Assembly (NCBI GenBank): GCA_951406725.2
Contig: OX597817.1
Coordinates: 170,128,001-170,192,000, forward strand
DNA length: 64,000 nt
Reading direction: 5' to 3'
From: Octopus vulgaris
Taxonomy: Eukaryota
Position numbers and translations under genes: made by a program. Shown here in pieces: positions 1 through 64,000 of this stretch. Each line of letters begins with the position of its first letter. Position 1 is the stretch's first letter. The notes beneath the pieces are model-generated. The model saw only the letters and a list, made by a program, of their open reading frames with translations. It searched no databases and was not told where the DNA came from.

Positions 1-87
1 GCACACACACATACACAACTTTCTTTACACCTAGTACCTAATCAGTTATATTAACTATAAGAATACATACATACATTCAAATGTATA

Positions 88-127
<40 letters not shown>

Positions 128-153
128 ACGTGCACATATACATTTGATATATA

Positions 154-1924
154 CAGGGTGTTAGTTAGTTAGTTAGTTAGTTAGTTAATTAATTTGGCTC
201 AAAAGCAAATAGCAAGGCCATGTAGGGGGACATGGAGTTAAGTACAGGGTGGTGTTCATGTAAAGAGTTCAGGCCACTTGTGGTCAAGGGAGACTTTGAA
301 CCGAGCGGTCGTCGGAATCTTCACCATCTCGTCTGGCAGCTTGTTCCACAGATCCGCAACCCGGACGGAGAAAGCGCCTCTCCTTCGATTGAGATGAAAT
401 CATCGCAGGTAGAGCTTTTCGGAATGACCCCGCAGCCGACACTCTGGAACAGGAGTGAAGAACAGCTCTTTCGAGAGGTTACACTTTCCGCTTATGATGT
501 CGTGGGCGAGAATGAGATCACCACGGCGGCGGCGTTTTCAAGAGAATAAAGGTCGAGCGTCCTCAGCCTTTCTTCGTAGGACAAATTTTTGAGACCATGA
601 ACCATGCGGGTAGCCAGCTTCTGGACTCTTTCGAGATGCTGTATGTCTTTGAGGAGATAAGGAGAAGAGGCTTGAATCCCGTACTCCAATATGTATAAGG
701 TATTTGAGGACATATATTTTTTGGGGTCATTGCTGCATTTTTTGGTAACTCTGTATAATCTTTGTTTCAGAAAATATTAACGGCAGACCCTCAGCTTACA
801 CAAGAAATGAAGAGGCATGCTGTTATTGTGGTAATAGAGGCTGAGCATAGCAATTCAAAAATATCTCGATTTTTAAAAGTTGCCAGATCTTTCGTCTATA
901 AAGTTTGTAAGGAGCTAGAGACTGAAAATAGAAACATATCACCAGTATCAAAACATAAAAAGCATTCTAAACATTCTGAAATCATCAGAACACCTGAATT
1001 TATTCAGTATGTTCAACAGATCAATTGCAAAAGATCTCCATGTGTCAGAAGGAACAGTCAGAAATGATGTCCATGACGACATCAAATATAAGTCTTATAT
1101 GACGAGGAAAGGTTAATTTGTTTGAAAAAGCAAAAGAAAATCACTACATCAGATCTAAAAGGCTCTTAAACAAACTGAAAAATCCAGCAGAAAAGATTTG
1201 ATTTGTTTTGGGTTTTTTTCAAACAAGAAAACTTCGACCAAGATCAAAAAGTTAACAGAAGAAATGACAGATGGTTATGTGCAGACCCTTCAGAAGTTCC
1301 AAGTGTTAAGCATACAAAATTTCCTGCAACTGTCTTGGTTTTAGGGGTTGTCAGCAATGAAGGACATGTGATGCCTCCTTACTTCTTTCCACAAGGCCTT
1401 AGAGTTAACTCTGCCACATACATTGAGGTCCTGGAAATAATTGTTAAGCCCAGGATAGACAGTGTATGCAATGGAAGGGCATATGTGTTTCAGTAAAACT
1501 CTGTACTATCACACATGGATCTAGTAAAACAGGAAAGGATAGCTGAAAATTTTCATGATCACATAACCCTTAACATTTGGCCTCCTAATTCCCCAGACCT
1601 CAATCCATTGGACTATTACATATGGAGCATTGTTAAAAGAGAGGTCAATGAACATGCCCATAACACCAAAGATTCTTTGAAAGCTGCCATAGTCAGATTA
1701 ATGTCCAAAATGAACCAGGACCAATTGATTCAAGCATGCAGATGATTTAGATCTCATACAGAAGCAGTTGTTGAGGCTGAAGGTGGCTTTATTGAATAAC
1801 ATTGAATAACAAGTAAGTTTATTTTTATCCTCAAAGCATTTCTTGATAAATAAAGTTATCTGTTATTACATTATTTTATGTTTTCTTTTTAAAACATAAA
1901 TCTGTCCTCAAATATCTTATGCAC

Positions 1925-1928
<4 letters not shown>
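154..1928 (+). mobile_element. Tc1/mariner superfamily maT (DD37D) transposon, disabled; left TIR split by a CR1 insertion
   Basis: Transposase pieces in ORFs 762..1067, 1203..1496 and 1515..1745 (WPPNSPDLNPLDY), with 37 residues between the degenerate second catalytic position and the third D. The right TIR (1897-1928) is the reverse complement of CAGGGTG (154-160) plus TATAAGGTATTTGAGGACA (694-712). Confidence 0.9.
161..692 (-). mobile_element. CR1-type LINE 3' fragment with (CTAA)n tail
   Basis: SPYLLKDIQHLERVQKLATRMVHGLKNLSYEERLRTLDLYSLE and AFSVRVADLWNKLPDEMV are typical of a CR1 ORF2 C-terminus; (TTAG)n on the + strand at 161-187. Confidence 0.9.
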
Positions 1929-1999
<71 letters not shown>

Positions 2000-2014
2000 G
2001 TGTGTGTGTGTGTA

Positions 2015-2104
<90 letters not shown>

Positions 2105-2112
2105 TATATATA
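1928..2112. repeat. Compound (TG)n/(TA)n microsatellite
   Basis: Directly visible; source of the CV/YI/HT ORFs. Confidence 0.97.
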
Positions 2113-2329
2113 CGAGGGTGTGCTGAAAAGTTCCTGGCTTTGAGTATAATAAAACACAGGAGGATCAGTTAATTATGATTTTATTCAACATATTCCCCTC
2201 TCAGATTCACACATTTATTGCAGTGCTCCTTCAGTTTTTCTAAACCCTATAACAAAACCCGGAAGGTTGGGCCTCCAAACAGACCTTTCACAATACCCTT
2301 AAAGCCAGGAACTTTTCAGCACCCTCTCA
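2113..2329. mobile_element. Mariner-type MITE (~217 bp)
   Basis: TIRs CGAGGGTGTGCTGAAAAGTTCCTGGCTTT / AAAGCCAGGAACTTTTCAGCACCCTCTCA, flanked by TA. Confidence 0.85.
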
Positions 2330-2339
2330 TATATAAAGC

Positions 2340-2790
2340 AAGTGGTTCCATATATACAGCAAGGACCACATTGAGGAAGCTTTGAGAGTAAGAAGAGAAA
2401 ATATGCTGAGCAAGTGGTAAGTGGAGTTATGCAAAAGTAACTCCACTTGGCAAGCAAAGTGTAAACCCACAAAGGCGTTTATAGAGGGTTTGTAGGCCAG
2501 TCCCTGTGCAGGGCTTACAATATGCTTGGCATCACAGTAGGCAGAAGGCCATCAGGTTGGCTGAGGAAATGGCAGAGGTTACCTCAAGATGGCTATGGAT
2601 CAGGTGGTGTGAACCCTGAAAGTGGAAGTGCTACTAGGTTTAGAGCTAACTAGATACAAGCTGGAGATTAACAAACCTGACTGTGTTGCCTGAATGAGGG
2701 TGTCTGACGTTGAAAGACCAAAATCATCAATTGATCTCAGGAAACATCACTGAAGATGTGTCCAGGTGCATCTCAGGATGATGTATGGAC
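2340..2790 (+). mobile_element. HERO-like (restriction-like endonuclease) non-LTR retrotransposon 3' fragment
   Basis: Frameshifted translation DHIEEAFE..RGFVGQSLCRAYNMLGIT..AEVTSRWLWIR fits the RLE C-terminus; a 3' UTR follows. Confidence 0.7.
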
Positions 2791-2849
2791 AAAAAACACT
2801 GTATACACTGTTATGTTTTTATATACATGTGTGTGTATGTGTGTGTATA

Positions 2850-3247
2850 TCTTTTATCTTTTACTTGTTTCAGTCATTAGATTGCAGCCATGCTGGGGCA
2901 CCATGTTGAAGAATCTTAACTGAATGAATCAACCGCAGTACTTTTTTTTAAAGCCTGCTACTTATTGATATCTTTTGCTGAACTGCCAAGTTACGGGGAT
3001 GCAAACACACCAACACCAGTTGTCAAGCAGTGGTGAAAGGATGGACACACACACAGATACACACACACACATATATATATATACACTACAGGTTTTTCAG
3101 TTTCTGTTTACCAAATCCACTCACAATGCTTTGGTTGGCCCAAGGTTATAGCAGAAAACACTTGCCCAAGAGGCCATACAGTGGGACTGAATCGAGAACC
3201 ATATGGTTGGGAAGCAAAGCTTCTTACCAAACAGCCATATCTGCACC
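2850..3247 (-). mobile_element. SINE family A (tRNA head, CORE-like body, internal microsatellite, AAAGAGT tail), diverged copy
   Basis: Matches the ~20 other copies in the window. In young copies the A box is TGGCTGTGTGG and the B box GGTTCAGTCCC. Confidence 0.85.
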
Positions 3248-3309
3248 TATGTTCTTTTATTCATTTTAGTCACACAGCTACAGGCATGCTGGAGCACCAC
3301 CATATATAT

Positions 3310-3451
3310 TATCATCATCCTCCTTTAACGTCCGCTTTCCATGTTAGCATGGGTTGTACGATTTGACTGAGGACTGGCAAACAAGATGGCTGCACCAGAC
3401 TCCAATCTGATCTGGCAGAGTTTCTACAGCTGGATGCCCTTCCTAACGCCA
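3310..3451 (-). mobile_element. Retroposon family C 3' end ((GAT)n tail, GGCGTTAGGAAGGGCATCCAG core)
   Basis: Shared with copies at 15656, 20400, 26196, 38966, 46300 and 57967. Confidence 0.85.
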
Positions 3452-3580
3452 TATATATATATATATATACATAATTATAAACGGAAAAGACTTTCTCACC
3501 TTCCCGAACATCAAACTAAAACACCTGCTTGTTGTTTATACACCTGTCTTCATCTTTTGTTTTTCTGTAAATTACACCTT

Positions 3581-3630
<50 letters not shown>

Positions 3631-5647
3631 TTAATGATAAAACTACATGAGTGACTCAAGGTGCAAAAGGTTTTGATAAGTGCAATGATGCACAAAACTC
3701 TCAGCCCTTGTGTGATTTATGTAGTTTCCCAACTAAAAGTAAAAAAATTATATGTGCTGTACATTTGCACATTGAGTTCTATTTCTTTTTCTTGTACTAC
3801 CAAACCCATATTTCATGCATACATAAATCAAATACTTGCCAACTTCAGGGCTAATGTTTCAATATAGAGCTAATATAAAAAGACAAAAAATTATTCAGAT
3901 TTTTATAATCAAGAAAACACAAATTGTTCCTAATTGTATACTAATCATAACTAATGATTTGTTGTAGAAAAATACTCTAATACAGAGATGCAAATCTATT
4001 CAGAACAAGTGAAAATTAGATCACTTTTTCAGAGTTCACATATCTTTACATTGGTTGGTATGACGTTTGTTGAATTTTTTCTATGTCAGGAAACTTAAAA
4101 GAACAAATCTTTTAAAAAGTTGACAGTTATAACTAACAAGAATTAATTATTTCAACTACAAAAATTGATTTAAGAGATGTAACACCAGGAAAATGATTAA
4201 ATATATTTCACAAAGTCAATAATTTAAATGACATTTCACGAGATTTAATCTAGATGTAAAATGAGGGCAGGAGTTTTTTTTCTTTTTTTTTTTTTTGTAG
4301 AAACAATTACTATGAAATCTGACTTTAACACTTCAAGCTAATGAAATAATTTTTGTGTCACTCAGACTACTAGAAATAGCTACCAATTCTCCAGCAAATC
4401 ATACAGATGGTCAAACTGAACATCAACTATAAGAATCTCAACAATATAAGACCCTAAAAAAGTCATGGACACTGTACTTTCTCAGGACCAAGTTCTCCAT
4501 TCCAACCTGTCCAGCAAACCAAGAAATCTAAGAATCCTACTATCTTAAAAAATAGAACACATTGAATAAAATAGTTCCAGATATACTATGTCTGAAAATA
4601 GGATGATCATAGGTTTAATCTAATCAGAACTGACCTGTGACAAAACAACTTCAGCATTTTTTTTTATAGCTCAAAGCTTTAACCATATTACAGAGCTGAT
4701 GAGACTGGTTGGAGAGAAAGAAAGAAACCACTTCTTGTTGCAATAGGAAGCAACACATGTTGAAATCAAGGTAGCCTCATACTTTGTCTGAATATGTCTA
4801 ACAAAGTGGACTCTGCTAAAGGTCTCCAAGGGCTTGGTGGTGGTAGTTAAACCAGCTGACATATTAAATTGTCAGATTAATTGATCCAAGAACAGGTACA
4901 GTCAATCTGATAGGCTTCTCTACTGTTTTTCTCTGCCCAATATCAATCTCAGCACTTGGATCAATCAGAGGCTGGCTCAAGGTACTGCACAAAGAAATAA
5001 AATCTTGAGCCATGTGATTGACCATATCTGTGCTCATGAATGTAAGCTATTTTTAAAATATTAGATTACAGGACTACAACAATATAAACTTTTATTCAAA
5101 TTGTGTAAGTAAAAAATATTTGGAAAATGGAACAAAGATAAAATGTGGTATTTTATAAGAATGAAAATATTCTATTCTGTTCAGGCATTGTTAATACAAC
5201 AATCATTTCAAACAAGTACAGTGAGAATTGGCAATGATAACAATATATATGTTTTTATGGAATATATTGGATATAATGATTGTTTTATCCATCCTTCATT
5301 ATATTTATAACAAAGAATTAGTACTGTTTTAAATGAAGTTTTCTAGTCAATTCAACCAATAAAATTGAAGAGAATTCACCAAGTTTAATCAAATCAATTT
5401 ATTATAGAATTATCTTTTTATTCACAAAGGAAATATGAATATTTAACACATTGCCTGCATTGTCTATATCTGACAATATGGTTTTCACAGTTAAAAGCAA
5501 TTTAATGTTAATAAATAATTCTGCTTTAGAACTGGTGATTATATAACAGAGATGGGTGTTAACTTCGGGATCATCACAATACATAAATTTACTTTCTAAA
5601 TATGAAAATGATGGCTGAGTTTCATTTAGAAGAACTTTATATATGTA

Positions 5648-5689
<42 letters not shown>

Positions 5690-5695
<6 letters not shown>

Positions 5696-5897
5696 CTCCA
5701 AACATGAACAATGAGAAAACACAACAAGGTGTGGACGTGGAACAAGTATAGTGTTAGTGGACGCTCAGGAAAGGAAAGAAAGAAGGAAGATTTAACATTT
5801 TGAGTGGAGCTCTTCATCAGAAACATAGAAAAAGGAAAGGTCCAAGGAAGGGAAGATGGAGAAAAAAAATCGCCAACGATATACACGCGGTCACATA
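5690..5897 (-). mobile_element. Penelope-type terminal repeat fragment in a TA microsatellite, with a degenerate hammerhead core
   Basis: Minus strand CTGATGAAGAGCTCCACTCAAAATGTTA at 5820-5793; related to 34255-34477. Confidence 0.5.
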
Positions 5898-6707
5898 ATA
5901 TATATATATATATATATATACATACATATATATATAAATATATATATATACATACACACACACACACACGCACACTCACACACACACACATTTGTAGTGT
6001 AACATATGGATTCATAGAATCATGTGTTTATCACAGAAAGCTCCTCTAACAGAGTCAGTTAACAGACCACATGGTTATCCAATGCAGAAGTGTATAATGC
6101 AGAGTTTCATGAAGCAGGAATCTGGGAGACCTTATTAATGAAATTATTTCATGAGGAGTATATAAACTATAAATAGTTAGGAGGTATGAAAGATGATATG
6201 CATATATACATATCATCCTTTAACATCTGTTTTCCATGCTGGTATGGGTTGGATGGTTTGATACGAGCTAGTGATCCAGAGGGTTGTGCCAAGCTTTATT
6301 GTCTGCTTTGGCAAGGTTTCTACAGCTGGATGCCATTCCTAATATCAGCCACATAGCAGATTATATTGAGTGCTTTTTACATGGCACCAGCAAGGTTACC
6401 AAGTAACTTGCAAGACAAAAACCCCACTCCCTGCTCTCAATTTGACTGAGTGGGGTTTGGAATTGAGGGAGGTGTCTTTGTGCCAAGTGATGAGAGGTTA
6501 GCATATGGTAGAGGGATAGAAAATGGTGTTTTGGAGTAGAAGAAATACACGGCTACTCCAGTTGAAAAAGGAGAGAGGTGAGGAGAAACAGAGAGATGGT
6601 GAAGATGTGTTACAGAGAGGGGTATGTAAGTGAAGCAGTACAGAGGACTGGATAGGGTGAATGAGCACATAAGTTCACTAAAATACTATATATATATATA
6701 TATATAT

Positions 6708-7112
6708 TACTCTTTTACTCTTTTACTTGTTTCAGTCATTTGACTGCGACCATGCTGGAGCACCGCCTTTAGTCGAGCAAATCAACCCCAGGACTTATTT
6801 TTTGTAAGCCCAGTACTTATTCTATCGGTCTCTTTTGCCGAACCGCTAAGTGACGGGGACGTAAACACACCAGCATCGGTTGTCAAGCAATGCTAGGGGG
6901 ACAAACACAGACACAAACATATACACACACACTTATATATACATATATACGACAGGCTTCTTTCAGTTTCCGTCTACCAAATCCACTCACAAGGCATTGG
7001 TCGGCCCGGGGCTATAGCAGAAGACACTTGCCCAAGATGCCACACAGTGGGACTGAACCCGGAACCATGTGATTGGTTAGCAAGCTACTTACCACACAGC
7101 CACTCCTGCACC
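6708..7112 (-). mobile_element. SINE family A, young full-length copy
   Basis: Near-identical to copies at 25112, 28800 and 62525. Confidence 0.93.
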
Positions 7113-8194
7113 TATGCTTAGATAAAATGAATAATCAGGGCAAAAAATTCTTCATAAATTGAAATTTTTTGATTAGATGTAGAAAGAAAGCAAATGCTAT
7201 TGTTAGGTGACACAAAGAACAGAGGAAATAATTTCAATATATTTAGAATAATTAGAAATATCTTCATGCTTAAGGAGAAAATCAGATCTCTGTTAGCAGG
7301 GACAGTGATAGTAGCAGACATGTTTCAGTATTATTGGGCCTTGTCAGCAAAACGTAGAAACATGAACACATTTGATAAATAAAAATACAATTCTGCACAG
7401 AGAAGATGGACTATGAATAATTTTTGGAAAGCAGTAATAAAAAAAAAACAAAATTGAGATAAGGGAAATAACTCAAATATGCTAATGGCATAGACTGAGA
7501 TAAATCAACAGTGCCTGAATGTACTGAATGACATGGAGAATAAATTATTAATGAATTGAATTTTTTCTCTTAGTTGCAGAAAGTAAACAAAAATGTATCG
7601 ATATTTGTTAATGACTCATTAAGCAAAAGGAAGATGATTTTAATGAAATAAGAATTAATTAAAATTTTTTTTTGATTTATCTCAAACTGCCATTGGCTTA
7701 TTTGACTATTTCCCTTGGCTCAGTTTTGTCTTTTAATATGTAAATTATTACATGCCAAAAATTATTTGTACCCCACTTCTGAAAAAACTATGTTTATTCA
7801 TAAAGTTAATAAAGCAGAGTTACTTTTTTTTTTTTTTTTTTAAGTCTATGCTTCTCTGACTGGATCCAATAAAAATGAAATCAGTCTGCTGCTGTTACCA
7901 TCCCAACTTACAAAGATCAAATATTCTCTTAAGCATGAGGAATAATTCTTTTTATAAATTATTAATTTATTAAAATTATTTTCTCTTTGTTTGTTGCTAA
8001 CAAATGTAGATGGTTAAAGAACGAAAACAATAATCAAAGAGGAAAATTTCAATTCATTAAGAATTTCTTGCATGTGTCATTCAATGCAGCCATACATACT
8101 TGACTTGTCCTACTGCATACCATTGATTTTACTTGAGTATTTTCCACTAGCTCAATTCGATTTTTCTTATGTTCCAATATACATAAAAAAAAAA

Positions 8195-8432
8195 TAAATA
8201 AATGTTCCTTCTCAAGCCAGGCTCATAAGGGGCAGTTTCCCGGTTTCAGTGGCGTAGAAATTTCCCAACTGGACAGGACGCCAGTCCATTGCAGGATTAC
8301 TCATTTTTACCAGCTGAGTGGACTGGAGTAACGTGAAATGAAGTATTTTGCTCAAGAACACAATGCATCGCCCAGTCCAGGAATCGAAACCAAAACCTTG
8401 CGATCATGAGTTCAACACCCTAACCACCTAGC
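8195..8432 (-). mobile_element. tRNA-derived SINE family E, inserted in a former CATSPERG exon
   Basis: Minus-strand head GGTGGTTAGGGTG..GGTTTCGATTCC, then TGTGTTCTTGAGCAAAATACTT; related to 46795-47167 and 61878-62170. Confidence 0.8.
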
Positions 8433-9291
8433 TAATATATATGTACATCTAAAATTTGCACTTTTTCTCCCAAGTTTTATATTTTACATTCTTTCATGCA
8501 TATCATCACCTGAGTAAACTTCACTGCTATTGAACCTACAGAGGATTTTTAGTGCCACCGTCAAAAGCAGAGAAAATGGTTAAACCTCAGGTTTTATCTC
8601 TCCCTGGACAGCAAAAATGGAACAGATTTGGCCAGAGTTGCTCAACTTTATCTCTCAAATTTAAACCCAGCACATCTGAAATGATGAACGATGCAATGGA
8701 CATTGTAGCCCAAAACACAAATAAACAATAGACATTGATATACAGAAGACACAAATTAGAAGTGTCCTTGATCAGAGATGACCTGATGCTAAATAACAAA
8801 CCTAACACTTTTGCTAGCACTTTATTTCATTTAAACACCTTCATAATGTCAGTTTCAAAAAATTCTTTTCACCATCAATGAGAAAGTACATTTCAGACAC
8901 ATTCATAATATTTTCTCAATGAAAACTTTGGCATCACACCTAACTCTTCTTATTCTTGGTTGACAGGTAACCAAGATTATACATCAACACCGATATTTTT
9001 AACACCCACTTTTCCATGCTTGCATAGGTCAGACTGATTTTATTGAGGCAGATTTTCTTTGTCTGAATGCCTTTCCTATCAATAACCCTAATCCGTTGAC
9101 AGGCAAGATAATATTTCCTCATATTTTGCAGAATATTGGACATGAATGATACTGCTTGTAAGACAGTAACATTCATTTACAAATATCAAGCAATGTCAAA
9201 TCAAGGGGACACAAACCCACACAGACACACATGTATGTATTTATGTGTGTGTGTGTCACCTTGATATATATGTATATATATATATATATAT

Positions 9292-9507
9292 ACCGGAGTA
9301 AACACATAAATGTAAAACAAGGTGGAAAAAAGAGTACTCAAATACCAGTGGTAGAGTAATATGCTTTATTTAAAGCAGCAGAAAATTCAACAAAATCTGT
9401 TACTCTGAGTTTCTCGTTGCCGTTCATCAGACAAAAACTGTCTGATGAACGGCTTCGAGAAACTCAGAGTAACAGATTTTGTTGAATTTTCTGCTGCTTT
9501 AAATAAA

Positions 9508-9512
<5 letters not shown>
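9292..9512. mobile_element. Penelope-type fragment forming a ~150 bp palindrome (9360-9512)
   Basis: The arms are near-perfect reverse complements centred at ~9436; the element is embedded in (TA)n. Confidence 0.75.
9433..9480 (+). ncRNA. Minimal type I hammerhead ribozyme motif (second copy on the minus strand in the other arm)
   Basis: Stem I 5' AAAAACTGT, core CTGATGA, short stem II, GAAA, loopless palindromic stem III ACTC-A-GAGT, GUA cleavage triplet at 9469-9471, stem I 3' ACAGATTTT. Stem II is imperfect. Confidence 0.65.
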
Positions 9513-9549
<37 letters not shown>

Positions 9550-9627
9550 TTATATGCAGTTAAGTATATAAATACATTACTGTTCTATGCTTTAGAGTGT
9601 GATTCTTGTTCAGATATATGATACAGT

Positions 9628-9667
<40 letters not shown>

Positions 9668-10479
9668 ACATATACAGGGTTCAATGAATAAACTGTTATC
9701 TAAATTACACAAAAATCAAAATAACACAGACATCTCATTTTAACAGATATATTTGCCAAAATTACATAAAATTATTTCGAAATACTAAAGAGTAAATTTG
9801 TTCAACAAGTCTTTGCAAGCAAAGTTTATTGTCCAATGAATGAGGGGTACTCATAAGTGGGCTGGTTACACCCACTGGCATAGGCCACGGATTATGGGAT
9901 ACTCATTCTCTGAAGATCCAACAAGACTAGAAACTGGTAAAATCCGTATCACTTTTGCTAACCACAAGAGGAGATAAAATTTAGTGTGAATTAAACTTAC
10001 ACTGTTTATATAGTGAAGCTAAAACATACAGTTTATATCTTACATTTCAGACTTTCCAAAATGCCGAGGAGTGCCCTGTGAATTAGTGTGTGTGTATGTG
10101 TGTGTGCACGCATATAAAAACACTGAAGTGTTCACCAGAGCAGGAAAGAGAGTGCTCAATAGCAGAGGTAGAGGTAGATATTATTAGGTGTTGAAATTTC
10201 ATAAATTGTTTCTCTGAATTACTTATTTCTGATCTTTATTTAAAGAGTAGGAATGAAACTCAGTGTAAAAATATGTGAAGTTTCAACAGCCAATAAAATA
10301 AATTATTATTATATATAAATACAGATTTGTTTGCATGTACATATATATGTTACATATATAGATATATATGTACGTATAGATAAGTACATTTGCAAATCAC
10401 ACTCACTCGCATTAAAAGTGTGTGTAAGTAGAGAGAGAAAGAGAGAAGAAAGAAAGAGTATGTAAGTGTATGTTTAGGT

Positions 10480-11000
10480 ATAAATACAATCAATATCCAA
10501 ATAATAAACATAATTTTCTGAATATTCATTCAGTCACTTTAGATTTTTTTCTTTTTTTATCACTGAGTCATGACAAGGAAACATCTTTGAAACATAAAAT
10601 AGTAAGAGTTACAGATATTTTGTGGCAGATATCAGAGGAATCCAGATATTATAGGAGAAAAATATTTAGAATTTTGTTTAGATGCGAGGAAATTTAATGG
10701 TTGACATATCTGAAAAGTTTGAATAAAAACGGATTGAGGTATGATTTGTTGAATATGTATTTTTGTACGAGAAACTTTGAAGAAAAATGGAGTAAAAGTG
10801 AGACAAGAGTGGCTGGGTATTGAAGGTATCAGCTGATGTATGAAGCATGTGTTAGAAGTGTAATGCTACTTGACAATGAAACAGATATTCAATATATTCT
10901 ATGAGGGGTTAGATAGAAATGAATAAGTATCATCTGTTAGACATGTGATGTTAACCTACATGAAAGGTAAAGTGCAAATGAGTTTAAAGAGCAACTAGGC
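10480..11000 (+). mobile_element. Old RTE LINE fragment (RT C-terminal region)
   Basis: Degenerate YEACVRSVMLL motif at ~10840-10872. Confidence 0.5.
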
Positions 11001-11012
11001 ATTAAATATATA

Positions 11013-11272
11013 TTGGGTCATCCCATAAATGCGTTTTTTTTTTTTTTTTCAATTCCATGAACTAAAAGTTGGAGGGGTATGGGATAAACTACCTGCATTA
11101 ACTTGCTATAAAAGCAGGTAGTAATTTCACCTTGTCCTTATTCTTAGTGCAAGTTTTGAAAACTGAAGTTCGATTTTTACCGTTACTTTTCCAAAGCTAA
11201 TACAACAGTAAAAACTGAGACATTCATAATTTTTCTGACTTTATGAGTTCAATAAAGGCAACAACACAACAG
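11013..11272 (+). mobile_element. Mariner left-end fragment
   Basis: TA-TTGGGTCATCCCATAA terminus and a transposase N-terminal LYEFNKGNN. Confidence 0.7.
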
Positions 11273-13395
11273 TGCATCCAAATGTCATTCATCACAAACT
11301 TACTACTTCTAATCCACTGTAGAAATGGTTATAGGGAAACATCCAGTTCTTTAAGAAGTCAAAAGCATGTGGGATTATTTCTAACTCTGGTGCAAAGTAA
11401 CTGAACTGTTGAGAACGAGCACAGAGTTGATGCAGATCCAATCAATCCCACTCCATAATTAGTACACATTTCAACTCAGATAAAAACCCAAGAGCAACAG
11501 AATTTGAACTCAAAATGCAAAGAGGCAAAAACCAGTATGCAAATCCAGCATTCTACCTTTCTTCTTATCTCCATAATAAATATATTTAATCATTTCAGGA
11601 CCAAAAACCCTCCACCAATAGCAAAAATATCCTTTTCTCCGATGTTTCAAAATAATGTGAAAATCTATTCTACTCGCTAAAAGAAAGTCCTCTATGATTA
11701 ACACATCAACATAATATACTAATTATCTTAAATTTAAGCATCACACATTATTTTACTAAACAATAGCTTCATTTAGACAAATGAGCAGTTGGAAGTGATA
11801 TATGTTATTATAGGCTTCCAAATAGTAGCTCAGTGGAAAACTAAGAATGAAAAATAGTAAAAATAAAGGTGGCTAGTTGTGAAACAACTGAAAAGAAATA
11901 AACAGCTTTCTGTTTGCTTTCTGTAAAATAACAGTGTTTCATGGAGAGGAAAAGATATGTAATTGATTGTATAAGAGAGGAATATTTAGTTTCATTCAAG
12001 TTTCACATACATTGTATTGAACTTTACAATAATAACTAACAACACTTTAACTATAGATTCAAAGATAAAACAACATACATGAGCTTTATTTTATTTATTT
12101 TTCTATCAAACTTTGATATTTTCATTTCTGTTTTGTTCTTCCTCTCTTTCTCTCCCTCTCCCCTTCCCTCTCTATATATCTCCCTCTTTCTCCCCCTTTC
12201 CTTCTTTCTCTCTCTCCCTTTGTCTTTCTCACACATGCAGGAAATATCAATCAACTCAGAAGAAGCTTGTATACTGTGTTTATTTGCATTGCTAAAGAAA
12301 TTATTATTATTATAGTTATTATTATTATTATTATTATGTTAGGAAACATGTAAAAAAATTCAAATGTATGTAAAACACCAGTTTTGATGCAAAAATAAAT
12401 GTTGGAAAAAATGCATCCAGAAAATATCAAGATAAAAATTTCACTTTCAGGATGTTATAGTAATTCTTTTTGGTTTCTACCCAGGAAAGAACAGATAAAA
12501 AATGTAAAAAGAAGGTGGGAAGGAAATTTAAAAAAAATACAAACAAGATAGCAAGGCATACTATTTAGAATTATTCTATCTTTGAGGGGAAATACCTTTC
12601 TGCGAAACAAAGGACGTCTAAAAAATTATTTCTGTATGATAAATAACGCTCGTTTATAAAAACATAAAGAGATAAAACAACCTCTTCAACAGTAAATATA
12701 TATTTTTTAATAACTAGTTTATGTATCAAAGGTAAAACAAAAAATCAACATTTATTGATTTGTTTTGATTACAATGGTATCAAATTTTGTATTATATCTA
12801 AAATGAGCAGTCATTTTGTTTTTCTGTTTTTTCCTTCATTTTTCTTTTACTCTCTTCAATAATTCCCTAATTCACTACCAATTACAATGTGTGCAGTAAT
12901 CATGTCTATTCAAATGTTTGAAGCATCACATTATATACTTTCCCGAGGTTCTTCAGCAAATATAGTTCATAAAATCAGGTAAGTCATTCCTTTGTAAATA
13001 AATAGCTTAAATGACATCGTTATGAAGAGATATTCAATTTGACAACCATGTTGGAAAGGAAGTATCCATTTTAGTGCTTCCTCAAGAACTTTTAATTGGA
13101 AATCAACATTTATATCAGTGATAGAAACATTTCCATTCCAGAATATGGACAAGTCATTTCAATATGCATGTTTCAATAGAAATAGCATGAAACTTCTATC
13201 GAGACAATAGACCATATTGAATAAATGTGACATTTGAAAATACTGAATGAGGAATTTCATTCAGATAAAGACACCATTAAGAGTGATCTTGACTATTTCC
13301 TATTCTGTTTACTTACAAACTGATGCTGATAATACAATACATAAAGATAGTACATATAAAGGAGTGAGGACTGGAGGTCTAAGGAAACGAGTGAG

Positions 13396-13806
13396 TACTC
13401 TTTACTCTTTTACTCGTTTCAGTCATTTGACTGTGGCCATGCTGGAGCACCGCCTTTAATCGAGCAACTCGACCCCGGAACTTATTCTTTTTGTAAGCCC
13501 AGTACTTATTCTATCGGTCTCTTTTTGCCGAACCGCTAAGTAACGGGGACATAAACACACCAGCATCGGTTGTCAAGCAATGCTAGGAGGACAAACACAG
13601 ACACACAAATATACACATACACATATATATATATACATATATACGACGGGCTTCTTTCAGTTTCCGTCTACCAAATCTACTCACAAGGCTTTGGTCGGCC
13701 CGAGGCTATAGTAGAAGACACTTGCCCGAGGTGCCACGCAGTGGGACTGAACCCGGAACCATGTGGTTGGTAAGCAAGCTACTTACCACACAGCCACTCC
13801 TGCGCC
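13396..13806 (-). mobile_element. SINE family A inserted in the first CATSPERG coding segment
   Basis: Full-length consensus match. Confidence 0.93.
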
Positions 13807-14157
13807 TATCGGCAATAATTTAATTTTTCTAGTGGAATTTGTGGGTTGAAAAAATATGAAATTTCATTGAAGTCAACCTCTCCATATGCAGAAAACTACA
13901 TTACATACACATTTCAAAAACTATTTTGTATAAAACTAGATTAAACATTTTACAAAATCCTCAACCTGAGAATTTGATTTCATGTCAACTTGTTTGAAAC
14001 ATGAACATCTTACAATAGACAAAGAAAATGTGCCCTAGATATTGGAGCCATTTTATGTGTTCCAACAAGTTAAACTATCTTTTATATAGTTACTTGATCC
14101 GTTAGAAATAGCAGTCAGATTCCCACTCCGCCCTCTCTCTCTCTCTCACAAACACAA

Positions 14158-14208
<51 letters not shown>

Positions 14209-14210
<2 letters not shown>

Positions 14211-14563
14211 CGTAGGAGTGGCTGTGTGGTAAGTAGCTTGCTTCCCAGCCACATCATTCCAGGTTCGGTCCCACTGCGTGGCACCTTGGGTAAGTGTCTT
14301 CTACTATAGCCTCGGGCCAACCAAAGCCTTGTGAGTGGATTTCGTAGACGGAAACTGAAAGAAGCCAGTCATATATATGTATATATATATATATAAGTGT
14401 ATGTGTGTGTATATGTTTGTGTGTCTGTGTTTGTCCCCCTAACATCGTATGTCCCCATAACTTAGCGGTTAGGCTTACAAAGAATAAGTCCTGGGGTCGA
14501 TTTGCTCAACTAAAGGCAGTGCTCCAGCATGGCCACAGTCAAATGACTGAAAAGAGTAAAGAG
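14209..14563 (+). mobile_element. SINE family A, internally deleted
   Basis: Head and tail intact; part of the 3' body is missing. Confidence 0.9.
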
Positions 14564-15251
14564 TATATGTATATATTTTTCCCTTGGGCCTTAAGAGTCA
14601 TAAAGCCAGCTACTTAGTTTCCATGTTTCCATGACATACAAGTGATCACAGTTACAACATTCCCCTGAACAGGACACCAGCTCATAGCTTGCCTGGAATT
14701 TTATTTTATCAACTCTTGAAAGGATGAAAGACGACGTTAACCTCAACTCGATTTGAATTCAGAACACAAAGACTTGTAAGAAATGCTACTAAGTATTTCA
14801 TCAGATGTGCTAACAATTCTGCCAGCTCACAAACAGACATCTTAAAAAATGGAAATAACACATTGGATAATATAGATTAGGTTATACTACTCTAAAAAAC
14901 AAACAAAAAGATCATAATGATGGCTGTAATATTTATGACCATAGGCCTACCACATTTATTGAGCTAAACATGGTTCCAAAATAGCAAAGTGACAGCAAAG
15001 TTCATATTTTCAGTGTATCAAACTAGCGTACAATTTCTAGTTACTGAGGGTCAAAACTTCTTAGTCATAAATTCCTTACACTCATTTAAATGAAAAATAG
15101 AAATTGAGATCTTTTACTTCTTAATATAAGGTTACGAAAAAGAAGGCTGCTCAAAGAGACTTGACAGTAAGTGATATGAAGATGAAAATCAATTTGAAAT
15201 AAATATAGGGCTTGAACTTATGAAAGTTACAAAGCAAGAGCAGCTAATTTA

Positions 15252-15655
15252 ATAATAATAATAATAATAATAATAATTGTGTACAGTGCTCAGGTGCACT
15301 ACAACTCATCTAAAGTGTATATATAATCAGGTGTAGTTTCGGCGGATTTCGGAAAGCATGAGGGCCTTAAAGGATGCAGTGTCATGGCAGTCAACAACTG
15401 ACGCAGGCAGTTTATTCCATGCTTCAGCAACTCTGAGCGTGAAAAAATGTTTCCGAAAGTCATGGGAGCTGTGTTGTTTTCTGACTTTGTAGGCATGTCC
15501 ACGTGTGTTAGACACATGGGGATCAAAAAGGTGTTCAGTGTTGTTGTTGGTGAGGTGGTTGATAACTTTGTGGGTGTTTACCAAGTCCGTCGCCAGACGC
15601 CAGAGCTTCAGTGAATCCATGCCCAGGGAAACAAGGCGCTCAGAATATGGTAGGT
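15252..15655 (-). mobile_element. CR1-type LINE 3' fragment, (ATT)n tail
   Basis: NTRGHAYKVRKQHSSHDFRKHFFTLRVAEAWNKLP; same family as 23815-24250. Confidence 0.9.
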
Positions 15656-15814
15656 CATGGAGTGGTTGGCGTTAGAAAGGGCATCCAGCCGTAGAAACAT
15701 GTGCTGAGCAAGACTGGCGCCTGATGAAGCCTTCCGGCTTCACAGACCCCAGTGTAAATACTTCGTCCAACCCATGCTAGCATGGAAAACGGATGTTAAA
15801 TGATGATGATGATG
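15656..15814 (+). mobile_element. Retroposon family C 3' end
   Basis: Core motif and (GAT)n tail. Confidence 0.85.
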
Positions 15815-16089
15815 CATATTTCAATTTGTAATCATCATTTTAACATTTACTTTACCCTGCTTGCATGGGTCAGGTGAAATTTGTTAAGGCTGATTTTCTA
15901 TTGTTTGATGCTCTTCCTGTCACCAACCCTCAAATGTTTCCAAGCAGATAATATTTCTCCATTGTCAGACATGTTTTCACTGCAGACTGGAAATACGGTA
16001 ATCCCTGGCCATATCGCAGTTCATTATTTAAGCTTATATTGATTCCTCCATGGTGTTGTTTTGCATTTATTATAAAATAAATATTTTTT

Positions 16090-16497
16090 CTTTTTTCTTT
16101 TACTTGTTTCAGTCATTTGACTGCGGCCTTGCTGGAGCACCACCTTTAGTCGAGCAAATCGACCCTAGAGCTTATTCTCTGTAAGCCTAGTACTTATTCT
16201 ATCGATCTCTTTTGTCGAACCACTAAGTTGTGGTGACATAAACACACCAGCATCGATTCTCAAGTGATGTTGAGGGGAGAAACATGGACACACAAACATA
16301 TAGACACATACACACACACACACACATATATATATGACAGGCTTCTTCCAGTTTCCGTCTACCAAATCTAATTACAAGGCTTTGGTTGGGTCGAGGCTAT
16401 AGTAGAAGACACTTGCCCAAGATGCCATGCAGTGGGACTGAACCCATGACCATGTGGCTGGTAAGCAAGCTACATACCACACAGCCACTCCTGCGCC
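16090..16497 (-). mobile_element. SINE family A
   Basis: Full-length match. Confidence 0.9.
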
Positions 16498-16656
16498 CAT
16501 ACAAATTATAAAAATAATTTTAAAAAAATATACAGTACTGTTTCTACTTTGTGGACGTTCATCTACCGTGGGAGGTTTTGGAATATAATACCCGCGATAG
16601 CCGAGGGGTTACTGTAAAGGTTACTGCTTATATGAATGTGAACTTGTTTAGGACTA

Positions 16657-17502
16657 TAAGGTGTTTGGGCTAAATTTGATAGCTTGTATAACGGGAAAAG
16701 AAAATATCCCATCCAAAAGTAAAAGTATTTTAAAAGATTAGAAAATAATCAACTAGATTATGACTGAGAGATAACACTTTACTCAAAGTAACTCCCTTCA
16801 GCTTCTAACACAGCCTCAAGCCAGCTCCAGAACTTGGCACTAGTATTCCTCCCTGTGTCTCTAGGAAGATCTTTGAGCACCTTAATCCTTGTGTTGAAGG
16901 CAGAGTGGTTGGTATCTTTCTCAACCACAACCCACACATAGTAATCCATGGGATTACAATCAGGGGAATCAGGGAGCCAGAAATTAGAGCTGGAGAAGTC
17001 ATAGAAATTCTCTGACAACCACTTCTGACTCTTTCTGGAGGTATAGCAAGGAACTAAATCCTGCTGCCACACATATGGCTTTCCAGCAGTAACCCTCTCC
17101 AATTGCTTCACATAGCCATCTGAAATGATCCCAAGGCCCTGTTTAAAAGTCTGAAGCATGCAGACGTAGTCAGAATGCCTTCTGTACCCCTTCCTGCTAG
17201 CCACATCTTTGTAGTTTCCATTGCAGCTGTCCATGTCGTGTCTTACAATCTTTACAGTGTTCACACAGCATTGAGCGGCAGTCATGATATCGGCATTTTG
17301 ATACCTAGTATGAATCATCATGATACAAATATCTCTTTTCCAATATTCAGATGACCTCCAGTCCTCCATATTAGCTCATTTTTTTCTCAACTACAGCTTT
17401 AATCTTTAAGTTTTCCAATGCCATTGAATACTCATCAATACAACAAACTGTTATTGAAATACAGAGACTTAAAATATCATCAAATTTAGCCTGAACTCTG
17501 TG
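16657..17502 (-). mobile_element. Second maT (DD37D) transposon, internally deleted
   Basis: ORF 16779..17369 has YVWQQD-x37-D (WLPDSPDCNPMDY); degenerate TIRs around GGCTAAATTTGAT / ATCAAATTTAGCC. Confidence 0.85.
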
Positions 17503-17699
17503 TATAGTGTGATGTCAAGACAAGAAAGCACAAACACACACACACACATATACACACAAAGCTTCTTTCAGTTCCTATCTACTAAATCCACCCACAATGT
17601 TTTGGTCAGGTCAGTGCTATAGTGGAAGGCATTTTCCCAAGGTGTCATGCAGTGAGACTGAATTTGAAATCTCAAGATTAGGAAGTGAACTTCTTAACC

Positions 17700-17931
17700 T
17701 ATTTCTTTACTACCCACAAGGGGCTAAACACAGAGGGGACAAACAAGGACAGACAAACCGAGTGAGTCGATTACATCTACCCCAGTGAGTAACAGGTACT
17801 TAATTTATCGACCCCAAAAGGATGAAAGGCAAAGTCGACCTCGGCGGAATTTGAACTCAGAACGTAACGGCAGACGAAAATGCGGCTACGCATGTCGCCC
17901 GGCGTGCTAACGTTTCTACCAGCTTGCCGCC
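17700..17931 (-). mobile_element. SINE family B (tRNA head plus Nin/Deu-like domain)
   Basis: GCCTTTCATCCTTTTGGGGTCGATAAATTAAGTACC on the minus strand; TSD TTCTTAACC. Confidence 0.9.
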
Positions 17932-19086
17932 TTCTTAACCATTTACTATCATCTACAACATATATTATCTCCAGAGTCAATTTTTTTTAAGCCAACAAAA
18001 GGAACTACATGCCCATTTGACCTGTCACAAATAGTAGCTACATCTCATAATCACCCTTCTATCTTCAATAAAGGATATATTGAACAATGTCTTCCTTGAT
18101 ATTCAACAAAAGTGGACTATTGCAACTGGAATGCTTTGGTTATAGAGTACCAAAGTGCTTTTATGAGCCACTAGCATGGGTACCATTTGTATGGCACATC
18201 CAGCAAAGCATACTGGCTTCATTTCTTTCAAGCTTATGCATGTCATCAGCTGTTACAGCCCATGTTCCACTTCTGTGTAGCATAGCTGTTCACACAGGCA
18301 TCATACAATCTGCCTTTCACTCTGAGGGAAAGGCTCTTTGTTGCCAGCAGAGGTAGGAGCTCTCTGAACTTTGCCCAGCCTAATCTTATTCTCACAGCTA
18401 TGCTCTTGGAACATCTATTCCCGCTACTAACTTGGTCACCTAGATAACAGAAGCATCACAACCATACTTTGGTACTCTATAACCAGAAGTCTCAAAATTA
18501 CAAGACTGCAAATTCAGACTGTAAAATAAGATATGCCAGAGTAATAAATAGACTATTGGCATTCTGGTGCACTCATTAAGTCATTTCGTAAATAATGTAT
18601 GAGAAATTATAGTTGAAATTTTTGGCCATGTAATAATGTTAGAAATTATTTATAATTATAGGAAGGAGTAAATGGCATTAATAGAGAATTGAATGAAATG
18701 CTTTCTGGTATTTAGTTATGTTCAAATTTTGCCTTTCATTCATACGAGGCTCATAATATAATGTACCACTCAAGTAGTGGGGTTGATTTAGTCAACATAC
18801 TCCTTTCACTTTGCATCCATGTTAGAAATTATTATTAATACTACTATTACTGAGAGGTTGGTAGGACCCATAGAGAGTCTGACGAAATACTTTGTGGTGT
18901 TTAGTTATACATGACTGATTTAAGTATGAATGTTGCTGAGGTTGGCTTTACTTTTCCTCGTTCTGTAGTCAATAAAACAAAGTACCAGTTACATATGAGG
19001 ATCATTCAAATTGATTACACCTACTCCAAGTTCAAGGCCTTGTGCCTGAGTTAGAAATCACTATTATTTAAAAAGATAAAACAAAT

Positions 19087-19190
19087 CATTATTATTATTA
19101 TTATTATTATTATCATTATTATTGTTATCATTATTATTATTATTGTTATCATTATTATTATTATCATTATTATTATTATTATTATCATTA

Positions 19191-19221
<31 letters not shown>

Positions 19222-19250
19222 TATCATTATCATTATTATCATTATTATCA

Positions 19251-19281
<31 letters not shown>

Positions 19282-19286
19282 TGTTA

Positions 19287-19317
<31 letters not shown>

Positions 19318-19356
19318 CATTATTTATTATCATTATCATTATTATCATTATTATCA

Positions 19357-19387
<31 letters not shown>

Positions 19388-19500
19388 TGTTATCATTATT
19401 ATTATTATTATTATCATTATTATTATTATTATCATTATCATTATTATCATTATCATTATTATCATTATTATTATCATTATTATTATTATCATTATTGTTA

Positions 19501-19537
<37 letters not shown>

Positions 19538-19550
19538 CATCATCATTATT
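19087..19550. repeat. ~460 bp (ATT/ATC)n microsatellite
   Basis: Directly visible; source of the poly-I/N/L ORFs. Confidence 0.97.
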
Positions 19551-20399
19551 ACGAAGGTGATGAGCTGGTAGAATTGTTAGCAGCTGGACATAATGCTTAG
19601 CAATATTTCATCCATCTTCATAGTCTGAGCTCAAAATTCCTCCAAGGTTAACTTTGCCTTTCATCCTTTCAGGGTTGATAAGTACCAGTCGAGCACTGGG
19701 GTCGATGTAACTGACTTACCCCCTCCCCCAAAATTGATGCCCTTGTGCCAAAATTTGAAACCATTATTATTATTATTATTATTATTATCATTATTATTAT
19801 TATCATTATTATCATTATTATTATTAATGTAATCAATCATTACTGTAATTATTGTAACATGATTAGAAGGGTGTGATATGTAGTAAAAAAAAAAATGACT
19901 TGGCTAACTGAGCAATATTTCAACAGTATGCCTGTCTTCCTCAGTTGCAAAATAAGACATGAATAATGAAAATACACGGAGAACAAAAACCTATTTATAG
20001 GTTTCACTTATTCATAACTGGTTAATCTGCTTAGAGCATGGAAAAAGCAGAGAAAACGAGTGAAGGTGTGACTTCATGGTTGGTAAAAAGCAGGTGAGTG
20101 AGAAGAAATAAAAAAATAAAAGATTAGTGAAATAATGTTGTCGCATGTGGTGAGGACAGATCCGGTAAAGAAATTATTATTGTTATAATTATTATTATTA
20201 TCATTAAGACGGTGAACTACCAGAATCATTAGCACGCTGGGCAAAATGCTTAGCAGTATTTTGTCTCCCACTACGTTCTGAGTTCAAATTCTGCTAAGAT
20301 CAACTTTGCCTTTCATCCTTTTAGGATCAATAAATTAAGTACCAGTGAAACACTGGGGTCAATGAAATTGACTAGTCTCCTTCTCCAAATTTTAAGCCC

Positions 20400-20714
20400 T
20401 GTGGCACGTAAAAAGCACCATCCGAATCGTGGCCGAAGCCAGTGCCGCCTCGACTGGCTTCCGTGCAGGTGGCACGTAAAATGCACCAATCTGACCGTGG
20501 CCGATGCCAGCCTCGCCTGGCACCAGTGCAGGTGGCACGTAAAAAGCACCCACTACACTCATGGAGTGGTTGGCGTTAGGAAGGGCATCCAGCTGTAGAA
20601 ACATTGCCAGATAAGACCGGAGCCTGGTGCAGCCTTCTGGCTTCCCAGATCCCCGGTCGAACCATCCAACCCATGCTATCATGGATATCAGACGTTAAAC
20701 GATGATGATGATGT
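20400..20714 (+). mobile_element. Retroposon family C with three internal GTGGCACGTAAAA repeats, nested in an old family B SINE
   Basis: Near-identical to 57967-58273 in opposite orientation. Confidence 0.88.
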
Positions 20715-20734
20715 GCCTTTAGTAGAAAGTATTA

Positions 20735-22045
20735 TTATTATTATCATGATATTCTTCTGCAGGCTATCTCAAAGGTGAGTGACAATGATTTTATCTTTGT
20801 GGCTGGGAATTTCAATGAGCATGTCGGACGGCAGCCTGGTATCTTCCATGGTGTACACGGGGGCCATGGAATTGGTTACTGAAATGAAGAGGGAACAAGG
20901 CTATTGGAGTTCTGTGATGCAAATAACCTATTGATTTGCAACACCAACTTCAGGAAGCCAGCCAGCCACTTGATAACCTACCAATCAGGTGACTGTGCTA
21001 ACCAGATCGATTACATTCTCACAAGAGAAATACAAATATCTTTCCTGGTGAAGAATGTATTTGCCAGCATAGACTAGTCATTAGACCAGAAGGATGTCAA
21101 AAAGCAGACAAATCTGGAAAAGAAGGATTGGGAAGATTAAGGACACTTCATATGGTCAGAGATGTAGGGACATCCTAATTGAGAAATTTAATGAGAGGGA
21201 GGAGGAGCTACAAATTGTGGAATGGAGGGCAACTGGGAATTCCTGCAGGACAGCTTGCAAAGTCCTATCCAGACCTAGGGTGAGATGGTGGTGGAATAAT
21301 GCTGTAGACAGGGCCATTAGAGCAAAGAAATAAGCCTGGAAGGCCTGGTAGAGTGGGGGTAGCAGGGAACTGTATCAGATAGCCAGAAGGGAGGCTAAAA
21401 GACAGGTATATCTAGCCAAGGGAGAAGCAGAAAAGAAGTTTGCCAATGTTTAACGATGTGAGGATCAAAGACTTGCAGTGTTTCAGATTGCAAAGACAGT
21501 GTATGAAAAAAATTGTGATGTCATAAGAGAGAACTGTGTCTGCATGGATGATGGTGCCCTTGCATTTAATGATTCTGCAAAGAAAGAGGCTTAGAAACAC
21601 CATTATGAAAGACTGTTGAACATGGAGAATAAATGGGAGAAGGAGAGCATGCCAAATGTTGACCCAATTGAGGGACCAGCTATCCAAATTGACAGTACCT
21701 TGGTAGATAAAGCAATTAAGGACATGAAGATAGGGAAAGCCCCAGGGCCATCAGGAATCACAGCTGAGATGTTTAAAATATCTGACAGTGTGGGTTGTGG
21801 TCTAGTCACCCATATTGTAAATCAGGTAGTTCAAAAATGAGTCATACCCAATGACTGGTGTAGAAGCACTATAGTCAACTACTACAAAGGTAAAGCTGAT
21901 GCCGTAGATAGAAATAATTACAGAAGTATCAAATTGTTGGATCAGGTGATGAAAGTTACGGAGAGGGTCATAATCCAACTAATTAGGAAGAGAGTTAGTC
22001 TAGATGAGAGGAAGTTTGGTTTTGTACTAGGTAGAAGCACCATTG
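20735..22045 (+). mobile_element. RTE LINE fragment (AP endonuclease to start of RT)
   Basis: AGNFNEHVG, LLEFCDANNLLICNTNFRKPASHLITY, QIDYIL, MKIGKAPGPSGITAEM, NYRSIKLLDQVMKV. Confidence 0.9.
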
Positions 22046-22374
22046 TCTTGCAACATTTGTTCTTGCCAAGGTCAACCAGCATTTTATCTCCAGAGTCAAT
22101 AAAATAATGTACCAATCAAGGATTGGGTCAATGTAATTAAACAACTCCTCACTCCAAATTTCCAAGCCATGTGCTTAAGTCAACCTTGGTAAAATTTCAG
22201 TTCAAAATTCTGCTAAGGTCAATTTTGCCTTTCATCCTTTCAGAGTCAATGAAATAAGTACCAGTTGAGTACTGGGGGTCAATGTAATCATTTAGCTCCT
22301 TCCTCAAATTTCATGCTTTGTGCCAATAGTAGAAAGGATTATTATTATCATTATTATAATTATTATTCATATAC

Positions 22375-22522
22375 ACACAACAGATTAGACTTTTGGAAAA
22401 GAAAAATTCCTAACATCAGGCTACAAGTAACCTTAGATGCCAAGAACCCTCCAAAGTATCTTAGATGTCCCTAATAACACTATCCATCTGTTCAAATCTT
22501 TAGGGATAGTTCCTAATGCACC

Positions 22523-22523
<1 letters not shown>
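22375..22523 (-). mobile_element. R4/Dong-like RLE LINE 3' scrap
   Basis: IGALGTIPKDL..LLGTSKILWRVL*. Confidence 0.55.
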
Positions 22524-22567
<44 letters not shown>

Positions 22568-22975
22568 GATCATCATCATCATCAAATGCATATTAGTATG
22601 GATTTGTGGTTTTGAATTGTACCCATCACTCTTCTTAGACTGGCTGCCAAGTCATTATTACAACGTACTTGCAAAAATTAAAAAGAAAATATGAAAATAA
22701 ATTATATTCAATTCAAATTGGAAATATTGATGATGCCCTAAGGATTTGGGTATTTTAACAAAAGGAATTAATATTAACTCATTACCTCCTCCTCACCTGA
22801 AGTATGTTCCTTCTTACATCAGCCAAATTTTATCAATAATCTCAAATGAATACAACACAAAACCATAGCAGATAATTTTATCTTGCGTTGGCGTTGGTAT
22901 TGTTTAGATCTAGATCAGTCCTATTTAAGTAGAACTATGATCAAAGCCATTCTAACCATGACCATTCCTTCTTTT

Positions 22976-23012
<37 letters not shown>

Positions 23013-23814
23013 GAAGACTGCATTATTTAAAGTATGATTTTGTTTTTTTTTTCTTTTTGAGGTGGTAGGCTGGGATTTGAGACTAGTTCTAACAGGTAAA
23101 AGGACCATATCAATTCTCTTTGTGAGCAGGAAGTAAAAAAATCATACAATCATACACATCAAAATATTGCTAAGCGGGAAATAATATGTTCTCAATTAAA
23201 TATAGTTCTGCTTTAAATTTCAATGAATATTTTATTTGATGAAATAAATTTTAACATATTTGTTAGTGATTAATTTTACCTAATCCTTAAAAAGATAAGA
23301 GGAGAGATTGCTCATTTATGATGAAATTCTAAAAATAGTTTTCAATTTAAATTGTTCAGCTCAACGGTCACGCAACTCGCATCTTGCAACAAAAAATAAA
23401 TTGATTACATTTTAATGCTCTCATTGACAAAACTGAAATAATGAAGATATGTCCTCAATAGTTTTGAATTACTTTTAAGACTGATGTAATTGAAACAGTT
23501 TCAGTTAATGTTTACATTAATGCTTTTCAATTGTTTGCGTCTTACATTTGTATTCGCTGTAATACACTGAATGGTTCTGCAAATATCATGCTGTTGTTAT
23601 TGTTTTGGTCTTCACTAAGCAGTCTTTGGATCAAAGGTCTTCTAGTCATGATCATCCAGTTTTTTGAGGAGAGAGAGCATTGTGTAGCTATGATTACATT
23701 ATCCAGTGTGACCTTCCATTTTCTATTTTTTTTTTTTTGTTGGTATGGGTGCAATTTGAGGAAATATTCGAAACTATTCCTAGTAGAGTCAGTGACTAGT
23801 TGTAAGTTAATAAG

Positions 23815-24207
23815 TTGATTCACCCATAAGATTGTTAACCATCTTACTAACAATAACTCTGAGCACCTTTTCAAACACCACCTGTCTAACACCAGAGGTC
23901 ATGTAACAAAGTCAGAAAACAGCACAGCTCCCATGACTTTCGAAAACATTTTTTCATGCTGAGAGTTGCTGAAGCATGGAACAAACTGCCGGCATCAGTT
24001 GTTAGTTGTCGGAGCACTGCATCCTTCAAAACTTCCATGCTTCTTGAGATTCGCCAACACTACACCTGATCTTCTCCCCTCCATACACACGCAAGCATCT
24101 ATCTGACTCATACACTGTTCACTTCCCAGACATTTGCACATTACTGCATATGCTTTATATGCACTTTTGACAAATTGTGGTGCACCTGAGCACTGTATAC
24201 AATAATT

Positions 24208-24250
<43 letters not shown>
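23815..24250 (+). mobile_element. CR1-type LINE 3' fragment, (ATT)n tail
   Basis: FRKHFFMLRVAEAWNKLP, 3' UTR and tail. Confidence 0.9.
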
Positions 24251-24252
<2 letters not shown>

Positions 24253-25111
24253 GATTTGTTGAAATAAGCCTTTCTACTATAGGGAAAAAGGCCAGAAATT
24301 TTGGGGAAGAAGTGGTTAGTCTACCAACTCCAGTAGTCAACTGGTACTTAACTCTAAAAGGAGTAAAGTCAACTTTGGTGGAGTTTAAACTCAGGGTGTA
24401 AAGATGGACAAAATGCTGTTATGCATTTTGTCTGGCATGCAAATGATTCTGCCAGCTTGCCATCTTTCTGGCAGATTGCTGTCTTGATTACTCGAAATAA
24501 CGAAGCAAGAATTTAAGAGGAATTTTTTTTCTATTGCAAAGCAATGAACTGGAACTGATTAGATGTTCTGTTAAGCTGGACTGAGTGGGACTTTTCAAGA
24601 AATCATATTTGTGAATCCATTGAAGGATTTCACCAATGACATGTACTCTTCATTGCTCAGTTACTAAATTCCTATGAAACAAGCCTTATGTAAGATGCAC
24701 CAGCTTGTAGTATTTCTTTAAGTCACATTCAACTTCAATGTTATGCCAAAAGCAACTATTAGAACATTATAGTAAACATATGAGAATGACATATAATAAC
24801 TAGAAAGTCAAACACAGTAGAAAATTTTCTGTTCTGTCATTATAAAACAAGCATATACTACCCAATAGTATTAAAAATTACAGAAATGATATTCCTGTCA
24901 CTATGAAATAAACATATATTAAACATTGTTTCTAACATTATAATAATTTTCAACATAGGCACAAAGCCAAGTTGTTGGGGTGAAAAAACAGTCAATTAAA
25001 TTGAATCCACCGCTTGACTGGTACTTTATCTCATTGATCTCAGATGGAAGAAACCCAAAGCTTTATGGTGTTTGAACTCAGAACTTAAAGTGCTGGAATA
25101 AACACTGCAAA

Positions 25112-25282
25112 GGCGCAGGAGTGGCTGTGTGGTAAGTAGCTTGCTAATAAACCACATGGTTCTGGGTTCAGTCCCACTACGTGGCACCTTGGGCAAGTGT
25201 CTTCTGCTACAGCCCCGGGCCGACCAATGCCTTGTGAGTGGATTTGGTAGACGGAAACTGAAAGAAGCCTGTCGTATATATG

Positions 25283-25315
<33 letters not shown>

Positions 25316-25536
25316 TTGTGTGTCTGTGTTTGTCCCCCTAGCATTGCTTGACAACCGATGCTGGTGTGTTTACGTCCCCGTCACTTAGCGGTTCGGCAAA
25401 AGAGACCGATAGAATAAGTACTGGGCTTACAAAGAATAAGTCCCGGGGTCGATTTGCTTGACTAAAAAAGGTGGTGCTCCAGCATGGCCGCAGTCAAATG
25501 ACTGAAACAAGTAAAAGAGTAAAAGAGTAAAGAGTA
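25112..25536 (+). mobile_element. SINE family A nested in an old family B copy
   Basis: Full-length match. Confidence 0.93.
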
Positions 25537-26195
25537 AATCATTTTGTTTGATATTCTAATGATTCTGCTAATAAATCATCCTTAGAGTGAACAATAATAA
25601 TGACTAGAGTACTATGCAGTATTGGTTATGCAGTATTGGATATATACAGAATCACATTTGTATGTGAAATATTTTGTTTCTGTGAGAGTAAACCTTGTGG
25701 CTAAACTATGGGGCTTTTGGCAGCTTGGAATGAGGATCAAACCAATCATTTTCATTTTCCTTAGACTCATCAAAGATTGCTCACACTTTGCAAAATGCTA
25801 AAAGACTGTAAGATAGAACTACTTGTAAAGATCTAAACAAGATTATGCAAGGTGTAACAAAAGTCATTTTAAAACAAGTAAATAGCAATAAGAAAGACAA
25901 AACCACAGAAATATTCTTGTCATTATGAAGCAAATATATTGTAAATTTAATTATCTAAGTTTGGAGATGTATCCCGCAACTGCTTTCTATAAATAACAAT
26001 TAACCCTTTTACTGCAGAAATCAGATATATCCACTCAGAGTTTCATTATCCTTATCTGCAGAAAGCAGTTATAATATTCCAATCTATCTCCCGTTGCAGG
26101 ATGTCATGTTTGAAACTACTTTTTGTTAAGATATATGAAATTAACTGCAGCAATGTAACTTGCAGAAAATACCAATTCCATTTTTTGGTAGTTAT

Positions 26196-26532
26196 TTAAT
26201 CGAAATCGAATTGAACCAGCCAGGATCCCTGGTCTGGTGGTACGTAAAAAGCACTATCCGACTCATGGCCGATGCCAGCACCGCCTCGACTGGCTTCCGT
26301 GCTGGTGGCACGTAAAATACACCAATCCGACCATGGCCGTTGCCAGCCTCGCCTGGCACCTGTGCAGGTGGCACATAAAAAGCACCCACTACACTCACGG
26401 AGTGGTTGGCGTTAGGAAGGGCATCCAGCCGTAGAAACACTGCCAGATCGGACTGGGCCTGATGCAGCCTTCTGGCTTCACAGACCCCAGTTGAACCGTC
26501 CAACCCATGCTAGCATGGAAAACGGACGCTAA

Positions 26533-26561
<29 letters not shown>
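26196..26561 (+). mobile_element. Retroposon family C
   Basis: Internal repeats, core and (GAT)n tail. Confidence 0.88.
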
Positions 26562-26563
<2 letters not shown>

Positions 26564-26837
26564 AACATCATTACTGAAATAACCATGAAATTTGATTTCA
26601 CAGTTAAAAGGTTAATCATATAAAAAATTAATGTTCTCATCATTAAGGATTCAGTTTTAATTAGATAAAACTTCCTGGTTTACTTATTCAAGTATGCTAG
26701 AACCCACTTTGCTAAATAGTAATAAGGCAATAACAACAGTACAGAAAGGTTCCTATCGTTATGAAACACACATGTCTTGTAATAGATATTAAAACAAAAT
26801 AGTGCTAACATGTTTCACTACATACTAAAAAGAAATT

Positions 26838-27036
26838 GCAGGAGTGGCTGTGTGGTAAGTAGCTAGGTGCAAGAGTGGCTGTGTGGTAAGTAGCTTGCTT
26901 ACCAACCACATGGTTCTGGGTTCAGTCCCACTGCATGGCACCTTTGGCAAGTGTCTTCTACTAGAGCCTCGGGCCAACCAAAGCCTTGTGAGTGGATTTG
27001 GTAGACGGAAACTGAAAGAAGCCCGTCGTATATATG

Positions 27037-27090
<54 letters not shown>

Positions 27091-27308
27091 TGTGTGTGTG
27101 TTTGTGTTTGTCCCCCAACATCGCTTGACAACCGATGCTGGTGTGATTGCGTCTCCGTAACTTAGCGGTTCGGCAAAAGAGACCGATAGAATAGGTACTA
27201 GGCTTACAAAGAATAAGTCCTGGGGTCGATTTGCTCGACTAAAGGCGGTGCTCCAGCATGGCTGCAGTCAAATGACTGAAACAAGTAAAAGAGTAAAGAG
27301 AAAGAGTA
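26838..27308 (+). mobile_element. SINE family A with a duplicated 5' head
   Basis: GAGTGGCTGTGTGGTAAGTAGCT occurs twice in tandem. Confidence 0.92.
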
Positions 27309-27834
27309 ACCATAGAAAGGCTGCTGTCATTATGAAATATGAATATACTTAACAGTAAACAACAATATAGACACTAGTTTTGTCAATGAGAAAGAGACAA
27401 TAAATTAGTGGCAAAATAGCAGTAACGGGCAGTAAAGCAAGTGCAAACATATTTAATGTAGCAAGCCAGGAAATTTTAATTAAAATTACACCTATTCTGA
27501 CAAGAATCAATCATCTTAACTAAAAGTAATACTGCCTAGAGGGTGGTGGTCTTCTAAGATCATATTAATAATATTCTTCTTTTTGGAACCTGATTGTTAA
27601 TTACTTATATACAATAATTACGTATAATATAATGTAATTTGTTTTGACTAGCATTTCAAGTTTTTGCCTGATGGCTTGTTCAGCTCTACTTTTAGTACTA
27701 AGTCACTCCCATCAGTGAAAGTTCTGTCGTTATTCTTAAAATTTCTTCAAAATAACCTAAAATTAGCATTTAAATACACAAAATAATTGAGGTAGTTACA
27801 GTATGCGATAGGATAATTAAGCTGAGATTAATTA

Positions 27835-28255
27835 TCAACAACTCAATAGCAACGTATATTTCTGCATATACTTCACAATCAGGGCTGGCAGATGACCAAA
27901 AGGACCACTCTTATGGCCCTCCTGCAAGTTGTCTCAACAATAATCAACAACAATTTCCTTATTGTGCCTGTCAATTTTAACGGTCATGTTGGTCAACATC
28001 ACAAAGGCTTTTGTAGTATACAAGAAAGATATTGTCATGTTACAAGAAACAAAGATTTAAGGTTTCTAGAGTTCTACCATATATTTGATCAAAGAAAACA
28101 GCCAGCCACCTGATCACCAATTAATCAAGTGAACATACAGGTCAAACAGATTTCAGTCCCACCAGGAAACGGGATAGGCAGACCGTTGTAAACGCTAAAA
28201 CTTTTCCAGATGAAAACTGCACTATATCCAATATAGATTAGTGCTTAGTGACAGC
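27835..28255 (+). mobile_element. Old RTE endonuclease fragment
   Basis: NFNGHVG and RFLEF motifs. Confidence 0.7.
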
Positions 28256-28635
28256 CTAGTCACAGCAGCAGGTTTTCTCACATCAGAATGTACTCAACCA
28301 GTATTAAACACGGCTTTACATGAACATATTTTTATTCAACACTGCTTCGTGTCTACTTATTTGATTCTGGCTTAACCAAGCTTTACACACATCAACAAAT
28401 GCACTGTATATTGTTTTAATATAAGAATGAATTCATTCTTACTGGGCTGTAGATGACAGATTCGGAGCTTGTAGTTGACAACACAGACAAATGCAGAAAT
28501 GCATGATTCAGTAATTTCATTCACAGCCCAATATATGTTTTCACATATCATCTCAGAGGAGAAATTTCTCCTGAGACTTTTTTCACAGAAGAAAATATTC
28601 AAACATCAATATATTTTATTCAATGCTGCTTTGTG

Positions 28636-28671
<36 letters not shown>

Positions 28672-28799
28672 CACACACACCACACACAAACACTATACAC
28701 ACACACACACATACTAAGTATAAATTTGTATGCTACCAAACCTACATTTGCTACCATCCTTTGGATCCATGACACCCACCTCATTAACCTGTTGCACAT

Positions 28800-29037
28800 A
28801 CTCTTTTATTCTTTTACTCTTTTTACATGTTTCAGTCATTTGACTGCGGCCATGCTGGAGCACCGCCTTTAGTCGAGCAAATCGACCCCGGGACTTATTC
28901 TTTGTAAGCCCAGTACTTATTCTATCGGTCTCTTTTGCCGAACCGCTAAGTAACGGGGACGTAAACACACCAGCATCGGTTGTCAAGCAATGCTATGGGG
29001 ACAAACACAGACACACAAACATATACACACACACACT

Positions 29038-29071
<34 letters not shown>

Positions 29072-29237
29072 TACGACAGGCTTCTTTCAGTTTCCATCTA
29101 CCAAATCCATTCACAAGGCACTGGTCGGCCCGGGGCTATAGCAGAAGACACTTGCCCAAGATGCCACGCAGTGGGACTGAACCCGGAACCATGTGGTTGG
29201 TTAGCAAGCTACTTACCACACAGTCACTCCTGCACCT
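28800..29237 (-). mobile_element. SINE family A
   Basis: Full-length match. Confidence 0.93.
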
Positions 29238-29911
29238 GTCTTTCATTCATCTGTCTCATACATCATTCATTTCTTTATTACTCATCTCACTCACCATAAC
29301 AATGAGTGTTACAAGACCTACCTGCATTATTCAATCCTCCTTACCACCATCCTCATCATTCTACCTCTCACTCTCGTCACCAGCCTATGTTTAGGAGACT
29401 GCATTGTACTATTTCTACCCAATGCACACTAACTTCACCCTTTCTACACTGCCAGCCACCACTCTATCTTCCCTGGGCTACTTCTATTGTCACCTATCAC
29501 CTAATCTTACCTTCGACCACCTCTGCTATTGCCCATCACTGCCCCCAATCTTCACCCCAATCATTCTGTCTCTAAGATTATACTCTTGCTCCTTTTACCT
29601 ACCTAATCTGATTTTTCTTTTGTTACCACATTCTCCTATTTCCCTTCTCCATCACATTATCTCCAGCAACATACAAGTCCTAGGGTTTTAGGTATTAAGT
29701 ATTCTCTAAACTTACAGTTTACAAGGCAACCCCAACTTCTGTACTGGTACTACAACAAAAGACTCCAGCCCAGCACAGCTCTTGAGTGATTGGCAAGCAA
29801 GTAGAAGAGAAGTAAGCCTGAGTGGTCCCTTTAGTCCTGTTTCACAAAGGACTTCATAATATTTGTAATGCTGCTACTGCAAAGAAATGCATCCAGTACA
29901 CACTGTAAAAT

Positions 29912-30141
29912 GGCAGTGAGCAGGCAGAAACGTTAGCACGCCGGGCGAAATGCGTAGCCGTATTTCGTCTGTCGTTACGTTCTGAGTTCAAATCCCGCCG
30001 AGGTCGACTTTGCCTTTCATCCTTTCGGGGTCGATAAATTAAGTACCAGTTACGCACTGGAGTCGATGTAATCGACTTACTTCGTTTGTCTGTCCTTGTT
30101 TGTCCCCTCTATGTTTAGCTCCTTGTGAGCAATAAAGAAAC
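29912..30141 (+). mobile_element. SINE family B
   Basis: Consensus match; TSD ACACACTGTAAAAT. Confidence 0.92.
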
Positions 30142-30374
30142 ACACACTGTAAAATGGCAAATGAGTGGAGAAAATAAAAACTGTTGAGAGGATCATCAAG
30201 TCATGTCTTGCCAAGGACACAACAACCTATATATTGTTGGACCCATGATGATAGCAATTATAGTGCTGAGGATGATCATAATGATAACCATTACTGCAAC
30301 AATGACTCCGGTCTATCCTTAAATACAGAGTAACCATTTGTAAAAAACAAAACCAAAAAGGCAAGAACAATATA

Positions 30375-30937
30375 TTGGGTTGTCCGGAAAGTTTGTGCCG
30401 ATTTTTAAAGGAAAGAAAAAGGTCAGTAAATACTTGGCATTACATCTTAAATCAACCAAATATGAACCATTTTGTTGCACAATGCGTCTCCGTCTTTCCT
30501 TTAACTTGAAAATACCCTCTTCCCAGAATTGAGGTGGTTTCATGGCAAAGAATTCATCAAGGTATCTTTTTACGTCATCCAAGGAATTGAAATTTTTACC
30601 ATTTAGACTATTTTGCAGAGTGGAAATCTGAAAGAGCAATATCTGGTGAATATGGAGGGTTGGAGGGTAGGGTAACACATCCCAACCAAGCTGCAGCAAT
30701 TTTTGTCTGGTTCCCAAAGCATCAAGTGCTGAAAATGAACTTTCTTATCTTCCATTTTAAAGGGTTATAGAATTAACACAGGTTATAGGAACATAAACCT
30801 TCTTCCATGAAAAGATAGTGTAAACTGTGCTCTAAATAGAGGTGTAGTCAAATCCTATTTTATGGACTCAACCATGTTCTAAAATAAGTTGAAAGGTAAG
30901 CTACTATAAATTGGCAAAAACTTTCCGGACAACCTAA
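30375..30937 (-). mobile_element. Internally deleted mariner inserted in the last CATSPERE coding segment
   Basis: TIRs TTGGGTTGTCCGGAAAG / CTTTCCGGACAACCTAA with TA duplication; transposase C-terminus LGWDVLPYPP..FWEEGIFKLKER..NGSY. Confidence 0.92.
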
Positions 30938-31884
30938 TAAAAGAAATATTTCACATTTTATGAGAGACACAGAGTGGCCAACAGGGACAATATTCTTACA
31001 GTTGACTGATGCTACATGGACAGTAAATTTCCTATCAAGTGTTTCATGTGCATACCAATTCTCCTTAAAGTAATATGAAATAGGTTTTTTTAAGTGGGGA
31101 CCCATTAATTATTTGCTATGCACGTATATTTTTCATAATGTTGGGAAATTTAGTTGTTCATGCATCATTAGTTGTGGCTGACCCCCAAGTGCAAGTCTAA
31201 ACTTGAAATATTAATTAATTTGTCATTACTATATTAACTATCATTCCAATTTTGTTGACTCCAAAGAAAAGTAGCATTCTGTGAGCTGCTTTTCTGTGGA
31301 CTGATGGTGTATCAGAAGCCAAAACCCATTGAAGGCTTTCAACATAGTTCTTTTTTTTTTTGCTATATAGAAGTGAATGAAGTAGTATAGACATAGCTCA
31401 TCTCTTTGCTATAGACATTTTCTTCTGGGGGTATGTAAAGAAGCTTGACCAAAGTTAGACAAAGTATGCTGAAAAGCACACAATGAAAAATGATGCACTC
31501 ATACTATTAAGATCTCTATCATTGTTATAAAAAAACTTTGAAAATAACATGAAAAAAACCCAGTGCTTTCTTTTTTGCAATAAACACAAAGTTTGCTTAA
31601 TTAACATTTCAAGTTCAAACCTGAAACTAATAACTAAAGGGATCAACTAATTCTGCTACCAACAGGATAAAAATTATAACTGCATTGCAGAAAATTGATC
31701 ATCACCCTCATACTTTGACAGATGCCAAACTATGATGCCAAAGTTACTAAAGGCATACACTACTTATATCAATAAGAAGTTCAAGAATAGATTGACTATT
31801 ACAAAGAAATGAACCACTTTAGATATGAATTACAAATGTTATTTTCACATCCCAATAATTGTTTTAATATTTATCATTCCATGA

Positions 31885-32098
31885 AGGCAGTGAGTTGGTA
31901 GAATCGTTAGCATGCTGGACAAAATACTCAACAGCATCTCGTTTGTCATTACGTTCTGAGTTCAAATGCCACCAAGATCAACTTTGCTTTTCATCCTTTC
32001 AAGGTCATTGAAATACGTACCAGTTGAACACTGGGGATTGATGTAATTGACTTACCTCCTCCCCATAAATTGCTGGCCTTGTGCCAATATTTGAAACC
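31885..32098 (+). mobile_element. SINE family B, older copy
   Basis: 18-bp TSD AATATTTATCATTCCATG (31866-31883 and 32099-32116). Confidence 0.85.
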
Positions 32099-34040
32099 AA
32101 TATTTATCATTCCATGCCAGGTAGTTAAGCTCTGGATTAGCCATCATCAAACAGACTCATGATCAAAGCCATTCCAGACATGACCAGGCACGAATATATG
32201 GTTAAGAAGCTCACTTTGCAAGCACACTGTTTCAGGTTCAGTCCCACCATAATGCACTTTGGGCAAATATCAACTATAGCCCTAGGCCAACCAATGCCTT
32301 GTGAGTGAATTTGGTAGAAGGAAACTGGGAAGAAGCCTGACATATGCATATGAAAATGTGTGCATAAGTTTGTCCCCTATCACTACTGTACAACTAGTGT
32401 TAATTGTTTATGTCACATGTAACTTAGCAGTTTGACATATGAGACAGATAAAGTACTGGATCAATTTGTTCAGCTAAACCCTGCAAGGATGTGCTCCAGC
32501 ATGACCAGTCCAATGAATGAAACAAAAACAGTCACAGTATACCTAGACTACATTATCCAATATGTTATCTTTTCTTACAATAGTAGAATGTAGCTTGAGA
32601 AATATTCGACTGCTATTTCTTGCAAGCTGAGAAATTGCATAGTGGCTTTCTTGTTGGTTTATTGATGTCGATGATGACAGAGGTGCTGGCAGTAAATTGT
32701 TCACTTGTAATAATCAATGAGAAGATAGGCTATCATACTGCATTAGAAATAAAATATTTTCTCACACAAATCATTTAGAATTTTACTGTAACCTACTTCC
32801 TTTCTTTATAATATTCAATGTGTTTTTGTGTTACTTTATTTGTGTAGGTAGTTTATAAATTTTAAATAGAATCTGTCAAAGTCAAAGCTTTCCTTTCGTT
32901 TTAAGACAACTAGTCTATGTTTGAAGCACTTGATGGATTTACTGTCCTTGCAGCATCTCAAGACCAAGGCATATTCTATTGCAGTTGGTGAATTCCGACA
33001 CTAAACATGACAAGCCATTCTACTAAAGTAGATAATTACCAACTTTTCTAGCAACGATTGTGTTACAAGAGCAGATTAAAAAACTGGAATTTCTCACACT
33101 ATCATCAGCTGTCAACGAGTTGGACAAAGAAAAACAAATGTGTGTGCCATATGCGCTGTTAATTTTAGGATTTGTTTCACATCATTCCGTCATTATATCT
33201 TTCCGAGCTAATGCTTCTTGGGGTTGCTTCCTTTTACTGTGACTATTAGTGTTTAAAACCTCATTTGCCTTTGAAATGCAAGAAGATTTGCTTGAGATTC
33301 TCAGTTGTAATCTCTTGAATATATTTGGGAAACACCAACATCAGCTGATTAAATCAACTCCTAGTGTTTGATTGGTACCTTTTTTTTGTTTTACTGACCC
33401 CTTCCCCAAAGGATAAAATTAGCTCAAACAATTCTGCTAACCCACTAAATGTGTTCAATGAGACAGATATCAAAATTTGAAGGGCAAGAGGAAAATATTT
33501 GATTCCCAGATTGTTTGTCCTCAGAAATGCAGTCTCCGATATTCCCTCTCTGTTCATGTGTTTCTTAGAGACACTATTGTACAGCAGCTTCATACTACAA
33601 AATCACTTGCACCATCTTCAGTATGGGAAGATTGGCAAATGTCATGAGCATTGTTCCTCCAATTTTTACTATCTTATAAAAATAAAGCAGAAAACATTTA
33701 AAGGAAAAAATTTCCAGACACAATTTTTCTTTTTTCAAATCTATAGTAATAAGGATAATTTTGGTCTATTAACAGCATCAGGTTATTTCACTTAAAATAT
33801 TTCTAATCACTATATTTTATGTAAACACAAATATATTTTATGCAAACATCTTATTCCTCTTCTCTGGTTTTGGGTTTCTTTCACCAAATAAATTTACAAG
33901 CAGTTTAGCTTCATTGCGATGCTCAAATAACAGAAAAGGTAAGATGATAACAAAAAACCCCCACAAATTTTGTTAAATAATTGGGCTATACCATCAGTTA
34001 TTGTAACCATTAGAATGCATTAAAAATATGAACTGAGAAA

Positions 34041-34202
34041 TGGTGCAGGAGTGGCTGTGTAGTAAGAAGCTTGCTTCCCAACCGCATCATCCCGGGTTCA
34101 GTCCCACTGCGTGGCACCTTGGGTAAGTGTCTTCTACTCTAGTCTCAAGCCAATCAAAGCCTTGTGAGTGGATTTGATAGATGGAAACTGAAAGAAGCCG
34201 GT

Positions 34203-34255
<53 letters not shown>

Positions 34256-34705
34256 GGTATGGGCCCAGTCACTGCAGAGTGAGGTAGGCTTTAGAGTTCA
34301 TGAAAAAAACAAAAGACAAAGACAGGTGGCGTACAAAACAAACAGATGTATTAGTATAACGCTCAGGAATTGAAAAAAGTCTTTAGCGTTTCGAGCCTAT
34401 GCTCTTCTACAGAAAGGGGCACAGAAAAAAACAAGGAGAGAAACAAGGAGAGAAAAAAAATGTGTGCAGTGGCTACCAATGTGTGTATATATTTGTGTGT
34501 GTCTGTGTTTGTCCCCACACCATCCCTTGACAACCGACGTTGGTGTGTTTACATCCCCGTAACTTAGCGGTTTCCGCAAAAGCAACTGATAGGCTAAGTA
34601 TTAGGCTAACAAAGAATAAGTCCTGGGGTCAATTTGTTCAACTAAAGGCGGTGCTCCAGCATGGCCACAGTCAAATGACTGAAAAAAGTAAAAGAATAAA
34701 AGAAT
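34041..34705 (+). mobile_element. SINE family A interrupted in its microsatellite by a Penelope-type fragment (34255-34477)
   Basis: SINE halves flank the insert; minus strand CTGTAGAAGAGCATAGGCTCGAAACG is a hammerhead-like core. Confidence 0.85.
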
Positions 34706-36053
34706 AGAATACACACACACAGAAGTGGAAGAACAGATAAAAAAAGTAACAGGCTGATTAAGTTCCACATTACATAAAATATTTTTAGCAAAGCTATGTG
34801 GAACTGTGTCAGCCTATTACTAGTGTGTGTGTGTGTGTGTGTTGTAACTAGCCAAGGTATATATTTGATATATGCCTATCAATGTATCAGTCAAAACTCT
34901 CCAAATGGGCTTGTCTCCTACAATCTTCTGTTATTAATTCGTTTTGTTTGTCTATGGGTGTGTAACAATACATGTTATGCAAATTTAACATTATTTAGAA
35001 GTTTATAGAATCAATATTCCAAAATATTTTTCCATTTAAGTATTTTGTGGTTTATGGAAAAACCATTTATTGCTCATTTAAAAGAAAATTTACAAGAAAA
35101 AACTTAATGTATTTATTTTTTCATATACAGAGAAGTAAATAACAGTATGTATACACAAATATAACTTGATAGGACATATTTCACTGCATAATCTATGGCT
35201 TACATAAATTCTTATTAACAGATGATCAAAATTGCAAAACTACATTAGATTTATTCTTCTAACTGCTCTCAGCAAAATTGTTTATTTAAAGATTGGATAA
35301 AATACTAAGAAATTTGTACTGGATTCAGGCATTTAAATATTGCGAAATGAAAAATGATAATAACCATTCCCTCTCTCAGTCTCTCTTTTAAAGATTTTCT
35401 GAATTGTTCAGACATGTCGCAAACATATCATATCTGCATATATTGAAACTGTTTCGATTTCCTACATTCTCATTTATCAGAGAGCCTAACATCAAAGATC
35501 CTAATATCAAAGATCTAAATTCCTTCAAAATCAGATTGAGCGAGTTCTTAAAATTCATCACAAACCAGCAGCATGCAAATCAAAAGGCTGCCTAAAACTA
35601 CTGCTTCAAACATGAACAGAATTATATATGGTGAGGATTCATCCAAATAGAATATTTGTCTAAAACAGATAAGACAGCTACAAGCAACATCATTGCAAAC
35701 AATAATAATACACACATGTCCATGCTACCACCACAACCTTTTGTATTTAGATCAAAGGAAATCAGAGTATATCATTTTGATTAGTAAGGAACTAGCATGC
35801 TACGTGGGAACAGTTGCTATATACAAAGTGTTTGCAATATGATTGTGAGATTTAAATTTCCGGGAGCTAATAATATGAACATATGAATTTAATCTGTTGC
35901 ATCTAGCCATTAAAATATGCCTTTCAGTAAGACAGTAAGCTTCACTTACTCTGGTCTGACTGACTGAGAATCTTACTCCATACGCAAGATGATCATGGAA
36001 AGAATACCCTGATCTCATAAATATTACCATCATTGTATTATAAAAATTACTTA

Positions 36054-36221
36054 GCAGGAGTGGCTGTGTGGTAAGTAGCTTGTTTACCAACCACATGGTT
36101 CCGGGTTCAGTCCCACTGCATGGCACCTTGGGCAAGTGTCTTCTACTATAGCCTCGGGCCGACCAAAGCCTTGTGAGTGGATTTGGTAGACGGAAACTGA
36201 AAGAAGCCCGTCGTATATATG

Positions 36222-36265
<44 letters not shown>

Positions 36266-36528
36266 TGTGTGTGTTTGTGTATCTGTGTTTGTCCCCCTAG
36301 CATTGCTTGACGACCGATGCTGGTGTGTTTATGTCCGTTACTTAGCGGTTCGGCAAAAGTGCTGGGGCACTGCCTTTTTTAGTCGAGCAAATCGACCCCG
36401 GGACTTATTCTTTGTAAGCCCAGTACTTATTCTATCGGTCTCTTTTGCCGAACCGCTAAGTGACGGGGACGTAAACACACCAGCATCGGTTGTCAAGCAA
36501 TGCTAGGGGGACAAACACAGACACACAA

Positions 36529-36580
<52 letters not shown>

Positions 36581-36742
36581 GACAGGCTTCTTTCAGTTTC
36601 CGTCTACCAAATCCACTCACAAGGCATTTGTTGGCCCGGGGCTATAGCAGAAGACACTTGCCCAAGATGCCACGCAGTGGGACTGAACCCGGAACCATGT
36701 GGTTGGTTAGCAAGCTACTTACCACACAGCCACTCCTGCGCC
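36054..36742. mobile_element. Tail-to-tail inverted pair of family A SINEs
   Basis: A + copy (36054-36359) abuts a - copy (36360-36742); both lack their 3' tails. Confidence 0.9.
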
Positions 36743-37409
36743 TATGTCACTTTTATTTAATCTATGTCACTTTTATTTAAACTGATTTGAATTTCTTTTG
36801 CCTCTCCTATTTCCCCACTACCTCTACCTCAGTCACCCAATACTAAATGCTGTTAATCCTCTTTCCTCAGAACTATTTCATTCTGAAACTCCCTTTTCTC
36901 ACAGATAGTCCTTTGATCACAAATCTGCAAATATTTAAACCAGTTAATCAAAGTAAAATACTAAAGTCAGTGAGTAAAAAGAAAACTAGTGTCTGCACCA
37001 ACAAAACATCAGTCCAGTAAATTTTACAAAATGGATTAACCTTTGGCTGCCCAAAGCATTTACATAAGTTTGTTCTAAACATCTATGGTTGTTTTAAGAC
37101 CTTTAGTTAGCTCCTGTTTCATATGTTTTGAGTAATATAAAGCTTTCCTTTCATGACCATATGTTACATTGGTTGTTGAAGAAATTAGGAATGCATATCA
37201 CATATAATGCACGGACACCAGAGAAACATGTCCTGTATATCACATGTGACACACAGAACAGGCAAAGGGTTAAGTTTGTGAATCATGAGATGTAGTTAAT
37301 AGTCTGAACATAAAGAATTTGTCATTACTGTAAATCATTAATAGAATTATTAAAATTTGTGATATACTCTCTTCAAATACTATTTGCTAGTAAAAAAAAT
37401 TTATACATA

Positions 37410-37580
37410 GGCGCAGGAGTGGCTGTGTGGTAAGTAGCTTGCTTACCAACCACATGATTCCGGGTTCAGTCACACTGCGTGGCACCTTGGGCAAGTGTCT
37501 TCTACTATAGCCTTGGGCCGACCAAAGCATTGTGAGTGGATTTGGTAGACAGAAAATGAAAGAAGCCCATCGTATATATG

Positions 37581-37634
<54 letters not shown>

Positions 37635-37843
37635 TGTGTTTGTGTGTGTCTGTGTTTGTCCCCCATAGATCGCTTGACAACCGATGGTGGTGTGTTTACA
37701 TCCCCGTAAGTTAGCGGTTCGGCAAAAGAGACCGATAGATTAAGTACTAGGCTTACAAAGAATAAGTCCTGGGGTCGATTTGTTCGACTAAAGGCGGTGC
37801 TCCAGCATGGCAACAGTCACATGACTGAAACAAGTAAAAGAGT
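37410..37843 (+). mobile_element. SINE family A
   Basis: Full-length match. Confidence 0.93.
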
Positions 37844-38965
37844 GACTATGGTGTCTGTTAATCTGTCAAAAAAATATTCTTTGTTGTAAAAAAAAAAAAA
37901 ATCAATTTTTAATGAAGGGGGTGATTTATTTAAAGGAAAAACTAAAATGATTATCTTTTTACTTTCTTTACATTTAGGTATTTATAGCCTAAAAGTAGGG
38001 AAGTTGCATTAGTACAATGATGAAGTGTTTCTCCCCGCTTTTGGAAAGTAGTTTGTTCTCATGTTATTTAAAGCTTAAAATAAAGATCCCTACCTTCCCC
38101 CTTCATCAAACACACACACTTCAGTTGATAGAAATATCAATAAATTTCTTAATACCTGAAATTAAGTCACATTTATTGACTTTTGAAATACCATATTTTG
38201 TGCTATTGGTGCTAGTGACATTTCACAGTGTCTTTATTGTATTTTATTATAAACCTTACAAACTGACATCAAACATCTAAATCACAGTGATTTAATGGTA
38301 GAATCCAGCTTTGTATGAAACATGACACCTAAATATATCCATATAATATGATGACTCTAATCCATCCTATTTAAGTTATTGTATAAATGTAATTCTATAG
38401 GAATAATCTATAAATTGACATGACAGTTAATATCAAGAACCTGTAGAACCTAACAACGACAGGAAACTGGTTCAGCTCCTTTATTACTTTCTAGCAATGT
38501 CAGTTTATTAAAATTAGAATTTTACAGACTATTAACCTCATCTTTATATACATTCAATATATTTATATTTACATTATGTATGTCTACTCAAGTAGATGTA
38601 AATACTGTATATAACTATAGACTCCGTAGAAGATGAGGTAAATGTTCTAGAAAAATTATAACATCTTAATAATAGCAAGTTATCTAATTATCTAAGATGT
38701 TTAGATGCTTACACTATTGTGATTCTATTCATCTTTATCCATCTTTTAGCTTATATTTGTTTCAGTCATAAACACTGCAGTTACACTCGAAGAGTTTATA
38801 TGAATAAATTGCACCCGGTACTTATTTTTAAATCTGGTACTTATTATTTTGGTAGCTTTTGTCAAGCTGCTAAGTTACAGGGACATAAACAAACAAACAC
38901 AAGTTGCTATGAGGTGAAAGGGGGATAAATAGAAACACACACACACACACATATATGTATTCTAT

Positions 38966-39221
38966 GCCGGTGGCACGTAAAAAGCACCAACCGATCGTGG
39001 CCGTTGCCAGCCTCCCCTGGCACCTGTGCCGGTGGCACGTAAAAAGCACCCACTACACTCACAGAGTGGTTGGCGTTAGGAAGGGCATCCAGTTGTAGAT
39101 ACACTGCCAGATCAGACTGGAGCCCGGTGCAGCCTCCTGGCTCCCCAGACCCCAGTCGAACCGTCCAACCCATGCTAGCATGGAAAACGGACGTTAAACG
39201 ATGATGATGATGATGATGATG
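38966..39221 (+). mobile_element. Retroposon family C nested in an old family A copy (~38740-39370, minus strand)
   Basis: Core and (GAT)n tail; flanks align to family A. Confidence 0.85.
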
Positions 39222-39968
39222 AACTTCCACACAGTTTCCACCAACGAAATTCACTCTCAAGGAACTGGTTAACTTGTGGCTAAAACAGAAGACACTTGCC
39301 AAAGATGTTGCACAGTGGGACTGAACCTGAAAACATGTGGTTTCAAAGCAAGCTTCTTAACCAAACAGTTATATTGAAATGCTCTTCCAAATTCCTCATC
39401 TTTCAGTCATTTTGTTGTCTTTCTTTCTATAGCTGTTGTAATTGTATAGCCACAGGTCATCCCTGATTGGGCACATCTATGGCACACAGACAGCAATCGA
39501 TGAGTGAGGTAGTAGATCAATATTATATGCATGTATACTCTGCCATTTCTCTTCAACTAATGCCCCTTAGTAAACACATCAATGATACAAAACTCTCATT
39601 CACATCTGCCTGCTGTCAAGAGAAATTAATATCTATATTGAATAATTTTATTTAATATACATGTATTTGAAGGTGATATATCAGTAGATTGCAGTGAAGG
39701 ATTTACATGTCTTGGAAGGTATCTTACTAAACTAATCACTAGTTAGGAAGTTTAGGCCCTGAAGACATCTATAACTAACAAGTTTAACTAAATATTTTAT
39801 TAGTAAAAATAAGCATGCGTATTATGTGTATATGTGTGTACATGTGTCTGTATACATAGATATGATCACACTGCACAGCAACTTCAACAGGTATCTTCAT
39901 TTAGCAAAAGCCCTCTGAGCGAAATTTGATAAACAGAAAATGTACAAAAGCTTGTCAGATATATGTTC

Positions 39969-40022
<54 letters not shown>

Positions 40023-40299
40023 TTCCATGTGTGTGTGTGTGTGTGTGTGTGTTGTTGTGTACATATATATAATCACACAGCACAGTAACTTCAGCAGGTA
40101 TTTTCATTTAACCAAAGCCTTCTAAGCAAAATTTTTATAAACAGAAATTGTATGAAAGCCTATCATGTGAGAGTGTGTGTGTATGTGTGTATGTGAGAGA
40201 GAGAAAGAGAAAGAAAGACAGAGAGAGGGATGGGAGGTGAGGAAAGGAGAGAGATCATTTTCACATCCATTTTTCCATGCTTGCATGGGTTGCAAGGGT

Positions 40300-42060
40300 G
40301 TTCTCCAGCAGTGTCTCCTCACTATTTGTTGCAGTCTTTTGTGGGTACACCATATGGAATTTCAGCTTATTCTTGTCTTGCATCTCAAGTATGACCATTT
40401 CCTGATAGCACTTATAATCATATATTCTTTTCAACAAACAAAATCATTAATCGTAGTTAAATCTACTTCAGAGTTTCTTCATTCTAGACTTTGCTTCCAT
40501 GTCTGGCATTTTCTCTCAAAGTCTTCAACAAATTCACCTGAGAACTATATCATCTAAATATAAGACAGAATCAGCTGAGAACTATGTTTTTGGCATATGA
40601 GTTCTGATGGGCAGACAATCTAAATCTTCACTCTATTGGGTAGGAGGACTACAATAAACAGAAGGCTGGTGATGAAGTCCTAGTGGACCCCTACATGCAT
40701 GCTAAATTCATCACTGAGCTCATAGCTAACTCCCATCTTACTGACCGTACCACAGTTTGCATGGCTTTCATAAAGCATTTGTCTATCCCTATGTTTCTTA
40801 ATGGCCACCACACTACAAAACATGGAATCCTCCAGGTCAATGAATGCTAAATGTAGTCCCCCTAAGTACTCAGTTATATGCTGTGCTGGTATGAACCCAA
40901 ACAGCATCTTATCTAGACCAATATTTTTTACAAATAAACGTGCTTCAACTGTTTCAATAGCTAGCATAACCTGCCCCTGTTAATAGGATTCCTTGGGAGG
41001 TGCAATGGCCCAGTGGTTAGGGCAGCAGACTCGCGGTCATAGGATCACGGTTTCGATTCCCAGACCGGGCGTTGTGAGTGTTTATTGAGTGAAAACACCT
41101 AAAAGCTCCATGAGGCTCCGGCAGGGGATGGTGGTGATCCCTGCTGTACTCTTTCACCACAACTTTCTCTCACTCTTACTTCCTGTTTCTGTTGTACCTG
41201 TATTTCAAGGGACCGGCCTTGTCACTCTCTGTGTCACGTTGAATATCCCCGAGAACTACGTTAAGGGTGCACGTGTCTGTGGAGTGCTCAGCCACTTACA
41301 CGTTAATTTCACGAGCAGGCTGTTCCGTTGATTCGGATCAACCGGAACCCTCATCGTCGTAACCGACGGAGTGCTTCCATTCCAATATGATTCCTCTAAA
41401 GTTGCCTATCTCTAGAACATTTCCCTTGCTCTTATAACACTTGATGATTTTGCTCCCACCGGTCATTGGGTATGGCACTGCCCTGTTCTACCCGGTTCAT
41501 TACGCAAGTTACTTAACGCATGGCCTACTTCTCCAGATATAGTGAGCATTCAGCGACTATATCTGATTATCCAACTGCATTCATATCTTTAATTATATTT
41601 ACAACTATATAGTAGCCAATTTTGAGACCCGATTTCTCTGTTGAGCCTACTTAGTGTAAACAAAAATTCTCTCAAGCAACCCCTTCACTCAACGACCTTT
41701 TGTAGTAGTATTGCTATACCTCTTCCTTTACAGCATCATTGATAGCATCTTCACTTCTATCACTCTAAATGCACTTCTAAGACATCTCCATTTTTTCTGG
41801 TACATTTCTTTGAAATCTAGAATAACTCATGTTTCTTATCCTTTCATGGTAATACATGAACATATTTTTAACTTTTGGCTTCTCCACTTACTAAGTACAA
41901 CTAGTGCCAAACTACTTGTTCTTTACCTTTCCCTAGTTTTTACAGGCTTATTTAGTATACCAACAAGGCACCTATCTGACTGGAACCTTGCACCAACCAC
42001 AGACTTGGGTCTGTTGCTTGCAACAGTTGTCTCATAGAAACTCCAAATCATCCCCTATGT
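40300..42060 (-). mobile_element. Degenerate RTE LINE interrupted by a family D SINE
   Basis: RT motifs FGFIPA..LHLAFIDLE..SDEFSMHVGVH (ORF 40680..40967). Confidence 0.75.
40999..41385 (+). mobile_element. tRNA-derived SINE family D
   Basis: A box TGGCCCAGTGG and B box GGTTTCGATTCCC; near-identical to 47306-47687. Confidence 0.92.
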
Positions 42061-42471
42061 TATAAGTCTTTACCTGCTTCCTCCCTCTTGTCACATATAC
42101 TGTACTTCTTTGAACCAAAAACTTGTTGAAGGACCTTTCAGTTCTCTATCTTCCTTCTCACGGTAGTTTTGTATTTCTGAGTACCTTAAGCTCTTACTCT
42201 GATGTCCGGCCCCTCCCTTTGGTGCTTCTACAAAGAAATTTTGAAAAGTTCCCCAAGTTCTGAAAAAAATCGATAAATTCGACATGGGGTCGAGAATCTC
42301 AGCTTTTTATATGCAACACATTTTCTGTTGTAGTTTTCGCAACTTGCAATCAATTTTCACGAAACTCATGGTGAAGCTTAATGTTACCCTAAGAAACTTA
42401 ATTCTGATGTTAGTTTTCAATGCAATACCTTACCATCAGAAAAAATCGATAAAATCATGCCATTTTGGGAA

Positions 42472-42800
42472 ATAAGGTGGTTCGGTCATGCGGCCCAGTG
42501 TCCAGAGGGTGAGCTGATTCACGATGTCCTCCTCCCACCTCCACTTCCCAGCTGGCACAAACGCATGGGTGGACAGCTGAAGACCTGGGCAATGACGATA
42601 AAGGAGGACCTCTCCGAACTCTCAGGTCCGCAAGTAGTCGGTCTGCGCAGATGGAACCGAGAATGGCTCACTATCTCCAGTGACCTCGCACGGGACCGTC
42701 GAGCGTGGGTCGCCATGGTTTGTGATGCCGTTAGGACTAGAGAAGAAGCCGGCTCAACTCGCCCTTGGTGAACGCCATCACAAGTACAAGTAAAGTAAGT
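42472..42800 (+). mobile_element. GC-rich RTE LINE 3' end
   Basis: RWFGHAAQCPEGELI..GGQLKTW..LARDRRAW, followed by a CAAGTA/AAGTA repeat tail. Confidence 0.88.
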
Positions 42801-42823
42801 TACTCTAATGTCATTGATCACTT

Positions 42824-42897
42824 ATGAATGTAGAGTCGTACATGAATGTAGAGTCGTACATGAATGTAGAGTCGTACATGAATGTAGAGTCGTACAT
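42824..42897. repeat. Four perfect tandem copies of 18-bp ATGAATGTAGAGTCGTAC
   Basis: Directly visible; no spacers. Confidence 0.95.
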
Positions 42898-43302
42898 TTT
42901 GCACTAGGCAAAAATGCAGCATTCACATCTGTCTATCCCATGTGTACAGTTCATTCTGGCTCACAGATTTCCTGACGTTAGTGTTACAAATTGTTAGGTC
43001 ATTTGTATCACGGAACTCCAGGAGCAGATACATCATTGTGTGGAAAGCAGAATCAGAAGAGCATTGGATAAAATACCTTATGGTACTCAGTTACATCTCT
43101 AACATTCCTTCATCCAAGATTAATAAGTATTAGCCAAACTGAAAAAAAAAATAATCATAATAAATCTACATTTCTCACTTGCAATCAATAACTTGATAGC
43201 ATGTACCATCCTTTTGCTAATTGTTTGAAATGCCTATACAATGACAAGCTGACACATTAACACTTCTGCTCCTCCTATTCAGGAAAACAGCAAGGATGTG
43301 AG

Positions 43303-43344
<42 letters not shown>

Positions 43345-43391
43345 TGTGTAGGAGCTGCCCCATCACTGAGCAGGTATTATATTTTTATGAA

Positions 43392-43621
43392 GGCGGCGAG
43401 CTGGCAGAAACGTTAGCACGCCGGGCGAAATGCTTAGCGGTATTTCGTCTGCCGTTACGTTGTGAGTTCAAATTCCGCCGAGGTTGACTTTGCCTTTCAT
43501 CCTTTCGGGGTCGATAAATTAAGTACCAGTTCCGCACTGGGGTCGATGTAATCGACTTAATACCTATGTCTGTCCTTGTTTGTCCCCTCTAAGTCTAGCC
43601 CCTTGTGGGTAATAAAGAAAT
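43392..43621 (+). mobile_element. SINE family B, young copy
   Basis: TSD AGGTATTATATTTTT. Confidence 0.93.
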
Positions 43622-43809
43622 AGGTATTATATTTTTAAAATTGACCTCTATGGGAAGTGAACTTTGAGCTGAGGGAGCTAGAACAAATGTTGCAACACAT
43701 TTTGTCTGATGCTTGAATGATTACCAGTCAAAGTAATGGGCTCAATATAATTTACGAAGCCCTTGAAACAGGTGTCCTATAAAAGTTGTAGTTCAATGAT
43801 CGAAACTAG

Positions 43810-44432
43810 TTATATACATATATATATATGTGTACATATACATACAGTATGTATATGTGCATATACATATATACATATATATACATATACATACATATAC
43901 ATACAGTATGTATATGTGCATATACATATATACATATATATACATATACATACATATACAAATATATATGTACATATACATATATATACATATATATACA
44001 TATACATACATATACAAATATATATATGTACATATACATATATATATATGTACATATACATATATATATATGTACATATACATATATATATATGTACATA
44101 TACATATATATATACATATATACATATATATACATATATACATATATATACATATACATACATATACAAATATATATATGTACATATACATATATACATA
44201 TATATACATACATATACAAATATATATATGTACATATACATATTATATATGTTTACATATACATACTTATACAAATATATATGTACATATACATATTATA
44301 TATGTTTACATATACATACTTATACAAATATATATGTACATATACATTATGTATGTATGGATATACATACATACATACATACATACATACGTACATACAT
44401 ACATACCTACATACATACATACATACACAAAT
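43810..44432. repeat. ~620 bp complex (TA/CA/TACA) satellite
   Basis: Directly visible; source of the Y/I/H/T ORFs. Confidence 0.97.
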
Positions 44433-46533
44433 ATACAAAGGAATCCTGTAGAACAGTGACTCACGTGGCACTTATATGTGAGAGCTAGAAAAGGCGAGGA
44501 AAGAAAGGAGAGCAACGCACTGAAGTGTGTAATAGTTTTGAGTGATTACTGAATCTTACATTATGAAAGATAAATGTTCAATTTTTGAGATGAATAAAAG
44601 CTTTAAAAATAATGAAAGCTATCATTAATACCAGGATTATATATTTCTTGTATCTTGTCTCTTCAAGTTATCAAGTCATTATTAACTGGTTGTTAAGAAT
44701 CAAAGGAAAAGAATATAAAGAGAGATGTTAAAATGTGGGATCAATAAACTCATTTGATGTGCACATATGAGTCTGTCTATCATTCCCTCTCCACACTCTG
44801 GCCAGCACCCTACCTTTCTCTAACTCTTTTCCGCTCTACCTTTCTGTTTTTTAATTAGCTCTCTCTCCTTCTCTCTCTCTCTCTCTCCTTCTCTCTCTCT
44901 CTCTCCTTCTCTCTCTCTCTCTCTCTCTCTGTTGGTATGTATAGGAGAAACATGCAAGAAAACTATTACTAGCTGGTAAGTTGTTTTATTTGATCATAAT
45001 ACTACATAGTTAACCTTTCAAAATATGAAACTTAAAATATTTTAAGATACAGGGTCCCACAAGGAAGCCTGACAATTTTAAAACAGTGGTAATTTGACTG
45101 ATGGAAATGAGGGGAAGTTGAGCAGCACATATTCAGTGATGTTGAGTATAAGTACTGGGCTTACAAAGAATAAGTCCCGGGGTCGATTTGCTCGACTAAA
45201 GGCGGTGCTCCAGCATGGCCCCAGTCAAATGACTGAAACAAGTAAATGTGATTTTGTGATTTTGTTAGCTATGAAGCAGTGGATGCACAAAATAGCTCTT
45301 TTGCAATCAATATCTATTTTAAAAAATCATGATTGTGTTACTCAAATGAAGTGAAATTTTCACTGGTATCTTATTGTGGATAATCACTGAAAAGTGTCTA
45401 ACTAGATTTCTATATTGTTATGAGCAGAAAACTTCAGGTTGGCCAGTTCCGTATTGAAAAAGAAAATATGGAGTGTGTTTGAAGTGTCCAAATACTGGAG
45501 ATTATTGAGGCATCATTGTTCTGTATCAAACCATTGCGCTACACTAAGCATTTCAGATCAATGAGCAAAATATATTGCACCATTTTTACAATTTTAATCC
45601 TTATAAGACTGCGACTGCATGAAATATAGCAATGAGATAGGAAATCTGGAAAACACTAGCAAAAAATATGCTTGCAACGTGACCAGATAACTTCTTTTTT
45701 TACTTCATGGATGACAGAGTGTGTTCCCATCTATTTTATTATGTAAATAAGTGAAACTTCCACTACTGAATGGACAGCAAACAACAACAACTTCATGGAC
45801 AGTTCCTTCACTGCTTACATGCAACAGTGAGGAGCTTTGTAGCAAATTTTGGTGTGAGAGATCCATATTTCTGTAAAAAAAGGGCAGATATTTCTTAACA
45901 GAAAATGCTGATGGCTTTGTGATCATGTTGCGTAAATTCCTGTATTCATTTCTTTGCCTGACCCTGTAGCAATGGGGATAAATAGATCGAATGGGTGGGA
46001 AGATGTGAAAGGCAATAAAACAAAGGAAAAGCAGAGAGCGAGGTAAATAAAGAAGCTGTTAGAAGAGACAGGGTGAGCGGAGAACAAGCTGGGAAATTAA
46101 GAGAGAGGAACAGAGGGAGAACTGGTGTAAGAGAATGAAAGAGTAAAGGTGAGAGGAGAGAAAGTATCAATACAAGAGAGATAAAATAGTTACAAAACAG
46201 GTAGCATTCATTGTGTCTAATAGCATTATATATATTCATTCATCATTGTTTAACGTCCGTTTTCTATGCTAGCATGGTTTGGACGTATATATATATATAC
46301 GGAGTGGTTGGCGTTAGGAAGGGCATCCAGCCGTAGAAACACTGCCAGATCTGACTGGGCCTGACGAAGCCTTCCAGCTTCACAGACCCCAGTTGACCCG
46401 TCCAACCCATGCTAGCATGGAAAACGGACGCTAAACGATGATGATGATGATGATGATGATATTGTCAGTGGATCATATATCCCAAAAACAAGCACACTCT
46501 AAAAGTTAGAACAGTAATGTATTTACATTACTG

Positions 46534-46778
46534 TAAGAAGTTAATTATATGGCCAGCCACACAGTGACCAATGATTTCACATCCATGAACCGCTTAGCCT
46601 TATAGATGACTTATCAGACTCCGATAGCTGAGGACATACAACCTCTCTTCAAATGTCCAGTTTGAAGAGAGGTTATAAGTTCACGGCCATCAGAGTCTGA
46701 CATATCATCTATAAAGCTAAATGCTTTATGGATGCAAAACCATTGGTCACTATGACTGGCCATATAATTAACTTCCTG
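46534..46778. mobile_element. Foldback/MITE-like ~245 bp imperfect palindrome
   Basis: Arms of ~120 bp around a TGTCCAG loop at 46654-46660. Confidence 0.8.
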
Positions 46779-46794
46779 TAAATATATATATATA

Positions 46795-47167
46795 TTCAAC
46801 AGTAATACATAGAACTCAACTCTGTCAGTCATGAATGACCATGGGTGCACTTAAGAGGTTCCCCTCCAGGGTACAAGTCTGGGCAGAAAGTCGCCTCACC
46901 AGCGAATGCACAACCTAGGGTTGCTTTTATGGAAGACTAGCAGTCGCCCACGCATACCAGCCTCCTCTCTCCACACCACTGATGTTATCCAAAGAAAAGG
47001 CAAAGGCCGATACAGCTTAGCACTAGTGATGTCACAATTCATATCTACAGCTGAGTGAACTGGAACAACATGAAGTAAAGTGTCTTGCTCAAAAACACAA
47101 CATGCAGCCCAGTTCGGGAATCAAACTCACAACTTTACGATCATAATCTCAACACTCTAACCACTGA
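46795..47167 (-). mobile_element. tRNA-derived SINE related to family E
   Basis: Minus-strand head CAGTGGTTAGAGTG..GAGTTTGATTCCC and TGTGTTTTTGAGCAAGACACTT core. Confidence 0.75.
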
Positions 47168-47305
47168 AAGTATTACAGTGTTACTGCACAAATTATAAGT
47201 GTGACCCACAATTGAGTTTCAATTATACCTTAATAATCTCAAAAATGCTGTACTGTTATTTCAGTCCTGTAGAGACACTCAATAATAAAACATCAGTGAG
47301 TGACA

Positions 47306-47687
47306 GGCGCAATGGCCCAGTGGTTAGGGCAGCGGACTCGCGGTCGTAGGATCGCGGTTTCGATTCCCAGACCGGGCGTTGTGAGTGTTTATTGAGCGAA
47401 AACACCTAAAGCTCCACGAGGCTCCGGCAGGGGGGATGGTGGTGATCCCTGCTGTACTCTTTCACCACAACTTTCTCTCACTCTTACTTCCTGTTTCTGT
47501 TGTACCTGTATTTCAAAGGGCCAGCCTTGTCACTCTCTGTGTCACGCTGAATATCCCCGAGAACTGCGTTAAGGGTACACGTGTCTGTGGAGTGCTCAGC
47601 CACTTACACGTTAATTTCACGAGCAGGCTGTTCCGTTGATCGGATCAACCGGAACCCTCGTCGTCGTAACCGACGGAGTGCTTCCAC
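47306..47687 (+). mobile_element. tRNA-derived SINE family D, young copy
   Basis: Perfect 12-bp TSD CAGTGAGTGACA (47294-47305 and 47688-47699). Confidence 0.95.
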
Positions 47688-48128
47688 CAGTGAGTGACAA
47701 AACTATTTATAAATAATTTTTTGATCATCACTTGTGCAAAAGAATAGAAAAAAAAGTCTTGTATGATTTTTATATTGGAGAAAAAAATGTCACATTGTGT
47801 GGGCAAGTAAAAGCGTTATAACAATAATGTATAATGCATAGAGGAGGAGAGGTGTTATAATGGTATTATATAACCTGTGGAGGAGTAGAGATGTTCCTAC
47901 AATACTGTACAGTGTGCCAACGTTTTGTAACAATATTTAATATCGTGAGCCATAGTAAATCTTGTAACAGTACTGTACAATATGTAGAGCCATAAAGATG
48001 TTGTAATAACATTCTAAAGCATGAAAAGTAGTAAACACTTCAAAATGTAACAATACTATAAAATATGTACAAGAGTAAATGAAAGTGTTCTAATAATATG
48101 TATAGTGTGAACAGAAGTAGAGATGTAA

Positions 48129-48787
48129 GGCAGCGAGCTGGCAAGGCGGCAAGCTGGCAGAAACGTTAGCACGCCGGGTGAAATGCTTAGCGGTATTTCG
48201 TCTGGCTTAACGTTCTGAGTTCAAATTCCGCTGAGGTCGACTTTGCCTTTCATCCTTTCGGGGTCAATAAATTAACTACCAGTTAGGCGCAGGAGTGGCT
48301 GTGTGGTAAGTAGCTTGCTAACCAACCACATGGTTCCAGGTTCAGTCCCACTGAGTGGCACCTTGGGCAAGTGTCTTCTGCTATAGCCCCGGGCCGACCA
48401 ATGCCTTGTGAGTGGATTTGGTAGACGGAAACTGAAAGAAGCCCGTCGTATATATGTATATATATATGTGTGTGTGTGCGTGTATGTTTGTGTGTCTGTG
48501 TTTGTCCCCCTAGCATTGCTTGACAACCGATGCTGGTGTGTTTACGTCCCCGTTACTTAGCGGTTCGGCAAAAGAGACTGATAGAATAAGTACTGGGCTT
48601 ACAAAAGAATAAGTCCCGGGGTTGAGTTGCTCGATTAAAGGCGGTGCTCCAGCATGGCTGCAGTCAAATGACTGAAACAAGTAAAAGAGTAAAGAGTAAA
48701 GAGAGGGTTGAGGTAATCAACTTAATCTCTTTGTCTGTCCTTGTTTGTCCCCTCTATGTTTAGCCCCTTGTGGGTAATAAAGAAATA
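48129..48787 (+). mobile_element. SINE family B with a family A SINE (48286-48700) nested inside
   Basis: Family B halves flank a full-length family A copy. Confidence 0.92.
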
Positions 48788-49696
48788 AGGAGTAGAGATG
48801 TTGTAACAATACTGTACAGTGTGCAGAGTGGTCAGTATTTTGACAGAACTGCACAGTGTTTAACAATGTTGTTAGGATATTGTACAATGTGTAGAGGAGC
48901 AGAAGCATGTGAAAACTATTGTACAATGTGTAGGAATAACAGAATTATGTTATATAAAGCAGTGCTCCACAACTGGTATGTGGTTGTTGTTGTTGTTGTT
49001 AAGCAGCAAGACGGGTAAGGGTGATTAGGGGATGGTCTAGGGCTTAGGGGCGGGAGACCCAAGACCTTGGAAAAAAAAACAATTTTGGTCGTCTTGTTGT
49101 AGTCGAGGGCTCTTCGTCGACACCTGACACCACTGGGAGGTGGCCTTCGAAGTCACTGGAAATGGAGATCTCCAGGTCCAAATTCTTGAACGGCCAACTG
49201 GTATGCTGCAGCATACTGGTGTGCCACGAGACGATGCTAGGTGTGCCGCAGTGTAACTTGAATATAATTTTTTTTTTCCTAGTTTTAGTTCAAGTGTGCC
49301 ACTGAATTTTGAAAAGAATATAAGTGTACTGCAAGTGGAAAATGGTTGCAAAGCACTGGTATAAAAGTTTGATGAGTAGGAACATTGTAACAATGTGCAG
49401 AGGTGTAGAAGTGTTGTAACAAAACTGTATAGTGTGTACATGGCTTGTAACAAAAGTATTTAATGTGTTGATTTGTAATATTGGGTAACGTGTAAAGAAG
49501 AAGTAGGTAATGTAACAATATCGTACAGGGTATAGAAGAGTGGTAGTTTGTAAGAATAGTAGACAGTGTGAAGAACAACAGTAGAAGAGTAATGACAATG
49601 AGGTGTGTAGAGAAGTAGAAGTTGTAACAGTGTACGGCATGTATAGGAATAGGCATTGTAGTATAGTGAACACCATGTAGTGGTATACAGAAACAA

Positions 49697-49925
49697 GGCG
49701 GCGAGCTGGCCGAAACGTTAGCACGCCGGGCGAAATGCGTAGCCGTATTTCGTCTGCCATTACGTTCTGAGTTCAAATTCCGTCGAGGTCGACTTTGCCT
49801 TTCATCCTTTTGAGGTCAATAAAATTAGTACCAGTTACACGCTGGGGTCGATATAACCGACTTAATCCGTTTGTCTGTCCTTGTTTGTCCCCTCTGTGTT
49901 TAGCCCCTTGTGGGTAATAAAGAAA
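49697..49925 (+). mobile_element. SINE family B
   Basis: TSD GGTA(T/C)ACAGAAACA. Confidence 0.92.
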
Positions 49926-50649
49926 CAGGTACACAGAAACAAAGGTGTAATGATACTGTATAGTTTGCAGAGGTGATGAAGTGTTGTGACAATACTGTAC
50001 AGTGTGTAGAGAGCTACTGAGTTATAAAACCCATCATACTGCTTCAATAACATCATTTCATTAACATCAATGTAAATATAACACAACCACTTCCTAAATA
50101 GAACAGTTATTAAATTGATAATATCTATTTCAGGAGACATTATGATATTCCTAATAATAAAATCTATTTAAAAGTGAACATAATTTAGTACATTTAAATA
50201 GGGGGTTCTGCAATAGTACATTTTTCATGGCGGTTTGATCACTAAACCCAAAGTGTAAAGAAATTAATTGAGAATAAAGTATAATTTAATATCATACTCA
50301 TCATCATCACTTTACATCCATTTTTCATTCTGACATAAAGGGATTGATTTAAATTCAACAAATTATTAAACCTATCTTTAATGTATTTTGAGAAAAGGGA
50401 AGGTGATGCTTTTGATGTCCATGCCGTATTGAAGACATTAATGATATAGAATATTGAAAGGTATTCTTCTGACAAGGTGCTAAATCATCTGCAGAAAATT
50501 TAATTGATATGAAAGAATAGGAGAATGAAATAGAAAAGATATAACATCTTTACATAGAAATTGCCAAAATGGTTGATGCCCTTTGTTATATTACACCATG
50601 TTAATTACGACACCTTATACTGTCATTCCAGCTTAATTAGTAAAGTAAT

Positions 50650-51273
50650 TACTCTCTTTTACTTGTTTCAGTCATTTGACTGGGGCCATGCTGAATCACC
50701 GCCTTTAGTCAAGCAAATCGACCCCGGGACTTATTCTTTGTAAGCCCAGTACTTATTCTATCGGTCTCTCTTGCCGAACCGCTAAGTGACGGGGACGTAA
50801 ACACACCAGCATCGGTTGTCAAGCAATGCTAGGGGGAAAAACACAGACACACAAACACACACACACATACATATAATCGAAGGAGAGGGGCTTTCTCCGT
50901 CCGGATTGCGGATCCGTGGAACAAGCTGCCAGACGAGATGGTGAAGATGTCAACGACCGCTTTGTTCAAAGTCTCCCTTGACCTCAAGTGGCCTGAACTC
51001 TTTACATGAACACCACCCTGTACATAACTCCATGTCCGCCTACATGGCCTTGCTTTTTGCTTTTTGAGCCAAAAAAGTAACTAACTAACATATATATATA
51101 TATATATACATACATACGACAGGCTTCTTTCAGTTTCCGTCAACCAAATCCACTCACAAGGCATTGGTTGGCCCGGGGCTATAGCAGAAGACACTTGCCC
51201 AAGATGCCATGCAATGGGACTGAACCCGGAACCATGTGGTTGGTTAGCAAGCTACTTACCACACAGCCACTCC
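50650..51273 (-). mobile_element. SINE family A interrupted by a CR1 3' fragment (50877-51089, + strand)
   Basis: The insert is the same CR1 family as 161-692, with a CTAA tail. Confidence 0.9.
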
Positions 51274-52011
51274 TGATAACTTTACAAATAAGACATCATT
51301 ACACAACCTGGTGTTTTCTTTTGTTTTCTATCAAAAACAAACTTCAATCAAGATGACAGATAGGAAACTACAGAAATACACACTCCCTACATTAAATGAC
51401 ATGGCAGAAAATCTTTTTAAGAAAATGCTAGAATGTCTAGTTTTAATGTTTTATATCTACAAAACATTAGATTAATAGAAAACTAAAACACAGTGCAATT
51501 AGCAATGCATCATCAGTGCAAACTAATTACTTTCTCATATTATTTCTAAACTGTAAAAGTATAATTTAGGTCAATGTCAATATGTATAGCTGCAAGAAAT
51601 GATAGGGGAAAGCTGGTGTCAGCTATTGGTAACAGGTGGACTTTACTTTCTAAAGATAACTTCAGTTTGATAGATAACTATCATTCAGATATGTTTTCAA
51701 ACAAAGTGTTATTGAATATACATTTCAATAGTAAGAAACTCTCAAGAGAACTGCACAGCAGAGGGTCTTCAGAGAACACACTGCCCCCTCAAGCAAGTGT
51801 TTTAACTGTTAACTTCCTACAGTCTAAGGGAGCTGGGCTGCACCCATGTCATGATTCCTGGGCACTCTTCTGCTGACACTTCTTAGCTGCTTGGATATCA
51901 GAGACTCATGCATTTAAACTGCTTGGTTTCATCCAGCAGGAGCTCCTCTTTGTTGACTCGGCTTTCAAACTTATATAAAAAAAAATGGCTTTAACAAATA
52001 CCTGACATATC

Positions 52012-52429
52012 TCTTTACTCTTTTACACTTTTACTTGTTTCAGTCATTTGACTGCGGCCATTCTGGAGCACCACCTTTAGTCGAGCAAATCGACCCCCAG
52101 GACTTATTCTTTTTGTAAGCCTAGTACTTATTCTATGAGCCTCTTTTGCCGAGCCGCTAAGTTACGGGGACGTAAACACACCAGCATCGGTTGTCAAGCG
52201 ATGCTAGGGGGACAAACACAGACACATAAACATATACACACACACTTATATATATATACATATATACGACAGGCTTCTTTCAGTTTCCGTCTACCAAATC
52301 CACTCACAAGGCATTGGTTGGCCCGGGGCTATAGCAGAAGACACTTGCCCAAGATGCCACGCAGTGGGACTGAACCCAGAACCATGCGGTTGGTAAGCAA
52401 GCTACTTACCACACAGCCACTCCTGTGCC
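52012..52429 (-). mobile_element. SINE family A
   Basis: Full-length match. Confidence 0.93.
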
Positions 52430-54012
52430 TTTTTTTTAATGTATTTTTTTTTTTTAGAAACAAAATACAACAAACTAATGACTTTTTAATTCCTATATTA
52501 ACAAGATGTCATTACAAAAAGACACAATTTTCTGAATAACAATAAATCATCAACAACTTGCCATGTGGTTCAGAAATTTGCTAGGCAACCACATACTTCA
52601 GAATTCAGTCTCACTGCACAGCACTTTGGACAAGCATGTTCTACTGCACCTCCCTGGTAGAATGTGGCAGACAGGAACTGGGCAAAAGCTCATTGAATGT
52701 ATTTGCTTGTGTGTGAGTGTACACACACATACATACACACCTTCTGCTTAGTTTATAAATATATATATATATTGTTTATGAGCATTTGATTTTTTCCTTC
52801 CCAAAGGGTCTTTTGGCTCAATGTTTACACATTATTATTTATAGCTTAATCTATTTTGAGTTTCACCATTAAATAAAAATGCAATAGTTTATCAAATATA
52901 TATACACACACGCACACATAAACCAAACATATACTGATACAAATACACACAAACATGCACACACTTCCATGTGTATATGTATCTTTTGCTGATATACATT
53001 GGCAATCAATATAAACATCAGCAAGTCCCTTGAGATAATAGTTCTGTATCACATTAGACTCCCTTGTCACTGTCCAACAGAAATGCTGTGAATCAGTGAT
53101 TGGCCAAGGACCAACAGCACAATCATTCACAAATTGTGATAAATAAATGGTAATAAATCAATATTTTTGACAAACACAATTCCCTCCTGTCATGTCATAT
53201 CAGAATGTCGATAGTTTATTTGTTCTTCAGTCACTGTTCCTTGAAATTCATTTGAGGTCAATTAAAACTCATCTAAGATAATTCTCAGTTAAAGAAACAA
53301 AAGAAATGCTCATTCAAAGGGGAAAAAATTACATTTATAGGATATTACCTTTTGATATATGAATGATTGCAGAGATAAAGAGATAAGACAAATAATTGTC
53401 TTTATTAACAGATATCTATGAAGAAAAATAAAGGCAATTACATTGCACTATCAATCAAGTTCGATAATATTAATTTAGGGAGACAGAATATAGTGGAATA
53501 TTTCATCAGTTGTATATATTAAGAGTATACACTCTAATATAAATACGAAAGTAAGTTGTTAATAATAAACAAAATATATTAGATCATGACTCGCTCTCGT
53601 ATTATTCACAGAGACGGCTTTTGCTATATCATATTTTATACCTCCAAGGTAAAACACCAAAATGTGCACAAGAAAAATAATTAAATATTTTGTGAGTTGT
53701 TATCATCACCATCACTACCATATGCACAAGAAACTACTACAATACCATTCACCATCTTGAAATTAATCTAATATTTCAGCTTTACAATTCAAGAAGTTAT
53801 GAAGTTCTTCAAGAGTTTTAACCTCATTCACATATAGTTTATTTCAAGAAAGATTTCTGCCAAGGTTTTCAAAATAACTACCAAATAGAAAATGACATGT
53901 TAAAACAAACTGTATCACTGTGCATATGTGATGCAAGTTAAGAGAAATGCTTGAAAAAAGCAAAACTGAGAATGCTCCTGGCAGAGAAAAACTAAGGAAT
54001 TAAGTGGTGAGG

Positions 54013-54143
54013 ATGGTTCCGGGTTCAGTCCCACTGTATGGCACCTTGGGCAAGTGTCTTCTGCTATAGCCTCGGGCTGACCAAAGCCTTGTGAGTGGAT
54101 TTGGTAGACAGAAACTGAAAGAAGCCCGTCGTATATATGTATG

Positions 54144-54231
<88 letters not shown>

Positions 54232-54457
54232 ACGTGTGTGTATATGTGTGTGTGTCTATGTTTGTCCCCCCCAACATCACTTGACAACCGACGCTGGTGT
54301 GTTTACATCCCCGTAACTTAGTGGTTCAGCAAAAGAGACCGATAGAATAAGTCCTAGACTTACAAAGAATAAGTCCTGGGGTTGATTTGCTCAACTAAAG
54401 GCAGTGCTCCAGCATGGTCGCAGTCAAATGACTGAAAGAAGTAAAAGAGTAAAGAGT
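54013..54457 (+). mobile_element. 5'-truncated SINE family A
   Basis: Starts just before the B box; tail intact. Confidence 0.92.
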
Positions 54458-54879
54458 ATATGGCTGATATTATCATCATAAAACTTTGTATAGTAATAAA
54501 TATTAAATTTCTCACACTTCTAAAAGTCTGTGACTGTCATATTAAGGTAGGTATATACACCTCTGGCTTGCAAGTTCAAACCCGACTGTTGTCTCTTTTA
54601 ATTTTTATACTTTCAAGATCAGTTTGACATTATTACACTCCAATACAGTCTAACATCAGCAGTGTTACACTAACAAACAGTATCAACAGTGTCTCACAGT
54701 TGCACTGCACTGGAACCTTGATATATTTATATGTAGTTTTCAAAGAAAAAATAAATGATGGCTAAAATTTAAGAATTTATTTTGAACTGAAAATATTGTC
54801 AGAAGGAAATTAAGTAGGGATTCTATTCATTTAACAATCGCTTTTAACATGAGAATAATAAGGAGGTGAGAAAATGCCT

Positions 54880-57460
54880 GTCTTTAAATTCCCCCATCCC
54901 TAATCAATCAAATCACAAACTTTCATTGCTGCATATTGATAATGAAGTTCTCTTGACTATTAGTTTGTGAACTAGAGAGAATCCTTCCCTCCCTACAAAT
55001 GATTACTAAGGCATTGTCACCTTAACCTATACTTACTTTAATACTCATGACATCCAATATTCTTCTCACACCTTCAATACATAGACAAAGAAAGATCTAA
55101 ATAATATTTGAGGATTATTTTATGTCAGTTAACGGAGGGGGCCTGTGACCTTCACAGTAGGCTGCTGAGACTGATGCAATGTAGAGTAGAAGGGGAACTA
55201 GGTGTCTGGTTCAAATGTTTGAATAAGAAGGAACTTTTTTTTTAAGGCATCCAAGGACCAGATAGTGTAGATGAGCCAAGAGATGTATTAAGCCTGTTAG
55301 TGCGACATGTCTCACCTAAACTGAGTAAATAAGAATAGATATTTATTTTAGCTAAATGGTGGTTGAAACTGTCCCTGAACAACTTTCTCTTATTCATATT
55401 TATCTTTCTTCATCAATTATACTATACTGAAGACAAAGGGTTATAATGATGATGTTTAGTCCAAGATCTACTCTTATCTATGACCATAGATGTTCTGGCC
55501 ACGACCAATCTGGGGTTTTTTTTTGTGTAGGTCAAGATGTCTCCATCTTCCTTTGACCCTTTTGATATAAACTTAAAATGATGCAAAAATTAAAACATTC
55601 CTTCAAAATTTCGTATTAATTTCTGTTCCAAATACCAACTTAATATTTTCAAAATAAATTGAAACATAGGTAATGTATTAAATAGAGTGGGATTTCAGGG
55701 AATTTGGCTATTATTTCTAACAGATTGAGCAACCACATGAGACTCCCTTGATGATGTTGGTTGTAATTGTGAGGACTACCATCGCTAGAGTATTAAGCTA
55801 AATAGAATATCTGATTATTACTAGAATAAAATAAGATGTGGAGTCACATTTTATCAGATGAGTTCTTAATAAAATTACAATTTTTTTCAATTAAACTTGG
55901 AAGATGTAAAATATTTCATGATATCCATATTGATAAATTATGACCTCTGATCGTCACCAAGAGTCTTATTCCTGGATGTATATGCATAGTATCAAACCAG
56001 ATTCAAACTAAAATCCTTTTTCTTTCTAAACTAAGGGGAATAATGCACACTGCTACTAGGCCTTGGTGAGATGGATAAGAAAGTCAAACTGTACGGTGTG
56101 AATATGAGAAACACTAATTACACTTCAACTATTATCGCATAGACATGCTGTCTCCTCACAGTCTTTTCTACTGAAACAACAATGACTTCTTATCAAAGCT
56201 AGTTGGTTTTATACCACCTGCACTCAAATTCATCCTTGACTCTCCTTTTCACAAAACCAATACTGTGTCTTACCTGCCTCACACCTCCAGGCATCTGCTA
56301 TAATGACCTGTCCCCAATCCTTCCTCCCCAAGGCATCAATTAACTAGGATTCCATGTACTATTTTTTACTATTTACTATTTTATTTGTTTCAGTCATTTG
56401 ACTGTGGCCATGCTGGAGCACCGCCTTTAGTCAAGCAAATCAACCCCAGGACTTATTCTTTGTAAGCCTAGTACTTATTGTATTGGTCGCTTTTGCCGAA
56501 CCGCTAAGTTACGTTGATGTAAACACACCATCATTGGTTGTCAAGCGATGTTGGGGGGGGGACAAACACAGACACACAAACAAACACACACACACACATA
56601 CATATATATATACATATATACGATGGGCTTCTTTCAGTTTCCGTCAACCAAATCCACTCACAAGGCTTTGGTCGACCCAAGGTTATAGTAGAAGACACTT
56701 GCCCAAGGTGCCACGCAATGGGACTGAACCCGGAACTATGTGGTTCGTAAACAAGCTACTTACCACACAGCCACTCCTACGCCTGTTGATGACACTATAG
56801 CAAAAGTCTTGCTAATTAAGCATGTTTTTTTTACCTATACCTGTTGACTGTCTGATGTTCAAGATGAACATCAGCTGTATCAGTCTCAACCAACCCTTTC
56901 TTCCTGACTAAACCGTAAAAAATGTTGGGCTCTGTAATTTAAGAAGATCAACCATTTAGCATTCCGGTTACTCTATCAAATGTAATGTTTATTTATTCTT
57001 ACTGTTTTGAATTAAACATGCATTATCTTGTAGCTTCAAGACTTTGATGATGTAATTATTTATTTTTAGAAATGACATTGTAGGGTAAGTGTCAGAGGCT
57101 GGATCTAGTCAGTTTGAGTGTAAAACATACAGAATATGTAAACTGGATATAGTTTGTTTAAATGCTACTTCAAAATAATAATACCCAGATGTATAAACTT
57201 ATGAAATATTAATGTATACAGCTTTGATACAGGTGTATCAACATAAAATGGGCTTCCACCAGTAAAATACCTTCTTTCAAATATGTAAATATCCAGCTTT
57301 ACAAAACTATCAAACCCATAATGTAATAGAAAGAGGAAATAAGAATGCATTCATTGACTGCAGATTTTCCATATCTAACAAATTCTTTAATAGTATTGGC
57401 TCTATTTAGGCAAAAATAAAATTGTCACTGATGTAATCTATATTTGTCACCAAAGCTCTT
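54880..57460 (-). pseudogene. CATSPER1: Decayed pore-forming CatSper1-like gene (S1-S6 remnants)
   Basis: RALVTN..DNFIF/CLN (57460-57400) vs RNLTQS..ETFIFFVVCLN. MHSYFLFL..VKLDIYIFERRYF (ORF 57165..57350) vs LDSIFFCI..LKIIALGLSYF. *NILHLPSLIE and ILFSLIL (55920-55790) vs RRLSFLTSVQE and FLFSAVL. RKLFRDS..YLLSLGE (55390-55312) vs RALFRKS..TLLTLDD. HLVPLLLYI and IILKYYLDLSL (55205-55085) vs YIIPILVIYI and IIQYFIFLNL. LVHKLIVKR (~54975-54950) vs MLKRLIEKK. Which paralogue it is, is less certain than the family. Confidence 0.62.
56355..56783 (-). mobile_element. SINE family A
   Basis: Full-length match. Confidence 0.92.
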
Positions 57461-57966
57461 TAAATTAGATTTTTACTACCAAGTAAAAAAGTTAAGAAGA
57501 TATTTCAAGCTAAATTGACAACTCAATCTAGTAAGGTCATCTTCACAAAACAATATATATTTTTTATCTGTTTTTTACCTATCAACTTAGAACATACCAG
57601 ATAGTCCAATGAGGAAACCTCTATGTGGTTGACAGACATGCTAGAAGTAGCAGACAAATCTTTAAAATCATCACACCATTTTAGTTATTATTTAAAAAAG
57701 GACATCACAGGTATGGCTCACTTTGCAACCACATGGTTCTGAGTTCAGTCCCATTGCACAGCACCTTAAGCATATATCTTCCACTATAGCCTTGAGCTAG
57801 CCAATGCCTTGTGGGTGAATTTGGTAAGATGGAAACTGAAAGAAGCCTTTCATATGTGTGTGTGTATGTGAGTGTGTGTTTGTATACACTGCTGCTTGAC
57901 AACTGGTAGTTTTGTTTACATCTCTAAATCTTAGTGGCTCAGCAAAAGTGATCAATAGAATAAGTA

Positions 57967-58273
57967 TCATCATCATCATCATCGTTTAACGTCCGTTCTC
58001 CATGCTAGCATGGGTTGGACGGTTCGACTGGGGATCTGGGAAGCCAGAAGGCTGCACCAGGCTCCGGTCTTATCTGGCAATGTTTCTACAGCTGGATGCC
58101 CTTCCTAACGCCAACCACTCCGTGAGTGTAGTGGGTGCTTTTTACGTGCCACCTGCACTGGTGCCAGGCGAGGCTGGCATCGGCCACGGTCGGATTGGTG
58201 CATTTTACGTGCCACCTGCACGGAAGCCAGTCGAGGCGGCACTGGCTTCGGCCACGATTCGGATAGTGCTTTT
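57967..58273 (-). mobile_element. Retroposon family C nested in an old family A copy (~57706-58345)
   Basis: (CAT)n tail on the + strand, core and internal repeats. Confidence 0.88.
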
Positions 58274-58599
58274 ATCAGATTTAAAAATTAGTACTGCTGC
58301 TGAGATTTTCAACTAAAACCATTTATGGTGATGCCCCAGCATGGCCACAGTCCAATGACTAAAACAGAGGTATCTATTGTCTTAGATACCTCTATATAAG
58401 AAGAGATAGTCACATCAGAATGCCTTTGTTCATAGGTCTATCCAACCATGTTTGACCTGGAGATAAACAACAACATATCAGAACTGACTACAGTTATCTG
58501 AAAACAAATGAAACAATGTAAGTCAAGATAGTCTATACTTGAAAAAGGATTAGATGGTCAAGGCCGGAGTGTTTTTGATATGTCTACACATGCAGAGTT

Positions 58600-58905
58600 A
58601 CCTGGCGTGCTAACATTTCTGGCAGCTCACCAATAATAAAAATTGTTTATAAATTCAATTCAAAGTTAGTAATTCTGGGGTAAGGGTACAGTCAATTACA
58701 TCAACTCCAGTACAGAGATCAAATTCACAGTTTTGAGGGGAGGGGGTAAGTTAATTACATTGATTCCATACCTCAATAGGTACATATTTTATTGACTCTG
58801 AAAGGACAAATAGACAAAGTTGACCTCAGAATGACCAGAAGAAATACTGCTAAGTATTTTCTCTGATATGTTAATGCTTCTGCCAGCTTGCTGCTGCTGC
58901 TGCTG

Positions 58906-58939
<34 letters not shown>

Positions 58940-59600
58940 AACAATCCTTTCTACTACTGGCACAAGGCCTGAAATTTTGGGAAAGGGGGGAGTCAATTAC
59001 ATCCATCCCAGTGCTCAACTGGTATTTATTTTATTGACCCCAAGACGATGAAAGATAAAGTCAACCTCAGTGGGATTTGAACTCAGGACATAAAGCTGAA
59101 AGAAATGCTGCTAAGCATACTGTCCAGCACAGTAACAATACTGCCAGCTTGCCATCTTAATAACAATACCAACAACACCAGTACTGGTATCAAATTTCTA
59201 ACATCAGCACAAAGCCACAAATTTGGTGGAAAGATACGGTCAGTCATGTGAACCTCAGTACTTAACTGGTTGTTATTTAATTGAATGCCAAAAAGTCGAA
59301 TGCATCGTTGACTCAGACAGGATATAAATTCAGAGTGTACAGAGATATAACTAGATCTAGCAAGGAATTTAATCACTCGATCAATTCTAACATCCATTTC
59401 CCATCTTCTAAAGATTTCTTACATTGGCACAAGGCCACAATTCTTTTGTGAGTATAGTGATTTATATGAACACTCAGTACTTGACTGGAACTCCATACTG
59501 TCAAACCTACAGAAATGAAAGGAAAAATCGATCACAGCAGAATTTCTGTCCAAAATGTAAAAATGTAACTAAATACAGTAAAGTATTAAGCCAATCCACT
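58600..59600 (-). mobile_element. Stack of old family B-related SINE copies with (CTG)/(CTA) repeats
   Basis: Repeated degenerate GGCACAAGGCC..ATGAAAG..GAACTCAG blocks. Confidence 0.65.
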
Positions 59601-59869
59601 AGCAAAAACCAAAATCAAGCATCTAAAATATCTGTAAACCATTGTTTGCAGATGACTGTAGATTGCTTGTTCCAGATGAGTCCAGTATATGTGTACTGAT
59701 CAATTCTCAAAAGACCAGGACAAATTTAAATTGTAGGGTGATTAGGTAGAAACATCTGGCTATGTGCAAGAATCCCTTTACTGTCACCAAGTGATTGCAC
59801 ATTCCCTTTCAGATGAAGAAAGAGGTATCAAGCATCAACCCTCCCACTATGAGTGACCCTTCTCTTCTA

Positions 59870-61510
59870 TCAGATAAAAACCTCAGGGCTGCAACTGTTA
59901 ATGTTGATTCAATGAAAAGTAGCTCTTCTGAGATCATGGGGTTGCCAGAGTTGGTACAAATGAATGTGTGCATCAGTGTAATTTTTCTAGGTAGGTAACA
60001 ATGCTATGCTTGTTTGAGTGGAATAGGCAATCTGAAAGATGTAAACATAAAATAACTGAAGTAATGAGAATATCTGATGATAATTAAGCTTAGATTAGGA
60101 TTTGGCAAAGAAACAGCAACTGTTATTTCTGCTTATCCTCACAATTGGAACTAAATGATGAGCAAAAGAGATGCTTCTACAATGCTCTCCAGCGAACTTC
60201 TTCAAATAAACTGTAACAATACCATATGGCTTATGACATCAATGGGCATTCTAGGTAGCATGATGGCTAATTTGGAGTACACTATGGCTGAGAATATGGT
60301 TCTAGAAATGAGGAGAGATCAGGCTTTTGGAGTTCTGTTATGAAAATCTGAAATACAAATTTCATGAAACCAATCAACCTGTTTGATCACCTTCCAATTA
60401 GGCAATCATGCAAACTAAACAGATTTCATTCTCATCGGTAAATTAGATAGGCCAATGGTTGTAAATACTTATTTCTTTCAGGGTGAAGTATGTACCACTT
60501 AACACAGACCACTGATTTAATGATTTTAGAATAAGAGTTAGACAGAATGATACAAAAGACAGACTGAAGAAGAAAGGTGTGAAACTAAAATATCATTTGG
60601 CTAAATATATATTCAGAATGATTTTAGATGATGTCTGACAAAAAGGAGGAGACAGAGATCTTTAACTTAGAGAACAACTGGTAGTTATGAGATAACCTGC
60701 TGAAAGCTACAGGTTGGATCTGTGAGTGAAGCAAAGTAACAGCTAGACAAAAAGGAATATGAAGGTAGAATACTACTGTGAAGGCTGGCTTTGGGTTCAG
60801 TGAGAAATTTAGAGTGTAAGCAGGTGTCAACCAAGTCTCTGTTCTAAGGCCCCTCCTCAAGTCCATAGATGTTAAGACCAGTTACCTATCAAAATTTCGA
60901 TATGATAATGACCTAATTCTTAAAACAGAGACTGTGGAAAAGATAGAGAAAATCCAGACATGGGAATGAAACCTAGAATCAAGAATCTTCACAGTAAACT
61001 TAGCATAGTCTATGTATTCAGCAAGCTGGAAAGAAGATGGAACCTCTGATACCAATAGAAAAATGATCATACTTAATATTCAGAAAAAGAGGAGATAGTT
61101 TTTCCGTATGACGTACCTAATGTGAACAATGGGTTGTGTAAGAGGTAAAATAGAATCAAAGGCAAGCTAGAGTGGACAAATAATTTACCAGTGGTACATG
61201 TACAGGAGTATTTAGTCCCTAGGCCAGCAGTAAAATAAATTCCTTGCAATGCTTAGAAGACTCTGCAAAAGTAGTTGATAATTTCTGTCACCTAGGTGAC
61301 CTAATCAGCAGTAAAGGAGTGTGTTCTAAAGTCATAGTAACTAAAATAAGATTAGAGTTGGAAAAGTTCAGAAAACTATTATCTTTGCTGATAACAAAAG
61401 GATTCTTATACTAAACAAAGGGTTTGTTGTAAATGCTTGTATGTGAGCTGCAATGCTTCATGATAGTAAGGTGTGGGTACAGAATGCAAAGAATGCGCAG
61501 AGGCTGGAAA
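59870..61510 (+). mobile_element. Highly degenerate RTE LINE
   Basis: LRAATVNV start, LLEFC-like and GVNQVSVLRPLL remnants, FCHLGDLI. Confidence 0.75.
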
Positions 61511-62399
61511 ACATTCATCCACACTGTGCTTCATAAACCCTTGACATTTTTCTTCCCATCTCCATTATTCCCACCCTAACACCATTTCCTCTGTTATTCT
61601 CTCATTTACCATTTTTTTCACAACAAATCTCTTCCAGCTACCATGGAGGCTCTCTTTTTGCTTTGCAAGCAACAGTGCTGGTGCCACAAAAGGCATGATT
61701 AAAAAGTTCGCTTTGCAACCATGTGGGTTTTGGTCCAGTCCCACTGCACTGCAATTTGAGCAGGAGTGTCCAACTATAGTTTTGAGTTGATCAAGAGCTT
61801 GAGTGAAATTTGGTAGACAGAAACAGTATGGAAGCCAACCACGTGTGTGTGTATGTGTGTGTGTGAGGGTGACGATGTATGGGCTAGTGGTGAGGGTGTT
61901 ATACTTGCAATTGCAAGATCACAGTTTCAGTTCCTGGACCAGGTGGTTCATTGTGTTCTTGAGCAAAACACTTCATCTCATGTTGCTCTGTGATCACTTC
62001 GACACCTGACATGTGGTACACTGTGCACCTGTTCAGGCAACATTGATTCGATGGAGAGAGTTAGCAAATGTGCGGCATATAGATTGGATCACTAGAAACA
62101 AATCATTTGAGCAGGTTGTTCAGCAAGAAATTACAGAACCATCTTTCTTGGACTATGAGAGACTACCATCATAACTGTGTGTATACATGTGTGAGAGAGA
62201 GAGTATGTGTGTGTTGGGACATGTATGTCTTTATATTCATGCCACTTAAAATATCAGTGACGTTGTCCATGTACCACAACACAGCATTTCCACAAATACA
62301 CACAGATGAAATAGGTTCCAAACTAAAGGAATAATTATTGAGGTCGATATTCTCCACTAACCTCTTGGAGGTGGTGCCCCAGCATGGTAGCAATCCAAA

Positions 62400-63420
62400 T
62401 AAATGGTAAAAGGCTAAATGACTCAGGATATATAAACATCATATTTAATCAAATTTAAAGATATTTAAAAGTATGCTTCACATGACTCCATCTTCAGTTA
62501 CACCCTGATTCATGCTTAGCTTTAGGCGCAGGAGTGGCTGTGTGGTAAGTAGCTTTCTAACCAACCACATGGTTCCGGTTTCAGTCCCACTGCGTGGCAC
62601 CTTGGGCAAGTGTCTTCTGCTATAGCCCCAGGCCGACCAATGCCTTGTGAGTGGATTTGGTAGACGGAAACTGAAAGAAGCCTGTCGTATATATGTATAT
62701 ATGTATATATATATATATGTATGTGTGTGTATGTTTGTGTGTCTGTGTTTGTCTCCCTAGCATTGCCTGACATCCGATGCTGGTGTGTTTACGTCCCCCG
62801 TCACTTAGCGGTTCGGCAAAAGAGACCGATAGAATAAGTACTGGGCTTACAAAAAGAATAAGTCCCGGGGTCGATTTGCTCGACTAAAGGTGGTGCTCCA
62901 GCATGGCCACAGTCAAACGACTGAAACAAGTAAAAGAGTAATGAAATTTAAAGATATTTAAAAGTATGCTTCACATGACTCCATCATCAGTTACACCCTG
63001 ATTCATGCTTAGCTTTTACGTATGTATTTGTATTTACACACACACACACACCCACACAATACACAACATACATAGACATACACACACATACATATATACG
63101 CAAGAGAAAATTTTAGCAATATTTTCCTTTCTTATATTGAAGTAACCATTTTATATGTAATTCAAAAACATTTCAAATAAATGCAGTGAAACTGAGAAAT
63201 GAGAATAACAAAATGAATGCAGCAATATCACGAACTTTGCTATGTTTTGGTATTCTTCCTGTTCCACCCCTCTCTTTGTGTCTATATCTCCATTCTGTTC
63301 AATATCAGCCTCTTTCTCTCGCTTTTATCTTTCTCACTTCATCTCTTACTTTCTCTAATCAAGTTATTTCGCATAGTGATACACAGAAAATAGGTAAGAA
63401 TGTACTTTTGTAATAATTTA
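62400..63420 (-). pseudogene. CATSPER2: Decayed CatSper2-like S1-S4 remnants (the gene probably extends beyond these limits)
   Basis: DIAAFILL...VFELHIKWL (63225-63145) vs human EVAAWFILL..ILEILLKWL. GVTEDGVM*SILLNIFKFD*I*CLYIL (62504-62425) vs GVTGQSVWLQLLRICRVLRSLKLL. Downstream S5-S6 candidates overlap old repeats and are not counted. Confidence 0.5.
62525..62940 (+). mobile_element. SINE family A flanked by a 73-bp direct duplication
   Basis: 62451-62523 equals 62944-63016 with one mismatch. Confidence 0.93.
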
Positions 63421-63501
63421 TGCATCAATAATACATATATACAGAATATGTAATAAAATACATACACATATAGAATACACGTACATACATATACATACAT
63501 G

Positions 63502-63537
<36 letters not shown>

Positions 63538-63538
63538 C

Positions 63539-63766
63539 TTCTTTACTACCCACAAGGGGCTAAACACAGAGGGAACAAACAAGGACAGTCAAATGGATTA
63601 AGTCGATTATATCGACCCCAGTGCGTAACTGGTACTTAATTTATCGACCACGAAAGGATGAAAGGCAAAGTCGACCTCGGCAGAATTTGAACTCGGAACG
63701 TAGCGGCAGACGAAATACGGCTACGCATTTCGCCCGGCGTGCTAACGTTTCTGCCAGCTCGCCGCC
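63539..63766 (-). mobile_element. SINE family B in a microsatellite
   Basis: Consensus match. Confidence 0.92.
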
Positions 63767-63806
63767 TTAACACATATATATACACACATATATATATATA
63801 TATATA

Positions 63807-63877
<71 letters not shown>

Positions 63878-64000
63878 AAAATATATGTAATATATGCATA
63901 GGTGCAGGCACAGCTGTGTAGTAAAAAGCTTGCTTCTCAACTACATAGTTCTGGTTTCAGTCCCACTGTCTGCCACCTTGAGCAAGTGCCTTCTACTATA

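Follow-up and report, generated by a model that had tools for sequence, protein, structure and literature searches.

CATSPERE (Gm7068/C1orf101; mouse chains 7eeb_H and 9ubw_H; Pfam PF22850) is the auxiliary subunit epsilon of the sperm calcium channel CatSper, and Chung 2017 describes epsilon as a protein with single-TM topology. Its C-terminal domain is held in common with CATSPERD (mouse 7eeb_G and 9ubw_G), which arose later in evolution according to that paper. Cai and Clapham 2008 (PMC2572835) describe degenerate CatSper fragments in two birds, chicken and zebra finch, as well as a short piece of CatSper4 in the limpet Lottia; the bird fragments are anchored by synteny and clear similarity.

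The DNA analyzed here, referred to as the window, is a stretch of 64,000 nucleotides from Octopus vulgaris (contig OX597817.1, positions 170,128,001 to 170,192,000). At about 30-54 kb, its minus strand was found probably to carry a unitary, heavily decayed CATSPERE pseudogene; this reading is slightly likelier than chance resemblance, with homology unproven. Like CATSPERE, the locus appears to have the order FVVW ... QTW ... WG-x21-Y.I.N.S ... followed by a single TM near the C-terminus. Unlike CATSPERE, it has no open frame, no significant alignment and no identified signal peptide, and several conserved blocks are missing. With the bird and Lottia fragments it would share a unitary loss leaving short translated fragments. 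Unlike the bird fragments, with their anchors in synteny and clear similarity, the window would hold a multi-exon relic of an auxiliary subunit in a cephalopod.

All candidate exons lie on the minus strand. The most 5' are AG/GT-bounded: a 67-nt piece at 53349..53415, recognized by its splice-site boundaries, and pieces at 50372..50488, 46643..46775 (open in one frame) and 45704..45870. The last three gave no Pfam match, and their likeness to CATSPERE is by eye only. They are followed at 39410..39612 by a candidate exon containing stops and the SIA-x6-CP motif (39500-39468), for which no CatSper match was obtained in Pfam, PDB or representative proteins. The candidate exon at 35390..35659 has no Pfam match and opens with IFYLD, which we take to be a family motif. 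The 3' ends of both are approximate, as is that of the candidate exon at 33420..33672, which contains three TGA stops. The latter carries a block that was absent from the earlier note, DFVV followed by TGA at 33604-33590, with QT.W in frame downstream. Like the WG block it is on the minus strand, and it precedes that block, as the family order predicts. The WG block itself, WG-x21-(TAG)QIINGS at 31187-31098, is contained in the candidate exon at 30955..31196 and is interrupted by stops at 31160 and 31118.

Pattern searches recovered the WG and SIA motifs as previously claimed, on the minus strand, each as the sole match in the window and each with stops. The C-terminal blocks FVVW, QTW and WG...Y.I.N.S are in order, with TGA where the family has W and TAG where the family has Y, but these patterns were composed post hoc and further family blocks are lacking. 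No other place of the type DFVV+TGA...QT.W was found by pattern search in 528 kb. The window-fitted patterns gave one match each in 528 kb, and in Markov sequence totalling 12 Mb their strict forms matched 0 to 2 times, a rarity that depends on the patterns having been composed after inspection of the window. Genome searches with the SIA, DFVV and WG exons returned each only as its own locus, with no second copy. The spacing, put forward earlier as exact and as a mark of the family, is equal in the WG block of mouse epsilon (WG-x21-YEILNYS, by eye) but is x24 in the distant homologue L026 and x22 in organism E. N-Y-x-x-C-F, present inside the WG spacer in mouse and L026, is absent from the window frame, and the conserved EIHGR.D and GCP were not found in frame in the candidates.

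The last candidate exon, at 30196..30317, carries a hydrophobic helix followed by a stop. Its 19-mer at 30303-30247 has a mean Kyte-Doolittle value of 3.3, in agreement with the hydrophobic C-terminal helix described before. Only three such 19-mers, this one included, occur in six frames of the unmasked part of 264 kb. It is preceded by an AG acceptor, lies at most 0.9 kb past the WG block and, by hydropathy, corresponds to the single C-terminal TM that follows this block in the family. The letters of the helix are rich in ATC-like triplets. With three motif blocks and a TM in family order at a dead locus, the last third of the proposed gene could be a relic of epsilon type.

The opposite end of the proposed gene gave a different result. 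The N-terminal signal peptide that had been claimed is mostly the head of a SINE, hence a repeat artefact, and its Met-start read at 54479 was rejected because it enters the SINE head after about 7 codons. The SINE copy is located outside the proposed gene on the minus strand at 54013..54480 (masked repeat 54013-54462), and its head was observed in 5 copies in the window, with 0 expected from shuffles. No other N-terminal signal peptide was established for the candidate gene in the window. The reported run of clean minus-strand acceptors could not be reproduced either: a simple rule of pyrimidine tract plus YAG counted 11 minus and 15 plus sites in 30200-54480, without minus excess.

If the relic is real, its sequence supports epsilon rather than delta. 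By eye, the letters of the window are of epsilon type (QT.W) when set against mouse, with TGA for the first W, whereas in mouse delta the matching block lacks W, and QNW stands in place of epsilon's QTW. T.EQ.G and CI.E, read in the frame next to the DFVV block, are by eye common to the mouse epsilon segment. The original preference for epsilon over delta is favoured by the letters of the DFVV/QT.W block, but it is conditional on homology.

The most serious alternative, thought quite possible and somewhat less probable than the pseudogene, is that the locus is ordinary non-coding DNA between repeats, and that pattern matching on six-frame noise produced the motifs, the AG/GT pairs and the helix rich in Ile. 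The only homologue compared was L026, which is distant and comprises three C-terminal exons. It is a true CATSPERE homologue (Pfam CATSPERD-E_C, E 7e-15; genuine exon 55 bits), closer to mouse epsilon (E 1e-22) than to mouse delta (E 3e-5), and its block DFVVW reappears in the window as DFVV+TGA at 33604. With tblastn and frameshift-aware alignment to L026, the candidates scored 32, 27 and 23, against 51, 48 and 49 for the best background. Local-shuffle p values for matched exon pairs were 0.043-0.076 (the DFVV exon, 0.04-0.08), 0.31-0.35 (the WG exon, about 0.3) and 0.056-0.75, and the best value (0.003) fell on a mismatched pair. Spliced chains to L026 gave p values of 0.55, 0.67 and 0.65, with gap costs too cheap to discriminate in one run. 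In a block-chain test, 103 and 81 places matched or exceeded the candidates, as did ordered pairs in 48 of 70 cases for equal quality; exact 6-mers of L026 also arise by chance elsewhere in the region. The ordered family alignment proposed as a check in the earlier note was thus not obtained: untailored alignments to the distant, C-terminal L026 were no better than background.

Library and genome searches were likewise blank. Pfam scans of window pieces (1, 24 and 27 queries) gave no CatSper family, and PF22850 (CATSPERD-E_C) and PF22844 (Beta-prop_CATSPERE) had no significant match in the window, where a decayed exon may fall below the HMMER filters. PDB searches with window pieces gave no CatSper chain, and the SIA exon had 0 matches at E 0.001 among 1.84 billion representative proteins. 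Two stop-free neighbouring ORFs had no usable match in a protein-atlas search run with no positive control. A genome search with PF22850, PF22844, PF15149, PF15064 and the L026 exon found nothing in the window and none above cut-off genome-wide. In a hunt for homologues, 2 short matches, both bacterial, came from genome contigs and 0 from viral contigs; among metagenome pattern matches, 6 of 7 were unrelated. When a large protein collection was searched with the genuine L026 exon, it recovered only itself (0 of 11 candidates in one search, 1 of 1 in another), and blanks from such collections therefore weigh little.

Chance resemblance is favoured by these null alignments and missing database matches, by the acceptor counts, by one claimed feature being a SINE and by the ATC-like triplets of the helix; neutral divergence and common stops are equally expected in non-coding DNA. 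Against it, a previously unnamed epsilon-type block has the expected place, strand and order, and the hydrophobic window, one of three in the unmasked 264 kb, comes directly after the WG block. The null tests are also low-powered, because L026 is distant and a single sequence.

Another origin for the AG/GT-bounded pieces, as exons of some other minus-strand unit, either an unrelated dead gene or a spliced non-coding RNA, was considered improbable. Several pieces have both acceptor and donor, and the plus strand has A > T across the greater part of -100 to +70 kb, a bias also seen over the minus-strand proteasome alpha gene. However, no convincing Pfam or PDB match to another family was found, and the epsilon-type motifs would be left without explanation. 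In contigs of three presumed-RNA runs, whose tables are repeat-swamped, candidate introns and exons were covered alike at low depth. No joint linking candidate exons was present among the joints listed for these runs, which is evidence neither way.

In sequencing runs from three related organisms, B, D and E, the stops at 31160 and 31118 are unchanged. The frame of the WG block is broken by indels in these related organisms, namely 8 extra bases in D and E and a 1-base deletion each in B and E. Substitutions to organism E in the CatSper-like frames were synonymous in 2 of 11 and 3 of 10 cases. The candidate frames have no purifying-selection signal, and the locus is non-coding, with no intact protein made in these frames. 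An intact, very divergent and still translated CATSPERE can practically be dismissed: one frame is open in some of the candidate exons, but in-frame stops within the motif blocks are common to several organisms, 8-base and 1-base indels are present and the differences are mostly non-synonymous. Disablements, neutral divergence and lack of an intact copy elsewhere, which characterize a unitary pseudogene, were all observed, the absence searches having no positive control; genome searches with two Pfam families and the L026 exon as queries turned up no intact CATSPERE.

The CATSPERE pseudogene would have formed when the channel turned dispensable in the lineage and the gene drifted neutrally. 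During this drift it may have gained stops (TGA for W, TAG for Y) and indels, and SINEs or transposons may have inserted. Onset of decay before the split of organisms A, B, D and E would account for the stops common to related organisms.

It is possible, though doubtful, that the window is a fossil CatSper cluster, with epsilon at 30-54 kb and a gamma-like relic at about 4.6-26 kb, both on the minus strand, and a plus-strand beta-like relic that begins at about 59.7 kb in head-to-head orientation. The beta-like and gamma-like labels are our assumption from likeness by eye, and Pfam, PDB and protein-atlas searches gave these pieces no support. The 150 flanking stop-free ORFs (picked from 253 passing the filter plus one added) matched transposases and the proteasome alpha signature but no family of CatSper or ion channels. 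The surroundings of a YRPP motif at +83 kb resemble a retroelement, and the motif was rejected for that reason.

According to PMC6660944 and PMC13674862, molluscs retain sNHE and sAC but have no CatSper, and no cephalopod CatSper gene or pseudogene was indicated in the literature searched, whose coverage leaves out most subscription journals. A relic that can still be read despite neutral decay could hardly go back to the base of Mollusca. If real, it would shift CatSper loss into the cephalopod tree as a late loss and predict intact CatSper in outgroup cephalopods. A fossil cluster would imply that cephalopod ancestors held CatSper recently enough for legible exons, and that intact CatSper genes likely persist in squid, cuttlefish or nautilus, contrary to the published view of molluscs. 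If the resemblance is due to chance, the stretch is ordinary. An element with 35-nt terminal inverted repeats, presumably of mariner type by its likeness, is inserted at 30373..30939, within the short interval that separates the WG exon from the helix exon.

The minus strand at about 30-54 kb of the window holds, in our somewhat favoured reading, a decayed CATSPERE (CatSper epsilon) pseudogene, judged from a post hoc motif order against nulls of low power. The earlier note's observation was partly confirmed, and the CATSPERE reading is regarded as undecided. The comparison was made with L026, a contig of host origin from a metagenome collection; it was among the seven matches that a scan for a brief family motif gave. 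Three C-terminal exons of a genuine, apparently intact animal CATSPERE were found in L026:66-947, scoring E 7e-15 in Pfam, 1e-22 against mouse epsilon and 3e-5 against delta; the second exon scored 3e-7 against epsilon. The DFVVW of L026 recurs in the window as DFVV followed by TGA at 33604, with QT.W downstream in frame and an acceptor 68 bases before. By eye, T.EQ.G and CI.E of the mouse epsilon segment recur in the adjoining frame. Block order (SIA-CP, FYLD, FVVW/QTW, WG/INxS, TM) matches the family order, the last three being grounded in the L026 and mouse comparisons and the first two standing where we presume the family places them. The three candidate exons tested each match only themselves in the genome, in a search ignoring common words. 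The motif letters are epsilon-type rather than delta-type; according to Chung et al. (2017, PMC5362262), epsilon is ancient and delta appeared at a later stage of evolution.

WG-x21-(TAG)QIINGS (minus, 31187-31098) and SIA-x6-CP (minus, 39500-39468) each occur once and contain stops. The x21 spacing, which had been called exact, is shared with mouse epsilon, where YEILNYS stands 21 residues after WG, but it varies elsewhere, being x24 in L026 and x22 in organism E. The C-terminal hydrophobic stretch was also borne out and is unusual (mean hydropathy 3.3), being one of three 19-mers this strong in six frames of the unmasked part of 264 kb. Between it and the WG piece lie just short flanks and a 567-bp element whose inverted ends measure 35 nt. 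Two other claims failed: the supposed signal peptide, read from 54479, runs after a few codons into a SINE head occurring five times in the window, and the clean minus-strand acceptors gave a simple count of 11 on the minus vs 15 on the plus strand within the interval. Several candidate exons have both AG and GT borders. Unique sequence upstream of the SINE (54480-54780, minus) could, judging by likeness, contain an N-terminal exon; if so, the gene's 5' end would lie past the boundary first proposed.

Chance resemblance is a serious possibility, though a lesser one. The tests untuned to the window were null. No match of window pieces to CatSper families was found in Pfam, PDB or 1.84 billion representative proteins, and genome-wide searches with these families gave nothing above cut-off. 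Protein-collection and genome-contig searches with L026 gained no further homologues, so blanks from protein collections carry little power here. In tblastn of L026 no candidate exon was conspicuous among the matches listed, and chance exact 6-mers of L026 occurred elsewhere. Frameshift-aware BLOSUM62 scores against L026 were 32, 27 and 23 for the candidates vs background maxima of 51, 48 and 49; a codon-decay model, biased to GC-rich DNA, left them equally unremarkable. In shuffle tests (nine regions, three queries, two scorings; 300 local shuffles each) p was 0.043-0.076, 0.31-0.35 and 0.056-0.75 for the matched pairs, and its lowest value, 0.003, came from a mismatched pair. The spliced, frameshift-aware alignment proposed earlier, made here against a single homologue with three C-terminal exons, was null: with three choices of parameters, the p values of the spliced chains were 0.55, 0.67 and 0.65. 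In a block-chain test, 103 and 81 places, and 48 of 70 ordered pairs, were at least equally good. These null tests are low in power. Also against the relic are the variable spacing, the rarity figures, which rest on patterns composed after the window was seen, and N-Y-x-x-C-F, present within the WG spacer of both mouse and L026 but missing in frame from the window. Against chance stands the DFVV+TGA/QT.W block, which the earlier note had not named; it shares the strand of the WG piece, lies 2.4 kb upstream of it as the family order predicts, and is the sole such match in 528 kb.

The locus is decayed. The stretch is present in sequencing runs of related organisms, and both stops of the WG piece are unchanged in organisms B, D and E. 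Eight extra bases precede WG in D and E, three more lie inside the spacer in E, and a single base is deleted downstream of WG in B and in E. Differences to E in the CatSper-like frames were synonymous in 2/11 (11 among those listed; the E contig had 15) and 3/10 cases. Divergence over the piece at 33.6 kb (15/270) equals that over the longer surrounding contig (85/1477). From these shared stops, indels, synonymous counts and even divergence it follows that the DNA is orthologous, about neutral and non-coding in these frames, which is true under both main explanations. Another dead gene or a non-coding RNA is improbable, and an intact gene is scarcely conceivable given the stops, indels and mostly non-synonymous differences. 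In neighbouring minus-strand frames, 6/11 (33357-33602) and 6/10 (31186-31050) of the differences to E were synonymous, one frame being an 82-aa ORF and the other having stops; this is possibly chance.

If real, the CATSPERE relic would be a unitary pseudogene. We infer its identity and history as follows: the channel would have been lost first, and the gene would then have drifted, W and Y codons turning into stops and indels and transposons accumulating, before these organisms diverged. Chung et al. (2017, PMC5362262) describe epsilon as single-pass and as retained or lost in step with beta and gamma. Earlier work found degenerate remnants of CatSper in birds and, in Lottia, a short piece of CatSper4 (Cai and Clapham 2008, PMC2572835), and classed Mollusca as without CatSper (Romero and Nishigaki 2019, PMC6660944), a loss restated in part of a 2026 paper (PMC13674862). 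The words octopus and cephalopod are absent from the main text of PMC6660944, whose species table may be in images, and the literature surveyed, mostly at listing level, indicated no cephalopod CatSper relic.

By eye, two ORFs without stops that share a plus-strand frame, at 59795-59995 (67 aa) and 60155-60340 (62 aa), look CATSPERB-like; Pfam, PDB and Atlas gave no CatSper support for them. Ordered minus-strand pieces (4674-5046, 8590-8826, 11513-11722, 12970-13158, 25600-26200) look CATSPERG-like by eye, and no search supported them.

The window (C4:170128001-170192000) comes from a genome of 2.8 Gb and 227 contigs. Its sequence is rich in AT, a k-mer rule masks about 26% of it as repeats, and its SINE types presumably resemble octopus SINEs. 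Decayed transposable elements lie at about 780-1800, 16782-17375 and 20740-22100, which we take by likeness to be Tc1/mariner or LINE, and outside the window at L018:4075-5136, where Pfam matched transposase. The sole cellular gene seen by Pfam in the 100-kb flanks on both sides is a minus-strand proteasome alpha subunit, presumably PSMA5-like, about 80-90 kb past the right end (Proteasome_A_N, E 9e-15); its exons, L010:9851 to L012:1038, are a serviceable synteny anchor. In unmasked DNA, A exceeds T on the plus strand over most of -100 kb to +70 kb (window coordinates), as expected for long minus-strand transcription, and the excess is absent at 76-140 kb.
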